Shown: positions 1-64,000 of the stretch, piece after piece
Numbering within the stretch: the stretch's first letter is position 1
Layout of the letters: every line of letters begins with the position of its first letter
Assembly (NCBI GenBank): GCA_021776775.1
Contig: JAJFFE010000175.1
Coordinates: 12,562 to 76,561 of the forward strand
From: Planctomycetota bacterium
GTDB lineage: Bacteria; Planctomycetota; UBA8108; UBA1146; JAJFFE01
Direction: 5' to 3'
Length of the DNA stretch: 64,000 nt
Notes under the pieces: generated by a model
Told to the model about the DNA's origin: nothing
The model's database searches: none
What the model saw: only the letters and a program-made list of their open reading frames with translations
Translations under genes and position numbers: made by a program

Positions 1-10257: not shown

Positions 10258-11073
10258 TCATCTCTGGTTCGTGGTATCGGTGTTCTTGGTGCCGGTATTG
10301 TCGGTGTCGGTTTTCTCGGTAGCACGGTTCTTAGTTGCACTGTTCTCGGTCGCACTGCCCTCGCTAGAAGCACTGGGGGCGTCAGCCTCGGAGCGCCCCG
10401 CGTCCGCAACCACGGGAGCGGTCGCCGCGGGGGTCCCGTTCAGTTCCCAGCCCCACTTCTCATCGATGTCCACGCGACGAAGTTGGCGTTCGAATTGTCG
10501 TGCCCGCCGGGGATCGTCGTCCGCCAGCGCGATTCGCCACGCCAAATGGATCAAGTCGACATCGTCGGCGGCAACCTTCAGACCACGATCGACCGCGGCC
10601 GCGGCCGCGACTAGTTCGTTGCGAACATAGGCGACGCTCGCTTCGCGAATCACCGTCTCGACCCGTTGCTTGCGACGCCGGATGCGCGCCGGCGAGGTGA
10701 CGATGACGGTCCCCACCATCGAGATCATGGTGGCGATTGCGGCGGCGGCCGATCCGACGAGGCCGGTCCACTCGGGAGCACCGAGCCACAACCCCGAGTA
10801 ATCGAGAAAGGCGAAGTCCCAGCCGAAGAAGCCGACCGCCATCAGCAAGAAGCCGGTGAACGTGCGCCCCATGAGGATGGCGACCGAACCAGGTATGGCG
10901 GATAGCGCGATGAGGAAGATGCGGCGCAACTGGCGAATCTCTCTGTGGGGAATCGAAGCGCGGGCGGGCCAAAGTAACGTCGATTCGAGGAACGAACCGG
11001 CGATTATGGTGGGGTCGGTCCGAGGTGAAAGCAAATATCCGAGACCGGGCACCTCTGGTAGGATCCCACCCAT
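10258..11073 (-). CDS. Hypothetical membrane protein with a low-complexity Thr/Asn/Lys-rich C-terminal tail
   Basis: 271-aa ORF with predicted TM helices (IFLIALSAIPGSVAILMG, FLLMAVGFFGW). C-terminal tail TENSATKNRATEKTDTDNTGTKNTDTTNQ is encoded by about three imperfect 15-bp tandem repeats at 10258-10400. The only ATG upstream of the first TM is at 11073. Confidence 0.5.
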   Translation of the reverse strand: MGGILPEVPGLGYLLSPRTDPTIIAGSFLESTLLWPARASIPHREIRQLRRIFLIALSAIPGSVAILMGRTFTGFLLMAVGFFGWDFAFLDYSGLWLGAPEWTGLVGSAAAAIATMISMVGTVIVTSPARIRRRKQRVETVIREASVAYVRNELVAAAAAVDRGLKVAADDVDLIHLAWRIALADDDPRRARQFERQLRRVDIDEKWGWELNGTPAATAPVVADAGRSEADAPSASSEGSATENSATKNRATEKTDTDNTGTKNTDTTNQR

Positions 11074-12220
11074 GTCACGCGGCCCCCTTTCTCCACCAGA
11101 ACTCTCGTTGCTCCGCGCCTTGGACGCGTCGTTCGACCGTCTGACCGAAGCGTTGCGGGTGGTCGAGGATCAACTGCGCTTCGCCGGGTCGCTGCGAACC
11201 CTGCCGGGCCGGTTCAAGGCGCTCCGGCACGAGGCGGCGAAGATCTCTCGCGAGGTAGAACTCGCGGCGGGCGCGCCGCTCGCCGTGTTTCGCGACGTCG
11301 GTTCGGACGCCGGACGCCCGGCCGGGACGGATATCGCCGACGACAACGCGTACCGGTCTTCCCCGCGCCGCTCCGGCCAGGGCGATCTGATCGGGGCCAA
11401 TTGCGCCCGGGCGCGCGAAGCGATCCGTTCGATCGAAGAGTCGCTGCGCGCATTCAGCCGCGCCCCCGACGAATTGGTCCACCGCGCGGAGACGCTGCGA
11501 TACGCGATCTACGCCGACGAGGCGGTCGCCATCGGGCTGTCTCGCCGCAGCGGTCGACTCGCGGACGCCAACCTCTACGTGCTGGTGACGACCGAGCTCT
11601 GCGCCGGTGACCCGCGCGACATCACGCGAGCTGCGGTGCGCGGGGGCGCACAGTTGATCCAGCTCCGGGAAAAGAGCATGGCGAAGCGCGAGTTCCTGTC
11701 GCTCGCCCGAGAACTTCGCGAGATAACCGCGGCCGAGGGGGCGCTGTTCATCGTCAACGACGCCATCGACATCGCCCAGCTGTGCGGCGCCGACGGGGTT
11801 CACCAGGGCCAGGAAGATCTACCACCTGCCGAGGTCCGCAAGCTCCTGGGGCCGGACGCGATCATCGGCATTTCGACGCACTGCCCGGAGGACGCCGCGC
11901 GTGCCGAAGCCGACGGCGCGGACTACATCGGCGTGGGACCGATCTTCGAGACGAAGACCAAAGAACACCGCCGATCGGTCGGGCTCGACTACATCGCCGG
12001 CGCCTCGCAAGCGTCGTCGATTCCAGGTTTCGCCATCGGCAGCGTCAATCGGTCGACCATCGACGAGGTCATCCGAGCCGGGGCAGAACGCGTGGCGATC
12101 TGCACGGGTGTGATTGCAGCCGACGATGCGGAAGCCGCCGCGCGCTGGTTCCGCGCCAAGCTCGACGCCGCCGGCGCCGAGCTCGAAACCCGCCCCGCCC
12201 CACCACCCGAGGAGGCGTAG
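11072..12220 (+). CDS. thiE: Thiamine-phosphate synthase (ThiE-like) with a ~155-aa N-terminal extension
   Basis: C-terminal 220 aa carry ThiE motifs: LYVLVT, GAQLIQLREK, ALFIVNDAIDIAQLCGADGVHQGQEDLP, IGISTH, GADYIGVGPIFETKTK. Start chosen at MSRGPLSPPE (ATG 11072). The longer ORF from 10856 would be antisense to the neighbouring gene. Confidence 0.75.
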   Translation: MSRGPLSPPELSLLRALDASFDRLTEALRVVEDQLRFAGSLRTLPGRFKALRHEAAKISREVELAAGAPLAVFRDVGSDAGRPAGTDIADDNAYRSSPRRSGQGDLIGANCARAREAIRSIEESLRAFSRAPDELVHRAETLRYAIYADEAVAIGLSRRSGRLADANLYVLVTTELCAGDPRDITRAAVRGGAQLIQLREKSMAKREFLSLARELREITAAEGALFIVNDAIDIAQLCGADGVHQGQEDLPPAEVRKLLGPDAIIGISTHCPEDAARAEADGADYIGVGPIFETKTKEHRRSVGLDYIAGASQASSIPGFAIGSVNRSTIDEVIRAGAERVAICTGVIAADDAEAAARWFRAKLDAAGAELETRPAPPPEEA

Positions 12221-12226
12221 CCGCCG

Positions 12227-14098
12227 ATGCCGAGAAAACCGGATCGATCTCGCCGAAGCACACTGTGGGGTCTCGTTGTGATCGCGCTCATCATCGCCGC
12301 GTTCACCGCTTACTTCTGGCCGGACGATCCGGACAAAGAGAACCTACCAACCGCGCTCTCTGCCATCGTCGACGACCTCGTCAGTGACAGCCCCCACCGA
12401 CGATCCACCGCCCGTCAAGATGCGTGGACGTTACTCGTCGATCCCGTGCGCTCGACGCTAGGTATCCGGATGTCACGCGTCGAACGAATCGTGCCCGCCG
12501 AGTGGTTTCGCGACCGCGGGGCACCGATCGTCACCGACGCACTCTTGCGCCACTTCCGCGAAGGGTGGGAAGAGGACGAAGCGCACGAACTACTCGTCGC
12601 GCTCATCGACATGTACCCGAACGCCTGTCGCCGAGTCACGCTCGACCCCATCCGCGGCTCGCTCGACTCGACCATGGTCGACACTCCGATCGATGGTGTG
12701 GCGATTGCGCGCGAGATTGCCGCGGTCACTCCGCTCGGTTGCTACTTGAGCTACCGGCTCGACGTAACGGACACACCGATACAGCCGTTGATCGCCGCGT
12801 CGTTGTTGACCGCGTACCGTCGTCCGGCGCCCACCGCTCTACGTCTGCACTGGATTCGACTGCTGAGGCGAGTCTCCGATCACGACCTTCGGCCGCTGGC
12901 GCTGCTCAATCGTGGCCCCGATCGCTGGGTCGATCCAGAGTGGGTGTCACTGGCGCGAGACCGCGGCCTCGACTATCGCGACATGGACGACTGGTGCGAA
13001 CGCGGCGACCACGACGCCGCCCGTCGTGAGCTGATCACAACACTGCTCGGTTCGGGCGATAGCGCGCAACGCGCCCGCGGCCTCGATCGCTTTCGGTGGG
13101 ACCCGGTGGCCGATCTCGACGACCAAGTCCTCCAGCTCGCCGTCTCCGGTGAACTGGGCGATCGCCGCGTCGCGCTCGCCGCGTTGCCCGGAATCCCCAC
13201 CGAACGCGCGGGCACGGTGATCACGGAAGCGCTCGACGATCCGAACTTGCGCGATGTCGCACTGAACGCAGCGCGCGCGCTATCGGGAGCGTCGTTCGGA
13301 TTCCTCGACGGAGGGTGGAACGTCGGGCTGACCCCGGTCGCACATCTCGAAGCGCTCGACGCGTGGCGTGACCTGATCGATCGAGTCGCTCCCGTTTCAC
13401 CGTTCGCCGAGTCGCAACGATCCGACCTCGAGTTTCGCGCCTACGTTCAGCTACTCGCCCCGCGCGTTCGTCGCGGAGACTTGTCGAAGAACATCGTCTC
13501 GAGCACCATTCCGTCTCTTGCCGCGCACGGACTCTCGCCCACGACACCGGCGCCCATCCGCGCCGCGACCTGGGCAACCGTCGCGCGCTGGGAGCAACCG
13601 CCGGTCGACGTCTTGGTCCGCGCAATTCTCGGCGAGACCAACGCCACCATTCGCACGTCGCTCGTCGACGCCTTGTTGGTGTCCGGCCACGAAGGCATCG
13701 GCCCGGCGCTCGATGAAGCGCTCGACGCGATCACTAAGTCGCAGCAGTTCGACGGGATCGAGCTGACCCGCGCGTACAGCGTCGCCTTTCCCACGATCCG
13801 CCTCCTGGAATCGCTGCTGCCCGCGCTCACCAGTTCGGAAAGCCGACGTCGCGCGGCCGGGGCGTACCTCGCCGGTGGATTGACCGTGCCGCGCGCCGAC
13901 GAACAACGCGGCAAGTTGCTCATCCTCGCCGAGCTTCTAGACGACGATGCGGAAGGCACACGCTACTGGGCGCACGCCAGCCTGCGCGCGCTCTTTGGCG
14001 GCGACTTTGGCTACGACGCACGCCGATCGAAAGACGCCAACCTCGAAGCGGTTCGCAAATGGCGCACGCGTGTGACTGAGGGAAGCCGCAAGGAATAG
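12227..14098 (+). CDS. Hypothetical HEAT/armadillo-like repeat protein with N-terminal TM anchor
   Basis: 623-aa ORF. N-terminal TM LWGLVVIALIIAAFTAYFW. Repeated helical units (DPNLRDVALNAARALSG-like). No catalytic motifs recognised. Confidence 0.6.
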   Translation: MPRKPDRSRRSTLWGLVVIALIIAAFTAYFWPDDPDKENLPTALSAIVDDLVSDSPHRRSTARQDAWTLLVDPVRSTLGIRMSRVERIVPAEWFRDRGAPIVTDALLRHFREGWEEDEAHELLVALIDMYPNACRRVTLDPIRGSLDSTMVDTPIDGVAIAREIAAVTPLGCYLSYRLDVTDTPIQPLIAASLLTAYRRPAPTALRLHWIRLLRRVSDHDLRPLALLNRGPDRWVDPEWVSLARDRGLDYRDMDDWCERGDHDAARRELITTLLGSGDSAQRARGLDRFRWDPVADLDDQVLQLAVSGELGDRRVALAALPGIPTERAGTVITEALDDPNLRDVALNAARALSGASFGFLDGGWNVGLTPVAHLEALDAWRDLIDRVAPVSPFAESQRSDLEFRAYVQLLAPRVRRGDLSKNIVSSTIPSLAAHGLSPTTPAPIRAATWATVARWEQPPVDVLVRAILGETNATIRTSLVDALLVSGHEGIGPALDEALDAITKSQQFDGIELTRAYSVAFPTIRLLESLLPALTSSESRRRAAGAYLAGGLTVPRADEQRGKLLILAELLDDDAEGTRYWAHASLRALFGGDFGYDARRSKDANLEAVRKWRTRVTEGSRKE

Positions 14099-14168
14099 GC
14101 GACCGCCCTGAGCAGCGAACGGAACAGGGCACGGAACCGGAACCCGCAACGGACAGGAGACGGCATCA

Positions 14169-14687
14169 GTGACGCCATCCGAATCGAACCCCGTTGAGAT
14201 TCGACCCGCGACCGAGTCAGACCTCGGCGCGCTGAACGATATCTACAACCACTACATCCGAACGACGACGATCACGTTTGATATTGAACCCATCGCAATG
14301 CCTCGACGCCGCGAATGGTTCAGCCACTACGCGGTCACGGGGCGTCATCGTCTCTTCGTCGCGGTGACCGGCAGCTCGTTACTCGGTTACGCCACGAGCA
14401 GCCAGTTCCGTGGCAAGGCCGCGTACGACACCTCGGTCGAAACGACCGTCTACCTCGCCCCCGACGCCGGCGGACGCGGAGTGGGCACTCGGCTCTACGA
14501 CACACTCTTCACCGCGCTCGAGGGTGAAGACGTGCACTGCGCCTTGGCTGGGATCACCCTTCCAAACCCGGCGTCGCTCGCCCTCCACGAGAAGTTCGGA
14601 TTCCGCGAAGTCGGTGTGTTCACCGAAGTCGGCCGCAAGTTCGATCGCTTCTGGGACGTCGGCTGGTACCGCAAGGCGCTGAGGTAG
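14169..14687 (+). CDS. GNAT-family N-acetyltransferase (phosphinothricin acetyltransferase-like)
   Basis: Acetyl-CoA binding motif RGVGTRLYDTL and C-terminal HEKFGFREVGVF, typical of PAT/GNAT. Confidence 0.8.
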   Translation: MTPSESNPVEIRPATESDLGALNDIYNHYIRTTTITFDIEPIAMPRRREWFSHYAVTGRHRLFVAVTGSSLLGYATSSQFRGKAAYDTSVETTVYLAPDAGGRGVGTRLYDTLFTALEGEDVHCALAGITLPNPASLALHEKFGFREVGVFTEVGRKFDRFWDVGWYRKALR

Positions 14688-14700
14688 AACAAGGACCGAC

Positions 14701-15798
14701 ATGGATGAACTCGATCGACCGCTCGCGCTGCCCTGTGGCCTCGAGCTGAGGAACGCCATCGCGTTGGCGCCGCTCACCAATCTTCAAAGCCACGAGGATG
14801 GCACGCTTGGCGACGACGAGCTTCGGTGGTTGCTGCGCCGGGCACAAGGAGGCTTCGGGCTGGTCAGCACCTGCGCCGCCCACGTCTCCGACGAAGGGCA
14901 CGCGTGGCCGGGGCAGCTCGGCATCGCCGGCGCCCAACACGAGGAAGGGCTGCTACGGCTAGCGGACGCAATCAGAGGGGAAGGAGCCGCGGGGATCGTG
15001 CAGCTCTATCACGGCGGCGACAAAGCGACCCTGTCACCGGGAGTTCGACTGGGCACCGTGGATGGGGAATCGGTTCGAGGGGCAACGGTTGACGACCTTC
15101 ACCGCGTCACCCGCGAGTTCATCGCCGCCGCGCGCCGGGCCGAGGCCGCCGGTTTCGCCGGCGTCGAACTGCATGGCGCCAACGGTTACCTGTTCACCCA
15201 GTTTCTGGCGCCGGCGGACAACCCTCGCGACGATGAGTACGGCGGTGACCTCGAAGGACGCGCCCGCTTCCTTAGAGAAACCGTGCGTGCGGTGCGCGAC
15301 TCTGTCTCGGCGGGGTTCGCGGTCGGGGTTCGCGTCTCCCCCGTCGACGTCTGGAACCAACGCGGCCTGCGACTCGATGATGGCGTTGCCGTCGGTCGTT
15401 GGTTGGCCGACGACGGTGCCGACTTCATACACCTCTCGCTATCGGACGCGTCCGCACCGCCGCCGTTCGAGCCCGATCGGGGACCGGTGGCCAGAGCGTT
15501 TCGCGATGCACTGCCAGCGAGCGTTCCCGTATTCGCGGCGGGCGGCATCTGGACACGAGACGACGCGAAGCGCGCGGTCGAAGCCGGAGTCAACGCCGTG
15601 GTGCTCGGCCGCGCCGCCATCGCCCACCCCGATTGGCCCACCGTCTCGACCCAACCGGGCTGGGAACCGAAGCGGCCGATGTGGAAGCCCGACGAACTTC
15701 GCGCGGTCGACGTCGGGGCAGCGTTCCTCGACTATCTGCGTAAGTTCTCGGGGCTGGTCGAGGGCGGCAAACCAGCGCATGCCCCGGCAGAATCGTGA
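14701..15798 (+). CDS. Old Yellow Enzyme family NADH:flavin oxidoreductase
   Basis: Signature HGANGYLFTQFL, TIM-barrel OYE pattern, FAAGGI near the C-terminus. Confidence 0.8.
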   Translation: MDELDRPLALPCGLELRNAIALAPLTNLQSHEDGTLGDDELRWLLRRAQGGFGLVSTCAAHVSDEGHAWPGQLGIAGAQHEEGLLRLADAIRGEGAAGIVQLYHGGDKATLSPGVRLGTVDGESVRGATVDDLHRVTREFIAAARRAEAAGFAGVELHGANGYLFTQFLAPADNPRDDEYGGDLEGRARFLRETVRAVRDSVSAGFAVGVRVSPVDVWNQRGLRLDDGVAVGRWLADDGADFIHLSLSDASAPPPFEPDRGPVARAFRDALPASVPVFAAGGIWTRDDAKRAVEAGVNAVVLGRAAIAHPDWPTVSTQPGWEPKRPMWKPDELRAVDVGAAFLDYLRKFSGLVEGGKPAHAPAES

Positions 15799-15804
15799 GC
15801 CGCC

Positions 15805-17802
15805 TCAGAAACCGGGAGCGCGGTTCGTATTGATGTTTGTGTTTCCTCCGGTAGTGAATCGGAAGATCGACGGCATGCGTTGAATGGCAGCCGCTCGTTG
15901 TTCATCCGTCAGCTGTGCGAGAATTTTCCGTTCGAACTCGAGCTGAAGATCGCGAACTCTCGAATCGAATGCGACGCGTTCAGAGTCTGAGACTGTGTCG
16001 AGGTTCGTCGTCGCAAGGAGAGTGCGAGCTCGCTCGACGTAGTCCGCGACTTCGCGCTCGGCCCACGGGCGCTGGTCAGAGGTCAGACCGAACTGAGTCA
16101 TCCACTCGCGGCCGATCACCACTCCTAGATCTGAGCGATCGACTCCGATGTCGAGTTTGCGCGTGCTCCCGTCGCGAATCTGGCTCCAGATCGGATCGAG
16201 CCGGCGGAAGTTGTCGCGTTGCTCGGGCGTGAGGCGGTCGAGGAACCGATCGGAAACGCCGGCGATGAGTTCTCGGCGTTGGCCATGCAGCTCGATCGGG
16301 GTGATCGAATCCGAAAGCTCGATCCGACTGACGGCGTCGCGACTCAGATCCATAAGGGCGCTGCGTTGATCGGAGTCGAGATCGAGGAACGCAGCCAGGT
16401 ACGTGTCCATGATTTGCGGGAAGAACCGTTCGTCAAGCATCGGTTGATCGCTCTCGAGACGAACGAGCGCCGCGACCTTCTCGAGTTCCGCCAGGAGCAC
16501 TCTTCGCGACGCCTGCAGTTCGGGGCTGAGCCCTCGCGAACCCGAACCGGACTCGACGAGGTCCGCAATAGCGAAGAGGACGCCGCGACTCTCCGCGGTG
16601 AGTGCGCGCAGTCCATCCCAATCGATGTTCAACCCCGCAGTATCGCTCGACCCATCTTCCGTCGCGCTGACCGGAACGATCTTCGATTGCGCCTCGGCTC
16701 GAGCCTCCGTGTCGGCGAGTCTTTTCTCGAGATCTTCCGACCGTTCGCGGAGCGACTCGAGCTCCGACTCCAATTGCTTCGTATGGTCGATCGCCCCGTC
16801 TCGTTCCTGCTCGAGTCGTGACCGTTGTTCCGCCGCTTCGTCGGTGGCGGTAGCCAGAGTCGAGCCGGCGAACCACGCCTTGGTTCCCCAACCCGCGATG
16901 AACGTAACGAGCGCGACAGCGGTGGTGATCACGAGCAGTTTTTGCGACACGACGAATCCTGCCAATCCGAGGCTGGTGCTGCTCGACACGGTGGAACTCG
17001 TGACGAGGGAAGCGAGGTTGTTGCTGAGACACTCCGGCACCGAGACGGCTGGAGCCGAGCACATGGACGATTCAACGAAGGGAACGAGCGCCGCGTGCCC
17101 CGCCCCGTGCAGCCGTTGGCGGAGTGCATCCAGAGCCGCGCGAAGTCGGTCGGCGACCGTGGTGCGGGGAAGTTCGAGGGTGCTCGCTATCGCGCGCTGT
17201 GAAAGCCCCCCGTAGTAGTGCAGCAGCAGGAGCGAGCGTTGCTCCGACGGAAGGGAATGGAGTTCACACTCGATGCAGCTGAGTGCTTCGGCGTCTAGGT
17301 CGTCTCGATCCGATTCCAACACCTCGGTCACCGCGACTCTCCGTTCACGCTGCTCGCGCGCTCGATCCCGCCGGCCTCGTTCACGCACGAGATTCGCGGC
17401 AACACGATAGAGCCACGGCTCAGGGTCGCGAATCCGATCGAACTCTGTCAGAGCGCGCGTGAAGACCTCTTGCGTCAGGTCCGCAGCCAACTCCGGGTCT
17501 CTCACCATACGAACGAGATACGAGTAGATCGGTTGCTGCCACTGGACGACCAGATCCTCGCGAGTCAGTCGTTGGGATCTCTGTAACAAAGCACGACCTC
17601 CTGACGTCGTCTCGAACCCGCGCGGGACTGCAGCCCGGTTCCGATCCCATCCCCCGCTGGCGTCGAGCGTCCGCTCGCCAGCGATGGACAGTCTCAGAAC
17701 GGCTTCTCGCCCGTTCTCTCTACTAGAGTCTCTGCCCCTCGAAGTGGACGGGGTCGAGTTTAGATTCTCGATGGGACTGAGTCTCGCGGCGGTCCTTCGC
17801 AC
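15805..17802 (-). CDS. ECF sigma-70 factor fused to a TM segment and a ~380-aa C-terminal anti-sigma-like coiled-coil domain
   Basis: Region 2 (DLTQEVFTRAL..PWLYRVAANL) and region 4 (LPSEQRSLLLLHYYGGLSQRAIASTLELPRTTVADRL), then hydrophobic LLVITTAVALVTFIAGWG and a coiled-coil EQERDGAIDHTKQLESELESLRERSEDLEKRLADTEARAE. The exact start is uncertain and may be a non-ATG start internal to the ORF. Confidence 0.7.
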   Translation of the reverse strand: MRRTAARLSPIENLNSTPSTSRGRDSSRENGREAVLRLSIAGERTLDASGGWDRNRAAVPRGFETTSGGRALLQRSQRLTREDLVVQWQQPIYSYLVRMVRDPELAADLTQEVFTRALTEFDRIRDPEPWLYRVAANLVRERGRRDRAREQRERRVAVTEVLESDRDDLDAEALSCIECELHSLPSEQRSLLLLHYYGGLSQRAIASTLELPRTTVADRLRAALDALRQRLHGAGHAALVPFVESSMCSAPAVSVPECLSNNLASLVTSSTVSSSTSLGLAGFVVSQKLLVITTAVALVTFIAGWGTKAWFAGSTLATATDEAAEQRSRLEQERDGAIDHTKQLESELESLRERSEDLEKRLADTEARAEAQSKIVPVSATEDGSSDTAGLNIDWDGLRALTAESRGVLFAIADLVESGSGSRGLSPELQASRRVLLAELEKVAALVRLESDQPMLDERFFPQIMDTYLAAFLDLDSDQRSALMDLSRDAVSRIELSDSITPIELHGQRRELIAGVSDRFLDRLTPEQRDNFRRLDPIWSQIRDGSTRKLDIGVDRSDLGVVIGREWMTQFGLTSDQRPWAEREVADYVERARTLLATTNLDTVSDSERVAFDSRVRDLQLEFERKILAQLTDEQRAAAIQRMPSIFRFTTGGNTNINTNRAPGF

Positions 17803-18030
17803 TTTTTGGACCCCCGTCCGCGCGCCGGAAAATTCGACCTGATCGCGCCCTTCGCGAGAGCTAAGTCCGGGCTAGAGGCCCGGCCGAAAAGTCAGAGGCG
17901 CGGTGCGCGGCGGTCTTCGACGGAATCTCACCATTCGTAATCCTCAACGAATCCACCCATTCGCCTGCGAATTCCGAACGGCAATCTTCCGCCGAACTCC
18001 ACCACTCACCGCACCTGCACTTTCCGGCCG

Positions 18031-18113
18031 CACCTCTAGACTCAAACGCGATCACCAACTCGCCACCGGCGTCGAGTTCCTCGCCATGCTCGTGCCCCAC
18101 ATCCAACATCGGA
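18031..18113. repeat. Direct repeat A, copy 1 (~85 bp, about 90% identical to 34171-34250)
   Basis: gactcaaacgcgatcaccaactcgccaccggcgtcgagttcctcgccatgctcgtgccccacatccaacatcgg aligns with 34178-34250 with a 1-nt indel and a few mismatches. Confidence 0.8.
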
Positions 18114-18398
18114 TGTAAGAATAGGATGTACGGCGCGCTCTCCACGACCTTGCGCAAGCGCTTCGGTTGGATCGCCAGCCCGCCGACGCCCGAGGCTTCC
18201 AATTCCGACAACCCCAAATCTACGTTTCGATGACCACTCCGATACCCGATCCGCGTGCACTTCTTCTCGGGAGAGTCGTAGTATTGATCGAATGTCGTCG
18301 AGATGTTTGGCTTGTCCGCTGATCGAATGATATTCGAGTTTGATGAGAACCAAGTAGTCGGCTGGCGGTACGTCGATCGAAAAGCCGCCAAGAGTCAC
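18042..18398 (-). CDS. Hypothetical protein, possibly a gene fragment. Its 3' part overlaps repeat A1.
   Basis: ORF-table ORF. N-terminal MTLGGFSIDVPPADYLVLIKLEYHSISGQAKHLDDIRSIL looks protein-like (K/RDxxDI motif as in nucleotidyltransferase-fold toxins). The C-terminal part dissolves into repeat-A sequence. Confidence 0.3.
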   Translation of the reverse strand: MTLGGFSIDVPPADYLVLIKLEYHSISGQAKHLDDIRSILRLSREEVHADRVSEWSSKRRFGVVGIGSLGRRRAGDPTEALAQGRGERAVHPILTSDVGCGARAWRGTRRRWRVGDRV

Positions 18399-18561
18399 AC
18401 TGATTTCGCTCCTTCATTCCAAGTGACAGCAGAACAACTGCCAGCACAGAATCAAAGAATGCGCTGATCATACGTGGGGGCGCCGTCCGGGTCAGCGACG
18501 AGCTTGACAGCCCCCTTGAGGACGTCCGGACGCGCCTCCCCGCTGCGCTGTCCATTGCGAG

Positions 18562-21066
18562 TTACGGGCAGCCGGAGACGATACAGTCCAACGCATCCGG
18601 AGTCGGGTCCGTGCCGCAGGCTCCCGTCGGAGCGGGCAGTGACGGTGATCCCGGGATGAAGAGGGCCGCTAGTGAGTAGACCGCGTCCGAGATGTCGACC
18701 ACTCCGTCGTCGTTCGAGTCGGTCGCGTCCGTGCACTCGGGAGCGGGCGAAGCGGGGATGAAGAGCGCGGCCAAGGTGAACACCGCGTCCGAAATGTCGA
18801 AGGTCGTGTCGCCGTTGACATCTCCTCGTCGGAATTGATCGATCGTCGCCACCGGACTATCGAGCAGGAACTCGAGGAGCGCGGCCGCGAGCTCGATCTG
18901 GTCGCCGTCGTAACCCCCGAACTCCGTCGACACCGAGCAGACTCTTCCGCCCGAAGTCGGGTAGTAGGCGATCCCGGTGTTGTACACGATCGTCGAGCCA
19001 CCGCTGCCGTCGTCGGTCAGCAGCACGCGCGAGTCGCTCCCGACGTCATCTTCGCCGCCGTTGGCCGGCGCGATCTGATCGATCCAGTCGAGGGACGTCC
19101 CTTGGTCTTGAGTGTAGGTTGCGTCGAAACCGGTCAGGAAGTCACCGCCGATCATCCCTTCGTGGGTGTCGTCTCCATCGAGTGCGTCGGGGTGGACTCC
19201 GTCGATCGCCGCGAAGGCGGTTTGCGGATCGAACCCGAACGTGTCTCCACCCGACGCGTAGATCGCAGTTCCGGCCGCCTGTAGGGCAACCAGGGTTTCC
19301 CCGTCGAGCGGCGACATCGGATGGTTCGCGGGATACGTTCCCAGGATCACCCACAGCACGGCCGGGGGCACAGTGATCGACGACATGCTCGCGGGTCCGA
19401 CGATCACAGGATCGATGCCATGGGCGTTGAGCGCCGTCTCGAGCGCGGCCACGCTGTCGACGAGACCCGAGATACCTTCGCCGTAGAAGATCATGTGGAG
19501 GCCGGTGGCATCCCCGGGCGTCGTGGCCGTGCAACAGGTTTGCTCGGGAGAGTAGCCTGACAACACCGTTTCGATGCACACGTCGTAGGTGGTGTACTCG
19601 TTCAGGCCGTCGATCAACGCCGAGGTCGCGCTGCCGGGCAACGCCGACACCAAGGAACCATCGACGTAGATCAAGATCTCGTCGAACACTTGCGGGTTGT
19701 TCCAGGTGGCGATGATCTGCCCGAGGGAAGGATCGCAGTCCAGGCTATTGACCGGCGGGGCAGCGGGGAGATCGCATCCGACGTTGAGCACTCCGAGTCC
19801 AGTGGCGATGGAACTTCCGCCGACCTGGATCAGGAACTCATCGCCGATCGAGGCCGACTGGATGACGATCTCGGTCTGCGGGCCGCCCGAGTTGTCGTTG
19901 CAGTAGAGCGGCGAAACGCCGGGCACTGGGCAGCTCGTTCCCACCCAGATCGCGAGCCGCGTGTCGAACGCGCTTCCGAACGTGTCGACCGTCACGTCCC
20001 CGTCGCAGGTCGCGGTGTACGTGTACCAAATGTCGAGCGGCGTCGCGAACCCTCCGCACCCTGGCGCGATGCCGTCCGTGGTCGCGCAGATAGTACTGAA
20101 CGGGGTCGTGCCCGCGAACACCGGGATAGCACTGACGCAGTCGTCGTTGATGGGGGCAGCGGTGCTCGTGACGGTGAGCGTGCCGTCTCCCGTGGCGCCC
20201 GAGAAACCCGCGACTTGCACGTAGAGCGTTTGCCCGGCGACGGCGGGGATCGTCAATTCCGCGTTCAGTCCGCAGCTGTCGTTGAGACAATCAAGCGCGG
20301 CATCGCCAGGAAGCGGGCAGCCACTGGTACCATCCCAGACCGCAAGGGTGGTGTCGAAGCTGCTGCCGCAAGTGGCGAACGTCACGTCGGAATCACAGAC
20401 CACCTCGAACCGATACCAGACATCGACCGGGGATCCGGCGCCAGCGCAGCCGCTCGCGATGCCGGACGCCGTGGCCGACGGTGTGATGAACGGAGTCACC
20501 GACGGTTCCGTCACCACGATGGCATCGGCACAGGTATCGTTCGCGGGTGAGGGCGCGGGAGGCGGGGCATCCGAGAGGAACAAACTCCACTCGTTGAGGG
20601 TGCCGGTGTCGCCGCCGAAGTCGTCGAAGACCTCGAACGTCCACTCCCCCACTGAGTCCTCTCCGTGGAAATCCGACATCGCGCCGGGACCGAGAGCCTG
20701 CATCCAGTAACCCAACCCGGCCGTGAGCTGGAGGGGGTCGAACGCCATGCCGGAAGACGCGAACGTCACCAGAACATCATCGGCCCCCGCGCCGGCGTTC
20801 TGCATCAGTTTGACCGTGGTCCCGGCGGGCGAGGTCACGTCGATGTCGAGGTCGGATTGAAACGTGTGCGCAATGTCCACCCCGACCCGGATGTCCTGGA
20901 TCGTGAGCGCGTCCGCGATCGTCATCGTGTCGGTCACCGTCTGGTAATCGAGGATCGCCGATCCCGGAGCGCTCGATTGCACGATATCGGTGGCCCAGCC
21001 CGGACTCGCCCAGACCACGGCCACCCCGATCACCATCACCCTGGTCACACTGTCGCGGAGTCTCAT
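18562..21066 (-). CDS. Secreted multidomain protein: signal peptide, proprotein-convertase P-domain-like module, two pre-peptidase C-terminal (PPC)-like domains, C-terminal dockerin-like module
   Basis: Signal peptide MRLRDSVTRVMVIGVAVVWASPGWA (ATG 21066; the ORF extends to 21153). IQDIRVGVDIAHTFQSDLDIDVTSPAGTTVKL is P-domain-like. PANDTCADAIVV...VWYRFEV and PINDDCVSAIPV...IWYTYTA are PPC-like. C-terminal RRGDVNGDTTFDISDAVFTLAALF...DSNDDGVVDISDAVYSLAALF...CGTDPTPDALDC. Paralog of 48001-50682. Confidence 0.8.
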   Translation of the reverse strand: MRLRDSVTRVMVIGVAVVWASPGWATDIVQSSAPGSAILDYQTVTDTMTIADALTIQDIRVGVDIAHTFQSDLDIDVTSPAGTTVKLMQNAGAGADDVLVTFASSGMAFDPLQLTAGLGYWMQALGPGAMSDFHGEDSVGEWTFEVFDDFGGDTGTLNEWSLFLSDAPPPAPSPANDTCADAIVVTEPSVTPFITPSATASGIASGCAGAGSPVDVWYRFEVVCDSDVTFATCGSSFDTTLAVWDGTSGCPLPGDAALDCLNDSCGLNAELTIPAVAGQTLYVQVAGFSGATGDGTLTVTSTAAPINDDCVSAIPVFAGTTPFSTICATTDGIAPGCGGFATPLDIWYTYTATCDGDVTVDTFGSAFDTRLAIWVGTSCPVPGVSPLYCNDNSGGPQTEIVIQSASIGDEFLIQVGGSSIATGLGVLNVGCDLPAAPPVNSLDCDPSLGQIIATWNNPQVFDEILIYVDGSLVSALPGSATSALIDGLNEYTTYDVCIETVLSGYSPEQTCCTATTPGDATGLHMIFYGEGISGLVDSVAALETALNAHGIDPVIVGPASMSSITVPPAVLWVILGTYPANHPMSPLDGETLVALQAAGTAIYASGGDTFGFDPQTAFAAIDGVHPDALDGDDTHEGMIGGDFLTGFDATYTQDQGTSLDWIDQIAPANGGEDDVGSDSRVLLTDDGSGGSTIVYNTGIAYYPTSGGRVCSVSTEFGGYDGDQIELAAALLEFLLDSPVATIDQFRRGDVNGDTTFDISDAVFTLAALFIPASPAPECTDATDSNDDGVVDISDAVYSLAALFIPGSPSLPAPTGACGTDPTPDALDCIVSGCP

Positions 21067-21531
21067 CGAGCGCCTCGCCTTCGCACCGTTCGGACCAACG
21101 AGACGGAATGCCGGATCCGCGAGGATAGCCCGCCAAGAGTTCTTCTCGGTCATCTTGTTTCCGGTACGGTCCGAAATGGAATCGTTGGAGGCGTGCTCCT
21201 CGTGGAAGATCGTTCCGCGATCGCCCTCCGGAGCCCCGCTGCGTGTGGCTCTTTGAGTCGAAAAGTCCTATCGGTTCGCGGCGGCGATCGACGGCTTGTG
21301 ATTCTTCTTTGTCTTCATCTTCTTCGCCCCCGACTTCTTTCCTGCGCTCATGAATCAATCCAGTTCTGCAAGTCTGATCGACCGCGTGAAGAGCCCGCGG
21401 GTCCGGCCGGGCCGCATTTGGATGAACACGGCTGTGGCGTCCGCGGCGGAGCGAAACCACATGGCCTGAGTGCGGAGCCGGTTCTATTCTGATATCCTGA
21501 TTCTTGCCCCCAACATACCGATTTTTACGGA

Positions 21532-22524
21532 GTGAGGACTCGAGCGAGCATGCTGGGAACCTGTCGATTTGTTGGCCGCGCGTGGGTCTTGCTGTGGGTT
21601 TTGCTGGTCGCGGTTCTAGTGGGATGCCAACGCGAGACCGAGGCGCCGATCCGTCTCGGGATCCTGGTCTGGCCGCCGTACGAGACCTTTTTCCTCGCGC
21701 GCGACCTCGGCCACTACGACGACGTTGCGGTGGAACTCGTGGAGTATCGCACGCCGGCCGAGGTGCTTCGTGCTTATCAGAACGAAGTGCTCGATGGCGT
21801 CGCCATGACCACCGACTTCCTCCTCCAGCTGTCGACGATCGATTCGGACCACCGTGCGGTCCTCGTGATCGACTCCTCGTCCGGCGGAGACGTGTTGCTG
21901 GGTCAGTCCGATATCAGTGACATTCGGGAACTGCGCGGACGCAAGATCGGAGTGGAGATGAGCACGCTGGGCCAGTTGATGCTTCCGCGCTCCCTGCAGT
22001 CGGCGGACCTGAGGCCTTCCGATGTCGAGCTGGTGTTCCTCGACGTTCCGGATCACGAGGCAGCCTTTGCTGCGCGGAAGGTCGAAGCCGTGGTTACCTA
22101 TGAGCCGGTCCGGACTCAGCTTCTCGGCCAAGGCGCCACGCTCTTGTTCGATAGTTCGCGCATACCGAACGAGATCGTCGATGTCCTGTTCGTGCGCGAG
22201 AGCGTCCTCGATGCGCGAGAGCCTACACTGCGACGTGTCGTGGACGGTTACTTCTCGGCGCTCGAGCACTTGCACAAGAGTCCTCGCGACGCGGCGGATC
22301 GGATCGCGCCCCGGGAGAAGCTCAAACCCGAAGAGTTTCTCGCCGCGCTCGAGCTAGTCCACCTGCCCGATCGAGCGGAGAACCAGAAACTCTTGGGTGG
22401 GGAGACTCCGGGGCTGATCTCGAACTTCCAGCGAATTCTTCCGGTGCTAGTCGAGAACCAAAAGGTCGCGGACACCCTCGACCTCCAGAACCTGACGGAC
22501 GATCGCCTTGTCCGCGCGCGCTAG
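21532..22524 (+). CDS. NMT1/SsuA-like periplasmic substrate-binding lipoprotein
   Basis: Lipobox LLVAVLVGC. NMT1/THI5-like SBP fold signature. Its stop overlaps the start of the downstream sensor kinase. Confidence 0.7.
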   Translation: MRTRASMLGTCRFVGRAWVLLWVLLVAVLVGCQRETEAPIRLGILVWPPYETFFLARDLGHYDDVAVELVEYRTPAEVLRAYQNEVLDGVAMTTDFLLQLSTIDSDHRAVLVIDSSSGGDVLLGQSDISDIRELRGRKIGVEMSTLGQLMLPRSLQSADLRPSDVELVFLDVPDHEAAFAARKVEAVVTYEPVRTQLLGQGATLLFDSSRIPNEIVDVLFVRESVLDAREPTLRRVVDGYFSALEHLHKSPRDAADRIAPREKLKPEEFLAALELVHLPDRAENQKLLGGETPGLISNFQRILPVLVENQKVADTLDLQNLTDDRLVRAR

Positions 22525-24424
22525 CCACCTCCACAGTCTGTCGTCGATCGTCCCGGCGGTCATCTTCCTGTTCGGGAGCGTAGCGCTGATTCTGTTTGCT
22601 CTGCAGCACTTCAGCAGCTCGTTGGACGCACTTCGTGCACATGAGAGACGGTTGGGCACGTTGCTCGGCCTCAACATCTCCGCCTCGTTGGAAGCCGACC
22701 TTCGTCGTGGCGACACGGGGGCGGCAAGGCGAGTCGTCGAGCGAGCGAACCTGACCCGGGGGCTCGAGTTCGCCTTGTACGCGACGCCGACGGATGAAGT
22801 CGCGTACGCCACGTCGTCGAGTTATGTCGGGAACGATGTTCGTCGGGTGGTGCCCGAGTCCTGGCTGGCTCGAATCGACTTCGCCCGCCGGGACATGCGA
22901 GCGCACGTGGCGGTTGTGTCGGATCGCGACACCGTAGTCGGCGTCTACCCGGTCTTCCTCGACACCCTGGACGCTGCGCCGGCCGGAATCTTCCTGCACG
23001 AGCACAGCTTTGCTTCCGAGCGAGCGGACGTTGTCCGAGAGGCGTGGTTCACGATCTTCGTCGGTGGAGTCTGCTTGGCGGCACTGTGTCTGTCACTCTG
23101 GGCACTGCTTCGGAAAGTGCTCCTACAGCGGATCGATCGAGTGAAGGATTTCGCCAGCGTTCTTGCGAGCGGCGAGGGGACGCCCACCGTCGAAGTCTCG
23201 GGACAAGACGAGATCGGCGTGCTGGCCCGGCATCTGGAGAGCGCAGCGGAGACGCTCGCGAACCGTAACCGCATGTTGTACCAATCGCAGAAAATGGAGG
23301 CCGTCGGCCGGCTCGCGGGCGGTGTTGCCCACGACTTCAACAACTTGCTGACCGTGATCTTCTGCGAGTGCGACATGCTTCGTCAGAAGGCCGGGGACGA
23401 TCCCGAGCGAAGAAAGGAAGCGGTTCGAGACATCCAACACGCGGCGAAGCATGCCGCGAGTCTGACTCAGCAGCTACTCGCCTTCAGTCGCCAGGATCTT
23501 CCCCAGACCATCGTGATTCAACCGGCGACCGTCATCGAGAAAATGTCATCCATGCTCGATCGTGTGATCGGTCCCTATCACGTGTTGGAGGTCTCCGGAG
23601 AGACTTCGTCGCACGTGCGCATCGATCGCACGCACCTCGAGCAGATCGTTCTGAACCTGGTCGTCAATGCCAGAGATGCCATGGCCGATGGTGGTTGTAT
23701 TCGGGTGAGTTGCCGGGAGGTTGCGGGCACGGACGATTTTGCCGAGGCGTGGGTCGCCATCAGCGTGACCGATACGGGCCGCGGAATTCCCCCGGAGTTG
23801 AAAGAGAAGATCTTCGAGCCCTTCTTCACGACGAAACCTCTCGACAAGGGAACCGGGTTGGGATTGTCGACGGTCTTCACGGTGGTCTCGCAAGCGCAAG
23901 GGCGAATCGAAGTCGAGAGCGACGCCGCGACCGGGACTCGAATCGATGTGTTCCTGCCGGCGACCGACCTGGCCATCACGAAGGCAACGGACAGCGACGA
24001 AGCAGGGGACGTGGCAGGCGACGAGCTCGACGCGTCAAGCGTGCGGGTGCTCCTGTGCGAGGACGACCCCGAAGTGAGGGCGTCGACGGCCGAGACCCTC
24101 GCCCGTCTCGGGTTCGATGTTCTGGCCGAGCCGGACGGCCACGCGGCTCTCGCGAGCCTGTCCCGAGATGTCGACCGCTTCGAAGTGCTGCTGACGGACG
24201 TTCTGATGCCAGAGGTGAACGGTATCGATCTCGCTCGCGCTGCGGTCGAGGTGAAGCCCGACCTGCGGATCGTCTTCTTCTCGGGCTACACCTCGGGGTT
24301 CTCGGTCGAAGACCTCGAAGAGTTCGACGATGCGGTCTTTCTCCCGAAGCCGTTCTCGAGCCGAGACCTGGCGGCCGCTTGCCGAGGCGAACATTCGAAG
24401 GCCCCCGCCGGAGAGAGTGAGTGA
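22508..24424 (+). CDS. Hybrid sensor histidine kinase (TM sensor, HisKA, HATPase_c, C-terminal receiver)
   Basis: HisKA H-box GGVAHDFNNLLTVI. HATPase N/G boxes (NLVVNARDAM, DTGRGIP, GTGLGLS). Receiver domain VLLCEDDPEVR...LLTDVLMPEVNG...FSGY. Confidence 0.85.
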   Translation: MSARASHLHSLSSIVPAVIFLFGSVALILFALQHFSSSLDALRAHERRLGTLLGLNISASLEADLRRGDTGAARRVVERANLTRGLEFALYATPTDEVAYATSSSYVGNDVRRVVPESWLARIDFARRDMRAHVAVVSDRDTVVGVYPVFLDTLDAAPAGIFLHEHSFASERADVVREAWFTIFVGGVCLAALCLSLWALLRKVLLQRIDRVKDFASVLASGEGTPTVEVSGQDEIGVLARHLESAAETLANRNRMLYQSQKMEAVGRLAGGVAHDFNNLLTVIFCECDMLRQKAGDDPERRKEAVRDIQHAAKHAASLTQQLLAFSRQDLPQTIVIQPATVIEKMSSMLDRVIGPYHVLEVSGETSSHVRIDRTHLEQIVLNLVVNARDAMADGGCIRVSCREVAGTDDFAEAWVAISVTDTGRGIPPELKEKIFEPFFTTKPLDKGTGLGLSTVFTVVSQAQGRIEVESDAATGTRIDVFLPATDLAITKATDSDEAGDVAGDELDASSVRVLLCEDDPEVRASTAETLARLGFDVLAEPDGHAALASLSRDVDRFEVLLTDVLMPEVNGIDLARAAVEVKPDLRIVFFSGYTSGFSVEDLEEFDDAVFLPKPFSSRDLAAACRGEHSKAPAGESE

Positions 24425-24514
24425 GGCAGGTTCACGAGACTCGCCTTGCGTCGCCGCCAGACGTCGCGCACTCACCCGTGAGCAGGCCATGTCGTTCGGA
24501 CGCTAAATCGGAAA

Positions 24515-24955
24515 GTGCTCATGGACTCCAACCTTGTCTCACCGCAACCCACCTCAAAGCGAGTGGCCAGGGCGACCGTCTCGCTCGTCGGTGCCGCGGT
24601 GCTCATCCTCGCCGGACTCCTTGCGCATCGACACTACTGGTCCTGGGGATACGCAGACGAGCCGACCATGATCACGGTCCTACCCTTCGGAGTGACGGAG
24701 CTGTTCCAAGGCACGACCTATCTCCCGACGGGCCTTCGTCTAGACACCGCGTTCCCCCGCTTCGCCGTGTTGGGCGGACCGGAACGTGTCGTCGTCGTTT
24801 CCGATTCGCGCGGCGAGGTCTGTCGGTTGGGTGGTCTCGTTTCGGTGCAGATGAGTCCCGGCACTATCTCCTCGCCGAACGAGGCGCGTCACTGGCGCCA
24901 CGACATCTCCGAGGAAATCCGAAGTAGGTTTAGACCGCCGACCCGCAGTCGATGA
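24515..24955 (+). CDS. Hypothetical membrane-anchored protein, possibly the 5' part of the degraded WD40 gene. Contains repeat B1.
   Basis: 146-aa ORF with TM VSLVGAAVLILAGLLA. Bases 24630-24678 are the copy of repeat B. Confidence 0.35.
   Translation: MLMDSNLVSPQPTSKRVARATVSLVGAAVLILAGLLAHRHYWSWGYADEPTMITVLPFGVTELFQGTTYLPTGLRLDTAFPRFAVLGGPERVVVVSDSRGEVCRLGGLVSVQMSPGTISSPNEARHWRHDISEEIRSRFRPPTRSR
24630..24678. repeat. Direct repeat B, copy 1 (~50 bp, 2 mismatches to 36970-37018)
   Basis: cgacactactggtcctggggatacgcagacgagccgaccatgatcacgg versus cgacactactggtccgggggatacgcagacgagccgaccatgatcacgg. Confidence 0.85.
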
Positions 24956-25868
24956 ACGAGGACGGCTCGGATCACACCCACCGTGACGATCGAGCTGCCC
25001 GTCACGTCATCACCAACGACGCCGACGGACCCGCGTCCGTATGGGATGTCGCGAAGGGAGAGAAGATCGCCACGCTGGAAGGTCCCGTGACGCGATTCAA
25101 GGGAGCCGCGATGTCTCCGACCGGCACGCACTTCGCCGCGACGGACGACGATCGATTGGTGCTCTGGCATATCCCGAGCGGTCGACGGATCGCCGAAGCG
25201 ACATCGCCGCGACGAATGTCGGGACGGATCGCGTTTTCATCAGATGGACTCCATGTCGTCTCGGCGCACGGCGTGAACGCCGAGATTCGCAGCATCGAAT
25301 CCTTCGGTGACCCGCAGGCCATCGGCGACGAGGATCATGTCACCGGTTCACGACGGTGCCAACTTCTCAGCGAATCGTTACGGCGGGCCTGCGCGCTCTG
25401 GGGGTGTACGATCTCCCGTCCGGCGCGCGCGTTCGCACCATCCCGACCGAGAGCCCCGTGGTGGGGCCGATGCGCACCGCCGCCGACGGACGAACGATCG
25501 CCGCGGTATGCGAGGATCGCTCCGTCAAGGTCTGGGGACTCGACGGAACCCCGGGCCCGCGATTGATCGGGCACCGGGATGATGTCATCGACTTCGTCTT
25601 CGAGCGTTCCGGTCGTCGGATCGCCACGATCAGCCGGGACCGTACCGCCCGTCTCTGGCGAGCCGACGATGGCACGCTGCTCGAGACCGTGCGTGTCGCG
25701 AGTATGCCGACCGCGCCGATGATGGGGAGCAATGGTTGGTCGGCACGTCGGCCGGTCTCTTGTTGATCGGCGACATCGGCCCCGATTCCCGTACGCCGAA
25801 CGAAATCCAGCGACTGATCGAAGAGCGGAATCCGTGGCAGTTCGACGAGGGACGACTCGTCCCGCGTT
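24952..25868 (+). pseudogene. WD40-repeat protein disrupted by at least two frameshifts
   Basis: WD40 units lie in three consecutive frames: ASVWDVAKGEKIATLEGP, LVLWHIPSGRRI and IAFSSDGLHVVSAH in frame 1 (24952-25330); SVKVWGLDG, GHRDDV and ARLWRADDGTLLETV in frame 0 (25356-25766); tail GEQWLVGTSAGLLLIGD...stop in frame 1 to 25868. Confidence 0.6.
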
Positions 25869-26211
25869 GAAGGGAGCTTCATTAAGAACTCTGTTGTCGG
25901 GACTGGCGTCGCAAGGAATGGGCCGAGCGGATGGTCGAGCAGGTGCTGCTCGAAGTCCCCTACGCCCCCCTTGCCTTCACCATCCCGGAAGCTCTTGCTC
26001 GGCTCTGAACCAGGTCACTCTCTGCGGCAGCCAGCGTTCGCACGCCGCTTCGAGTCACAATGTAGAAGCGAACCTGTCCTTGCGTCGGCAGGGGGTACCC
26101 GGTGTCCTCTTCCATCTCGCCGAGGTACTCGGCTGCGTCGCGTAACGTCTTCTTGGTGAGCGTTGCGACGTCTAGATGTTCACCGGACCCGAAGAAGCCC
26201 CCGCCGCTGAA

Positions 26212-29200
26212 CTATGGGCAGGGGGCACCGCACTCCAACGTGTCAGGAGTGGGGTCGACACCGCAGTTTTGGTCACCAGGACTTGGGGGAAGGGCGCCAC
26301 TTGAGAACAAGGCGGAGAGGGTAAAAATCGCGTCGCCAATATCGATATTCCCGTCGTCGTTGGCGTCCGCCGAGTCCTCGCACGACGGGTCCGCCCCCCC
26401 GGAAAACAGGTGGCTCAGAGTGAAGATGGCATCTCCGATGTCGAAGAGCGTGTCACTGTTTGCATCGCCGCGCCTGAACGTTGGCGACGTACAAACATCG
26501 AGTACACCGTCACCGTCGCTGTCGAGTGACGGGTTCGACGCAATCTGGATCTCGTCTTCGACGCCGTCACCGTCGCAGTCGTTGAAGTCTAGCTCCTGCG
26601 CGCATTCGGGGAGGTCGCCGACGAACGGAACGGCTCCGAGATCATCAATAGTACTCGACTCACCGCCGAGTTCGATGGCGATAGAGCTAGAGCTCAACCC
26701 GAAGTCGGCCCACGGAGTGTTGCTTTCGCAGCTAGGTGCCACCAGCAACGGATCGATGTATGTGCTCATGGACGGGGCCAAGTTGCTATGGAACGCGGGT
26801 CCCGCAATCGCAGAGCACCAACCCAAGTTGTCGTAGAAAAAGTCTCCCCCCGCCGGAAGCACGGTGCCACTGTACGCTTGCCAGTGCTCGTTCTCTGTGA
26901 ACACATTGTCGTGAATTCGAAGTGGCGTCAGGGCGGCTCCGATGAAATGCAAGCCGCCCCCTTGATTCACAATGGAGCTTCCTGTGTTCGAAAAGATCGT
27001 GTTGTGCCGAATGATCGCTCGGACGCCATCGAGGTAGAGACCCGCCGCGAAGAACGAAGGGGGAGGTGGCGCCATGGGGCCCTTGCCATCTATCTCGCAA
27101 AGCTGCTGGACCTCATTACAGTAGATCAAGTTGTGTTCGACGGTAGCGCGGCACTTGTCGAGCAGCATGATTCCCCCACCGACCTGCGAAACATTGCGTC
27201 GCACGATGTTGCCGCAAAGCGTAAACGGCGTATCGTTCTGACTCTCGACAAATACGCCGCCACCTTTGGAGTCACAGCCAAGGGTTCGATTCGAATCGAT
27301 GTCATTACCGAGCACATCGGGCGCAACGTATCGACCCAAGTAGATCCCTCCACCAAAGTCTTCGGACAGATTGCTACGGATCGTGTTGTTCGCAACGACG
27401 CCAGTAGCAATTGGAGGATCCAGGGGGTCCATCGGGAAATCGGTGATCCAACAGACTCCACCGCCGAACGATACGGACGACCCCGGAGAGCCTGGATCGG
27501 GTTCAGATCCGTGGTTTACAATTTCGTTCCCACGAATCTCGACGTGCCCGACCGTTCGAATGTAGATACCACCTCCCGCCCCGGCAGCTTCGTTTCCCGC
27601 GATCAGGCTGTCGACGATCGTGGCGTCCGCGTCAATGAGACAAATGCCGCCGCCCGATCCGGCCGTGATGTTTCCACTGATTTCGCACGCCCGAATCGTT
27701 GGATTCGAGCCTTCGATAATCGTGATGCCTCCGCCGTGATCCAAGTCAGCTTGTTCGTTCTTGGTGAAGCGACAGTTGTATATCAATGACTCCGACGAAG
27801 ACCCAATTTCCAGCCCTGAGTTGCCGTGGATGAATGTGAGATGGCTCACGCAAACAGTGTCGTCGCAATCGGCGATTCTCAAGGTTGCCTCGGTAGGCGT
27901 CCCAGTGGCTAAGGCTGAAACCGCGACTCCGTCACTCGTGGTGATGGTGACCAGCGACTTGTTGTTCAATTCCAGTGGTCCCGCATGGTCGGGGGCCACG
28001 TCGTCGCCTTCGAATACGATGCAGTCTCCCGGAACAGCATTGTCGAGGCATAGCTGCCGTTCGACTTGCGTCGCATACGGAGAAACCAGGATCGGTGCGA
28101 CCACGTACTCCATGGAAACTGTCGCTACCGCTTGGCCGCAGTCGGTCTCGAAGCTGACTTCGGCCGGGATCGTAGTTCCATCAGAACAATCACAACCCGG
28201 CGCAATCGCCGGCATCGTCACCAAGACTTGATCTCCCGTCGCGTCGACGACTTCCGCCAGTGAAGCTCCGAACGCCGAGATCACGGTTACGGTGAGAGTC
28301 GAGTCGAAACCGACACCGCTAAACGTAACGTCGGTTCCGCCGGTGGTCAGCAGATCCGCCGGGGTACCCAAGATTCCGAACACAGTGGGTAGAGCGACCA
28401 GCTCGATCGGAGCCGTTGTCACCTGCCCGCACGCGTTGGTGGCTTGCACCGTGTAGGCTCCGGCGTCGTCGGATCCAGCGGGATCGATCAAAAGTTGCTC
28501 CGAGGTGGCGCCGGCGATTGCGATCGCGTCTTTGTACCACTGGATCATCGCCGTCCCCTCGACATCGACCGCCAGGTCGATAGCTCCGCAAAATTGAACC
28601 GGGCCCGCCGGCAGCGTCACGGTCGGAGGCTGAAGCACCGTGACGGTCACCGCTTGGCACGGGCCCATGCACCCTGAGGTGTTCTGGACTCGCGCGTAGT
28701 AGATGGTGCTTTCTGACGGCGCGACGAGGTAATGCTCGCCGACGGTCTCGGAGCCGCCGAAGCACGCTTCACTCCAGACGACGATATCGAGCGGGTCCGT
28801 GGGCGCCTCTGCCTCAAGCGTGATCGACTCCCCAGCGCAAATAGTGACGTCGCTGGAAATCAAAGTAGCCGAAGCCACGGCAACGAACGTAACATCGACG
28901 GCGAGGCATTGATCGCTTTCGCAGTCAACGTCCAAGCTCTTCGCGTAATACGTCGTCGCGGGGTACGCCGTGGACGTAACGCCGATTGCGACGCCGCTGC
29001 CTGTCTCACCGACGACGGTTCCGGCGTTTACTCCACAACCCCCCTCGTACCAACGAATCGTATTGGTAGGATCAGCGGCAGTCGCGGTTAGAAACACCTC
29101 GGTGCCGTAACACACGAGCGACTCTGAAACCGAAGCCGAAGTCGGAACCGCGGGCGTCGCCCCGAACACAATAGTAATGCTGGCGCAGTCCGGGCTTGCG

Positions 29201-30756
29201 CAAGGAGCGGGCGCGACTCGCGCAAAGTACTCCGTTGTCGCGGTTGGGGTCACGTCGATGCTGTTCCCGGTCCCGAGCGGAATCCCGCCGCAGCTACCCT
29301 CGAACCACTCCACCGTCGTCCCAGGTAGCGTCGATGCTGTCAACGTGACGGAGCCGCTGCAGATCCCCAAAGCACTCGCCGTAACAGTCGGAGGTAAGAA
29401 ATACTGATCCACGACGATATCGGCTGAATCGCTATCCAGCGACGCCGCGAGCGCGTCGCTGACCTGAACGACGTACGAGCCAGCGTCGCTCAGTACGGCC
29501 GGCCCGATTGCGAGCGAAGCGCTCGTTGCGCCAGCGATTTCGACTCCGTCCTTCATCCACTGGTAGGTCAGCGGTGTCGGTCCGAGTGCGGCGACGGAGA
29601 GAGTGATCGATTCTCCCTCACACAGACTTGAATCGGCGGGATGGGCAACAATGGAGAGTCCCCGATCATAGATGTAGCTCGAACCGAAGCTCTCGTTGCT
29701 GTTGACGAGCATGAACTCGTCGGCCAGGGAGACTTCACGTCCGAACTCGGTCGGGAAGGGAGGCGCAACGGTGAGGGTTCGACTCAGTTGCCACAGCCCT
29801 GAACCGTCGCGTGAGTACACTTTGACGCTTTCACCCCAGTCGCTGACGGCCAACTCCGAGGCGTCGACGTCGAGCGACTTTCCGAAGTTGAGTGATCCCG
29901 AGGTTATCGTTTGCGCTAACACCCAATTCGCGCCGGTGTTTTGGTAATAACGGACCGCTCCTTCCGACTCTGTCCCGACGATCAATCGATCGTCGATCAA
30001 CCTCAGGGAGTATCCAAATCCACTGCTCGGAACGTTACCATCGATGATCTGCGACTCGCTCCAATTGCCACCGCTATCCCGCTCGTAGAGGACCACGCGA
30101 CCGGTGTGCGTCGAGAAGAACCCGGGTTCACCCACCGCGAGCCAATCCCCCGACAACGCCGTCTTGTAGCCGAACTCACCCATGGGTCCCGCGGGCGGGG
30201 TGAGGATTGTCGTTTGATTCCAATCTGATCCCGTTCGGTCGTAGATGAACACTCTGCCATAGCCAGAGAACGGCTGCTCGACACCCACCGCGGCCGTCGA
30301 TTGATCAATGTCGATCGAGCGACCAAACCATCCGGCGTTGCTAGCAGTGTCGGGGGCGAGTTCTTCCGTCAACGTCCAGCTTCCCAAAGTAGAGTCGTAC
30401 TGAAAGACGTCCACCGCCCCATCCTGAAGACCAGGACTGGCGGGAAGTGAGCGAGTAATTGCTCCGACGAATAGCCAATCGCCGTCGACCGCGATCTCGT
30501 GACCAAAGGAGCCGCCGCCCACCCCGGCGATAGTTTGGCTCAACGTCCACGTCGATCCGACTAGCTCGTACACGAAGGCCTGGTCGAAGGTGTAGTCTCC
30601 GAGAATTGCCCAGTTCTGAGACGCCCCGAGGAAACGTCCGACCGTACCTCCGGACGCAGGGGCGGGAGCGATGATGGTGTCCGGGAGTTGCTGAGCCTCG
30701 AGATACGACGTGAGAACGCCGAGAACAATAATCGGAATCAGAGTTGTCGATCGCAT
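26212..30756 (-). CDS. Giant secreted protein (~1514 aa): signal peptide, FG-GAP/integrin-alpha-like propeller repeats, Ig-like domains, right-handed parallel beta-helix, C-terminal dockerin-like module
   Basis: Signal peptide MRSTTLIPIIVLGVLTSYLEAQQ (ATG 30756 with GAAGGTG upstream). FG-GAP-like repeats (GFGHEIAVDGDWLFVGA, GWFGRSIDID, GEFGYKTALSGDWLAVG, SGFGYSLRLIDDRLIVG). I-set-like PLTYQWMKDGVEIAGATSASL...DAGSYVVQV. Beta-helix repeats (GGGITIIEGSNPTIRACEISGN, GGGICLIDADATIVDSLIAGN, GGGIYIRTVGHVEIRGN). C-terminal RRGDANSDTLFDIGDAIFTLSHLF...DANDDGNIDIGDAIFTLSALF...CGVDPTPDTLEC. Confidence 0.85.
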   Translation of the reverse strand: MRSTTLIPIIVLGVLTSYLEAQQLPDTIIAPAPASGGTVGRFLGASQNWAILGDYTFDQAFVYELVGSTWTLSQTIAGVGGGSFGHEIAVDGDWLFVGAITRSLPASPGLQDGAVDVFQYDSTLGSWTLTEELAPDTASNAGWFGRSIDIDQSTAAVGVEQPFSGYGRVFIYDRTGSDWNQTTILTPPAGPMGEFGYKTALSGDWLAVGEPGFFSTHTGRVVLYERDSGGNWSESQIIDGNVPSSGFGYSLRLIDDRLIVGTESEGAVRYYQNTGANWVLAQTITSGSLNFGKSLDVDASELAVSDWGESVKVYSRDGSGLWQLSRTLTVAPPFPTEFGREVSLADEFMLVNSNESFGSSYIYDRGLSIVAHPADSSLCEGESITLSVAALGPTPLTYQWMKDGVEIAGATSASLAIGPAVLSDAGSYVVQVSDALAASLDSDSADIVVDQYFLPPTVTASALGICSGSVTLTASTLPGTTVEWFEGSCGGIPLGTGNSIDVTPTATTEYFARVAPAPCASPDCASITIVFGATPAVPTSASVSESLVCYGTEVFLTATAADPTNTIRWYEGGCGVNAGTVVGETGSGVAIGVTSTAYPATTYYAKSLDVDCESDQCLAVDVTFVAVASATLISSDVTICAGESITLEAEAPTDPLDIVVWSEACFGGSETVGEHYLVAPSESTIYYARVQNTSGCMGPCQAVTVTVLQPPTVTLPAGPVQFCGAIDLAVDVEGTAMIQWYKDAIAIAGATSEQLLIDPAGSDDAGAYTVQATNACGQVTTAPIELVALPTVFGILGTPADLLTTGGTDVTFSGVGFDSTLTVTVISAFGASLAEVVDATGDQVLVTMPAIAPGCDCSDGTTIPAEVSFETDCGQAVATVSMEYVVAPILVSPYATQVERQLCLDNAVPGDCIVFEGDDVAPDHAGPLELNNKSLVTITTSDGVAVSALATGTPTEATLRIADCDDTVCVSHLTFIHGNSGLEIGSSSESLIYNCRFTKNEQADLDHGGGITIIEGSNPTIRACEISGNITAGSGGGICLIDADATIVDSLIAGNEAAGAGGGIYIRTVGHVEIRGNEIVNHGSEPDPGSPGSSVSFGGGVCWITDFPMDPLDPPIATGVVANNTIRSNLSEDFGGGIYLGRYVAPDVLGNDIDSNRTLGCDSKGGGVFVESQNDTPFTLCGNIVRRNVSQVGGGIMLLDKCRATVEHNLIYCNEVQQLCEIDGKGPMAPPPPSFFAAGLYLDGVRAIIRHNTIFSNTGSSIVNQGGGLHFIGAALTPLRIHDNVFTENEHWQAYSGTVLPAGGDFFYDNLGWCSAIAGPAFHSNLAPSMSTYIDPLLVAPSCESNTPWADFGLSSSSIAIELGGESSTIDDLGAVPFVGDLPECAQELDFNDCDGDGVEDEIQIASNPSLDSDGDGVLDVCTSPTFRRGDANSDTLFDIGDAIFTLSHLFSGGADPSCEDSADANDDGNIDIGDAIFTLSALFSSGALPPSPGDQNCGVDPTPDTLECGAPCP

Positions 30757-30976
30757 GCGTACACCTTCTCGTCCTGGTTGCGTATCGTCACGCCGAGCGG
30801 CGTGTGTACGGCCCTGCGCCGTGCGAGAAGGAGACGGGCAATAAATCAGGTAAAAAGTTTTTCGCCTTTCGCAACGACAACGCTCGTTTCGAGTTGCGCC
30901 GATCGATTCGCCCGTCATCCTTTGACGTTCCGGGTGGGACCAAAGCAATCAGCGCGGTGGATAGGGTTGACGCTTC

Positions 30977-31549
30977 GTGAACGACGTCACGCGGATGATT
31001 GAAGCGGTCGAACGTAGAGAAGGCGGGTCCGAGCAATTGCTGACGACTCACGTCTATCACGAGCTTAGACATATGGCTCGGGACAAGATGCGTCGGGAGC
31101 GGGCCGGCGGCACCCTCAACACCACAGCTCTCGTCCACGAGGCTTACCTTCGTCTCGTCGGCGGCGGTCCGTTAGCATCCGATAGCCGAACCTACTTCTA
31201 TGGCGCAGCGGCCGAAGCAATGCGACGGATCCTTGTCGAGCGGGCCCGCCGACGCGGGCGACTCCGGCACGGCGGAGGACTACGACGGGTATCACTGAAT
31301 TTCGATCACGCCGCCTCGGCACCGACCGCAGACGTCGTCGCACTCTCCGAAGCGCTGGAGGAACTCGAGGCTGTCGACGCGCGCAAAGCTCTGACGGTCA
31401 AGCTCCGCTACTTTGTCGGTCTTTCAACTATAGAATGCGCGGATGCCGTCGGCGTTTCGGAACGAACGTGCAAAGAGGATTGGCGCATCGCACGTATGTG
31501 GCTCAACCAACGCTTGCGTCACGATGACGCCGGCACTGCGCCTGACTAA
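30977..31549 (+). CDS. ECF sigma-70 factor of the subfamily paired with Ser/Thr kinases
   Basis: Region 2 (LLTTHVYHELRHMAR, ALVHEAYLRL) and region 4 (LTVKLRYFVGLSTIECADAVGVSERTCKEDWRIARMWL). Immediately upstream of a Ser/Thr kinase gene. Confidence 0.8.
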   Translation: MNDVTRMIEAVERREGGSEQLLTTHVYHELRHMARDKMRRERAGGTLNTTALVHEAYLRLVGGGPLASDSRTYFYGAAAEAMRRILVERARRRGRLRHGGGLRRVSLNFDHAASAPTADVVALSEALEELEAVDARKALTVKLRYFVGLSTIECADAVGVSERTCKEDWRIARMWLNQRLRHDDAGTAPD

Positions 31550-31591
31550 CACGTCTAGGTACACGGCTGGCAACTCGGTTGGAGCTACATC

Positions 31592-33088
31592 TTGGACCCA
31601 ATTCGATGGCGAGAAATCGAGCGCAACCTCAAAGAAGTCCTGAGGACGCCCGAACCGCAACGCGAGAGTACACTCCAAAGGCTCTACGCCCAGGACGCCG
31701 AGCTCGCGCGCGAGGTGGAATCGCTGATCGCTTGTGAGCACTCGTACGATTGGGAAGATCCCGCGCCAGCAATACTCGAGCACGAACTTCCGACGAGTGT
31801 CGAAATCGGGGACCAGGTCGGCAAGTACACAATCGTCGAAGTCCTCGGCCGGGGAGGCATGGGCGTCGTCTACCTCGCCAACCAGTCTCAGCCCCAACGC
31901 CTCATCGCCCTCAAAGTGATCGCGACGGAACTTGCGGGAGAGGAGTCGTTTCGTCGCTTCAAGTCAGAAGTGGACATCTTGGCGCGTTTGAGCCACCCCG
32001 GAATCGCGCAGATCTTCGACGCCGGCGAGCTAGAGGGAGAAACGTTCAGGCCCTACTTTGCGATGGAGTACGTCGCTGGCGAAACACTCGGCGACTACAA
32101 CTCGAGTCACTCCCCCTCGATCAAGGCGCGGGTCGAACTCCTCATCAAGATTTGCCACGCGGTTCAGCACGCTCACATGCGCGGCGTCCTCCACCGAGAC
32201 CTGAAACCGAGCAACATCGTCGTCGACGCTAGCGGCGAGCCAAAGTTGCTCGACTTCGGGGTTGCCAAGACGATCGCAGGGGCAGACTCGTCGGCCGAGC
32301 GAACCCAGGCCGGACACCTCATCGGAACCCTGAACTACATGAGTCCAGAACAAGCCGCGGCCGACCCCGCCGCACTGGACGTTCGAACGGACCTTTACGC
32401 GTTGGGAGTCATCGCATACGAGTTACTCTCCGGTCGCCTGCCGTTCGACTTCCAAGGCGTTCCGTTGCACAAAGCGATAGAGACCATCGTAAATGTCGAT
32501 CCCGAGCCTCTCGACTGCACGAACCGTGAGTTGCGCGGCGATCTCAGCGTCGTCATACAGAAAGCGGTCTCACGGGACATCGAGCAGCGTTATCAATCGG
32601 CCCAGGAGCTAGCAGACGATCTCGGCCGTGTTTTGTCGGGAGAGCCGGTCGCCGCTCGCCGCGCTACGACGGTCTACCAGCTCCGCAAACTGGCTTGGCA
32701 CTATCGCGGCGCACTCGCGCTGTTGCTCGTGGCGGCGGTCGGTGGAGTCGCGGCGACCGTCGGATTCGTACTGCGCTCGATGGAAGTCAGCCGCAAGAAC
32801 GAGTTGATTGAGTTCTTCTTGTTCGACAGGCAACCCGGGCTCCGCGAACGGATGCTTCTCGAGGAAGGAATGTTCGATGACGTCATTGCAGACATCGATC
32901 GCTTGTTGCCAGATCAGCCGGCGATCAGAATCAAGCAGTACGAACGATTTGCACGTGTTTGCTTGGATCGATCTCAGTTTACTCGAGCCCTGGATCTGAT
33001 AGGTCGAGCTCAGCGGCTGAGTAGCTCTACTCTCGGAGGCTCGCGGGTCCGACCCTGTTCCTCGTCCGGTTTCGGAGCGACGTCATGA
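31592..33088 (+). CDS. Ser/Thr protein kinase (Hanks type) with C-terminal TM and linker
   Basis: Gly loop LGRGGMGVVYLA. VAIK-like LIALKV. Catalytic loop HRDLKPSNIVVD. DFGVAK. APE-like SPEQA. TM ALALLLVAAVGGVAATVGFVL. Confidence 0.85.
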   Translation: MDPIRWREIERNLKEVLRTPEPQRESTLQRLYAQDAELAREVESLIACEHSYDWEDPAPAILEHELPTSVEIGDQVGKYTIVEVLGRGGMGVVYLANQSQPQRLIALKVIATELAGEESFRRFKSEVDILARLSHPGIAQIFDAGELEGETFRPYFAMEYVAGETLGDYNSSHSPSIKARVELLIKICHAVQHAHMRGVLHRDLKPSNIVVDASGEPKLLDFGVAKTIAGADSSAERTQAGHLIGTLNYMSPEQAAADPAALDVRTDLYALGVIAYELLSGRLPFDFQGVPLHKAIETIVNVDPEPLDCTNRELRGDLSVVIQKAVSRDIEQRYQSAQELADDLGRVLSGEPVAARRATTVYQLRKLAWHYRGALALLLVAAVGGVAATVGFVLRSMEVSRKNELIEFFLFDRQPGLRERMLLEEGMFDDVIADIDRLLPDQPAIRIKQYERFARVCLDRSQFTRALDLIGRAQRLSSSTLGGSRVRPCSSSGFGATS

Positions 33089-33735
33089 TGAGGTCCGGTC
33101 GCGCCAAGAGTGCCGAAGAATTCATACGTCCCTACTTGGACCGAGTCGGTTCGAGCGAGTTCGACGTTCAGGAGGACCGATTCGATGGAGAGAGTCTCTT
33201 TCGCATGCGGATCTGCATGGCGGGTGCGCTCCGGCATCAAGAACGGCACCGCGAAGCAGCTGAATTCTATCGCCTCGCCTTACGGGAGAGCCGCCTCCCA
33301 GAGCGTCACCCAGACTTGCCTGATGCTCAGTCCGGGCTGGCCGCGGTGTTGTTACAATTGGGTGAAACCGAAGGCGCAGTGTCGTTCGCTTGGCAGGCGT
33401 ATCAACTACAACGACACTGGCAAGGCATGTCCAACAGCGCCACGGTCAACGCCCTCCGGTTGTCCGCTTGGGCGAGTGCGAAAAATGGCTCGTTGTCGGA
33501 TGCCGAAGCTCGGCTGACGCTTCTCGAACAAACGGTAAGAGACGTGTACGCACCAGGCGGCCCCGCGGCAGCCTTGAACGGCATGTTGTGGGCAGACCTC
33601 CGGGACCGCCAAGGGCAGAACGACGCGGCGGTCGAGTTGTATCGGAAATGGAATGAGTTAGCGGCGAAGGGCATGACGAAGAACCACTGGTTTCGGCGAG
33701 AGTTCGCTCGACTGCGGGACCGCCTGGCGCAGTAA
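33085..33735 (+). CDS. TPR-like repeat protein, overlapping the kinase stop by 4 nt
   Basis: Helical repeat units (AAEFYRLALRES, AVSFAWQAYQLQRH, AVELYRKWNELAAKG). Start ATGA overlaps the kinase stop, consistent with coupled translation or an ancestral kinase-TPR fusion. Confidence 0.6.
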   Translation: MMRSGRAKSAEEFIRPYLDRVGSSEFDVQEDRFDGESLFRMRICMAGALRHQERHREAAEFYRLALRESRLPERHPDLPDAQSGLAAVLLQLGETEGAVSFAWQAYQLQRHWQGMSNSATVNALRLSAWASAKNGSLSDAEARLTLLEQTVRDVYAPGGPAAALNGMLWADLRDRQGQNDAAVELYRKWNELAAKGMTKNHWFRREFARLRDRLAQ

Positions 33736-34170
33736 CGTTGAGTTGTCGCGTCCTATCGGCCCATTCAGTCGGTTAACTTCTCTGCGCGGCGGCGTTGTCT
33801 CGCAGACTCACTCGTCACCTTGCATGTGGGAGCTCAATCCGAGGAGCTTAGATGGTCCAAACCCGACGAGGGACTCGCGGCACTTCGGTAGATCGAGTTA
33901 CTCGTCCTGTGCTCGAGTAAGCGCCGACTCTCCCGCCAGACCTTCGGCGTCTACCCTCGTGACTCGACCATGGTAAGCGACGGTCACGGTGCGCACGGGT
34001 GAGTCTCGCAACGCTTCGGCGATGAACTGCTTGTCACCCTTCAAAAGAACTCGCCAGGCGAAGCCGGTTGCCAGCAATACCGCCTCCTTCAGTAAGTGGA
34101 GCGCGCGCCGGTCTCATTGAAGAGCTTCAATTACCCCGACACCGACATGGTCCACTATCAAGGCCGCTAC

Positions 34171-34250
34171 CACCCTGGACTCAAACGCGATCACCAGCTC
34201 GTCACCGGCGTGAGTTCCTCGCCATGCTCGTGCCCCACCTCCCACATCGG
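34171..34250. repeat. Direct repeat A, copy 2
   Basis: See copy 1 at 18031-18113. Same orientation. Confidence 0.8.
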
Positions 34251-34560
34251 TATCAATGTCGCCAGCGAAGCGTTGCCCGAACTCGATTGGCGCGCTCGCG
34301 GGGGACGGCACAAGACCGGCGACGATCAGCAGGGCTAGAGTGGACACAGTGCGAGTCGCTCGGATCATGACAACACCTTCTCTGATTGTGTTGATCGAAA
34401 GTGGTCCACGCCCGAGGTGGGCCATTTCGACCGCGTCTTACGACGGATTCGAAGGTTGTTATTCTCGCCCGGCTTCCGCTCTTCCTCGGTCGAGGCTGCC
34501 GCGCCCCCCCACCGTGTTAGTCGGTGTTCGAGGCGTCGCGCGAGCCTCCCGCCGGTCAGC

Positions 34561-35376
34561 CTAAGGACAAGCGGACGATTCACACCCGAACTCTATGTCG
34601 TCGGGCGCGGGTCCGCAGTTCGGGAATGGCGCTTGGGGCTCGTCTCCAGACAAGAACAGGTAACTCAACAAAAAGATGAGGTCTGCGATGTCCAGTTGAT
34701 CGTCATTGTTGGAATCGAGCGCGGCGACGCATTGGGGCTCTTCCCCACCCAGAAACAAGTAGTCTTCGGCGGTGAAGACATCCGCGATGTCGACGACGCC
34801 GTCGGTATTCATGTCGCCCCGGACATACGGAGAGGGGCCGAACGTGATAAGTCCGTCAACTAGGTTCGGGTCCGGGCCAATGATTGCGAGTTGGACGGAA
34901 TTTGAGACCGCTGGGATGCCAAGAGTATCGGTCCATGTGAGATCGGTCGACTGTCCTACGAACGGCGCGATGGCCGTGAATGTCACGTCGATTGCTGGCT
35001 CGGCGATGGGGAACGGAACCGACCATGAGCCGGTGTGGGAGTAGGCGACGCCGGCGGTCCAGCCGCCATCGAACACCGCTGTGGCGAAGAAATCGGGCTG
35101 GCCCCACGGGTCAACGAAAATTGCGGATCCGTAGGTGATCTCTTCGACGTCCAGGACATCGGAGTCATGCGCGCACCCCATCGCGAACCCTAGGGTTTGG
35201 ACGAGTGGTCCCGATGTCTGGTGAATATCGAAACTGATCGTGAACTCGAAGTCGGTTTCGCCGGGTGTGAACGCAATGTATTGGGTCGGAGCGATGAAGT
35301 CGAATTCGACTTGAGCGCTCGCGGCGTTCGGAGCGAGTAGCAAGGCGGTTGTCAGAACGAGGAGCGTACGGATCAT
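34561..35376 (-). CDS. Small secreted protein with C-terminal dockerin-like module
   Basis: Signal peptide MIRTLLVLTTALLLAPNAASAQ (ATG 35376). C-terminal RGDMNTDGVVDIADVFTAEDYLFLGG...DSNNDDQLDIADLIFLLSYLF...CGPAPDDIEFGCESSACP. Confidence 0.75.
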   Translation of the reverse strand: MIRTLLVLTTALLLAPNAASAQVEFDFIAPTQYIAFTPGETDFEFTISFDIHQTSGPLVQTLGFAMGCAHDSDVLDVEEITYGSAIFVDPWGQPDFFATAVFDGGWTAGVAYSHTGSWSVPFPIAEPAIDVTFTAIAPFVGQSTDLTWTDTLGIPAVSNSVQLAIIGPDPNLVDGLITFGPSPYVRGDMNTDGVVDIADVFTAEDYLFLGGEEPQCVAALDSNNDDQLDIADLIFLLSYLFLSGDEPQAPFPNCGPAPDDIEFGCESSACP

Positions 35377-36119
35377 GGGCGCATTCTTTTTTCTGCGTGG
35401 AGTGGCTAAGCCAAAATCGGATGCAAGCGGGTCGAAGCGATGAAATCGAACGTCGTCTACGCGTGCGCCGCTGGGGTGACAACACAAAACAGCGCCAGAA
35501 CTAGAGCCGATCGGATCATGGGAGTCCCTTCTCCGTGAGTGATTGAGATCACATTCGCCGAGGTACGCGTCTCAGAGCGAGGATGGGGCCGCGCCTTACA
35601 CCCATTTAAAATGGAACTTTGTTCGTGCACGGCGGGCTAGATCAGGATCGATCCGGCTTGCCCACCGCGCATAGACCATTCTGACGAGTCATCGCCTGTT
35701 CAATAACGCTGGGCGTGAACTCCAACGAACGCCCAGCGGCGTCCTTTCTGTTTCCCACGCAACCTCCTGCCGTGGATCGAGCGCAAACGGATAGTGACTG
35801 CGAATCAGGATAGTGGATCGAGCGTCTATCACAGCGTTCCGCGAACAAGTTGCCGTATGGGGAGCCAATGCCTCTCCTGGATCCAAGACTAACTGCCTAC
35901 GCGTGTGCGACCGACATGGCAAACCGAGTGGTTCGTGTTATCCGTCGGCAGCGCGGCTAGGATGACGGTCGGCCGCGGGAGGCAAGTCATGCTCTAGCCG
36001 CTCACTCTTCGTCCTTTTCGGACCCGGCTTGGCTAGGGGGGCAAGCAGGATGGGGAACTACCATCTTACTTTTCCCTCGTGACTCCACGGCCGTTCTGCC
36101 ACCCCTTCTGGAGGAAGTC

Positions 36120-36623
36120 ATGAGAGACTCTCGCGCACGCATAGTGCTCACTGCATGTTCCGTCATCGCGGTCACCGGTCTCATCGCGCTCGGTGTCCAG
36201 GTTGCGCTCGCATCGACGGGCGACCCGAAGTGGTCTGTTCACCAGAAGGCCGTCGCGAGCGTCATCGAGAAGTGCTACTTCAACGGCGCGTTCAACGCGC
36301 TCGACGCTGACGCCATGGGGCGAGGCTTCCACGAGACCTTCGCTATCTTCTCGGCCAAGGGAGACGAGCTTTCGAGGTACGAAATCGCCGACTGGATGGC
36401 GGGCGTCCGAAAGAGAAAGGCGAAACCCGACTTCGATCCCAAGTCAGCGGCGATGGAGTGTCGCATCGTTTCGATCGACGTGACGGCAGGCGCCGCGGCA
36501 GCCAAGGTCGAAATGCGACGGGACGGCCGACTGATCTATACGGACTACTTGTCCCTACTGAAGTTCAAGAGCGGGTGGAAAATCTCGGCCAAGATCTATC
36601 ACCGGCATCCGGACTCGAAGTAG
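36120..36623 (+). CDS. NTF2/SnoaL-like fold protein (putative lumazine-binding / DUF4440-like), secreted
   Basis: N-terminal signal/TM, then an NTF2-like pattern: DRFHETFAIFSAKGDEL, RIVSIDVTAGAAAAKVEM, YTDYLSLLKFKSGWKI. Confidence 0.6.
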   Translation: MRDSRARIVLTACSVIAVTGLIALGVQVALASTGDPKWSVHQKAVASVIEKCYFNGAFNALDADAMGRGFHETFAIFSAKGDELSRYEIADWMAGVRKRKAKPDFDPKSAAMECRIVSIDVTAGAAAAKVEMRRDGRLIYTDYLSLLKFKSGWKISAKIYHRHPDSK

Positions 36624-36969
36624 GCGGCCTCGGCCTCAACCAAAACGGAGCCCCGTCCGCTTCCGTAGGTCTCCCATGATTGGAGCCGCATACCGCTCGT
36701 GATGACGCTGGTCCTCTTGGGGCTGTGCCACCAGAGCTCTCGGAAGCGGACCGCTCGGCGTACCTGCAAGGTTAAGGGTGAGCTTCAGCGGTACGTACGC
36801 TCCGACGATCGGTAGCGATAGGTAACCAGGGCGTTCTCTTACGGCCGGGTCGACAGCACCGGCACGGTGACAGTGACGCGACAGTTCGCTGCCGTGCAAC
36901 GCTTTGCGTCGTTGAACCACGGGGCTCGAGTTCGATCCCGGGCGAGAAGAACCGCTGGGTCGTCGGCCT

Positions 36970-37018
36970 CGACACTACTGGTCCGGGGGATACGCAGACG
37001 AGCCGACCATGATCACGG
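36970..37018. repeat. Direct repeat B, copy 2
   Basis: See copy 1 at 24630-24678. Same orientation. Intergenic, about 210 bp upstream of pspA. Confidence 0.85.
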
Positions 37019-37227
37019 CCGAATAGTCCTAGCAGCCTCTTCATCGCGGCCTCGCCCTGTCGCCGGAGGTTTTCGTGGAATCTGTCGTTGGTTGAGCCCG
37101 AGTTTGCCGGGCTGGTTCGACGGCTCGCGTGGCTGGACCTTGGTTCACTTCGGAGTATCCGCGTTGATTCTGTCACCTCAGCGCACTTATACTGCTTCGT
37201 TCTCGAACCTTAGGAAGAGCGGTAGTC

Positions 37228-37968
37228 ATGATTCTCGGCAAGATATGGGCATCCATCCGCGCCCAGTTCAACAAGCTCGCGAACTTCTTTTGGGAAGCCG
37301 ACCCGATCGCCCAAATGCAGTATGAGTACGACATGGCGGTGGAGCAGCTCAAAGATGGGCGCAAAGGGCTAGAGATCTACCGCGGACTCGTCGAGCGCGT
37401 TCTGCGCCAAGTCGAGTCCGGTAAGAGTAAGGTCGCCAAGCTCCAAGCCAGCACCAAGGCGTATCTCAAGGCTGGGGACCGAGAGAGCGCGGCGCGCTTC
37501 GCCCTTGATCTTCAGCGGGCCAAAACGGAGCTCGCCGATAACCAGGGGCAGCTCGAGATGCACGAGACCGCCTACGAGAACAACCTCAAGAAGATCAAAC
37601 ACGCGAACAAGAAGCTCGGTGAGGTCCGCGAGAAGATCACCCGGTACGACGCGGAGCTGAAAATGAGCGAAGCGGAGGCGGAGGTCGCGAAACTCGCCGA
37701 GAGCTTCGAGATGAACGTGACCACCGATTTCGGCCAGATCGAACAGGCCATCCAAGGTCGCATCGACGAGAACCGCGGTCGCGCGCGAGTGGCGGCGGAT
37801 ATGTCGGAAAAGGGCATCGACGAGATCAAAGCGGAAGAGCGCATGGAGGCGACGCTCGCCGACGATGCGTTGCGCGACTTCGAGGTGGAGCTCGGGCTGG
37901 TCTCTCCGGAGACGAGTCCCATGGTCGAGACCCCCAAGCATCTCGGACCCGCGACTGAGAACGAGTAG
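37228..37968 (+). CDS. pspA: PspA/IM30/Vipp1 family protein (bacterial ESCRT-III superfamily)
   Basis: N-terminal amphipathic helix MILGKIWASIRAQFNKL. Conserved EADPIAQMQYEYDMAVEQL (PspA DPxxM motif). About 220 aa of coiled coil with PspA-like heptad pattern. Confidence 0.85.
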   Translation: MILGKIWASIRAQFNKLANFFWEADPIAQMQYEYDMAVEQLKDGRKGLEIYRGLVERVLRQVESGKSKVAKLQASTKAYLKAGDRESAARFALDLQRAKTELADNQGQLEMHETAYENNLKKIKHANKKLGEVREKITRYDAELKMSEAEAEVAKLAESFEMNVTTDFGQIEQAIQGRIDENRGRARVAADMSEKGIDEIKAEERMEATLADDALRDFEVELGLVSPETSPMVETPKHLGPATENE

Positions 37969-38067
37969 TCTTTCGGTGACCGTTCGTTCGTCAGTTCGCC
38001 AGGCCATTCGAATTCAATACGGTTTTCTTCAGCGCCAAGAGAGTAACGTCCCTCAGAGAGCAGAGTC

Positions 38068-39795
38068 ATGAGCAACAAACCCAAAGCCGGCTTCTACATC
38101 GTTGCGTTCCTGGTGGTCGCGACGCTGGTCTCCTACGCGGTCTACCGCTTCACTTCCGGCGACGGCGGTGGCGCTGAACCGGGTGGCAAAGGAACCTTCA
38201 GCGCCGACGAGATGAAACAACTGAAAACGCCGGCCGAAGACGCGGCCGGCACCGGTATCACCACCGTCAAGGAATACAACTGGGTCGCCTCGGCGCGTCT
38301 GCCGGAGGTCAAGGGTGTCTCCGGCTACAAGGCGATGACCGACCGTACCGTCAGGTTCGCCATCAACGTGTGGGCAGGATGGGGACCGATCATTCATGCC
38401 AACCAAGGGTTCGCGCCCGGGAAGATCTGGACGACGCCCGGCGGTGAGCCGTTCAAGGTGGAGCTGGTCCTGATCGACGATCCAATCGCGATGCGCGACG
38501 CCTACGCGGCGGGCGCGGTTCACGTGGGATGGGCGACGCTCGACATGGTGCCGCTCTTCCTGGAATCGTTGGGCGCCGACTCCCGCGTGCAGCCTCGCAT
38601 TTACCAACAGGTCGATTGGTCCAACGGCGGCGACGGCATCGTGGTGCGCGAGTCCATCCGTTCAGTGGGAGATTTGCGCGGCAAGACGGTCGTGCTGGCT
38701 CAGAACTCGCCCTCGCACTTCTTCCTGCTGAACGCGCTGGTGAACGCTGGCGTCCAGCCGGCCGAGGTGAACATGAAATTCACCCAGGACGCATTCCAAG
38801 CCGCAGCGGCGTTCAACGCCGACAAGTCGCTCGCCGGCTGCGTGAGTTGGGCTCCGGACATCTACAACCTGTCGGAGGTTCGTGGCAATCGGATGCTGGT
38901 CACCTCGGCCACCGCCAACCGGCTGATCGCAGATGTGTGGTTCGCTCGCGCCGACTTCGCCAAGGACCACGGCGACGTCGCCGAGGGGCTAGTCCGCGGG
39001 ATTTTCGATGCGATGATCGATCTCAAAGAGGAGTCCGCGCGGCAAGCGCTCGCGAAGCTCATGTCCGACGGCTACTCGATCCCGCCCGACGAGTGTCTCG
39101 GCATGCTCGGTGACGCGCACTCCACGAACTACGCCGAGAACCGCGAGTTCTTTCTGAACCAGAACAACCCGACCAACTTCGAGCGCACCTGGGATTCAGC
39201 GTACTTCCTGTACAAGCGGATCGGCGCGGTCTCCAAGAAGATCAAGTTCGACAAGGTGATGGACTTCTCGATCATCAAGAAACTCGCAGGGGAGCCCAAG
39301 TACGCCGATCAGAAAAACGAGTACGAGTTCCAGTTCGCTCCGACGTCGGCCAGCGCGTTCGACGTCGAAGACCCCATCCTCACCAAGACAGTGGTGATCC
39401 ACTTCTTCCCCAACAGCTGGGACCTCGGCAAGAAGATCACCAAGAAGGTCGGCGGTAAGGACCGCGAGGAACTCTACGATCCCAACGCTGGCTTTGTCAT
39501 CGAGGAAGTCGGAAAGCTTGCCGGCCAGTACGGTGCGGCGCGCATCGTGATCGAAGGGCATACCGATGCGTCCATGAGAGGACGGACCTCTCCGGGGCTT
39601 CTCAAGGAGCTCTCCATGAATCGCGCCAACTCGGTCAAGCAAGAGATCGTGCGCCAGTTCTCGAGCCTACAGCCGAATCAGTTCTCGACCTCCGGCGTCG
39701 GTTGGGATCGGCCCGCCGACCAGAGTGATCCGAACAACCACGCCAAGAACCGCCGCGTCGAGATCAAGGTCTACCCGGCGGAGGCGCCCAAGTAA
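38068..39795 (+). CDS. NMT1/SsuA-like ABC substrate-binding protein with N-terminal TM anchor, fused to a C-terminal OmpA-like peptidoglycan-binding domain
   Basis: TM FYIVAFLVVATLVSYAVY. SBP body (taurine/sulfonate/nitrate family). C-terminal OmpA_C signature IEGHTDASMRG...NRANSVKQEIV...NRRVEIKV. Confidence 0.8.
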   Translation: MSNKPKAGFYIVAFLVVATLVSYAVYRFTSGDGGGAEPGGKGTFSADEMKQLKTPAEDAAGTGITTVKEYNWVASARLPEVKGVSGYKAMTDRTVRFAINVWAGWGPIIHANQGFAPGKIWTTPGGEPFKVELVLIDDPIAMRDAYAAGAVHVGWATLDMVPLFLESLGADSRVQPRIYQQVDWSNGGDGIVVRESIRSVGDLRGKTVVLAQNSPSHFFLLNALVNAGVQPAEVNMKFTQDAFQAAAAFNADKSLAGCVSWAPDIYNLSEVRGNRMLVTSATANRLIADVWFARADFAKDHGDVAEGLVRGIFDAMIDLKEESARQALAKLMSDGYSIPPDECLGMLGDAHSTNYAENREFFLNQNNPTNFERTWDSAYFLYKRIGAVSKKIKFDKVMDFSIIKKLAGEPKYADQKNEYEFQFAPTSASAFDVEDPILTKTVVIHFFPNSWDLGKKITKKVGGKDREELYDPNAGFVIEEVGKLAGQYGAARIVIEGHTDASMRGRTSPGLLKELSMNRANSVKQEIVRQFSSLQPNQFSTSGVGWDRPADQSDPNNHAKNRRVEIKVYPAEAPK

Positions 39796-39797
39796 TC

Positions 39798-40616
39798 ATG
39801 AGTTCCCTTTCCGACTTCTTCCAGCTTCGGGTGCAGCCCCCGCGAATGACGCGGTGGGCTCTCGGTCTGAGCGCGGTGCTGGCGGTCCTCGCAATATGGT
39901 GGTTCGTGACCTCCGGCGAAGAGCTGGAGTATCGAATCGTTCCGCAGGGCAGCCTTCCGAGCCCGGGCGAAGTGCTCGACAGCGCCGGCGCGCTCTTCGG
40001 CGACCGACCGTTCTTCAAGAGCGTTCAGGCAACGTTGGAGCGCGTCTTCATGGGTTTCGCACTGGCGATCTTGGTCGGCGTTCCGCTCGGAGTGCTCGCC
40101 GCGTCTTGGCGCGGGATCGAAGCGTTCCTCGCGCCGATCAGCCTGTTCGGGCGGAACATCCCCATCGCCGCTTTGATCCCGTTGAGTTTGTTCTGGTTCG
40201 GTACCGGCGAGTTCCAGAAGGCGATGTTCATTTTCGTCGCATGCGTGCCGTTCGTCTTCGGCAATACCGTGCAGGCCGTGCTCGCCGTCGAAGATCGTTA
40301 CGTCGAGACGGCGCTCACACTCGGCGCCACACGGTGGCAGATCGTGCGCAAGGTGCTCTTGCCACTCGCTCTTCCGCAAATCTATGACGGCCTGCGCATC
40401 CTGTTCGGATTGGCGTTCGGCTACCTCATGTTGACCGAAGCGATCGACACGCCGTTCGGGTTGGGGAAACTCATCGACGGAAGCCGGCGCGTTGGACCTA
40501 AGGAACACGTTTACCTGATCCTCTTCGCGATCCTCCTGATCGCCTATCCGATCGATCGGCTCCTCTGGTTCTTGCACCGCGGGCTCTTTCCGCACACCGT
40601 GAAGGAGCAGGAGTGA
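39798..40616 (+). CDS. ABC transporter permease (SsuC/TauC/NrtB family)
   Basis: EAA-loop-containing binding-protein-dependent permease with 6 TM helices. Translationally coupled to the flanking genes. Confidence 0.85.
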   Translation: MSSLSDFFQLRVQPPRMTRWALGLSAVLAVLAIWWFVTSGEELEYRIVPQGSLPSPGEVLDSAGALFGDRPFFKSVQATLERVFMGFALAILVGVPLGVLAASWRGIEAFLAPISLFGRNIPIAALIPLSLFWFGTGEFQKAMFIFVACVPFVFGNTVQAVLAVEDRYVETALTLGATRWQIVRKVLLPLALPQIYDGLRILFGLAFGYLMLTEAIDTPFGLGKLIDGSRRVGPKEHVYLILFAILLIAYPIDRLLWFLHRGLFPHTVKEQE

Positions 40617-41455
40617 CGGTCTACGAATCCGGCACGCCCGATCCGACTTCGCCGCATCGGCCCCCGATCGTACAGTTCGAGAGCGTGACCAAGACGTACG
40701 CGGCGGGCACTGATCGAGCGTTCACCGCCGTCGAGAACGTGAACTTCACCGTCGAGGACCAGATCGACCATGGCGAACTGATCGCGGTCCTCGGTCCGAG
40801 CGGTTGCGGCAAGTCGACGATTCTGCGACTGATCGCTGGCCTACGCCCCCAGTTCCCCGCCACCGAAGGCGAGGTGCGGGTGGCCGGCAGTCCGGTCGCC
40901 GGACCCGGGGCCGACCGCGGTATGGTTTTTCAGGGGTACACCTCGTTCGACAACCGGAGCGTGTTGCGAAACGTTGCATTCGGGCTGGAGTGCCGCGGGA
41001 TGCCACGCGAGGAACGTGAAGAGCGTGCGCGCGAGTGGATCGGCAAGGTCGGTCTCGACGTCGACCAAGACTCGAGCAAGTACCCGTTCCAGCTCTCGGG
41101 CGGAATGCGGCAGCGGGTCGCAATTGCTCGGAGCCTGGTACTGTCACCCCGCATCATGTTGATGGACGAGCCGTTCGGCGCCCTCGATCCCACGACCCGC
41201 TTTCGCATGCAAGATCTTCTCGTCGACTTGTGGAGGGAGCAGGAGGCGACGGTGTTCTTCGTCACTCACTCGATCGAGGAGGCGGTCTACCTCGGACAAC
41301 GCATCCTGATCTTGTCGAGCTCGCCGGGTACTGTCGTTCGAGATATCGAGGTTCCGCACCCGGATCGTCCCGCGCGGGAGATGCAACGTGAACCGACCTT
41401 CGTGGAAACGGTGTTCGAGATTCGAGAGACCATCGAACAGTTGGAAGCAGACTGA
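40613..41455 (+). CDS. ABC transporter ATP-binding protein (SsuB/NrtD-like)
   Basis: Walker A GPSGCGKST. Signature LSGGMRQRVAIARSL. Walker B LLMDEPFGALD. H-loop VTHS. Confidence 0.9.
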   Translation: MTVYESGTPDPTSPHRPPIVQFESVTKTYAAGTDRAFTAVENVNFTVEDQIDHGELIAVLGPSGCGKSTILRLIAGLRPQFPATEGEVRVAGSPVAGPGADRGMVFQGYTSFDNRSVLRNVAFGLECRGMPREEREERAREWIGKVGLDVDQDSSKYPFQLSGGMRQRVAIARSLVLSPRIMLMDEPFGALDPTTRFRMQDLLVDLWREQEATVFFVTHSIEEAVYLGQRILILSSSPGTVVRDIEVPHPDRPAREMQREPTFVETVFEIRETIEQLEAD

Positions 41456-41463
41456 TCGAGCCT

Positions 41464-42366
41464 ATGGCGAAAACGAGACGCGGTGGCGCAGGAGTTTGGG
41501 AGTATCTAAAGGGGGCGTTCCTTTTTCGTTGGAACCTGCTCTTCGGGGCCGGTGCAGTGATCCTGGCCGCCCTGAGCCCGGCCCCGGAAGTCCTGTTGCC
41601 GCTGGTCGCGGCCGCCGAAGCGACTTATCTCATGGGGATGGTCGCGTCGCCTCGATTCCGCACCGCGATCGACGCACGTGAACACGCATCGCGTCGCAAG
41701 ACCCCCGAGGCCGGGCCTAGTTCGACCGCAACGCCGTCGCTCGACACTCTGGTGGCGGGGATGTCGCCATCGGGTCGTCGCCGCTTCGAAGAGCTGCGAG
41801 CGCGTTGCCTCGAGATGCGATCGATCGCCGCGGGCGTCGGAGGCCGGACCGGCTCCGGGCGGCGCTCCGCGAGCGAGGTCTCGAGCCCCGGTCTCGACAA
41901 GCTTCTCTGGATGTTCCTCCGCCTCATGATTTCGCAGTCGTCGCTCGAGAACTTCCTCGCGTCCACCGATGAGTCGCAGATCCGGAAGCAGCTCGGTCAG
42001 ACGAAAGAGAAACTCGCCAAGGCCGAAGAGGACAGCGACGAGCGGCTGATCCGATCGCTTCGCGACAGTCTCGCCACCGGCGAGCTACGCCTCGACAACT
42101 ACGCGAAAGCGGAAGCCAACGCGGAGTTCGTGGCGGTCGAACTCGATAGACTCGAGGGCAAGATTCAAACGTTGAGCGAAATGGCGATCAATCGTCAAGA
42201 TCCGGACTTTCTCAGCCGCGAGGTCGACTCGGTGGCGGCCAGCATGCAAGCAACCGAAGTAGCGATGGAAGAGTTGGCCCTCGTCGACGGACTGATCGAT
42301 GGGCTCACCGATCAACCGTCCATCTTGGAGGCGGACCTGAGAGGAGTGTTGGGCAATGAAGCCTGA
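41464..42366 (+). CDS. Membrane protein with two N-terminal TM helices and a ~170-aa C-terminal coiled-coil domain
   Basis: TMs LLFGAGAVILAALSPAPEVLLPLVAAAEATYLMGMV. Long heptad-repeat C-terminus (QLGQTKEKLAKAEEDSDERLIRSLRDSL...). Its stop overlaps the downstream AAA+ ATPase start by 11 nt. Confidence 0.6.
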   Translation: MAKTRRGGAGVWEYLKGAFLFRWNLLFGAGAVILAALSPAPEVLLPLVAAAEATYLMGMVASPRFRTAIDAREHASRRKTPEAGPSSTATPSLDTLVAGMSPSGRRRFEELRARCLEMRSIAAGVGGRTGSGRRSASEVSSPGLDKLLWMFLRLMISQSSLENFLASTDESQIRKQLGQTKEKLAKAEEDSDERLIRSLRDSLATGELRLDNYAKAEANAEFVAVELDRLEGKIQTLSEMAINRQDPDFLSREVDSVAASMQATEVAMEELALVDGLIDGLTDQPSILEADLRGVLGNEA

Positions 42367-44173
42367 ACGCGATGACGAGGCCGATCTGTCAGCTGCCCCA
42401 CGTCCCGGATTGCAGGGTCTCGGATTACAGGATCTCGGACTGCCCGAGGGTTATCCCGAGTGGGCCGCGCGATTGGCCGAGCTCTACTTCTCGGGAACCA
42501 CCTCGACGTTCGTGCTGCATGGCAACGTCTTCGATCACATTCCGATGGGATCCGGGAAGAAGTCGCGGTTCACCCACTTGTCCGGCGTCTTGGCCGACGA
42601 TCTCTTCGGCAGCTGGGATCTCGTGTTTAGCTACGACCTAGCGACCGGGCTACGCGCCCTCGCCGGCCGCGGCAAGGATCGGCTGCGCGAAATGGTCGCA
42701 CTGGCCAATCGGAAGTTCGGAGACTTCCAGGAGATCCCTCGCGACCCGACTCACACCCTCGCCTACCTCGACCGAGTCGTGCGTCGCAACCTGCTAGCCG
42801 ACGAGGAAGACCGCCTCAGCATCGCCATCGTGATCGATCACGCCTCGTACGTGGTTCCGCGAGGCCAGCCCGGGCAGCTCAACCTTTCCGCGTCGACCAA
42901 CCTCGTCACGATCCTCAACTGGGCGACCAGCCCGTACCTCAAGCGACTCAATATGGCGGTGATGTTGGTCGATCCGAGACTCGCCACGCTGAGCGAACGA
43001 CTCACCGGAAACTCGCACGTGGCGACCCTCGAGGTCAAGCTCCCGACCGAGTCGGAGCGGCGCCGGTTCATCGAGTTCACGGCCGAGAGCGTCGAGTTCG
43101 AGAAGTTCTCGGACTTCTCCGTCGAAGAGCTCGCCAATCTGACGGCGGGGATTTCACTCTCGGACCTCGACACCATGGTGCGATCCGCGCAGAAAGCAGG
43201 ACGACGACTCGACTCGGGTCTGTTTCGCCGCCTCAAGAAGCGCCTCCTCGAACGGCAGTGCGAAGGCCTCCTCGAGTTCATCGAACCGAAGTGGAGCCTC
43301 GACATGGTGGTCGGGCACAAAGCGGCGAAGGCGAGACTCACCGGCGACGCGGAACTCCTCAAGCGTGGCCGACTGGGGAGCGTCCCGATGGGCTACCTCC
43401 TGTGTGGTCCCGTCGGAACCGGCAAGAGCTTCCTCGCCCAATGCGCGTCGGGTTCGCTGGGAGTGCCGTGTGTCATGCTCAAGAACTTCCGCTCGAAGTA
43501 CGTCGGCGAGACCGAAGGTAACCTCGAGAAGGTCCTCTCGGTGTTGCGTGCGATGGGGCCGGTGGTGGTGATCATCGATGAGGCCGACGCGATGCTCGGC
43601 AACCGAGGTTCGGACGGCGACTCCGGGACCTCGAGTCGCGTCTTCGCCATGATCGCGGCGCAAATGGGCAACACGCAGTACCGCGGAAAGATCCTCTGGA
43701 TGCTGCTGACGTGTCGCCCAGATCTCCTGCCCATCGACCTCAAGCGTCAGGGGCGCGCCGAAATCCACATCCCCATGTTCTACCCTTCCGAACAAGAGGA
43801 ACTCCGCGAGCTGTTCGAGGTGCTCGCCCGCAAACTCGGCGCAGACCTCGACCCCCAAGACATCCCACCCATCCCCCATCTCGGCGATCTTTCGGGGGCA
43901 GACATCGAGGGAATCGTCGGCCGCGCCCAGCGCGCGGCGCTCCTGGCGGGAGCGGAGAAAATCACGCGCGAGATCCTGGAGCAGGCGGTCGGCCAGTTCA
44001 TGCCGTCGACCCGCAGTCTCGAGCGCAAGCTGCAAGAAATCGCCGCGATCATCGAGTGCACCGATCGCGAGTTTCTCCCGTCGCACATCGCAAAAGATCT
44101 CGAGGCGTCCGGCGGTCGCGAAAAGCTGCAAGAAGAACTGACAACACTCAAGAGACTCGTCGAGAGTCTCTAA
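42356..44173 (+). CDS. AAA+ ATPase, classic-AAA clade, with a degenerate P-loop-like N-terminal domain and a canonical C-terminal AAA domain
   Basis: C-terminal domain has Walker A GPVGTGKSF, Walker B VVVIIDEADA and a second region of homology LTCRPDLLPIDLKRQGRAE. N-terminal half (FVLHGNVFD..IVIDHASYV) looks like an inactivated nucleotide-binding domain. Confidence 0.8.
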   Translation: MKPERDDEADLSAAPRPGLQGLGLQDLGLPEGYPEWAARLAELYFSGTTSTFVLHGNVFDHIPMGSGKKSRFTHLSGVLADDLFGSWDLVFSYDLATGLRALAGRGKDRLREMVALANRKFGDFQEIPRDPTHTLAYLDRVVRRNLLADEEDRLSIAIVIDHASYVVPRGQPGQLNLSASTNLVTILNWATSPYLKRLNMAVMLVDPRLATLSERLTGNSHVATLEVKLPTESERRRFIEFTAESVEFEKFSDFSVEELANLTAGISLSDLDTMVRSAQKAGRRLDSGLFRRLKKRLLERQCEGLLEFIEPKWSLDMVVGHKAAKARLTGDAELLKRGRLGSVPMGYLLCGPVGTGKSFLAQCASGSLGVPCVMLKNFRSKYVGETEGNLEKVLSVLRAMGPVVVIIDEADAMLGNRGSDGDSGTSSRVFAMIAAQMGNTQYRGKILWMLLTCRPDLLPIDLKRQGRAEIHIPMFYPSEQEELRELFEVLARKLGADLDPQDIPPIPHLGDLSGADIEGIVGRAQRAALLAGAEKITREILEQAVGQFMPSTRSLERKLQEIAAIIECTDREFLPSHIAKDLEASGGREKLQEELTTLKRLVESL

Positions 44174-44207
44174 GTCGACGCAACCCTAACGAAAAGTGAG
44201 AGTATCC

Positions 44208-44495
44208 ATGGCAAGGGCGAGCTGGTTCGACGATGCGACCGAGGTCCCGCACTTGGCGGAGAAAGTAAACGAGCTCGATGCATTCGCGAACGCGATGGCC
44301 GACGGCCGCGTCGACAAGAACGAACTGGAGGCGCAACAGGAGCGACTGATCGCGGCCATGAAGACGGTCGAGGCCGACCTCAGTGACGAACAGCACGCCA
44401 AGGTGACGGTACTCCTGGTCGAGCTGACGGCGTACGACATCATGCGCACGCTCCACGAACTCCAAGTCGAACGACTGCGCGGCAAGTTCAAGTAG
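44208..44495 (+). CDS. Small all-helical hypothetical protein (95 aa)
   Basis: ORF from the table (44196..44495). Start taken at MARASWFDD. Charged helical composition. Last gene of the co-directional pspA cluster. Confidence 0.45.
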   Translation: MARASWFDDATEVPHLAEKVNELDAFANAMADGRVDKNELEAQQERLIAAMKTVEADLSDEQHAKVTVLLVELTAYDIMRTLHELQVERLRGKFK

Positions 44496-44559
44496 CGCTC
44501 CGAATAATCCGGCGAGTAGCTTTGCGCTCTGGTTCGATCCACGCCGTGAACGGCCCGAC

Positions 44560-46911
44560 GTGCTCACCCGCTATCCGGCCGCGCTACTTGCGGGCGTGAC
44601 TCGTCGACGCAAGAGACGACGCGAACATCGTGAGAGCGAAGACAACTCCCATGCCGACGACGGCGAGTACGGCGGGGAGACCTGTCGCGTCACTGTCACA
44701 GCTTCCCCAGCCTTCGACGCGAGTAGCTTGTCGAGGTTGCTCTCCTCCCTGGGCCTCGCGGCTGGAATCGGCATCGGGGCGGCTCTTCAGGGCGTCGCTG
44801 GTGCATGGCTGGTTCGGAAGTTCGTCGGCATTCCCACGCGGCTGATCGACTCGAGGCAGGTGTTTGGCTTCATGGCCGTCGGCGGCCTGGTCGGTTGTGT
44901 GGTTGCGCCGACCTGGGGTGTCTCTACCCTCGTCGTGTGGGGTCTTGTTCCCCATGACGACTTCACATTTCACTGGTTCACGTGGTGGGTGGGTGACGCG
45001 ATCGGCGTCTTGATCTTTGCGCCGCTTCTGGTGCTCTGGCTCGAGCCCAACAATCGAGTCGCTCGTGGCGCCCTGGCCTGGATCACGACCGCGTCGTGTC
45101 TGACTTGTGCGCTGGCGACGGTCCTCTACTTGATCGCAAGCAATGCCGAGCAGAATCGCCTGGAGCAAGACTTCCACCGCCGGGTCACTCCAGTTCATCA
45201 GCGGATCGCGAATCGCCTAGACTCCTACGCTGCGGCACTCGAGTCGATCGAGAGCCTCTTCTAAAGCTCAATGGAGGTTGATCGGGGCGAGTTTCGCAAG
45301 TTCACCACGAAACTTCTGAGTCGCTATCGCGGCCTGCAGGCCGTTTCGTGGAATCCGATCATCGAGGCGGGATATCGACTCGCCTATGAACAGGCCATGC
45401 GAGTCGAGGGGATCTCCGGATTTCAGATCAAGGAGCGTGACGAGAGTGGGCGCTTGGTGCGCGCTGGTTCTCGCCCCGAGTACGTGACGGTGCATTTCAT
45501 CGAGCCACTCGATCGCAACCAGGCGGCTCTGGGTTTCGACGTGGCTTCGGACTCGACGCGGCGAAGCGCGATCGAGCGCGCGTTCACGACGCGTCTCCCT
45601 GCCGCCACCGCCCGCATCACTCTCATACAGGATGACGAGAGTCAGTTCGGGGTCCTGATACTCGATCCACTGCTGGAGGTAGATCAGAACGGACACGAAG
45701 ATGTCCGGGGGTTCGTGGTGGGAGTGTTTCGCCTGGCGGACATGGTGCGGGAGTCGCTCGCGACCCATGATCTCGATGATCTCAGCTTGACCATGTCCGA
45801 TCTTTCGGCCGAGCCAGGGAGCCGGCTGCTGTTTGCGAGTTCGCCATCAGATCCGACCGCTTCTGCTGCTTCTGATCCTGGTGCGACACTTCTTCAACAG
45901 CGGACGGATGTTGAGTTCGCCGGCCGGAATTGGGAGCTCCATACTCTCGCGAAGCCGAGCTACCTGCGTTCGACACGGAGCCTCGACGCTTGGCTCATCC
46001 TCGTGGCCGGTTTGTTGTTTACGGGACTACTCGGCGCCTTCTTGCTGGTGCTCAACGGCAACGCTGTGGTCGAGGCCAGGCGATCGACCGAACTGGCCAC
46101 GACGAATGACGAGCTGACTCGTTCGGTCACGGCTCTCCGGGAGGCAGAGAACGCACTGCAGCTGTCGAACAAGGAGCTGACGCGGCACAACGACGAGATG
46201 GAACAGTTCATCTACACCGCCTCTCATGACTTGAAGACCCCCCTGGTGACGATCAACGGTTTCATGGCCGTTCTGAACGACGAGATTCAAGCGGGTGATC
46301 AAGACCAGATCGCGGATTCTATGAAGCGCATCAAATCGGCTGCGACGCGGATGGGGCAACTGATCGAGGATCTTCTGCAGATCAGCCGCATCGGTCGCAC
46401 CGAGGACGAGACGGAGATCGTCGATGTGGAATCTCTCGTCGCCGAGCTCGTCGATGAGCGCCGCCATCAGCTGAGTCAGCGTGACATCGCGTTCGAAGTT
46501 CAGCCGGGCCTGCCAGCCTCGATGGCCGATCGAACCCGACTCATGCAGGTCTTCGACAATCTGATCGGTAACGCTGTCAAGTACGGTTGTGCAGAAGGTC
46601 CGGGCAAAATCTCGATCGGCGGGACGGTCCGCGAAGGGCTTTCAGAGTACTTCGTACGGGATACCGGCCCCGGGATTCCGCCCGAGTTTCACGATAGGGT
46701 GTTCCGACTCTTTACTCGACTGAAGAGCGACAAGGATGGAACCGGAGTCGGCCTGGCGATTGTCAAGCGAGTCGTGGAGCACTACGGCGGCATGGTCTGG
46801 GTAGAGCGCGACCTTCCGGTGGGGGCAGGGTTTCGTTTCACCATTCCCCACGGCGCCGACGCGGAAGTGGACGACGCTGAAGCCAGCGACCGAGAAGTCT
46901 CGCTGGCGTAG
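44560..46911 (+). pseudogene. Sensor histidine kinase (MASE1-like membrane module, CHASE domain, TM, HisKA, HATPase_c). Interrupted by an in-frame TAA at 45262-45264 and 5'-truncated at the repeat C1 junction.
   Basis: 44560-45261 and 45271-46911 are in the same frame, separated by one stop. The upstream part has about 4 TM helices (partial MASE1) and its first ~40 codons are antisense to repeat C1. The downstream part has a CHASE pattern (YVTVHFIEPLDRNQAALGFDVASDSTRRSAIERA), a TM, H-box HDLKTPLVTINGF, and N/G boxes (GNAVKYG, DTGPGIP, GTGVGLAIV). Confidence 0.65.
44585..44682. repeat. Direct repeat C, copy 1: duplicate of the 3' end of the DUF368 gene at 56110-56205 (~85-90% identical, about 98 bp)
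   Basis: Minus-strand translation gives PAVLAVVGMGVVFALTMFASSLASTSHARK-stop. The authentic DUF368 C-terminus is PAVLAVVGVAAVFALTMFASSLASTSHARK-stop. Confidence 0.85.
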
Positions 46912-46953
46912 CTGGGAGTCCGTTCGAAGGCGGTATCCCAGTCTTGGCTCTCG

Positions 46954-47172
46954 TTGGCCGAAGATCGTAGAGCCCGGGACTGGGTGCATCGCAATGTGCT
47001 CGGGGACAACCAATACGTCAAACTGACCGGTGAAGACACCGGCGGAGCGTACGCCCTCATCGAGCAAGTGAACACGATAGGCACCGGTATCCCGCGACAC
47101 GCTCACCACAACGAGCAAGAGACGTTCTACATCAACATCATCGAAGGCGAGTACGAGTTCAAGCCGTCTTGA
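46954..47172 (+). pseudogene. Cupin-domain protein fragment (TTG start), C-terminally truncated just upstream of the IS91 remnant
   Basis: GAYALIEQVNTIGTGIPRHAHHNEQETFYINIIEGEYEF matches the first cupin motif. The second motif (GxxxxxPxGxxH) is missing because the ORF stops at 47172. Confidence 0.45.
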
Positions 47173-47238
47173 CCTGGACGAACCTGAGTTGGCCAAACCC
47201 GAAGTCCACGCCGCGCGACCTTCCCTTGGGATACGCGC

Positions 47239-47600
47239 ATGGCCGAGGGCCTCCACGCGCTCGGGTCACCGGCGTATCATCCCCGCCGCCCGGGCAACGC
47301 CCTCACCCGCATCGTCGAAGATCATCTCGATGAGCTGCGCAACTGCTACGACGAACGGTTCGCCGGCACCTACGGTCCCCTCGCGCCGCGCGTGCTCGAT
47401 TTGTTCGAGCGCTTCGCCCGCTGTGGCGATGCTTACTTTGGTCTTCTTCGGTTGCGATGTGAGGATTGCGGTCACGAACGGTTCCTTCCGTCTCGTGCAA
47501 AGCGCGCGTGCTCTGCCCGTCTTGTGGCAAACGAAGGTCGATCGAATGGGCCGAGCGCATGGTCGAGGAGGTTCTGCCCTACCGTGAGTCGCGGTTCTTC
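47239..47600 (+). mobile_element. IS91/ISCR-family transposase remnant: N-terminal zinc-binding domain only, with an internal frameshift
   Basis: RCGDAYFGLLRLRCEDCGHERFLP in frame 1 continues in frame 0 as SCKARVLCPSCGKRRSIEWAERMVEEVLPYRE. This is the IS91 Zn-binding domain pattern (RCG..GF.R.RC..CGHE...SCK.R.CPSCG.RR....A..LV.EVLP). No HUH/Y2 catalytic domain follows. Confidence 0.65.
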
Positions 47601-48000
47601 TCCACCTCGCCGATGGACCTGCCGCCTATTCGCCCTACGAATCGGGGTCTATCCCTCCGGCTCACCGCGCCAGTGACGAAGCTGTCGAGGACACCCTGGT
47701 CGCCGCCATCCTCACCGGTGGCCGAACCAAAGCCGCAATTGCGGTTTCCAAGATCGACTTCACCGCTTTTGTCAATTAGCGTTCGAGACATTCAAAGAAC
47801 ACCAGCAGAAATAGGGTTTCAGTGGACCCGCGGGTCCACTGTCCGCATTCGGCTCATTGTCGGATTCCCAATGGAACTGCGCCGAGAAAGGAGGGATGCG
47901 CAGCGTTCGCTTCGAGGCCGCACGGCCTGAAGCCGGTCTCGCTATTCACGACCCAGTTCGCAAGGGGCTACTTCCACCACTCGAGATATGGAGTACAGGC

Positions 48001-50682
48001 ATGAGAATACGTCGACTGAGAATAGAGTTCTGCGTCCTCCTCATCGTCATTGCCGCCGGGACCCTGCAGGCCCAGAGCATCCTCGTCCTAGACTATGGCA
48101 GTGAGGACAATGTTGCCCAGGACGCCCTGAACAATTTGGCGCTTCCGTTCACGCTTACGTCTGACCCGCCGTCGTTCGATACCGAGTTGACCGGCGGCAC
48201 TGAGTGGGATCTCGTGATCGTCGACAACCCGTCGAACTCGCTCACGGCAGGGGTAGAAACGAACCTGACAGACTACATCAACAACGGCGGGAAGCTCCTC
48301 TTCTCGTACTGGGATCTCGACGTGGCCGATCCCCTCTTGCAAGCGGCACTCGGAGTCGCGGCGACCACCAGCCTCACCACGCCGACCGAGATTCACGACT
48401 GGGGCACCGGCTCATCTCTATGGGCGCGCCCGAACGGTATCGGCAGCCCCATCACCGTCGAGGCGGACTCCTGGCTCAACAACGGGGACGCGATGACGGC
48501 AGCCCCCGGAGCGGTCGCAATCGGTGGCTTCACGCCGGGAGTAACGGCCGGCGAGGCGGCGATCATCGTCGGAAACGGCGGACGTACGATCACCTTCGGG
48601 CACGAGTTCGACAGTCTCGACGAGCCGGCCATCACCGGCATGATCGAAAACGCGGTTCAGCTCTGCCTCCAGAACAAGCACGTGCTACTCGTCGAGGACA
48701 CTTCGGTGGGATTCAGCACAACCGCGCACGACGCGCTCGACGCCGAAGGACTGATCTTCGACCAGGTCTCCCTTGCTGGCTTCAATCCCGCGCTCACGAG
48801 CGGCATCGCTTGGGATCTGGTAGTGGCCGAGATCGCGAACTTTCCGTTCGTGACCGACGACCTCGAGGCGTACATCGCCAGCGATGGAAAAGTGTTCATC
48901 TCGTATTGGGATTTGAACAACGCGGTTTCGCTCCAGGCGTCCCTCGGAGTGAGCGTCGCGTCGAGCTTCCTCGCTCCCATGGAAATCTTCGACTGGGGGG
49001 CCGGCGGATCGGCCGGTCAGATCTGGACGACGCCCAACGCGATCGGTGCGAGTATTCCCATGACTGCAGACGCCTTCGCAAACAACGGAGATCGCCTCGT
49101 CGGAGTCGACGGAGTCGAGGCCGGCGGTTTCACACTGACCCCGACACCCAACGAGGCAGCTGTCGTCATCAAGAACGATGGGAACTGCATCACGGTGGGG
49201 CACGATTTCATCAGTCTGCAACAGCCCGAAGCGACGAACTTTGTCCAGAACTGCATTCATAGACTCTGCAATCCGCCTCCCGCAAACGATGATTGCGCGA
49301 ACGCGCTCGCCGTAATCGAAGGCGACCATGCCTACTCGAACACTCTCGCCACGACCGATGGCCCGAGCCCGTGCGGAGCGATCGGGAGCGACATTTGGTA
49401 TAGCTACACGGCGCCCGAGGCGGGCACCGTAACACTCTCCACATGCCTTCAAGCGACCTACGACACCGCGCTCGCGATCTATCCTGGCGATCCGTGTCCG
49501 GCCGACGCCGTCGACGCGCTGGCTTGCAACGATGATTTCCCAGGATGCGGGTTAACCTCCACAACGACCTACACTATGGCTTCCGGCGAGACGATCCTGA
49601 TCCAAGTCGGAGGCTTTGCCGGCGGCATGGGCGATGGAACGCTCACCATCTCGTTTGCGCCCGCGCCGCTCCCGACCGACGTTTCGGGGTTCGATGTGGT
49701 GTTGGTCAACGGTGAGGGAGACGTCGACGGTGGTCTAGTAGTGAGCCAGCTCGCCTACACGGCTGCGTTGACCACCGCCGGACTCAGCTTCATCGAAATT
49801 GAACCCAACGTGCTCGGCCAAACACTGGTTGGTTGCCCGGCCGTCGCTTGGATCTACAACAATGGCACGTTCCCGGATGACGCGCCAGTCGACGCGGCGA
49901 TCATGGAACACCTCCGCGATTGCGTGCTCGCCGGTAACGCCGCGATGGCCAACGGCGGTGACATGTGGGGCTTTCTTCCGCCGACCGCGTACGATGACAT
50001 CGACGGGATCGACACCGACGCAGCTTCCGACGGTGGCGACACCGTCACGGATCTGGAAGGCGTCGCTGGCTCCTCGCTCGATGGTTTCGTGAGCGCCTAC
50101 GTTCAGGATCAACTCGGCAACGACTGGACCGACGTCTTGGCGCTCGCCGCCATCGGCGCCGGCACCGAGATCATGGGCGAGAACCAGGAGCTCGCCCTTT
50201 TCTCACCGGCTGCCGCCGCCGCAGCCGGTGCCGACTACAACGTCGGCGTCTACTACCCGCACGACGAAACCGTCGCCCCTGGCGCCGGTGACACGTTCTC
50301 GATGTCGATCGAACCCGCTGGCGTGGACGACCCGGCCACCTTCCTCGCCGATTGTTTCGCGCTCGTGTTCTTCCCGGCGCCGGACGGTGAAGTGTTCTCA
50401 CGCGGAGATTGCAACAACGACGGGTTATTCGACATCGGCGATGCGATCGCGGAACTCGACATCTTGTTCGGAGGAACCGGTCCGGCGGCGTGCGATGACG
50501 CGTGCGATGCGAACGACGACGGCTTGTTCGACATCGGAGACCCGATCTCCGTGCTGAGCACACTATTCGCCATGGGTGACTCCCCACCGGCTCCGTCATT
50601 CCCGGAGTGTGGCCTGGATCCGACGGACGACTTGCTCGGTTGTGACACTCAACCGGTCGAGGCGTGCGCCGATCTGAAGTAG
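48001..50682 (+). CDS. Secreted multidomain protein: signal peptide, two tandem ~250-aa domains of unknown function, PPC-like domain, C-terminal dockerin-like module. Paralog of 18562-21066.
   Basis: Signal peptide MRIRRLRIEFCVLLIVIAAGTLQAQS (ATG 48001). Two repeated WDLVIVD...LLFSYWDL / WDLVVAE...VFISYWDL units. PPANDDCANALAVIEGD...IWYSYTAPEAGTVTL is PPC-like. C-terminal SRGDCNNDGLFDIGDAIAELDILFGG...DANDDGLFDIGDPISVLSTLF...CGLDPTDDLLGC. Confidence 0.85.
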   Translation: MRIRRLRIEFCVLLIVIAAGTLQAQSILVLDYGSEDNVAQDALNNLALPFTLTSDPPSFDTELTGGTEWDLVIVDNPSNSLTAGVETNLTDYINNGGKLLFSYWDLDVADPLLQAALGVAATTSLTTPTEIHDWGTGSSLWARPNGIGSPITVEADSWLNNGDAMTAAPGAVAIGGFTPGVTAGEAAIIVGNGGRTITFGHEFDSLDEPAITGMIENAVQLCLQNKHVLLVEDTSVGFSTTAHDALDAEGLIFDQVSLAGFNPALTSGIAWDLVVAEIANFPFVTDDLEAYIASDGKVFISYWDLNNAVSLQASLGVSVASSFLAPMEIFDWGAGGSAGQIWTTPNAIGASIPMTADAFANNGDRLVGVDGVEAGGFTLTPTPNEAAVVIKNDGNCITVGHDFISLQQPEATNFVQNCIHRLCNPPPANDDCANALAVIEGDHAYSNTLATTDGPSPCGAIGSDIWYSYTAPEAGTVTLSTCLQATYDTALAIYPGDPCPADAVDALACNDDFPGCGLTSTTTYTMASGETILIQVGGFAGGMGDGTLTISFAPAPLPTDVSGFDVVLVNGEGDVDGGLVVSQLAYTAALTTAGLSFIEIEPNVLGQTLVGCPAVAWIYNNGTFPDDAPVDAAIMEHLRDCVLAGNAAMANGGDMWGFLPPTAYDDIDGIDTDAASDGGDTVTDLEGVAGSSLDGFVSAYVQDQLGNDWTDVLALAAIGAGTEIMGENQELALFSPAAAAAAGADYNVGVYYPHDETVAPGAGDTFSMSIEPAGVDDPATFLADCFALVFFPAPDGEVFSRGDCNNDGLFDIGDAIAELDILFGGTGPAACDDACDANDDGLFDIGDPISVLSTLFAMGDSPPAPSFPECGLDPTDDLLGCDTQPVEACADLK

Positions 50683-51432
50683 TGATCGACGCTCGAGAGA
50701 ACTGAGATAGCAAGCTTGGCGGAGTAGCTTTCGAAGGAAGCTACTCCGCATTTTCGTAACCTGCCCGCTGGGCGCCGACGAAAGCCGTCGGAGATTGCGG
50801 TGCCTCGAGGCACCGCAACCTGCTTCAAGCCGCTCGGCTTCGGTTGAGACGAACGCGGGCGAATCGCCGATGAGTTCGGCGACCCATGTGTCGGCGCGGA
50901 CAGTGGATGTCTCGTCACTGTCACCGTCACTCGTCACTAGCGCTGTCACCGTCACTAGCGGCGGTTGCTGCGTTGCTTGCCGTGCGACCATCCCAGTGGC
51001 TCGCTCTGGTTGCTGAACTCCCAGCCTCGCCCGATGAGTTCGATCGGAGTGTGATCACTGCCGACCGTCGGGCCGTAGTCGTCGAACAGTTCGTCGTAGA
51101 AGACTTGAGCGGAGCACATGCCAACCGGAAAGAGGAACGAGCGGAAGATCACGAAGAGAGGAATCGAACGGACATCGTGGCTCCTTGCGTACCTCGACCG
51201 GTCGGGAGGTCGTCGGGCGTGCAAAAGAGGGTTCGTTCCGAGGATGCCGAGGTCGCGGGACGGGACCGCCAAGATTGGATCTGCGCTTCGGAGTCGGGTT
51301 CTCGGGGGCCCGAGACGCTCGACCTTCGTTGGCGGGAATCTTCGATGGAAACGGCATCTACGGGAGTAGCCCTGGCTCGAGTACGCCAGGCAGTTCGCTC
51401 AAAAGCCCGAATCGGCTCGAACAGGATTTCCC

Positions 51433-53103
51433 ATGCCAAGACGACTCGCCGCGCTTCTCTTCTGCTTAGGGATGTCAGCACCGGTGCTGGCCCAAGCCCC
51501 GCAGATTTCGTCGTTGAGCGAGGCCACGCTTACCCGAAGTGGCCGGCTCGAAGTTTACGGGAGCGGATTCGGAACGCTGCAGGGAACGAGCCAGCTGTTC
51601 GTCGATGACTTGGAAGCCATCGTCACCTCGTGGGCGAACGACGAAATCCACGGCTATATCCCGGAAAGTGCGGCGGTCGGGTCGGTTCCCGTTCAAGTCG
51701 TCGCATCCGCGGGATCGAGCAACGTTCTCCCGCTCGACGTGACTCTTCGATCGGCGGTGGGTCACACGCGTTGGCGATTCGAGATGGACTCGCCAATCTC
51801 GGGCGCCTACACCGCGGTGGGTCCCAACGGCGTGGTCTACGCCACCGACATCGAGCGGATGTACGCGCTGTCGGCCACTGGCGCGCTGCTTTGGGTTCTT
51901 CCCGGGGCCGGCGGCGGGCGACCGATCGTCTTCGGAAACGACGGCACGCTCTACACAGGGTCGGACAGTGGCTTGGTCTCCGTCGACCCGGCCGGCGCGT
52001 TGAACTGGGAGTACTCTTCTGCCCCCCTCGCGATCTATGTCGCGGGTCCCGGTGTCGGGCCCGATGGAAACATCTACGGCGCTCAGGACGCCGTCCTCGG
52101 CGGAGCGTTGTACTCGCTCGATCCGAGCGGCGCTTTGATCTGGGATCTCCCGGGTGTGCTGGGATTGACGCTGGGTGGCAACGCCAACTGGAAGATCTCC
52201 TTCGCGGCCGATCGCTTCTACACCGGGGTCACTTGGGACGTGCATTGTTTCAGTCTCGACGGCGATCAACTCTGGAGCGCCGGCGACTTGGGTATTGCAA
52301 CTTCGTCTCTGGCAGAGCTGGATCCGCAAGGACGAGTCATCACGAGGTGGGCGCAGACCGGATTGAGGGCGTTGACCGAGGACGGAGATACCGACTGGCT
52401 CATCACGCCACCCGGAACCTTGAGCACGACGACGCAGCCGGTAGTCGGTCCCAACGGCGACATCTACATGGGCAATTTTTTCGGTTCCAACGTCTGGGCG
52501 TTCTATCCTGACGGCAGCCTCAAGTGGTTCCGCGATGACGCACCGGGAATCATGCAAAAGCTCGGAGTGAGTCCCAACGGCGCGGTGCTCGTCGACGGGG
52601 GCGGTCCCGGTTTCGGCTCCCCCGGCTTCTTCCGCGGATTCGATACCGACAACGGCGACCTCTTGTGGCAAGTCAACCTCTCCACGGTCGCGGGTTGGGA
52701 TGAACTCGCGTGGACGAACCAGCCAGCGTTCACGACCAACAGTGCGACAGCGTTCGTCACCTCCCGATTCGCCGGCAACGAGAACCACGGTTACTTGTAC
52801 GCGCTGCAAGTGGGAGACGACCAAGACCCGCTCTTCGTCCGCGGAGATGTCAACGCGGATGGATCGCTCGACATCTCGGATGCGGTCGCGTTGCTCGCAG
52901 CCCTCTTCGGCGGAAGCGTCATCGTCTGCGACGACGCGGCGGATTCCAACGACGACGACCTTCTCGATATCTCCGATCCTATCTCCGTCCTCGCCGCCCT
53001 GTTCGGATCGCCCTCGGTCCCGCCCGCGAGTCCCTTCCCGCTCTGCGGCAGCGACCCGACCCCCGGTCTTCTGGACTGTGTCGAGTTTCCTGCCTGCCCG
53101 TGA
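51433..53103 (+). CDS. Secreted protein: signal peptide, IPT/TIG-like domain, PQQ-like beta-propeller repeats, C-terminal dockerin-like module
   Basis: Signal peptide MPRRLAALLFCLGMSAPVLAQA. PQISSLSEATLTRSGRLEVYGSGFG is IPT-like. Repeated LW/PDG/NIY propeller blades. C-terminal VRGDVNADGSLDISDAVALLAALFGG...DSNDDDLLDISDPISVLAALF...CGSDPTPGLLDC. Confidence 0.8.
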   Translation: MPRRLAALLFCLGMSAPVLAQAPQISSLSEATLTRSGRLEVYGSGFGTLQGTSQLFVDDLEAIVTSWANDEIHGYIPESAAVGSVPVQVVASAGSSNVLPLDVTLRSAVGHTRWRFEMDSPISGAYTAVGPNGVVYATDIERMYALSATGALLWVLPGAGGGRPIVFGNDGTLYTGSDSGLVSVDPAGALNWEYSSAPLAIYVAGPGVGPDGNIYGAQDAVLGGALYSLDPSGALIWDLPGVLGLTLGGNANWKISFAADRFYTGVTWDVHCFSLDGDQLWSAGDLGIATSSLAELDPQGRVITRWAQTGLRALTEDGDTDWLITPPGTLSTTTQPVVGPNGDIYMGNFFGSNVWAFYPDGSLKWFRDDAPGIMQKLGVSPNGAVLVDGGGPGFGSPGFFRGFDTDNGDLLWQVNLSTVAGWDELAWTNQPAFTTNSATAFVTSRFAGNENHGYLYALQVGDDQDPLFVRGDVNADGSLDISDAVALLAALFGGSVIVCDDAADSNDDDLLDISDPISVLAALFGSPSVPPASPFPLCGSDPTPGLLDCVEFPACP

Positions 53104-53164
53104 TCTCCAAGAGCCCCTCAACCGTCATCCCTCCGACCGGAGTGGTTTGCGAAACGGAAAACCC

Positions 53165-54508
53165 ATGCGCATCACACTCATTGCGTCCCTCTTGCTCCTC
53201 TTCTTTTCGTCCACCGCTCGCAGCCAGGTCGAGTACATACTTCACATCATCACCCCGTTTCCCGGCGGAAGCTCCGGCGAAGCGTACGCGTGGGACGTCA
53301 ACGACGACGGAACCGCCGTCGGCTTGGCGACGGCAAGTACCTATCACGGTTTCTACTGGACGGTCGACGACGGCAAGATCGATCTCGGCGAAGGCGACGT
53401 GCGCGGCATCAACAATCTCGGCGTCGGAGTGGGCAACTCGCTCCAATGGTCGGACCCGACCAGCTTCTCGGTGATCCCAGCTCCTAGCACCTACTACTGG
53501 GCGGTGCACGCGCTCGACGTCAGTGATACGGGCATCGTCGTGGGAGAAGCGGTGCATCAGTACTCGGGTTCGACGTCGATTCAAACCGCGTTCGTGTGGG
53601 ACGAGGTCAACGGGACTCGCGACCTCAGCGCGCTCGGCGTACCGTCGGCGTTCATCGCGCACGCCGTCAACGACGCCGGCCAAATCGTCGGCGACACGAG
53701 TTCTTTCGGCAGCACGAGCACGGCGTCGGCTTTCTTGTTCGACCTGGCGACCAGCAACTACGTTGAACTCGGAAGTCTGCAGCCCGGTGGCGTCGGCAAT
53801 GCGTCCGCGCGCGACATCAACTCGAGCGGGACCGTGACCGGATACTCCTCGACGCCCGAGCTGTTCGTCGGCGACCACGCGTTCATCTGGACTGAAGCCG
53901 GCGGCATGCAGGACATCGGCGTCCTCGGCGTCTACTCGGACTTTCTGACCCTCGAAGACTCTCACGCCTACGGGATCAACGACGACGGAACCGTCGTCGG
54001 GAACAGCACCTCACCGAATGCAGCCACCAGCTGGGACGCGCGTCACGCATTCGTCTGGGACGCAACCCAGGGGATGCGGGATCTCAACGATCTCTGCGCT
54101 CGCCCGAGCGGGTACTACCTGATCAACGCCACCGCGATCAGCAACACGGGTTGGATCTGCGGAACGGGCTTCGGGAGCGCCGGCGGTGGGTTGGCCTCCG
54201 GGTTCGTCCTCGAGCCGATCGTCACGACCGCAGCCACGTTCGTGCGCGGCGACTGCAACAGCGACGGTCTCGTCGACATCGGTGACCCGGTGTTCCTCCT
54301 CTCGGCACTGTTCACCGTCGACGCGGCGCCGACGTGTGACGACGCGTGCGATACCAACGACGACGGAGGACTCGACATCGGCGACGCGATCCACGGCCTG
54401 AGCGCCCTCTTCGGCGGCGGCCCCACTCCGACGAGTCCCTACCCCAACTGCGGGACCGATCCGTCCACCGACACCCTGGAGTGCGCGGCGTTCGAAGCGT
54501 GTCCGTAG
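53165..54508 (+). CDS. Secreted HAF-family extracellular-repeat protein with C-terminal dockerin-like module
   Basis: Signal peptide MRITLIASLLLLFFSSTARSQ (ATG 53165). HAF-type repeats (AYAWDVNDDGTAVG, HAYGINDDGTVVG, AHAVNDAGQIVG). C-terminal VRGDCNSDGLVDIGDPVFLLSALF...DTNDDGGLDIGDAIHGLSALFGG...CGTDPSTDTLEC. Confidence 0.8.
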   Translation: MRITLIASLLLLFFSSTARSQVEYILHIITPFPGGSSGEAYAWDVNDDGTAVGLATASTYHGFYWTVDDGKIDLGEGDVRGINNLGVGVGNSLQWSDPTSFSVIPAPSTYYWAVHALDVSDTGIVVGEAVHQYSGSTSIQTAFVWDEVNGTRDLSALGVPSAFIAHAVNDAGQIVGDTSSFGSTSTASAFLFDLATSNYVELGSLQPGGVGNASARDINSSGTVTGYSSTPELFVGDHAFIWTEAGGMQDIGVLGVYSDFLTLEDSHAYGINDDGTVVGNSTSPNAATSWDARHAFVWDATQGMRDLNDLCARPSGYYLINATAISNTGWICGTGFGSAGGGLASGFVLEPIVTTAATFVRGDCNSDGLVDIGDPVFLLSALFTVDAAPTCDDACDTNDDGGLDIGDAIHGLSALFGGGPTPTSPYPNCGTDPSTDTLECAAFEACP

Positions 54509-55263
54509 CCGGGGGGCTCTGATCGCTCGCTGCAGACGGCGTCACTGTCTCTTTAGTAACGCTTCATAACGGCGATGGTCTTGGAGAGCCTTCAGCGTTT
54601 TCTCGTACACGGGTCTTAGTCTAACTTCGCTGCCGCGAGGCTTCTTGCGACGCCCCGATTCGAGCGATCCGATCCCGCACCGGGCCCGGACCTCGGATCG
54701 GGGCGTTTTTGTTTGTCGAGTTGGGAGTCGTGCTGCCCGCCACGACATCGTGCGACCTCCATGACGAGCACTCGAGACTCGGGCCTTGTCGCGTGATTGC
54801 GCAGAACCTACCGATCCAACTTGATCCTCGATCACTCAAATGCCGGAAGCCGCCGTAGTTCGATTGCTCGCGAACGATGCAGCAACGCCAGAAGCAACCT
54901 CGCTGGGGAAACGAGCCGAACGTCAGTCGCGGCCAGCGCCCGGTATTCAAGCAGTCAGCACACCGCTTGGGTTTGATCCCCAAGCACTCCCCCGCCCGCT
55001 GCTTGCGCTAACAAGGTTCAACAGGCTGCGACCCCGCATCTCGATGCGTTAGCCATCGTCGGTAAAGGGTGGCGAGACCCGAATCGGGGCGGTCGCGTCC
55101 GACGGACGGCACGGGATTCGGAAGGCCTGGTTCGGAAGGCGCGGTTCGGCGCATCCAGCGGTGTTCCCGGCGGTCGACGAGCGGACCCACGGGACCAGGA
55201 TTCGCGACCCGACCGGAGAAACTCCGGTGTCCCCCAAGGCGTCGACCGCGCACAATAGAAGCC

Positions 55264-55870
55264 ATGGCCGACAAGAAGAAGTCACCCAAGAAGTCTAAGA
55301 GCTTTGGCAGCTTCGCCGATCTCGCGAAGGCGATGGGGGTCGAAGGCGAAACCCCGGACGAGCCCGTGGCGGAGCCCGGTTGGACGTTCAAGCGCGCCGG
55401 CGAGGAAGAGGTCGATCTCGAGCTGGAGACCCAGATCGATGTCGGCCTTCGTCGGCGACCGCGGGCGTTCGGCCCGATGGAGCACGGCCCGCTGCCGTAC
55501 CGGAACATCGACTCCGAGGAGATGCAGCTCCTCAAGTCGTTTCGCGTCCGTACGCTGTTTCCGGCGGACGTCGCGGAGCGGGTGGCGGCGCTACCCGATG
55601 ATCCCGACCCGAGCGAATTCGCCGAGCGGCTCGACTTGCGCGACCAGTTGGTCTTCACGATCGACGGTGCGGACGCCAAGGACTACGACGACGCGATCTC
55701 CATGAACCGACTTCCTGGCGGCAACGTCGAGCTCGGCGTGCACATTGCGGACGTCGGTCACTACGTGACGCCGGGAACGCCGCTCGACGATGAGGCGATG
55801 GAACGGGGCACGAGCATCTACGTCGCCGACCAAGTAGTGCCGATGCTGCCCGAAAAACTCGACCTCGCCA
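55264..55870 (+). pseudogene. rnr: RNase II/R-family exoribonuclease, 5' fragment only. Ends a few residues into the RNB domain.
   Basis: LDLRDQLVFTIDGADAKDYDDAISM...VHIADVGHYV...TSIYVADQVVPMLPEKL matches the start of the RNB catalytic domain. Sequence after EKL is unrelated and stops at 55986. No continuation in any frame. Confidence 0.6.
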
Positions 55871-56109
55871 AGGGTTCCCATCGCAGAGCCCACTCCAAAC
55901 GGATAGATCTTGAAGGCAAACGTCGTGCACGATGTTGGCGCCAAGGGGTTGCAGAGCAGGACGTCGAAGTTCGTGGTACCCAGTAACGTGTTGACGTTGT
56001 TGCCGCCGAAGGTGCAGTTGACGAACCTGCTGGCAGTGGCGTCGTGACAGTACCGGGGGCGACCACACGCCTTTGGAACTGCTCTTTCGCGCGCTGCGTC
56101 TCGACACCC

Positions 56110-56205
56110 CCTACTTTCGGGCGTGGCTCGTCGACGCTAGGGACGAGGCGAACATCGTGAGTGCGAAGACCGCGGCGACTCCGACGACGGCGAGTACGGC
56201 GGGGA
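56110..56205. repeat. Direct repeat C, copy 2. This is the authentic 3' end of the DUF368 gene.
   Basis: See copy 1 at 44585-44682. Confidence 0.85.
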
Positions 56206-57058
56206 GCCATAGTTCGGCGCTGTCATTCGGCCAGCGGTTGGCGTCGGTGATGGTCTTGAACGGCCAGAGCTTGCGGAGTGATCCGAGCATGAAGCCACAC
56301 AAGAGTGCGAGCGTCGGATCGTGATACTTGGCGAGTAACCAACGGAGCAGCTTCGAGAACATCAATAGGCCAAGCAGCGCGCCGCAGGCGAAGACGATGA
56401 AGATGATGAGTTGCTCCGTGCTGATGTCGAATCGCCGCAGGCTGCGGATGCAGCCGAGCACCCAGTCGTACATGCCAAGAAGCAGCAGTAGGTACGATCC
56501 GCTGATGCCGGGGAGGATCATGGCGCAGATGGCGATGGCGCCGCAGATGAAGGCGTAGCCGTGCTCGCCGACTTGTTCGGGTCCGAACGGCAGTATCGTG
56601 CCGCCGGACTCGGGTCGGGTCAGCCAGTAGGCGAAGACGGCGCCGACCGGTAGCAGGACGATGGACGCGGCGCTCCAGCGACGAATCATGCGTCCGACCA
56701 AGGCGCCTGAGGCGAGGATCAATCCGAAGAACAGGCCGAAGGTCGGAGTGCGGTGGTCTTCGAGAAGGGTCTTCATAACACCGGCCAAGGTGAGCACCGC
56801 CACGCCAATGCCGAGACCGAGGACCAGCAAGAAGCGTAGATCGATGTGGCGTGCGGCATCGCCGAAGTTGCCCGCCTTCACGTGACCCCAGAACGTCATG
56901 TCGACGCGGCTGATCGCGGTGACGAGTCGTTCGTAGATTCCGAGGATCAACGCCATGGTGCCGCCGGAGACGCCGGGGATCACGTCGACGCTGCCCATGC
57001 AGAACCCGCAGAACGCGGTGTGCAGATCGGCACCGAAGCCAGACTTCCGAGAACTCAT
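56111..57058 (-). CDS. DUF368-family polytopic membrane protein
   Basis: Family motif DVIPGVSGGT near the N-terminus, about 8 TM helices, 315 aa. Confidence 0.75.
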   Translation of the reverse strand: MSSRKSGFGADLHTAFCGFCMGSVDVIPGVSGGTMALILGIYERLVTAISRVDMTFWGHVKAGNFGDAARHIDLRFLLVLGLGIGVAVLTLAGVMKTLLEDHRTPTFGLFFGLILASGALVGRMIRRWSAASIVLLPVGAVFAYWLTRPESGGTILPFGPEQVGEHGYAFICGAIAICAMILPGISGSYLLLLLGMYDWVLGCIRSLRRFDISTEQLIIFIVFACGALLGLLMFSKLLRWLLAKYHDPTLALLCGFMLGSLRKLWPFKTITDANRWPNDSAELWLPAVLAVVGVAAVFALTMFASSLASTSHARK

Positions 57059-57108
57059 CGTCGCGCTCTATTCAGGGTCTTGGCCGGGGCCTTCGAGGAT
57101 GGCCCTTG

Positions 57109-58404
57109 TTACGACCAGCGGGTGCAGTGCCAACTCTTCTTGCCGCGACGAATGAGTATCGTGTCGCCGTGCAACAAGTCTGATGCCGTAACCATGTAAT
57201 CGGCTGCGACCTTCTCACCGTTGACGGAAACTCCGCCACTGCCGAGAAACTCGCGCGCTTGGCGTCGTGAGGTGGCGAGGCTCGTCTCGGGCAACAACTC
57301 GGCGAGCGCCACGCCATCTCCGTCGAGCGAACTCGTCTCGTGCGTGGAACTCGGCACGTCGGCGAACACCTCGCCAAGGATGTCTCGATCGAGGGACTTG
57401 ATGTCCCCCTTGCCGAACAACGCGGCGGTCGCGTTCTCGACCGCGTCGAGCGCTTCTTTGCCGTGCAGCATTTCGGTCACGTGACACGCCAGGGCACGGT
57501 GGGCGTCGCGCCGGTGCGGCGCCTCCTCGTGCTGAGCTTCGACGGTTGTGATCTCTTCCTGAGTCAGAAAGGTGAACCGCTTCAGGTAGTCGATCACGGT
57601 GTCGTCGTCGGTGTTGATCCAAAACTGGTAGAAGGCGTACGGGCTGGTGCGCTCGGCGGTGAGCCAGATTGCGCCGGTCTCCGTCTTGCCGAACTTCTTG
57701 CCGTCGGCGCGCGTCACCAGCGGTGCGGTGACTCCGAACGAACCGTCGGCGTCGGGGCCGAGCACGCGCCGGACGAGATCCATACCCGCGACGATGTTTC
57801 CGTACTGATCAGACCCGGCGATCTGCATGGTGCAGTTCTCGGTGCGTCGCAAGTGCAAGAAGTCGTACGCCTGCAGAATCATGTAGCTGAACTCGGTGTA
57901 GCTGATGCCGTGATCGCGGTTGTGGAGCCGCTCCTTGACCGACTCCTTCTGCAACATCATGTTGACCGAGAAGTGCTTGCCGGTGTCGCGCAACATTTCG
58001 ATGTAGCCGATGCCGGTCAGCCAGTCAGCGTTGTTGACCATGCGCGCGGCGTTGGCGCGATCGGCACTGAAGTCGATGACGCGTTCGAAGATCTTCTTCT
58101 GCGCATCGACGTTGGCCTGTACCTGCTCGGCCGTCATCAAGGTGCGCTCGGCGTCCTTGCCCGACGGGTCACCGATCATGCCGGTGCCGCCGCCCATGAG
58201 CACGATAGGGCAGTGACCGGCGCGTTGGAAGTGGGCGAGCATGAGCATGGGAACCAAGTTGCCGACCGTCAGGCTGTCCGACGTCGGATCGAACCCGCAG
58301 TAGCCGACACGTCCCGGCGTTTTTAGATGCTCGTCGACTTCGGCACCGGCCGTCTGATGGAGAAGGCCGCGCCATTCGAGCTCTTCGGTGAACCCGCTCA
58401 TCAC
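57109..58404 (-). CDS. tyrS: Tyrosyl-tRNA synthetase
   Basis: Class I HIGH-region GFDPTSDSLTVGNLVPMLML. KMSKS-equivalent KFGKT. C-terminal S4-like domain. 431 aa. Confidence 0.9.
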   Translation of the reverse strand: MMSGFTEELEWRGLLHQTAGAEVDEHLKTPGRVGYCGFDPTSDSLTVGNLVPMLMLAHFQRAGHCPIVLMGGGTGMIGDPSGKDAERTLMTAEQVQANVDAQKKIFERVIDFSADRANAARMVNNADWLTGIGYIEMLRDTGKHFSVNMMLQKESVKERLHNRDHGISYTEFSYMILQAYDFLHLRRTENCTMQIAGSDQYGNIVAGMDLVRRVLGPDADGSFGVTAPLVTRADGKKFGKTETGAIWLTAERTSPYAFYQFWINTDDDTVIDYLKRFTFLTQEEITTVEAQHEEAPHRRDAHRALACHVTEMLHGKEALDAVENATAALFGKGDIKSLDRDILGEVFADVPSSTHETSSLDGDGVALAELLPETSLATSRRQAREFLGSGGVSVNGEKVAADYMVTASDLLHGDTILIRRGKKSWHCTRWS

Positions 58405-60704
58405 TTGTCGCTCTCTTTCGGGTCGTCAGTTTCGGTCGGCTTGTCGCGGTTGGACTTGGTCGCGTGTCGGTAGTAGGCACGTCCGCCCAGGCCGGGCAGC
58501 CAGTGCACGTTCAAGCCGTCGAGGTGACCCTCGACCGCGTCGCGCAGTGCACGCATCTCGTCGGCCGTGGCGCAGAACGCGGCCGGCACCAGAAGCACGT
58601 TCGACCCCCCGCCTTCGCGGATCGCCGCGAGCACTTCATGAATCGTCGGTTGCGTGTCGAGATGGGCGACGCGCATTCTAGAAAATCGACTGCGCAACGA
58701 AATGGGGTCTGCCGCTTCGATGCGGGTCCACGCTTCGCGCGCCTCGGTCGGGGTGGCCGGATAGGTCACGATGATCGTGGTACCTCCGAACGGACCCGGC
58801 GCAGTGGGCAAGATCTTCGACGTGCCCATGGCCGACGGCTCGATGCCACGCGGCGGATCGATGGCGTACTCTCCGGGCAGGGCGAGCCAGTGCGCATCGA
58901 CACCCGCCGCTCCGCCATCTGCACCGTCGTCTCTGCCGTCGAAAGCACTCGCTGGCATGAGCTCGACCTGCGTGCCCTCGTTCCACAACGCACGCACCTC
59001 GAGTTCCGCCCAGAACCGCCCCAGCGTGGAGTCGACGCGGTACACGAGCGGTGTCGCGGACGGAGTCGCCTCCGACATCGGGTCGATGCCAAGAGCCTTA
59101 CGAATCGCGACCTCGGCTTGAATCAACGGAGCGTCACCGAGCGGTCGACGCTCGTTCCGGAGACCGGTCGTGCTGTAGTCCGCCAACTCTTCATCCCAGA
59201 AGTAGCTGTTCACTTCATCCGTGAACACCACCAGATCGAAGAACGACGCAGGTGCGGCCGGATCAGCAGGGTCAAGCTTGGGCAAACCACCTTCGCGAAG
59301 CTTGTTGTAGCGCGTCGGTCGAATGGCAAATGCCTGGACCGGCATGGAGTCGCGACTGTAGAGCATGGTCGAGGCAATGACGGTGGCGGCCGCTTCTTCG
59401 CCGGCCAGCACGATTCGTTTTGCATCGATCGGCTGCGTCCGTGCCACACGGGAAAGCAAACGCCTCAACCCTTGGCCGAGCAGCCCCATGTCGGAGTCGA
59501 ACCGCTCTTCGAAGAACCACTCACCGCCGAGGTGAAGGTCTTCCCCGCGTTGCGGGAATGGCGGGTCCACGGCGACGATGGCGACCGTGTCGCCGAAGGC
59601 GAGCCGCAAGTAGCGCATGGCGTCAGCGGCGCGCAACCCTTCGCGCGGCATCCAGATGAGAAGCGGCACCGGCTGGTCGTCGCGCGCTCCCTTGGGAACG
59701 AACAACTCGTACTCGAGCTCGGTGCTGACGGTAACTCCATGGGTTCCGTCTTGCACGGCGCGCGCGCGATCCTCGGCATAGACGGTGTAGTCCGCGACCT
59801 CCGCGAGTTCCGCCCAATCCGGGTCGACCCCCACCAGCGACAACTCAGACGTCGGGCGAATGTCGATCACCACCACCTTCGTCTCGGGACGTCGGCGGGT
59901 GACCTGCGCAGCGGTTCCTTGTCGGTACAACGTGTGGAAGCCACCGTTGAGGTGGAGCACTTTTGATCCGGGGTGCTTCGCCAACGCGTCGACACACGCT
60001 TCGCCCATGGAGTTGTCCCACAGACACTGCGTCGAGTAGAGGCGCGCTTCGGGGTCTTCAAGAAACGCGAAGAAGTCCCCGTGGCCACGAATGGTTCGTG
60101 CGAACCGCTGCCAGTAGGCGTCGGAGTTGGGGTGGAGCTCGCGTGGAATCCACTGCTTCTGTTCGTCGGAGAGTTTCTCGTACCCTTCCTTGCCGCCGGG
60201 TCGCATGGAGCGCCGGATCGACGCGGGGAAGTTGGCCGCGACGACCGGCAGTGAGCGCGCGCGAGCAAGCTCGATCATAGGTCGGTAGTCTGTCCGGTAG
60301 TTCCCCCACGGATGGGCACGCCGCAAGAAGGTCGGCTCGTCGATACGTCCGGCGACGTAGTCGTCGAGTGCTGGCTGCGCGTCACGCTCGAACATTTCCA
60401 TGGACAAGACGACCTTGCCCTCGGTGGCGAGCAGAAGCTCTTGGTACATCCGCCACTGAAACCGGTGCGTCGTTTCGTCGAGGTGCGTTTCGCCCAGGAA
60501 GATCACCTCGGCCGCGTCGAGCCGCTCGATCAACGTCACGAGCGAGATCGCTTCCTTCTTGCCGGTGTCTAGAATGCGGATCGCGTTCTCGAGCGGCGGT
60601 TGCGCCAACGGCTCGGGGCCATCGCCGGCTAGCAGCATCGGCGCGCTGAGAAGCACCGCCATGATCCCCATGAGACAACGCGACGTTCGATCGGTGGCGT
60701 TCAT
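58401..60704 (-). CDS. Secreted two-domain protein: N-terminal ChaN/Tiki-superfamily (DUF399) domain and a C-terminal CbiX-like domain
   Basis: Signal peptide MGIMAVLLSAPMLLAG. ChaN-like VIFLGETHLDETTHRFQ. C-terminal NVLLVPAAFCATADEMRALRDAVE resembles a CbiX/chelatase-like fold. Its stop overlaps the tyrS start. Confidence 0.6.
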   Translation of the reverse strand: MNATDRTSRCLMGIMAVLLSAPMLLAGDGPEPLAQPPLENAIRILDTGKKEAISLVTLIERLDAAEVIFLGETHLDETTHRFQWRMYQELLLATEGKVVLSMEMFERDAQPALDDYVAGRIDEPTFLRRAHPWGNYRTDYRPMIELARARSLPVVAANFPASIRRSMRPGGKEGYEKLSDEQKQWIPRELHPNSDAYWQRFARTIRGHGDFFAFLEDPEARLYSTQCLWDNSMGEACVDALAKHPGSKVLHLNGGFHTLYRQGTAAQVTRRRPETKVVVIDIRPTSELSLVGVDPDWAELAEVADYTVYAEDRARAVQDGTHGVTVSTELEYELFVPKGARDDQPVPLLIWMPREGLRAADAMRYLRLAFGDTVAIVAVDPPFPQRGEDLHLGGEWFFEERFDSDMGLLGQGLRRLLSRVARTQPIDAKRIVLAGEEAAATVIASTMLYSRDSMPVQAFAIRPTRYNKLREGGLPKLDPADPAAPASFFDLVVFTDEVNSYFWDEELADYSTTGLRNERRPLGDAPLIQAEVAIRKALGIDPMSEATPSATPLVYRVDSTLGRFWAELEVRALWNEGTQVELMPASAFDGRDDGADGGAAGVDAHWLALPGEYAIDPPRGIEPSAMGTSKILPTAPGPFGGTTIIVTYPATPTEAREAWTRIEAADPISLRSRFSRMRVAHLDTQPTIHEVLAAIREGGGSNVLLVPAAFCATADEMRALRDAVEGHLDGLNVHWLPGLGGRAYYRHATKSNRDKPTETDDPKESDK

Positions 60705-60754
60705 GTTTCTGCCTATCGCAGGGTGTGTGGCTTCGGTGTAACGATGCGGTGTAA

Positions 60755-61345
60755 CTAGTCAGGCGAATTCGGCGCGCCGGCGACCAACGCAGCGATGCGT
60801 TTCACGGCGGCGAGAAAATCGGGTTCCCGATAATCTTCGTCGACCGCCGCAGACTCCGCCCCACGTCCAGTTTCGACGCGAATGGTCGTCATCTCGAGCG
60901 CCCGGCCGGCCTTCATGTCAGACGGCGAATCCCCGACCATAAACGAACCCGACAACTCGATGCCAGCGCGCTCGGCCCCACGTTCGAACATCAGGGGTCC
61001 TGGCTTGCGGCAACGGCACCCCTCGTCGGGTCCGTGCGGGCAGTACTCGACCGAGGCGATCTCGACTCCCCAGCCGCGCGCGTCCTCGACCAGCCGACGG
61101 TGCGTTTCGATCACCTCGGACTCCGGCTGATAGCCGCGCGCGATCCCCGACTGGTTGGTCACCACCACCACCGGCAACCCCAGCTGGCCGAGCTGACGAA
61201 ACGCCTCTGCCGTATGGTCGTAGTAGATGAAATCGTCGAGCGATCGGATGTAGTTAGAGTTGTAGACGTTGATGACCCCGTCGCGGTCGAGAAAGACCCC
61301 GACGCGAGACGGCTCTTTCGTGGACTCGCCGGGCGAGGAAATCAC
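60755..61345 (-). CDS. gmhB: D-glycero-D-manno-heptose 1,7-bisphosphate phosphatase (HAD-IIIA)
   Basis: VFLDRDGVIN (motif I), VVVTNQSGIARG (motif II), zinc-binding CRCRKPGP, MVGDSPSDMKAG (motif IV). Confidence 0.85.
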   Translation of the reverse strand: MISSPGESTKEPSRVGVFLDRDGVINVYNSNYIRSLDDFIYYDHTAEAFRQLGQLGLPVVVVTNQSGIARGYQPESEVIETHRRLVEDARGWGVEIASVEYCPHGPDEGCRCRKPGPLMFERGAERAGIELSGSFMVGDSPSDMKAGRALEMTTIRVETGRGAESAAVDEDYREPDFLAAVKRIAALVAGAPNSPD

Positions 61346-61944
61346 TAGGCGCGCGCCGCAATCTCAGCGCGAATCTTGCCGCGCAACCCTTCGATCACCA
61401 TGTGCGTCATGACCATGTGACCGTCTTGCGCAACCTGCATTTCGTCCGACGGCGAATGCAGCGAGACGTCACTCAACTCGAGCAGCTTGCCGCCCTCGAA
61501 GCCGGTCATGCCGACGATCTTCATGCCCATGCCGCGCGCCCGTTCGACGGCCGCGATGATGTTCGGCGAGTTGCCCGAGCCGCTCATAGCCACCAGCACA
61601 TCGCCGGGGGCTCCGTAGGTCTGAACCTGCTCGGCAAACACCGCGTCGAAGCTGAGATCGTTCCCGAGCGCAGTGATCATGGCGGTGTTGTCGGTCAAGG
61701 AGAGCACCTTCAGCCGCTTCGTCTCCGAGAACGGAATGGTGTAGGTCGCGAGGTCTTCACACATGTGCGTCGCCGTGCAGGCGCTTCCACCGTTGCCGAT
61801 AACGAGCACCGATCCACCCCGCTCGTAGACGGAGTAGAACAACTCGACCGTCGCTTCGACTGCGCCGACGTCGATCTTGCCGAGCAGGTCGCGCGCACGC
61901 TCGAGGTAGCCATCGAGTTCGGCGCGCAGCGGATACGCAGTCAT
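61345..61944 (-). CDS. gmhA: Phosphoheptose isomerase (SIS domain)
   Basis: SIS-domain pattern VLVIGNGGSACTATHMCEDL, DVLVAMSGSGNSPNII, about 199 aa from MTAYPL. Stop overlaps the gmhB start by 1 nt. Confidence 0.8.
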   Translation of the reverse strand: MTAYPLRAELDGYLERARDLLGKIDVGAVEATVELFYSVYERGGSVLVIGNGGSACTATHMCEDLATYTIPFSETKRLKVLSLTDNTAMITALGNDLSFDAVFAEQVQTYGAPGDVLVAMSGSGNSPNIIAAVERARGMGMKIVGMTGFEGGKLLELSDVSLHSPSDEMQVAQDGHMVMTHMVIEGLRGKIRAEIAARA

Positions 61945-62155
61945 GAGTTCTTCTCGCTTCAAGAAGTTGAGGTGCAACGCTCTGCTATGAACAGAAGGTG
62001 GCGAACAGAAGGCGGGCCAGGGATCGGGCGCGGCAATGGTACTGCCGGCAACGCGACCGACACAAGGTCCCCGTCCGAATGACCGTCCGGATGGCCGGTC
62101 GGATCACCCATCGGATCACCCATCGGGTCACAGTTCGGATCGCGCCACACGTGGA

Positions 62156-63565
62156 TCACCGAGCCACCGGCGAGCGTCTCGGATCCTCGAGCAGGAGATA
62201 CAGCACGTTGTCGGTGAAGATCGGGTCTTGCGTCATGGCGAGATGGTCCGTGTACAGGAGACGCACCGAGGCGAAGTCGATCGGCGTCCGAAGCTGCCGC
62301 GACCAAGTAGCGCCCACCCGTTCGTCCATGAAGGTGCTCGAGCGAAGAACGGTGCCGTCGCCCGCTCCGCGACTGACGACCCGGGCGTCCCGATCTCCGC
62401 CGGGTGTCACGACCGCCGTGGTGTCGATGGCATCGCCGGCGAAGAGATGGATGTCGACACCGGACGGAGTGGCGGCGGGAACGTCGAGGGCGCGATGGAA
62501 CTGCTCGGCGCGCGCGAGCGACTGGCACAGATGGCTGAGCGCAATCCGCCGACGTTCGGAGGCGTCGCGGACGTCGGGCAGCAAGATCTCCAACGTGCCG
62601 TCGTACTCGGGATTGGCGAGCCCCCACTCGTGCTCGATCCAGAAGCTGACGTCGAAGAGCCGGTCGGTCGGCTTACCGTCGACGAGAACCGGCCCGTGGC
62701 GAGCGCGCGGCAGCAACTGGAAGATCGAGGGAAAGCTCCCGAGCACGACGGGGTCGTACGTGGGGAGAAGCGGCGCCGGTTGGAACCCGTTGACGAGCTG
62801 TTGGATGGCGACGGCGGATCCAGCGTTGGGGGTACCGATCATGATCAACCGCTCGACGTCGGCCGCGCCTTGCCACGTCAACGCGGGAAGCCCACCGTCA
62901 GCCGGTAATTCTTGGTCGCCGTAGCGCAAGAAGTAGCGCGCCAACAGCCCGCCCATCGAGTGGGCGACGAGATCGAACTTTATCTTCCCGTGCGGTCGAT
63001 GCTCTCGCACCTTGGCGCGCGCCTCGCCGATGAACGCCTTGAACTGCCGCGCGTTCCAGACCAAGTCGCGCCGCCAGTCGTAGTGAAACTGAAAGCAGGT
63101 GTAGTGATCGGTGCCGTAGTCGACCGCGCCCGCTTCGCCGAGGTCTTGATCGCGGTACATGCCCGCACCGAGCGTAAGCAGAATGTTGCGGTACGCACGC
63201 TGCCGGACGTTGATCAAGCCGAACAGCGTGACCTCGACTTGATCGAGCGCTGCGGTCGAGCGCACGTCGTCCGACTGCGAGGTGATCGATTCCCCCTCGT
63301 GACGAACGAGCGGCAGTGCGATCAGTCGCGCGCCGTCGGGATCTTCCGGGTCGGCGGAGCCGCCACCGAACGCGCCCCACACCACCTGATCGCCCGCCAT
63401 GAGACGCGACCCCAAAATGCCGGGAATCACAATGACCGGGTTCCGGTCGTCGTCGTGCTCTTGCGCCGCGCGAGAATACAACGCCGCGACGTCCGGCAGC
63501 GGGGTTGCGCCGCAGCCGACGATAGTCAACGACAACAGCGCGACGATCGAGTGCGATCGGAGCAT
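62156..63565 (-). CDS. Secreted LCAT/PGAP1-like alpha/beta-hydrolase lipase, lipoprotein
   Basis: Lipobox LLSLTIVGC. GILGSRL N-terminal motif. Nucleophile elbow AHSMGGLLA. Confidence 0.75.
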   Translation of the reverse strand: MLRSHSIVALLSLTIVGCGATPLPDVAALYSRAAQEHDDDRNPVIVIPGILGSRLMAGDQVVWGAFGGGSADPEDPDGARLIALPLVRHEGESITSQSDDVRSTAALDQVEVTLFGLINVRQRAYRNILLTLGAGMYRDQDLGEAGAVDYGTDHYTCFQFHYDWRRDLVWNARQFKAFIGEARAKVREHRPHGKIKFDLVAHSMGGLLARYFLRYGDQELPADGGLPALTWQGAADVERLIMIGTPNAGSAVAIQQLVNGFQPAPLLPTYDPVVLGSFPSIFQLLPRARHGPVLVDGKPTDRLFDVSFWIEHEWGLANPEYDGTLEILLPDVRDASERRRIALSHLCQSLARAEQFHRALDVPAATPSGVDIHLFAGDAIDTTAVVTPGGDRDARVVSRGAGDGTVLRSSTFMDERVGATWSRQLRTPIDFASVRLLYTDHLAMTQDPIFTDNVLYLLLEDPRRSPVAR

Positions 63566-63769
63566 GACTCTCCTTGTTACGGCCTCCCTTGTTGCGGTCA
63601 CCCTTGTTGCGATGCAGAGGCCGGGGCATAGTATGCGATGACGCCGCCGGATCGATCGCCGACCTTCGGATCGACGAAGCGGGTCACGAAGTCACCCGAG
63701 ATGCCGACGCAACCCGAGATGCCAACGCCACCGCACCGGACGCGCGGCAGTTACGACGACGGCTGTCCC

Positions 63770-64000
63770 CATGCTCGCTCTCCTCAGCAGCTTCCTCACT
63801 CCGAGTCCCGTCGATCCCGACGATCGCGTGCGTCAATTGCTCGACTACGACGTCGCCGGGTTTGGTCTGAGCCACGCGCTGGCCGAACCGGAGTTTCGGG
63901 CGTTCGTCGCCGCTTCGCGCACCATGAAGCAGACGTTCGTCATGCTTCGCGCGAACATCGTCGTCTTAGAACGGGAACTCGAAGACCCGGCACGAGCGCC
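63770..64000 (+). CDS. Hypothetical protein, 3'-truncated by the window edge
   Basis: ATG at 63770 is followed by an open frame to the window end (MLALLSSFLTPSPVDPDDRVRQLLDYDVAGFGLSHALAEPEF...). Confidence 0.35.

Follow-up and report, generated by a model that had tools for sequence, protein, structure and literature searches.

Interleaved direct repeats in a Planctomycetota accessory region are unrelated leftovers, probably of IS91-family decay, ectopic copying and DNA joining at a DUF368 gene

Do three interleaved pairs of short direct repeats (A, B and C) in a 64-kb window of a Planctomycetota contig, the whole stretch of DNA analysed here, mark the junctions of rearrangements, as a sequence-only reading had proposed, or did they arise separately? 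Self-blastn of the window recovered all three pairs in direct orientation, essentially where that reading had placed them. Each consists of exactly two copies, and the agreement between copies far exceeds chance: the 26–33-nt cores of A, B and C each occur exactly twice at up to three mismatches, with zero occurrences expected in 100 shuffles of the window. By blastn, pair A spans 18018–18112 and 34153–34250 (~97 bp, 87% identity, 1-nt indels, E = 8e-20). Because positions 18019–18039 are part of a neighbouring MITE-like unit, we trimmed it to the protein-supported part, 18041–18112 and 34176–34250. Pair B (24625–24677 and 36966–37018) measures 53 bp with two mismatches (96% identity, E = 6e-13), and pair C (44584–44698 and 56111–56225) 115 bp, ungapped, at 82% identity (E = 3e-23), including a perfect block of 26 nt (44654–44679 and 56181–56206). 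An additional, fourth pair of 34 nt links 25916–25949 to 47544–47577 (91% identity, E = 6e-4). No further similarity between copies was found in the flanks of A, B and C, their fold z-scores reached no significance, and they had no matches in IMG/VR or the JGI metagenomes. With two copies each in the 64-kb window, they do not behave as a generic dispersed repeat of the REP/MITE type. A diversity-generating retroelement was also considered as a source of the repeats and rejected, given that the mismatches of C are not adenine-specific and that none of the scanned ORFs encodes a reverse transcriptase; in pair A, only four of five substitutions fall at adenines, of which there are ~22. Overall, the three pairs are different, mutually unrelated kinds of leftovers and not one joint system.

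Both copies of A lie within remnants of IS91-family transposase genes. Relic 1 (18041–18221, + strand), which holds A1, corresponds to the C-terminal region of P0123, a protein with the Y2_Tnp domain (PF04986), and matches its residues 78–101 at 92% and 104–139 at 67% identity in tblastn; it is truncated at both ends and frameshifted near 18113. Relic 2 (34084–34271, + strand), which holds A2, matches P0123 residues 46–88 at 79% and 89–108 at 80%; it also matches P0124, and its frame is broken by a stop near 34090 and by a 1-nt shift at 34212. Across the A1 and A2 regions, the identity to the PF04986-bearing P0123 and P0124 ranges from 59 to 92% (summed E-values of 1e-21 and 2e-18), and the aligned part of these proteins lies C-terminal to the catalytic core. 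At the DNA level, relics 1 and 2 are 76 and 81% identical (blastn) to an independent metagenomic insertion sequence (L013). Since residues 78–139 of P0123 (A1) overlap residues 46–108 (A2), repeat A is the stretch kept by both relics. Judging from these alignments, pair A is thus identified as the common remainder of two differently truncated, frameshifted IS91-family transposase relics. The limits of the repeat are the points where the relics were truncated, and a MITE-like insertion fixed one of these limits. That insertion, a 168-bp unit (17872–18039, strand not assigned) with 21-nt terminal inverted repeats that are 86% complementary, sets the left edge of A1 and is the only MITE-like element in the surroundings of the pairs; another NCBI contig has a further copy, placed after a truncated GAF-HisKA gene (P0122 residues 366–427, 85%). 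On its other side, relic 1 adjoins the C-terminal relic of a P0121-like protein (18225–18401, − strand; tblastn 81% over 59 aa, E = 5e-25; blastn 72% to L012), both being truncated. Accordingly, the proposal that A marks a rearrangement junction is not supported, as A is the coding sequence of two dead transposase genes, and this also removes the need to read the overlapping A and B intervals as a sign of successive events. The transposase family of A has relatives in other metagenomes, which comes close to the copies at unrelated loci that the sequence-only reading had itself named as an argument against junctions.

The fourth pair has the same kind of origin. Its right copy falls within an N-terminal zinc-binding relic (47239–47600, + strand), which matches Zn_Tnp_IS91 (PF14319) in two frames with E-values of 3e-6 to 7e-6 and scores that just exceed the gathering threshold, and which is frameshifted and lacks the catalytic domain. 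Its left partner sits in a short N-terminal patch (EWAERMVEQVL..., 25890–26005, + strand) that is too short for Pfam and shares only the EWAERMVE motif with the relic at 47239–47600. From its sequence, the fourth pair is assigned to an N-terminal zinc-domain relic of the same IS91 family. None of the four IS91 relics retains the catalytic HUH and twin-tyrosine motifs or an intact frame; all are short, frameshifted and truncated pieces of 35–360 nt, that is, pseudogene fragments for which transposition is impossible. No oriIS or terIS ends are recognizable next to them, and the 48-nt palindrome downstream of the L013 transposase gene has no counterpart beside the relics of the window.

Pair B is of another kind. 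B1 (24625–24677, + strand) lies inside an annotated hypothetical gene (24521–24955), where it encodes residues 36–53, between a membrane helix and a conserved domain; the product is identical to P0125 (100%), and its only relative, P0126, aligns from the residue right after B. B2 (36966–37018, + strand) is an orphan patch 210 nt upstream of a pspA-like gene, in intergenic DNA rich in stop codons, with flanks unrelated to the B1 gene and with neither an Rfam match nor a terminator. Read in the frame of B1, both substitutions change the amino acid. These features suggest that B2 would have arisen recently by ectopic copying of 53 bp from the hypothetical gene. The B interval contains abundant genes of atypical codon usage and two IS91 relics, and pair B could be the scar that borders a second insertion (24.7–37.0 kb); neither B1 nor B2 coincides exactly with an end of the block of atypical codon usage itself (26.2–35.5 kb).

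Pair C, in turn, involves the 3′ end of an intact gene. C2 (56111–56225, − strand) proved to be the true C-terminus and stop codon of a DUF368 gene (56111–57058, − strand; PF04018; 100% identical to P0001), whose product belongs to the polyprenyl-phosphate transporter family. C1 (44584–44698, − strand) is a detached copy of the last 32–37 codons plus the TAG stop, open throughout, and, just as the sequence-only reading had described it, a protein-level duplicate that lies antisense at the 5′ end of a truncated sensor kinase, a histidine kinase of the MASE1-CHASE type. The two copies differ at 15 of 96 coding nucleotides, 11 of these at third codon positions, with no stop or indel; seven isolated changes are all synonymous, and the chance of four or fewer amino acid changes under random substitution is ~4e-4. 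Since the differences are mostly synonymous, each copy evolved in its own lineage as the end of a working gene. Read in this way, the substitution pattern indicates that C1 and C2 derive from two functional DUF368 genes, as expected if incoming DNA carries its own gene end. The C-terminal tail of DUF368 homologues is highly variable and, therefore, C1 stems from a close relative; no genome of a close relative was present in the collections searched, where the nearest DUF368 protein is 66% identical. The similarity of C1 and C2 ends exactly at the stop codon, and upstream, in gene sense, of the perfect block only ~19 nt of weak similarity follow. The adjacency of the TyrRS and DUF368 genes is kept in the nearest relative, but synteny downstream of DUF368 is not.

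The 11.4-kb block between C1 and C2 contains, as previously noted, an IS91 remnant and several truncated genes. At its left end, the gene-upstream edge of C1 is an illegitimate joint (44698/44699) with a MASE1-CHASE-HisKA-HATPase sensor kinase pseudogene of atypical codon usage (44731–46911, + strand), which has an in-frame TAA at 45262–45264 and lacks the first ~65 positions of the MASE1 profile, the match starting at position 66, within ~33 nt of the C1 edge. At the right end lies a 3′-truncated fragment of an RNase II/R-type (RNB) gene (55264–55912, + strand), ~200 nt from the DUF368 stop, which covers only positions 1–100 of the 326-position Pfam profile and has no continuation in any frame. 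Its codon usage is housekeeping-like, so that the C interval is not uniformly foreign. The genes located within C and within B deviate in codon usage from non-training genes (Mann-Whitney p = 0.035 and 3e-4, respectively). Both outer flanks of the block, the DUF368/TyrRS genes and an operon encoding a PspA-like protein, a substrate-binding-OmpA protein, an ABC transporter, an AAA ATPase and a 99-aa protein (37228–44495, + strand; Pfam), are housekeeping-like in codon usage. The operon ends 88 nt from the C1 stop and, we infer, was the original convergent neighbour of DUF368.

Taken together, these observations make it somewhat probable that the three pairs are independent relics within an accessory region of ~38 kb, with C produced by the joining of DNA at DUF368, A representing IS91 relics and B an ectopic copy. 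The region between the housekeeping genes (18–56 kb) would have been struck repeatedly by IS91-family elements and then eroded by deletions. C1 would be the 3′ end of another DUF368 allele, formerly functional and derived from a close relative, that is now cut off and fused to the truncated kinase by illegitimate recombination; the 11.4 kb between C1 and C2 would be accessory DNA inserted between DUF368 and the pspA-AAA operon. The likeliest route would be either homology-facilitated illegitimate recombination, in which homology in DUF368 anchors the exchange and the second joint is illegitimate, or single-crossover rescue of a circular fragment. Consistent with the former, an illegitimate joint between unrelated truncated sequences is found at one end of the insert, and the divergence of C1 from C2 is that of donor and recipient genes under selection as opposed to in situ decay. 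The 26-nt perfect block near the gene-upstream end of C also has the look of a site-specific core, a feature that counts against joining of this kind. In both sets of copies, A, B and the fourth pair follow one another in the same order, which the relic model leaves as a coincidence.

An active integrase system is the less likely source of pair C, and it appears doubtful that C1 and C2 are attR and attL of a decayed integrase island that targeted the DUF368 3′ end with a replacement gene end and later lost its integrase and arm sites. The repeats are direct, one copy completes DUF368, the identical core of 26 nt is followed by a diverged but synonymous gene end with similarity stopping at the stop codon, and native-like genes occupy both outer flanks. 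However, the Pfam scan detected no recombinase or integrase domain in any ORF covering 44.56–56.11 kb and no tyrosine or serine recombinase domain in the other ORFs of the window, and the C core is absent from IMG/VR; moreover, the block has a truncated gene at each inner end and, therefore, no arm-site DNA survives. Hence, the sequence-only reading was right that a duplicated gene 3′ end brackets the 11.4-kb accessory block with its IS91 relic and truncated genes, but a clean attL/attR pair is not borne out, as no integrase is present and C1 lies on an illegitimate joint. One-ended IS91/ISCR transposition offers a different origin, which we regard as quite unlikely: circular products that took along an IS91 element, the DNA next to it and a small piece of the host sequence (B, or the end of DUF368), rescued by homologous recombination, would leave this piece on both sides, a duplication like the one proposed for ISCR1 and the 3′-conserved segment of class 1 integrons. 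In each of the intervals B and C there are one or more IS91 relics, all on the + strand, and both intervals are flanked by direct repeats and enriched in genes of atypical codon usage. Elements of the IS91/ISCR group have oriIS and terIS ends and are thought to mobilize adjacent genes (PMC13393415). Here, by contrast, neither such an end nor the catalytic HUH/Y2 part is left, so that the limits of the element cannot be placed; several illegitimate joints occur within the intervals where a single one is expected, B was not found in or downstream of the related insertion sequence in L013, and the fusion of C1 to the truncated kinase is not predicted. That B and C are flanking scars of two successive rolling-circle captures by IS91-family elements, each rescued via short host homology, has a low probability.

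Assembly chimerism could account for the many abrupt joints between truncated genes on what is a lone 79.4-kb NCBI MAG contig with no close relatives. It is nevertheless very improbable, because the copies diverge by 4–18% and share exact runs of at most 26–33 nt, so that collapse or mis-joining in a de Bruijn graph is not expected; mis-joins would leave one copy instead of two, and dinucleotide composition, GC content and the dockerin-gene family content are coherent across the window. Descent of A, B and the fourth pair from an old segmental duplication would fit their shared order and orientation (18.0, 24.6 and 25.9 kb versus 34.2, 37.0 and 47.5 kb). Yet the two sets show no other similarity at word size 9, the intervening genes are intact and unrelated, and the identities differ widely (87, 96 and 91%). 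Given that A and the fourth pair, as mobile-element coding sequence, are explained without it, and that no low-level collinear protein similarity was seen between 18–26 and 34–48 kb, such a duplication is extremely improbable.

The locus illustrates ordinary mosaic decay, or genome wear, and matters little beyond annotation: pseudogenes, IS91 relics and acquired genes together form a mosaic over 18–56 kb, and short high-identity repeats in a flexible region can be of unrelated origin and are not to be taken together for nested att sites. The gene-end duplicate of 32 codons provides one clean example of how a synonymous pattern separates an imported or displaced allele from in situ decay, and the DUF368 3′ end is a sensible spot to look for strain-variable insertions if more genomes of the lineage appear. 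ISCR-like gene accretion is documented mainly around antibiotic-resistance genes in Proteobacteria; were the two-capture reading true, the same process would also build ordinary accessory regions, with secreted dockerin proteins and signalling genes, in Planctomycetota, and the 3′ end of DUF368 would serve as a landing site again and again.

Among known systems, the relics resemble the IS91 family (HUH/Y2 rolling-circle elements, relatives of ISCR) in the PF14319 zinc domain, the C-terminal region of PF04986 proteins and the presence of several copies in one region, but differ in lacking catalytic motifs, oriIS and terIS. Complex class 1 integrons with ISCR1 likewise have a rolling-circle-family element within a block that is bordered on either side by a partly duplicated stretch of the host, in direct orientation; however, the element of the window is only a remnant, without resistance genes or a recognizable oriIS boundary, and the duplications measure 53–115 bp compared to kilobases. 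As in attL/attR of elements that target gene or tRNA 3′ ends, a direct repeat restores the target gene and a perfect core stands beside a diverged replacement end, whereas the block of the window has neither a recombinase nor arm regions and is bounded by truncated genes at both inner ends. Orphaned gene 3′ ends from module displacement in Rhs, CDI and T6SS effector loci have been attributed to homology-facilitated illegitimate recombination (PMC5361080). Unlike those loci, the gene concerned here encodes a DUF368 membrane protein and not a toxin with a variable tip, its displaced end encodes almost the same protein sequence, and a single displacement is seen; what the two share is an intact conserved upstream gene with no integrase and an older 3′ end displaced downstream past acquired DNA.

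The 18-56 kb part of the window (63% G+C for the window as a whole) lies between two blocks of housekeeping genes recognized by Pfam, namely, DapF, a ThiL-like AIR synthase, ThiE, GNAT and OYE at 0-16 kb, and DUF368, TyrRS, ChaN, HAD, SIS and LCAT at 56-64 kb. It encodes dockerin-tailed secreted proteins, sensor kinases, an ECF sigma/Ser-Thr kinase module, a pspA-ABC-AAA operon and many gene fragments (Pfam), and as a whole is an ordinary accessory region in decay. The nearest other DUF368 protein in a search of 5.8 billion proteins is ~66% identical, and the GTDB species collection holds no DUF368 relative above 45% identity. Among the DUF368 neighbourhoods of six relatives, TyrRS is the sole common neighbour, and only in the closest relative. 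ARAGORN detected no tRNA or tmRNA pieces at the junctions, no Rfam family matched at gathering score over the whole window, and whole-window tblastx returned noise, with nothing informative.

The three direct-orientation repeat pairs reported in the sequence-only reading are all present with sharp bounds: A (18041-18112 and 34176-34250), B (24625-24677 and 36966-37018) and C (44584-44698 and 56111-56225), with self-blastn E values of 8e-20, 6e-13 and 3e-23, respectively; left and right copies are denoted 1 and 2. Allowing up to 3 mismatches, the window contains exactly two copies of each of the 26-33-nt cores of A, B and C, against 0 expected from shuffles, and IMG/VR scans with these cores produced no match. 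A fourth pair, absent from the earlier list, consists of 34 nt at 25916 and 47544 (91% identity, E 6e-4). Dockerin-type tails account for the majority of the remaining repeats (families D1/D2 and the inverted pairs). The spectrum of mismatches, together with the absence of any reverse transcriptase, rules out a diversity-generating retroelement, and folding of A and B as RNA on both strands yielded z-scores of -1.4 to +1.1. Assembly chimerism as the origin of the junctions is unlikely because the repeat copies are 4-18% divergent. The interpretation of the pairs as rearrangement junctions holds for C, except that the integrase is missing, but not for A, which by tblastn is coding sequence of two IS91 transposase relics.

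A composite protein query matched two proteins with PF04986 (Y2 transposase, IS91 family), both encoded in unrelated metagenomes. With one of these, P0123, tblastn aligned relic 2 (34084-34271) to residues 46-108 at 79-80% identity, with one stop and a 1-nt frameshift at 34212, and relic 1 (18041-18221) to residues 78-139 at 92% and 67% identity, with a frameshift near 18113. Both relics are on the + strand and share 76-81% DNA identity with a related element on an independent metagenome contig, L013. Given that the two alignments overlap at residues 78 to ~101, repeat A is the part retained by both differently truncated relics of one IS family. A minus-strand coding reading of A was discarded, the ORF at 17861-18391 having no homologue; the + strand was then recognized as transposase. 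The fourth pair is this IS91 family's zinc-binding N-terminal domain: the relic at 47239-47600 matches PF14319, and the 25.9-kb copy is a short patch only. All four IS91 relics are on the + strand, and in none of them were catalytic motifs or recognizable ends found. A JGI metagenome search recovered no IS91 relatives of P0123. With A and the fourth pair identified as IS91 relics, the overlap of the A and B intervals, previously taken as a sign of successive events or segmental duplications, needs no special explanation. Repeats A, B and the fourth (IS91 N-terminal) repeat share order and orientation (18.0/24.6/25.9 kb versus 34.2/37.0/47.5 kb), which under the relic reading would be coincidental; no further collinear similarity indicative of a segmental duplication links the 18.0-25.9 kb and 34.2-47.5 kb sets. 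L013 also carries, at 838-887, a 48-nt perfect GC-rich palindrome located 80 nt past the transposase stop, possibly an oriIS hairpin; window positions 43919-43955, which fall within the AAA ATPase gene, match it weakly on either strand (84%, E 6e-4), probably by chance.

On its left, A1 is bounded by a MITE-like unit of 168 bp (17872-18039), which has terminal inverted repeats of 21 nt (CTAGAGGCCCGGCCGAAAAGT) and, internally, a long imperfect palindrome. Another copy of this unit follows a truncated GAF-HisKA gene (P0122) on a different NCBI contig, with 85% amino acid identity when read through, and that contig probably comes from the same genome as the window. At its right end (18221/18225), relic 1 adjoins, on the opposite strand, a gene piece (18225-18401, -) truncated on both sides and matching the C-terminal 59 residues of the protein P0121 at 81% identity (tblastn). 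By eye, this piece is nucleotidyltransferase-like, with no Pfam match.

B1 lies inside an annotated hypothetical gene (24521-24955; P0125, 100%), between a membrane helix and a domain that it shares with a single other protein (P0126), whose alignment begins just after B. B2 lies 210 nt upstream of the pspA-like gene, in intergenic DNA dense with stops, and both substitutions between the copies are non-synonymous in the B1 frame. The idea that B2 is left over from a paralogue of the B1 gene was rejected: neither B2 flank resembles that gene and there is no flanking protein similarity. B was likewise rejected as part of the IS91 element, being without similarity to L013 or L014. There was no Rfam match around B2 even at E <= 1, no terminator or significant fold at B, and no match to the B core in a scan of JGI metagenomes. 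What looks by eye like a tRNA T-arm upstream of B2 fails to form proper pairs, and an 8-nt direct repeat around B2 is at chance level. Two IS91 relics lie in the B1-B2 interval, along with the genes of most atypical codon usage in the window (scores 0.00-0.12; p = 3e-4), so B might mark a second insertion as its scar; yet the block of atypical genes (26.2-35.5 kb) ends at neither B1 nor B2. We leave B as a recent ectopic patch, unexplained. Directly downstream of the B1 gene, a WD40 beta-propeller gene (24952-25766) is split into overlapping frames (24952-25566 and 25356-25766) and is probably a frameshifted pseudogene.

A family of six or more secreted proteins, encoded at 18562-21153 (-), 26212-30948 (-), 34561-35487 (-), 47857-50682, 51433-53103 and 52700-54508, and also at 7777-8011, have in common a C-terminus made up of a double dockerin-like repeat and then a Cys-rich tail; the tails are ~60-68% identical at the nucleotide level. 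In the 30977-33735 segment, an ECF sigma factor gene (PF07638) precedes a Ser/Thr kinase ORF and a TPR ORF that overlap by 4 nt, and the codon usage of all three genes is the most atypical of the window. In the relative L008, the sigma-kinase-TPR module is fused into a single 884-aa protein adjoining DUF368.

Pair C involves two ends of DUF368. As had been proposed, C2 is the genuine C-terminus, comprising the last 32-37 codons and the TAG of the intact gene (56111-57058, -), and C1 is a duplicate conserved at the protein level, ungapped and without a stop or indel. Over the 32 codons before the stop, the copies differ at 15 nucleotides, 11 of them at third positions. All seven isolated changes are synonymous, and the only internal amino acid changes are three adjacent conservative ones in a membrane helix (MGV versus VAA). 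In 200,000 simulation runs of 15 random substitutions, four or fewer amino acid changes without a stop occurred at a frequency of ~4e-4. Thus, C1 and C2 accumulated their differences as functional gene ends, each in its own genome or allele, and not by decay of C1 in place. The C-terminal tail of DUF368 is very variable among homologues and differs even in the ~65%-identical relative, so that C1 must derive from a close relative.

The similarity between C1 and C2 stops exactly at the stop codon, and its gene-upstream limit is 44698. The MASE1 domain of the adjoining sensor kinase starts at profile position 66 of 299, at most ~33 nt from 44698 (Pfam), in agreement with the suggestion that C1 lies at the truncated 5' end of this gene; 44698/44699 is thus an illegitimate joint of two truncated genes. 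The kinase is also interrupted by an in-frame TAA (45262-45264) between its MASE1 and CHASE-HisKA-HATPase parts. Near C2, an RNB (RNase II/R) gene is cut at ~55912 after 100 of 326 profile positions, with no continuation past this point in any frame. An open stretch (55915-56085, -; ...FVNCTFGGNNVNTLLGTTNFDVLLCNPL...) separates the RNB fragment from the stop of DUF368 and by eye resembles a beta-helix protein fragment. Scored against the housekeeping genes, codon usage is 0.21-0.30 for the pspA-AAA-hyp99 operon left of C1 (37228-44495, +; hyp99 is its last gene, encoding 99 aa), 0.31-0.34 for DUF368 and TyrRS, 0.09-0.11 for the truncated kinase, 0.18-0.21 for the dockerin genes of the C1-C2 interval and 0.25 for the RNB fragment. 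The interval genes score below non-training genes outside it (Mann-Whitney p = 0.035). Removal of the interval would bring the hyp99 and DUF368 stops into a convergent arrangement, 88 nt apart. As TyrRS and DUF368 are also neighbours in the nearest relative (the adjacency is conserved), C2 occupies the ancestral position.

Whereas the topology of the C arrangement is read directly from the window, its mechanism we infer. In the proposed scenario, ~11.4 kb of accessory DNA would have been joined directly behind DUF368; this incoming DNA would have brought a DUF368 end with it, and the previous end would have stayed behind as C1. Site-specific integration, suggested earlier from the duplicated gene end, lacks its integrase, no recombinase domain being detected among all ORFs across 44.56-56.11 kb. 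A decayed site-specific island is nevertheless a possible origin of C, as the 26-nt perfect block near the gene-upstream end, from which a diverged synonymous gene end runs to the stop, has the look of a core followed by a replacement gene end. However, the block is not strictly at the repeat edge: the six codons upstream of it are weakly similar (9/18 nt). Homology-facilitated illegitimate recombination fits best; it explains both the joint of truncated genes and the lack of an integrase. Orphaned 3' ends at Rhs and T6SS loci have been attributed to this mechanism (PMC5361080), and it is these that the present arrangement resembles in its orphaned gene 3' end, here that of DUF368.

Follow-up and report, generated by a model that had tools for sequence, protein, structure and literature searches.

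The window analysed here is a 64,000-nt stretch of DNA from an uncultured planctomycete (Planctomycetota) and encodes seven proteins that share one module of about 90 residues. A hidden Markov model (HMM) trained on the seven copies was searched against the six-frame translation of the window and matched exactly these seven ORFs, with E-values from 4.8e-42 to 4.1e-37. The next match had an E-value of 0.74, a gap that places the seven copies far beyond chance. The first-pass annotation had located the module at the N-terminus of an Rhs protein and at the C-terminus of the other six, and both the HMM matches and the translations bear this out. All seven proteins begin with a Sec-type signal peptide; the gene starts given earlier are correct.

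Module-bearing genes

Copy 1 of the module (7739-8008, minus strand; E 2.5e-37) is of a six-cysteine form and lies right behind the signal peptide of the Rhs protein (1070-8095, minus strand, start codon at nt 8095), which contains RHS repeats and core. The other six proteins are labelled A to F. Protein A (18562-21066, minus strand) matches the Pfam families P_proprotein (53 bits) and GBD_T9SS_assoc (33 bits), a P-domain and galactose-binding-like combination, and ends in copy 2 (18565-18837, minus strand; E 4.1e-37). Protein B (26212-30756, minus strand) has FG-GAP, Ig and beta-helix Pfam domains and ends in copy 3 (26215-26481, minus strand; E 2.9e-38). Protein C (34561-35376, minus strand) is small and ends in copy 4 (34564-34830, minus strand; E 6.1e-40). 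Protein D (48001-50682, plus strand; 893 aa) ends in copy 5 (50392-50679, plus strand; E 2.8e-38), again a six-cysteine form. Protein E (51433-53103, plus strand) combines TIG with a PQQ propeller (Pfam TIG and PQQ_2) ahead of copy 6 (52831-53100, plus strand; E 3.5e-38), and protein F (53165-54508, plus strand) consists of HAF repeats (HAF_rpt, 73.6 bits) followed by copy 7 (54236-54505, plus strand; E 4.8e-42; six-cysteine form). As had been described, the passenger domains of these proteins are unlike one another.

Dockerin repeats of the module

Type I dockerins (PF00404) consist of two segments of about 22 residues, each with a 12-residue D-x-N-x-D-G-x-x-D-x-x-D loop followed by a helix. 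C-terminal placement is the norm in cellulosomal dockerins. Two tandem Ca2+ loop and helix segments were found in the module by alignment and by AF2 modelling. The alignment of the seven window copies has 24 invariant columns, which include the Ca-loop residues D7, N9, D11, D18 and D40, N42, D44, D48, D51 (D15 is present in six of seven), the helix ends L26 F27 and L59 F60, and the cysteines C35, C73, C84 and C90. In the AF2 model of the protein C module, helices span mature residues 176-187, 196-199 and 209-220, with pLDDT values of 91-97. The two repeats are near-symmetric, as in cohesin-binding dockerins; those of protein F are identical at 13 of 22 positions. When searched against solved structures with phmmer, the protein F module gave a significant but weak match to the dockerin 2y3n_B (E 5.7e-4); the next matches, at E 0.15-1, were dockerins as well. 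Both 2y3n_B and 1ohz are examples of cellulosomal type I dockerins.

The gathering threshold of Pfam Dockerin_1 (PF00404) is 22.9 bits, and it is missed by all window copies: proteins A and C score 17.5 and 21.0 bits, and the other five were unreported at E 0.01. Homologous modules elsewhere clear the threshold (P0124, 96.6 bits; P0133, 47.9 bits), and many homologue matches carry a precomputed PF00404 annotation. With invariant loop signatures and helix ends, and with dockerins as the nearest solved relatives, the dockerin-like character proposed in the first pass holds for the initial 60 residues, and the module can be classed as a divergent dockerin of type-I-like form with two intact Ca-loop/helix repeats.

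The module resembles cellulosomal type I dockerins in its tandem segments and near two-fold internal symmetry, in its mostly C-terminal position on secreted proteins with varied passengers, and in the presence of cohesins in the same genomes. It differs from them in the sub-threshold Pfam scores of the window copies, in a first loop that opens with a conserved R-G-D, and in a Pro-rich, three-cysteine extension of about 30 residues with a further cysteine in the inter-repeat linker (one to three predicted disulfides). The host is a Gram-negative-type planctomycete, and the passengers are an Rhs toxin, adhesin-like repeats and propellers, with no cellulases.

Cysteine-rich tail

To our knowledge, classical clostridial dockerins contain no disulfides. 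The dockerin part of the module continues into a Pro-rich linker and then a cysteine motif, CG.DPT.D.L.C, all 83 occurrences of which in 1.26 Mb of related loci fall within modules. The Cys-rich extension recognised in the first pass is real and conserved in homologues. Loss of the motif in orthologues had been named as evidence against the original proposal; as the motif is conserved in homologues, no such loss is seen.

Homologous copies fall into classes with C35 and one tail cysteine (164), C35 and three tail cysteines (120) or six cysteines (33), so that even totals dominate. C8 and C39 co-vary, with both present in 46 copies, one in 16 and neither in 525 (p 6e-52). Cysteine counts and co-variation over 598 copies indicate one to three disulfides, predicted as a core bond C35-C84, a second bond C73-C90 and an optional bond C8-C39. 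Taken jointly with the assembly reading given below, the tail is probably an integral extension folded back onto the dockerin and stapled by these predicted bonds.

The window proteins end in ...C-x(3-5)-C-P-stop without a hydrophobic stretch. Five of the six C-terminal copies close on C-P-stop, and protein D ends in ...CADLK. The tail had been described as ending within 5-10 residues of the motif; it actually stops one residue past the last cysteine. Of 170 C-terminal modules in related loci, 142 (84%) stop at most one residue past the last cysteine and 102 (60%) end in 'CP'. This fixed end is left unexplained by a plain dockerin role.

Cohesin-fold domain of protein C

No cohesin-like partner had been recognised in the window by the first-pass annotation. 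One such domain is encoded at 34831-35313 (minus strand), in the N-terminal part of protein C, set against seven modules. It matched a leave-one-out family HMM at E 4.2e-12, with no other match in the window. The family profile in turn matches about 35 solved cohesins (best E 3.5e-8), and since protein C matches the family and the family matches cohesins, membership by sequence profile is transitive. Pfam Cohesin (PF00963) is matched by 14 of 24 family members, and the sequence of protein C alone gave no Pfam match. The AF2 model of the domain is all-beta (pLDDT 87, pTM 0.83), in keeping with the nine-stranded beta-sandwich jelly-roll of about 140-160 residues that defines the cohesin fold. 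The top 50 Foldseek matches in the PDB were all cohesins (E 1.4e-8 to 1e-4, TM 0.55-0.73), a result reproduced with a second model. On family profiles and predicted fold, the domain is assigned to the cohesin fold, and it is a candidate receptor type for the modules. A co-occurring cohesin-like domain, for which a search had been proposed, is found in protein C as well as in related loci.

Distribution in related genomes

The module occurs widely in genomes of uncultured Planctomycetota. The sample of related loci comprised 80 loci from 33 MAGs, centred on modules, with 193 modules and 95 cohesin-like domains. These domains lie on 64 ORFs, 63 of which also bear the module. With cohesin written as C and module as M, the arrangements are CM, CCM, CCCM and X-C-M, and in CM, CCM and X-C-M proteins a cohesin directly precedes the module. 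Periodic M-C-M-C-M proteins also exist, and in proteins with several modules 141 of the 218 spacers between modules belong to the cohesin family of protein C. Six MAGs share a conserved cluster of four genes, CCCM-CCM-CCM-CM. A cohesin was present within the sampled neighbourhoods of 24 of the 33 MAGs and absent there from nine.

The module of relatives is also found in N-terminal and internal positions and in tandem (2-7 copies). The N-terminal placement in the Rhs protein had been called atypical; a location right behind the signal peptide is in fact common in the module family. In the Rhs protein it is plausibly due to the C-terminus being the toxin end. The neighbours of conserved relatives are housekeeping genes. 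No cell anchor or cohesin-only anchoring scaffoldin was found in the module-centred loci, a sample that would miss such genes.

Comparison with scaffoldins and the planctosome

Cohesin-dockerin pairs are classic high-affinity building blocks of the cellulosome and a workhorse of synthetic biology; we know of essentially no established role for them outside cellulose degradation. Relatives with one to three cohesins followed by one C-terminal module resemble cellulosomal scaffoldins and adaptors (CipA, ScaA/ScaB), and protein C represents this arrangement in its minimal form, CM. Several features set the module and cohesin proteins apart from scaffoldins. A CBM, X-module, SLH or sortase anchor was not seen, and the cohesins have diverged to a degree at which Pfam frequently fails to detect them. 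Modules and cohesins also alternate in M-C-M-C-M proteins, and the genes are scattered amid housekeeping genes.

A 'planctosome' has been hypothesised for freshwater Planctomycetes (Nemodlikiaceae) as a surface multiprotein complex of cohesin and dockerin proteins, P-domain proteins included (Andrei et al. 2019, ISME J, PMC6461901). The proposed complex centres on an LTD-anchored one-cohesin protein, an adaptor and dockerin-bearing M12B/M14 peptidases. The window likewise combines a cohesin with dockerins on non-cellulolytic secreted planctomycete proteins, among them a proprotein-convertase P-domain protein (protein A). No LTD-anchored cohesin protein and no dockerin-bearing M12B/M14 peptidase was found among the window proteins. 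A Cys-stapled tail, operon cohesin-dockerin fusions and Rhs toxins do not appear in the consulted sections of that account (PMC6461901).

Proposed assembly system

The cohesin fold on one of the carriers suggests a system for protein assembly, not a new sorting tag, and the seven proteins are probably parts of a non-cellulosomal, planctosome-like cohesin-dockerin display and assembly system. All seven proteins are exported by Sec, as their signal peptides show, and would fold outside the cytoplasm with the help of Ca2+ and disulfides. The modules would then dock non-covalently onto cohesin domains. As cohesins occur on proteins whose own C-terminus is the module (CM, CCM, CCCM), the parts could link up into a scaffold outside the cell or on its surface, with protein C as an adaptor or chain-forming unit. 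The Rhs toxin would be displayed on this scaffold along with adhesin-like proteins and putative enzymes. Of the common anchoring or sorting system first suggested, attachment and assembly remain the best reading, and the T9SS-CTD or PEP-CTERM sorting logic is not supported.

It is unlikely that the module acts without cohesins, as a Ca2+-binding domain that stabilises its carriers or binds a cell-surface glycan or mineral, with the frequent cohesin fusion incidental. Many non-cellulosomal dockerin-like modules have no demonstrated cohesin partner (general knowledge, and a survey cited in the consulted sections of PMC6461901), and the single window cohesin and the nine MAGs without one in the sampled loci would fit this. 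Such a role is hard to reconcile, without a functional link, with the module on 63 of 64 cohesin-bearing ORFs, the regular M-C-M-C-M proteins and the conserved four-gene clusters. The near-symmetric repeats also resemble those of cohesin-binding dockerins.

A role as a C-terminal tag for sorting or secretion, which dedicated machinery for export or attachment would recognise and perhaps cleave, appears improbable. As with T9SS CTD, PEP-CTERM/exosortase and LPXTG/sortase signals, one conserved element stands at the extreme C-terminus of many unrelated secreted proteins (six of seven window copies), and its end is strikingly fixed. Ordinary cellulosomal dockerins are C-terminal too, as is generally known, and the N-terminal, internal and tandem copies argue against an obligate C-terminal tag. 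The module is predicted to be a folded, helical, Ca-binding EF-hand pair, in contrast to the beta-sandwich or TM helix of those signals. A T9SS C-terminal sorting domain was rejected on this helical prediction and on the positions in Rhs and relatives, and a PEP-CTERM or LPXTG anchor because the ends lack a hydrophobic TM segment and basic tail. No sorting-domain model of NCBIfam matched the window proteins, and no sortase, exosortase or secretion genes were found in the window or beside conserved relatives.

Very unlikely is a self-capped or autoinhibited didomain, in which cohesin and module bind only within one polypeptide and the six other window proteins are no clients of protein C: the two are adjacent in CM, CCM and X-C-M proteins and the didomain model has a pTM of 0.75, fairly high for two domains, but modules outnumber cohesins in the loci (193 vs 95) and in the window (7 vs 1), most module proteins have no cohesin, and cohesins exceed modules in CCM and CCCM proteins.

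Implications

The case points to a large branch of cohesin-dockerin proteins in abundant uncultured Planctomycetota, distinguished by a disulfide-reinforced dockerin, scaffolds with both receptor and ligand, and an Rhs toxin among the clients. Tentatively, proteins with both cohesins and a disulfide-stapled dockerin (CM, CCM, CCCM and M-C-M-C-M) may assemble themselves into an extracellular lattice in uncultured marine Planctomycetota. Such a lattice would display Sec-exported Rhs toxins, adhesins and enzymes at the cell surface, with toxin display independent of a T6SS and with the almost invariant Cys-Pro-COOH end as a second functional determinant, e.g. one recognised in export or one that locks the complex. 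If the modules do not bind cohesins, they would be a common, ordinary Ca-binding domain. If they do, the system would account for the organisation of part of the surface proteome in these bacteria, would represent a new mode of polymorphic toxin presentation, and would provide protein engineers with orthogonal cohesin-dockerin pairs that are stable to oxidation.

Module copies and passenger domains

The shared module described in the first-pass annotation was recovered from the translations as a block of about 90 residues present in all seven open reading frames. In the Rhs protein (gene 1070-8095, - strand), whose passenger consists of RHS repeats and core, the module is located at 7739-8008, immediately behind the signal peptide. 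In the other six proteins it forms the extreme C-terminus: protein A (18562-21066, -) with a P-domain and galactose-binding-like passenger, protein B (26212-30756, -) with an FG-GAP/Ig/beta-helix passenger, protein C (34561-35376, -), protein D (48001-50682, +), protein E (51433-53103, +) with TIG and a PQQ propeller, and protein F (53165-54508, +) with HAF repeats. The passenger domains of the module proteins are unrelated to each other, and Sec-type signal peptides were found on all seven. An HMM built from the seven copies, searched against all six frames of the window, gave exactly these seven matches (E 4.8e-42 to 4.1e-37); after them, the best E value was 0.74. The genes of proteins D, E and F (48001-54508, +) follow one another head to tail on the same strand, closely spaced, and may form one operon (F begins at 53165, after the end of E at 53103).

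The alignment of the seven copies contains 24 invariant columns. The first Ca loop and helix follow the pattern F-x-R-G-D-x-N-x-D...D-I-x-D...L-F, the inter-repeat linker contains an invariant Cys (alignment column C35), and the second loop and helix follow the pattern D-x-N-x-D...D-I-x-D...L..L-F. The tail consists of a Pro-rich linker and C73-G...C84...C90, with Pro and the stop codon directly after C90 in all but one of the six C-terminal copies. An integrin-type role for the RGD tripeptide was rejected, since its D opens the first Ca loop (position 1).

Dockerin identity and cysteine tail

The first 60 or so residues of the module are a dockerin. Both loops carry the ligand pattern D-x-N-x-D-G-x-x-D-x-x-D, and the repeats are close to symmetric: in protein F they agree at 13 of 22 positions. 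The closest solved sequences are dockerins (2y3n_B, E 5.7e-4, followed by others), and a template-free AlphaFold model places a helix after each loop (pLDDT 91-97). Pfam Dockerin_1 scores two window copies at 17.5 and 21.0 bits against a cut-off of 22.9 and leaves the other five unreported; homologous modules outside the window pass the cut-off. NCBIfam contains no model for the module. The dockerin shared by the seven proteins is divergent; its Ca ligands and its Cys-rich extension are conserved.

The tail belongs to the module domain itself and is not a separate tag. The motif [C/G]G.DP[T/S].D.L.C occurs 83 times in 1.26 Mb of related loci, in every case inside the module. Among 598 aligned copies the cysteines are nested in even-numbered sets: C35 with one tail Cys (164 copies), C35 with three tail Cys (120 copies), and C35 with three tail Cys plus C8 and C39 (33 copies). 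C8 and C39 co-vary strongly (both in 46 copies, one in 16, neither in 525; Fisher p 6e-52), and are both present in the Rhs protein, D and F and both absent in A, B, C and E. The simplest reading of this co-variation, from which the pairings are predicted, is one to three disulfides per module, namely C35-C84, C73-C90 and an optional C8-C39; on the same reading C35-C84 would tie the tail back to the inter-repeat linker. The C-terminal modules of the related loci stop at most one residue after the last Cys in 142 of 170 cases (84%) and end exactly in Cys-Pro in 102 of 170 (60%). A plain dockerin role gives no account of the fixed ...Cys-Pro terminus.

Cohesin-fold domain of protein C

Proteins with several modules are often periodic, with spacers of about 160-190 aa between modules, and the cohesin family was assembled from these spacers. 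They match Pfam Cohesin, one homologous module protein (P0128) reaching 46 bits, above the cut-off, and PF00963 is matched by 14 of 24 aligned family members. Searched against solved structures, the spacer-family profile retrieved about 35 cohesins (best 3.5e-8) and almost nothing else. The N-terminal domain of protein C (34561-35376) is homologous to the spacers (phmmer 2e-10), and an iterative search joins it to 141 of 218 of them. A homologue search with this domain alone found only itself, and a Pfam search with its sequence alone gave no match, so that its sequence membership among the cohesins is transitive. A leave-one-out profile, made without the window sequence, matched the domain with an E value of 4.2e-12 and nothing else in the window. 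AlphaFold predicted an all-beta structure (pLDDT 87, pTM 0.83), for which the top 50 Foldseek matches in the PDB were all cohesins (best E 1.4e-8, TM about 0.7 for the predicted model); a second model gave the same outcome. For the fold, the evidence is thus direct, given a predicted model. From the profiles and predicted models, protein C carries a cohesin-fold domain and is a candidate receptor inside the window, contrary to the first-pass annotation, which had wrongly stated that the window encodes no cohesin-like partner.

Of the five Cys of mature protein C, four lie in the module and the fifth lies in the cohesin (GFAMGCAHD). The nearest cohesin subfamily usually has two (GWSFGVCHDP ... 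FCD.LG.PP). The odd Cys of protein C might be free or might take part in an intermolecular bond.

Distribution and related loci

The full-length module including the tail is common in uncultured genomes. In a word-indexed search, 997 proteins matched at E<=1e-5. Among the best 120, coverage of the query is mostly 90-100% (69-80% in three), and the named sources are mostly 'Planctomycetota bacterium' MAGs. Of the cluster representatives, searched exhaustively, 598 matched at E<=1e-30; the 23,430 at E<=1e-10 were not used to size the Cys-tail family, since ordinary dockerins are certainly among them and multi-copy ones can score that well too. A scan of GTDB species representatives with a three-sequence module alignment confirmed 182 sites. 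The 80 loci kept belong to 33 MAGs, almost all labelled Planctomycetota and often with many loci per genome. Since the distribution is otherwise planctomycetal, the labels of a module- and cohesin-rich contig (L048, QNYK01000107.1, 'Bacillota bacterium') and a module protein (P0075, 'Candidatus Poseidoniia archaeon') suggest mistakes in binning or labelling, or else transfer. The window is planctomycetal as well: after an identical NCBI protein, the nearest relatives of its TyrRS stand at 80% and 75%, the second labelled 'Planctomycetes bacterium', and an ECF sigma factor of PF07638 is encoded beside a Ser/Thr kinase. Representative proteins contain 2-7 full copies, located directly behind signal peptides, internally or in tandem. 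A search for further Rhs proteins carrying the module at the N-terminus yielded one truncated Rhs ORF (locus L059) and no more.

The 80 loci contain 193 modules on 188 ORFs and 95 cohesin-like domains on 64 ORFs. In this sampling, which was centred on modules and which cohesin-only anchoring proteins elsewhere would escape, 63 of the 64 cohesin-bearing ORFs also carry the module, the two matches never overlapping. The domain orders, written with C (cohesin) and M (module), are CM (33), CCM (20), CCCM (5), MCM (3) and MCMCM (1). Fusion of the cohesin family to the module is near-obligate in the relatives, and a cohesin was seen in 24 of 33 MAGs within the sampled neighbourhoods alone.

A four-gene cluster, CCCM-CCM-CCM-CM, is common to six MAGs (loci L048, L053, L054, L063, L075 and L078; e.g. 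L053 6929-12812). It sits among housekeeping genes (AsnRS/AspRS-type synthetase, peroxiredoxin, SecA). The Cys pattern differs among its four modules, a hint that their specificities differ. Of the cohesin-module proteins seen, the most conserved is that of L013 (8924-10273), of about 450 aa, composed of a cohesin, an unknown domain of about 180 aa and a module. It is syntenic between alcohol dehydrogenase and pyruvate kinase in about 10 MAGs (orthologues in L018, L024, L025, L027, L033, L035, L039, L041, L055 and L061).

Other genes in the window

The Rhs protein (1070-8095, -) has, besides its Sec signal peptide, a DUF6531 domain and about 500 residues past the RHS core with a Stv-like stretch. 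The signal peptide, and the absence of PAAR, VgrG and T6SS genes near this gene, suggest T6SS-independent delivery or display. An ECF sigma factor (PF07638, 166 bits), an adjoining Ser/Thr protein kinase and a TPR protein (30977-33735, +) are divergent from the gene of the large adhesin-like protein B (26212-30756, -), with which they may form a regulatory pairing. Two ORFs with partial Pfam matches, 8638-9132 (+; MMPL, profile positions 152-313 of 333) and 55069-55986 (+; RNB, profile positions 1-100 of 326), may be truncated or frameshifted genes or have mis-chosen boundaries. The run 37228-44173 (+), encoding PspA/IM30, an OmpA-domain substrate-binding protein, ABC permease and ATPase, an unknown 300-aa protein and an AAA+ ATPase, has no relation to the module finding.

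Proposed assembly

Assembly through disulfide-stapled dockerins and cohesins is judged the probable function, with some reserve as to binding. The modules would bind these cohesins in a Ca2+-dependent manner, and proteins with both cohesin and module would chain into a scaffold displaying the Rhs toxin, adhesin-like proteins, propellers and the P-domain protein as clients. The disulfides would stabilise a small domain outside the cell, and the Rhs module may be N-terminal because the toxin end is C-terminal.

That the module is instead a Ca-binding or adhesion domain acting independently of cohesins is unlikely, the cohesin family of the relatives being fused to it. Somewhat more doubtful still is a true C-terminal sorting tag, whose one good argument is the fixed terminus. 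T9SS-CTD, PEP-CTERM or LPXTG logic is at odds with the N-terminal, internal and tandem copies and with a helical fold without TM or basic tail, and the analogies drawn earlier to such tags found no support. No sortase, exosortase or secretion gene was found in the window or beside the conserved relatives, where all-against-all clustering of neighbours for a conserved processing enzyme or anchor gave syntenic housekeeping genes only. Purely intramolecular capping of module by cohesin is improbable. The common attachment system first proposed stays plausible, without its absent receptor and its sorting tag.

The cohesin-dockerin pair is homologous to the cellulosomal system and would work like it. 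Cohesins with a terminal dockerin (here CM/CCM/CCCM) are arranged as in cellulosomal scaffoldins and adaptors, but in these loci they come without cellulases. The closest published idea is the hypothetical 'planctosome' proposed for freshwater Nemodlikiaceae, which comprises cohesin and dockerin modules, P-domain proteins, an LTD anchor and dockerin-bearing peptidases (PMC6461901); the last two are not in the window. Neither the Cys-stapled tail nor CM/CCM/CCCM operons nor a dockerin-bearing Rhs toxin turned up in a literature text search of incomplete coverage. The Planctomycetota modules form a dockerin subfamily, stapled by predicted disulfides and with cohesins fused to it, that is unsurprising in principle, but large, uncharacterised and directly testable.

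Follow-up and report, generated by a model that had tools for sequence, protein, structure and literature searches.

A conserved operon linking PspA to a tandem AAA ATPase in Planctomycetota and other bacterial phyla

Introduction

The way in which bacteria take apart polymers of the ESCRT-III type, such as those of PspA and Vipp1, has yet to be explained, and recent reviews still describe bacteria as lacking a Vps4-like partner. In a 64,000-nucleotide stretch of DNA from a Planctomycetota bacterium (contig JAJFFE010000175.1; hereafter the window, in whose numbering all nucleotide coordinates are given), a pspA gene shares a gene cluster with an AAA+ ATPase gene. This locus raises the question of whether the ATPase could be such a partner, acting on PspA.

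The operon type itself has been described from comparative genomics. Ravi et al. (mSystems 2024, PMC11237479) listed the series PspA, PBPB+OmpA, permease, ABC-ATPase, TM+Snf7 and inactive-AAA+AAA in their Table S3, and presented the same gene order with the same Vps4 analogy in section 18 and Text S2.2, with OGG56892.1 from a Candidatus organism as an example. They proposed an ATP-dependent membrane remodelling comparable to that of Snf7/Vps4, in which the transporter provides a link to solute transport and peptidoglycan, and they also reported a dyad of PspA and inactive-AAA+AAA in Clostridium (PMC11237479). We found no experimental study of this operon type in the literature; it was previously known in silico only. 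Because the idea is already in print, the value of the present analysis lies in confirmation, quantification and sharper handles and not in discovery. Our small additions are an accessory protein of the ATPase, a minimal triad, a tail motif common to two of the proteins, and the absence of the system from phages and viral contigs.

Gene organization of the locus

Seven co-directional open reading frames, designated g1 to g7, occupy positions 37228-44495 on the forward strand, at the places given in the initial annotation. They encode a PspA/IM30-family protein of the ESCRT-III superfamily (g1, 37228-37968, 246 aa), an SBP with a C-terminal OmpA-like domain (g2, 38068-39795, 575 aa), an ABC importer permease (g3, 39798-40616, 272 aa; BPD_transp_1, TauC/SaoP-like), a TauB-like ABC transporter ATP-binding subunit (g4, 40613-41455, 280 aa), a membrane-anchored helical protein (g5, 41464-42366, 300 aa), a tandem AAA ATPase (g6, 42356-44173, 605 aa) and an acidic three-helix protein (g7). 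The domain calls of that annotation, namely PspA_IM30, SBP+OmpA, BPD_transp_1, ABC_tran and PF00004 AAA, all hold. The reading frame called for g7 (44196-44495 on the forward strand, 99 aa) exists, but its start has to be revised, as the conserved one is the internal methionine at position 44208 (44208..44495, 95 aa).

The genes are closely packed. The g1-g2 gap is 99 nt, whereas g2 and g3 are separated by 2 nt and g4 and g5 by 8 nt, and g3 and g4 overlap by 4 nt. The 11-nt overlap claimed between the stop of g5 and the start of g6 is present, and an overlap of −11 or −4 nt at this junction was seen in 51 of 75 loci. A sigma-70-like promoter candidate (TTGATT-18-TATACT, 37164..37193, forward strand) lies 35 nt upstream of g1, and it is a weak one, as the consensus scan gave 3 sites in the region where 1.1 were expected. 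As the initial annotation had noted for the canonical partners, no PspB, PspC or PspF-type gene occurs within the cluster. The operon is best read as a self-contained and vertically stable envelope module in which all genes are predicted to be co-transcribed.

Conservation and distribution

Orthologues of g6 occur in at least 555 GTDB species, which is a lower bound, and among soil phyla the distribution of the operon family is very wide. The genes g1-g6 have the same order and strand in all 56 loci whose sequence reaches over 5.6 kb upstream of g6 (56/56), and these syntenic loci span at least four phyla (Planctomycetota, Acidobacteriota, Myxococcota and Gemmatimonadota). The gene neighbourhood comparison that had been proposed as a check shows that PspA and the ATPase stay linked in every assessable relative, 56 of 56, and the gene arrangement is far beyond chance. 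The exact protein sequence of g6, when looked up among contigs, gave no record.

In two loci (L065 and L075), the cluster is reduced to PspA, the ATPase and g7; the transporter and g5 are missing, and PspA directly abuts the ATPase. These minimal triads without the transporter indicate that PspA and the ATPase form the functional core. They also bear on the explanation that the adjacency is coincidental, with a stress gene lying by accident beside an unrelated transporter operon. The 99 nt that separate g1 from g2 are the one feature in its favour. Set against the direct abutment in the triads and the invariant synteny in 56 of 56 loci of at least four phyla, around which the flanks vary, this explanation is effectively refuted.

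The genes flanking the operon are not conserved with it across loci. The neighbouring genes for a MASE1/CHASE kinase, a Ser/Thr kinase and lumazine-binding-like proteins show no conservation with the operon, and no conserved flanking regulator was found. No orthologues were detected in the phages and viral contigs searched, and plasmids yielded only distant tandem-AAA homologues (~25% identity) on Bacillales megaplasmids. These homologues were considered for use as cultured models, but no PspA was found near them, which indicates that association with PspA does not extend to the entire ATPase family.

The distribution also speaks to a reading of the locus as a mobile-element system or a defence against phages, with an IetA-like AAA ATPase at its centre. 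g6 scores 69.8 bits with the PADLOC IetA model and 56.3 bits with the NCBIfam IteA model, and ZorB (MotB/OmpA) models weakly match the OmpA domain of g2. However, the IetA/IteA matches cover the generic AAA cassette only (the IteA cutoff is 510), the cluster contains no gene for an IetS protease partner, and the flanking genes are not defence genes. The absence of orthologues from phages and viral contigs, the restriction of plasmid homologues to distant ones in another context, and an invariant gene order with 59-79% identity across phyla are likewise unlike patchy, fast-evolving defence islands. We regard a defence role as highly improbable. The specific candidate, IetAS, was rejected for want of a protease partner and of any phage or viral occurrence, and because of the invariant synteny.

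The PspA protein

The g1 product matches PF04012 (PspA_IM30) with 35.8 bits, above the gathering cutoff of 33.9. The match extends over residues 1-207 and profile positions 1-203 of 220, and it is thus a full-length family match. The PspA identity first proposed is borne out by the orthologues, all 31 of which matched PF04012 among the 31 tested (best E 6.9e-15). Sequence searches with g1 against solved structures retrieved neither PspA nor Vipp1, and for this reason the PspA assignment has Pfam as its one source; structure predictions were made for g5 and g7.

Residues 2-22 (ILGKIWASIRAQFNKLANFFW) correspond to the N-terminal amphipathic helix (alpha0), with a hydrophobic moment of 0.43 and a mean hydrophobicity of 0.27, and they are strongly conserved among orthologues. 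The protein has a charge polarity of +3.3/−8.4, and its acidic C-terminal tail is conserved.

The tandem AAA ATPase and its accessory protein

The C-terminal half of g6 (43286..44173, forward strand) is predicted from its motifs to be an active-type classic AAA cassette. It matches PF00004 with 81.9 bits (residues 347-473) and, in addition, AAA_lid_3. The classic-AAA identity claimed for this protein agrees with a single set of Walker A and Walker B motifs (GPVGTGKS at residue 351 and VVIIDE at residue 404), a KYVG pore loop at residue 381, and an SRH with two arginines. The SRH string quoted in the initial annotation, RPDLLPIDLKRQGRAE, is found at residues 454-469 and includes Arg464 and Arg467. 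The complete set of threading-motor motifs is therefore confined to one cassette, which is followed by the lid and a conserved C-terminal extension of ~50 residues with an invariant ECTD..FL near the end. As claimed, the protein contains no protease or other effector domain.

The N-terminal half (residues 1-310, 42356..43285, forward strand) is probably a degenerate AAA module without a P-loop. It has neither a Walker A motif nor arginine fingers, and the sequence FVLHGNVFD takes the place of Walker A, but the lid subdomain is kept. A profile of the N-domain alone matched 66 PDB chains, all of which are classic AAA proteins, at positions 197-277 (beta5 and lid; best E 0.0022). That these matches are to classic AAA lids only supports the degenerate AAA-like module suggested earlier. 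A weak match to AAA_lid_3 (E 0.013) and the alignment of residues 220-310 with the VCP-like D1 lid point in the same direction. The alpha/beta core of this half is not detectable by sequence, and hhalign gave no significant similarity between the N-terminal and C-terminal halves (probability 0.8%).

An MIT-like N-domain, which had been suggested as a possibility, was not found with Pfam; the conserved sequence starts at about residue 30 and leads straight into the degenerate AAA module. The full-length profile of g6 matched VCP, Cdc48, AFG2 and Yme1 in the PDB, and no Vps4 chain was among the best 60 matches. With the NCBIfam CdvC model g6 scores 47.6 bits against a cutoff of 650, which is below its scores with the CDC48, PAN and FtsH models, and all four scores are far below the family cutoffs. 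Judged by its sequence, g6 is not a protein of the Vps4/CdvC family. The description "Vps4-like" consequently has to be divided: membership in the family is contradicted by the missing MIT domain, the two cassettes and the CdvC score, and a functional analogy is the part that stands. Two findings that would have spoken against the proposed module were not made: g6 does not cluster robustly with FtsH-like, proteasomal or ClpX-type families that have their own unrelated partners, and its adjacency to PspA is conserved.

g7 is a frequent three-helix accessory of the ATPase, 95 residues long and acidic. It is present in 64 of 80 loci and missing from 14.

The membrane-anchored helical protein

g5 begins with a hydrophobic hairpin (residues 18-61), followed by a cytoplasmic, elongated helical domain and an acidic tail. 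The cytoplasmic domain comprises a long helical hairpin (residues 136-190 and 193-244) with a charge polarity like that of ESCRT-III proteins. The family is large, with 1,107 clusters at 50% identity, and about 19 positions, including Glu265 and Pro285, are at least 90% conserved among 84 diverse family representatives.

The order and domains of g1-g6 in the window are identical to those of the published operon type (PMC11237479), and the Snf7 part of the label "SIG+TM+Snf7" given there to g5 is the single element that is unverified here. The initial annotation had considered g5 as a possible second PspA-like or adaptor subunit. The HMM check for Snf7/PspA similarity was negative, as neither Snf7 (PF03357) nor PspA_IM30 was matched at E ≤ 1 by any of 38 close relatives or of 84 more diverse representatives of the family, and hhalign of g5 against the PspA orthologue profile gave a probability of 0.05-0.2%. 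The PDB profile search with g5 returned no ESCRT-III match, and the fold searches were non-discriminating, with equally good matches to BAR domains and designed bundles. We could not confirm the ESCRT-III nature of g5, which is not demonstrable by these searches.

A membrane-anchored protein whose gene is translationally coupled to g6 could also be the client of the ATPase. In such a case, g6 would be an extractase or chaperone for the assembly or quality control of g5 or the ABC importer, and PspA would be a co-expressed general protectant against membrane stress. Membrane proteins are established targets of classic AAA proteins such as FtsH, Msp1 and Bcs1. In addition, Ravi et al. discuss a chaperone-like assembly role for partners of PspA. 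However, g5 and the transporter, which would be the clients, are missing from the minimal triads, where PspA, the ATPase and g7 remain, the Clostridium dyad (PMC11237479) consists of PspA and the ATPase only, and g6 has no protease domain. We consider a quality-control function unlikely.

A tail motif common to PspA and g5

The acidic tails of g1 and g5 contain similar short segments. A candidate docking motif, common to g5, lies at residues 211-224 of g1 (ADDALRDFEVELGL, 37858..37899, forward strand), and the matching segment in the g5 tail is at residues 264-277 (TEVAMEELALVDGL, 42253..42294, forward strand). In the g1 tail, Leu215, Glu219 and Gly223 are invariant in 31 orthologues. The pattern ([AT]E.A[LVM]..[FL]....GL), which was defined post hoc, is present in 43 of 59 g1 orthologues and 60 of 76 g5 orthologues; in a background of 1.1 million residues, 107 of its 109 matches fall in g1 or g5. 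hhalign also pairs the two tails, but not significantly.

The ABC importer

In g2, Pfam matches to OmpA, Phosphonate-bd and NMT1 were found together with matches to NCBIfam SBP and OmpA models, and the nearest solved structures are TauA (6ssy), SsuA (2x26) and Omp38 (3td3). A single N-terminal hydrophobic segment (residues 6-29) points to a membrane anchor. From these matches, g2 is predicted to be a binding protein of the TauA/SsuA/NrtA type fused to an OmpA-like peptidoglycan-binding domain. g4 matches ABC_tran with 98.5 bits and the TauB model with 225.7 bits, the latter under the equivalog cutoff. By Pfam, NCBIfam and PDB, g2-g4 belong at the family level to the NitT/TauT-type ABC importers. 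Every equivalog cutoff was missed, so that no ligand is assigned by the models.

Proposed mechanism

With a confidence slightly better than even, we favour the interpretation that g6 is a dedicated ATPase that disassembles or turns over the PspA polymer, and that it is a functional analogue of Vps4 but not a Vps4 orthologue. The remodelling function of g6 is drawn from its context and is unproven. According to this interpretation, PspA would use its amphipathic N-terminal helix to attach to the membrane on the cytoplasmic side, where it would polymerise, and g5 would serve as a stationary anchor in the membrane or as the site at which the polymer nucleates. Hexamers of g6 would recognise PspA and g5 by the short conserved motif that their acidic C-terminal tails have in common; because g6 has no MIT domain, the recognition may be mediated by the inactive N-terminal module, by g7, or by both. 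ATP hydrolysis in the second cassette might then drive threading of the tail through the KYVG pore, resulting in disassembly or turnover of the polymer. In what is the least supported step, the peptidoglycan-tethered importer may make the turnover responsive to a signal from the envelope or from a solute, possibly an osmotic signal.

PspA may alternatively be a regulator of g6 and not its substrate. By analogy with E. coli, where PspA binds the AAA+ domain of PspF and inhibits it, g6 would be kept inactive by g1 until, under membrane stress, PspA is titrated to the membrane, and the freed ATPase would act on another client such as g5 or the transporter. PspA is an established "adaptor" of an AAA+ protein and inhibitor of PspF (PMC7619361), a conserved adjacency suits regulation as well as a substrate relation, and the translational overlap of g5 with g6 suggests a stoichiometric pairing of their products. 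PspF, however, is a bacterial enhancer-binding protein from another AAA+ clade with a DNA-binding domain, neither of which features g6 has, and g6 carries the classic threading pore loop. Furthermore, in the triads without g5 and the transporter, PspA and g7 are the sole encoded partners. A regulatory role of this kind appears improbable to us.

If, as we favour, the ATPase recycles PspA, the combination of a classic-AAA motor and an ESCRT-III-type polymer would have arisen either by convergence or long before the archaeal ESCRT system, and the operon family is a compact, genetically linked candidate answer to how PspA/Vipp1 polymers are disassembled. A more far-reaching form of the proposal is that the locus encodes a genuine bacterial ESCRT-like machine, independent of or predating archaeal Vps4. 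In this machine, soluble PspA and membrane-anchored g5 would both be subunits of the ESCRT-III type and form a composite polymer, the dedicated tandem AAA protein would disassemble it by reading the common tail motif with g7 as its adaptor, and ATP-dependent membrane scission or repair would be positioned by the peptidoglycan-tethered importer. We put this forward tentatively, as a possibility that is more doubtful than not.

Comparison with known systems

The operon resembles the ESCRT-III and Vps4/CdvC systems in that a gene for a polymer of the ESCRT-III superfamily adjoins one for an ATPase of the classic-AAA clade that carries a threading pore loop, and in the acidic C-terminal tails of the presumed substrates. 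An ABC-type binding protein is also present in some archaeal ESCRT loci, which recruit ProX (PMC10936438). In contrast to Vps4/CdvC, g6 has no MIT domain and has two cassettes, the first of which is probably dead, and its scores place it outside the Vps4 family. The polymer is of the PspA type and not of the Snf7 type, ESCRT-II winged-helix partners are absent, and a peptidoglycan-tethered ABC importer is added.

With the canonical pspF-pspABC system of E. coli, the cluster has in common the coupling of a PspA-family effector to an AAA+ protein. However, PspF is a sigma-54 enhancer-binding AAA+ protein that contains a DNA-binding domain and is inhibited by PspA, whereas g6 is of the classic-clade unfoldase type without a DNA-binding domain, and its cluster lacks PspB and PspC.

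Cdc48/p97/VAT proteins likewise carry two AAA modules per chain, and they give the best sequence matches of g6 to solved structures. The first module of g6 differs from theirs in lacking Walker A and arginine fingers, a double-psi-barrel N domain is absent, and the score of g6 with the CDC48 model is 74.8 against a cutoff of 802.

Organization of the operon

The seven co-directional genes (g1-g7) are plus-strand ORFs lying exactly where the initial annotation placed them: PspA (g1, 37228-37968), the SBP-OmpA protein (g2, 38068-39795), the ABC permease (g3, 39798-40616), the ABC ATPase (g4, 40613-41455), the membrane helical protein (g5, 41464-42366), the AAA ATPase (g6, 42356-44173), and the small helical protein (g7, 44196-44495 as first stated). 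The junctions were also correct, with overlaps of 11 nt (g5/g6) and 4 nt (g3/g4) and gaps of 2 nt (g2/g3) and 8 nt (g4/g5). Real spacers are present only at g1/g2 (99 nt) and g6/g7 (~34 nt). Alignment with 30 homologues corrected the start of g7 to an internal Met at 44208, giving a protein of 95 aa. The sole sensibly placed promoter-like site (37164-37193) is 35 nt upstream of g1, and no terminator-like sites were found within the g1-g7 cluster.

Conservation across genomes

When one genome per GTDB species was scanned, at least 555 species proved to encode a g6 relative, and synteny was compared by tblastn with the seven window proteins over the best 80 of these loci. These 80 belong to Planctomycetota, Acidobacteriota (Vicinamibacterales, Solibacteraceae, and Bryobacteraceae), Myxococcota (Kofleriaceae, Nannocystaceae, Anaeromyxobacter, and Haliangium), and Gemmatimonadota, and the lineage of the window has Planctomycetota MAGs as its nearest relatives. 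The tight operon is conserved: g1-g5 have the same order and strand in 56/56 loci with >5.6 kb upstream of the ATPase. The adjacency of PspA and the AAA ATPase, from which the initial annotation had proposed a Vps4-like remodelling module, is thus retained in all assessable relatives, and a coincidental neighborhood is effectively refuted. Of 75 loci, 31 have a g5/g6 overlap of -11 nt and 20 have one of -4 nt. All of the operon proteins are unusually similar across phyla, with identities to the window proteins of 59-79% for g1, 59-70% for g6, and 42-61% for g5; either the constraint is very strong, or the operon as a whole has spread horizontally between soil lineages. No conserved flanking genes were found across the loci; therefore, the operon is a self-contained unit.

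Two loci, L065 (Kofleriaceae) and L075, consist of just three abutting genes, for PspA, the ATPase, and g7, with neither transporter nor g5. The functional core is therefore PspA plus the ATPase (with or without g7), not the transporter. The alternative that the ATPase assembles or extracts g5 or the transporter is favored by the overlap of the g5 and g6 genes but opposed by these minimal loci, and we consider it unlikely. The triads (L065, approximately 3203-6090; L075, approximately 1755-4630) run in the order PspA, tandem AAA, g7. The PspA of these triads belongs to a divergent subtype (60-63% identity): its N-terminal helix differs (NKLGNWLFNKDP), and its C-terminal tail is longer and ends in ...ELEKLEKA. 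The triads may represent a paralogous second system in Myxococcota. The g7 protein, which has no match in Pfam, NCBIfam, or PADLOC, appears to be an accessory: an HMM detected it in 64/80 loci but not in 14 loci with ample downstream sequence, including all six from Gemmatimonadota. In one g7-less locus, the next gene encodes an unrelated xanthine/uracil permease. The g1-g2 junction is broken only in L063 (2460-5755, a Solibacteraceae MAG), where an insertion of ~3.3 kb, with a BNR-repeat gene on the opposite strand, separates PspA from the binding-protein gene.

No orthologues were found in phage genomes or viral contigs, and the analysis excludes a mobile-element or defense reading; we regard a defense system as highly improbable. 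On plasmids, only homologues of 25-29% identity were found, on five Bacillales megaplasmids. Two of these, Paenibacillus polymyxa SC2 pSC2 (locus L109, 5986-7608) and an Aneurinibacillus plasmid (locus L110, 5992-7569), each encode a distant homologue that spans the full length of the tandem AAA protein (25-27% identical across residues 35-580), and neither PspA nor g5 nor g7 is found within 6 kb of it. The ATPase family at large therefore also occurs in other settings. The neighbors on these two plasmids are small hypothetical genes, an SLT transglycosylase, and ArdA.

PspA and the transporter genes

The PspA_IM30 model covers the whole of g1, although the score is barely above the threshold (35.8 vs 33.9 bits). 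Because all 31 g1 orthologues tested (31/31) match the model (best E 6.9e-15), the initial assignment to PspA is robust. Neither g1 nor its orthologue profile retrieved solved PspA or Vipp1 structures by sequence, which marks this PspA as divergent. Its N-terminal helix is amphipathic and conserved, and its C-terminal half is acidic. In g2, a single hydrophobic anchor at the N-terminus precedes a TauA/SsuA/NrtA-type binding domain, and the C-terminal domain is of the OmpA-like peptidoglycan-binding type. The type I permease g3 and its ATPase g4 are TauC/TauB-like, below every equivalog cutoff.

The AAA ATPase

The C-terminal half of g6 holds one complete classic-AAA cassette, the single live threading cassette of the protein, with Walker A (GPVGTGKS at residue 351), a pore loop (KYVG at 381), Walker B (VVIIDE at 404), the SRH RPDLLPIDLKRQGRAE including R464 and R467, and an AAA_lid_3 domain. 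The SRH quoted in support of a classic-AAA identity is thus present, and no protease, MIT, or other effector domain was found in g6, as had been claimed for proteases and effectors. Scores against family models (CDC48 74.8, PAN 71.9, FtsH 61.3, IteA 56.3, and CdvC 47.6 bits) are all far under the cutoffs. The top solved-structure matches are VCP-like, Cdc48, AFG2, and NVL, the best single-domain match is Yme1, and no Vps4 chains are among the top 60. Therefore, by sequence comparison, g6 is assigned to a family of its own inside the classic clade; it can be called Vps4-like only by analogy of function, not as a Vps4 orthologue. A rival reading, in which PspA inhibits this ATPase as it inhibits PspF, is in our view as improbable as an assembly or extraction role.

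The N-terminal 310 residues of g6 have no P-loop, FVLHGNVFD occupying that position, and no significant similarity emerged when the N-half was compared profile to profile with the C-terminal cassette. Searched by itself, the N-half profile retrieved 66 PDB chains, all classic AAA (best E 0.0022), including FtsH, p97, paraplegin, NSF, Yme1, Rix7, Vps4/CdvC, PAN, and katanin. All 66 alignments fall in one register, on the beta5-plus-lid segment IEVPLPDEEER...ELAKLTAGISLTDLNVLV; a weak AAA_lid_3 match and the VCP-like D1 lid, which aligns to residues 220-310, agree with this result. The proposed degenerate N-terminal nucleotide-binding-like domain is thereby supported for the lid; sequence comparison did not detect its alpha/beta core.

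After the AAA lid, g6 has a conserved extension of ~50 residues (555-605) with the invariants E567-C568-T569-D570 and F573-L574. A helix that follows the lid at the C-terminus plays an important part in the oligomerisation of Vps4, katanin, and spastin.

The membrane protein g5 and a candidate tail motif

The g5 protein has no match in Pfam, NCBIfam, or PADLOC, and its family comprises 1,107 clusters at 50% identity. The AlphaFold model (pLDDT 81.9) has four parts: a 44-residue hydrophobic stretch (18-61) of two short helices, a basic region next to the membrane, a long helical hairpin (136-190 and 193-244) plus one more helix (247-270), and an acidic proline-containing tail with a short terminal helix. 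Positive charge on either side of 18-61 indicates a hairpin with both ends cytoplasmic, which implies that the helical domain is cytoplasmic.

Ravi et al. labelled the g5-type protein a membrane-anchored divergent Snf7 (PMC11237479), a label that we could not reproduce with standard tools. Snf7 or PspA was matched in Pfam at E<=1 by 0/38 close and 0/84 diverse g5 members, the diverse g5 profile found no ESCRT-III in PDB, and hhalign gave 0.05-0.2% probability against the PspA orthologue profile. Foldseek returned nothing significant, with CdvB2 (rank 16) and CdvB (rank 42) amid BAR and eisosome proteins. Across orthologues, the ESCRT-III-like charge polarity of g5 (+4.9 then -9.5) is similar to that of PspA (+3.3 then -8.4) but is not diagnostic. 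Overall, g5 is at most compatible with an ESCRT-III protein, and these searches did not bear out the suggestion of a second PspA-like subunit.

The sole stretch paired between g5 and PspA by hhalign, in a pairing that is not significant, is the C-terminal tail (TEVAMEELALVDGL in g5 and ADDALRDFEVELGL in g1), each with a conserved proline a few residues further on. The ungapped pattern [AST]E.[AS][LVMI]..[FLMI]....G[LIVM], which was defined after both tails had been seen and is therefore a lead rather than a result, is present in 43/59 g1 orthologues, 60/76 g5 orthologues, and 22/84 diverse g5 relatives. In six-frame ORFs of the loci (1.1 million residues), 107 of its 109 matches are in g1 or g5 genes. 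E265 and P285 of g5 are among ~19 positions that are >=90% conserved across the diverse family. The shared tail is possibly a docking motif.

Possible mechanism and relation to previous work

For the operon as a whole, we lean slightly toward a threading or recycling mechanism. PspA would polymerise on the inner face of the membrane, with g5 as an anchor or nucleator of the polymer. Hexamers of g6 would grip the acidic tails via the dead N-module and/or g7 and thread them through the KYVG pore, leading to disassembly or recycling of the polymer. The peptidoglycan-tethered importer might tie polymer turnover to an envelope or solute signal.

An operon of this kind has already been described, in silico only: entry OGG56892.1 in Table S3 of Ravi et al. 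has the gene order of the window (PMC11237479), and the window locus is a further member. The analogy to Vps4 was likewise drawn in that paper. We found no experimental study of the module in the literature, and a specialist who knows the 2024 paper will not be surprised by it. New here are the conservation numbers, the conserved g5/g6 overlap, the g7 accessory, the minimal triad, the caution on the Snf7 label, the candidate tail motif, and the exclusion of a mobile-element or defense reading. Some archaeal ESCRT loci include a ProX binding protein (Makarova et al., PMC10936438), which parallels g2. A 2025 review states that a Vps4-like ATPase 'appears absent in bacteria' (PMC7619361); the module makes the question of bacterial ESCRT-III polymer disassembly directly testable.

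Neighboring genes

Upstream of the operon, and not conserved with it, are genes for a Ser/Thr protein kinase (31592-33088, plus strand), a secreted protein with a dockerin-like repeat (34561-35487, minus strand), and a lumazine-binding-like protein (36120-36623, plus strand). The GC content of the window drops from ~0.64 to 0.58-0.61 between 26 and 38 kb. Downstream, a MASE1 ORF (44560-45264) and a CHASE/HisKA/HATPase_c ORF (45271-46911) share one frame with a single TAA between them (45262-45264, context ...ALESIESLF*SSMEVDRGEFRKF...). The region 44560-46911 looks like one sensor-kinase gene with an in-frame stop, for which pseudogene status, an error in sequencing, or read-through could account; the CHASE domain would have no N-terminal membrane segment if the upstream MASE1 part were missing.
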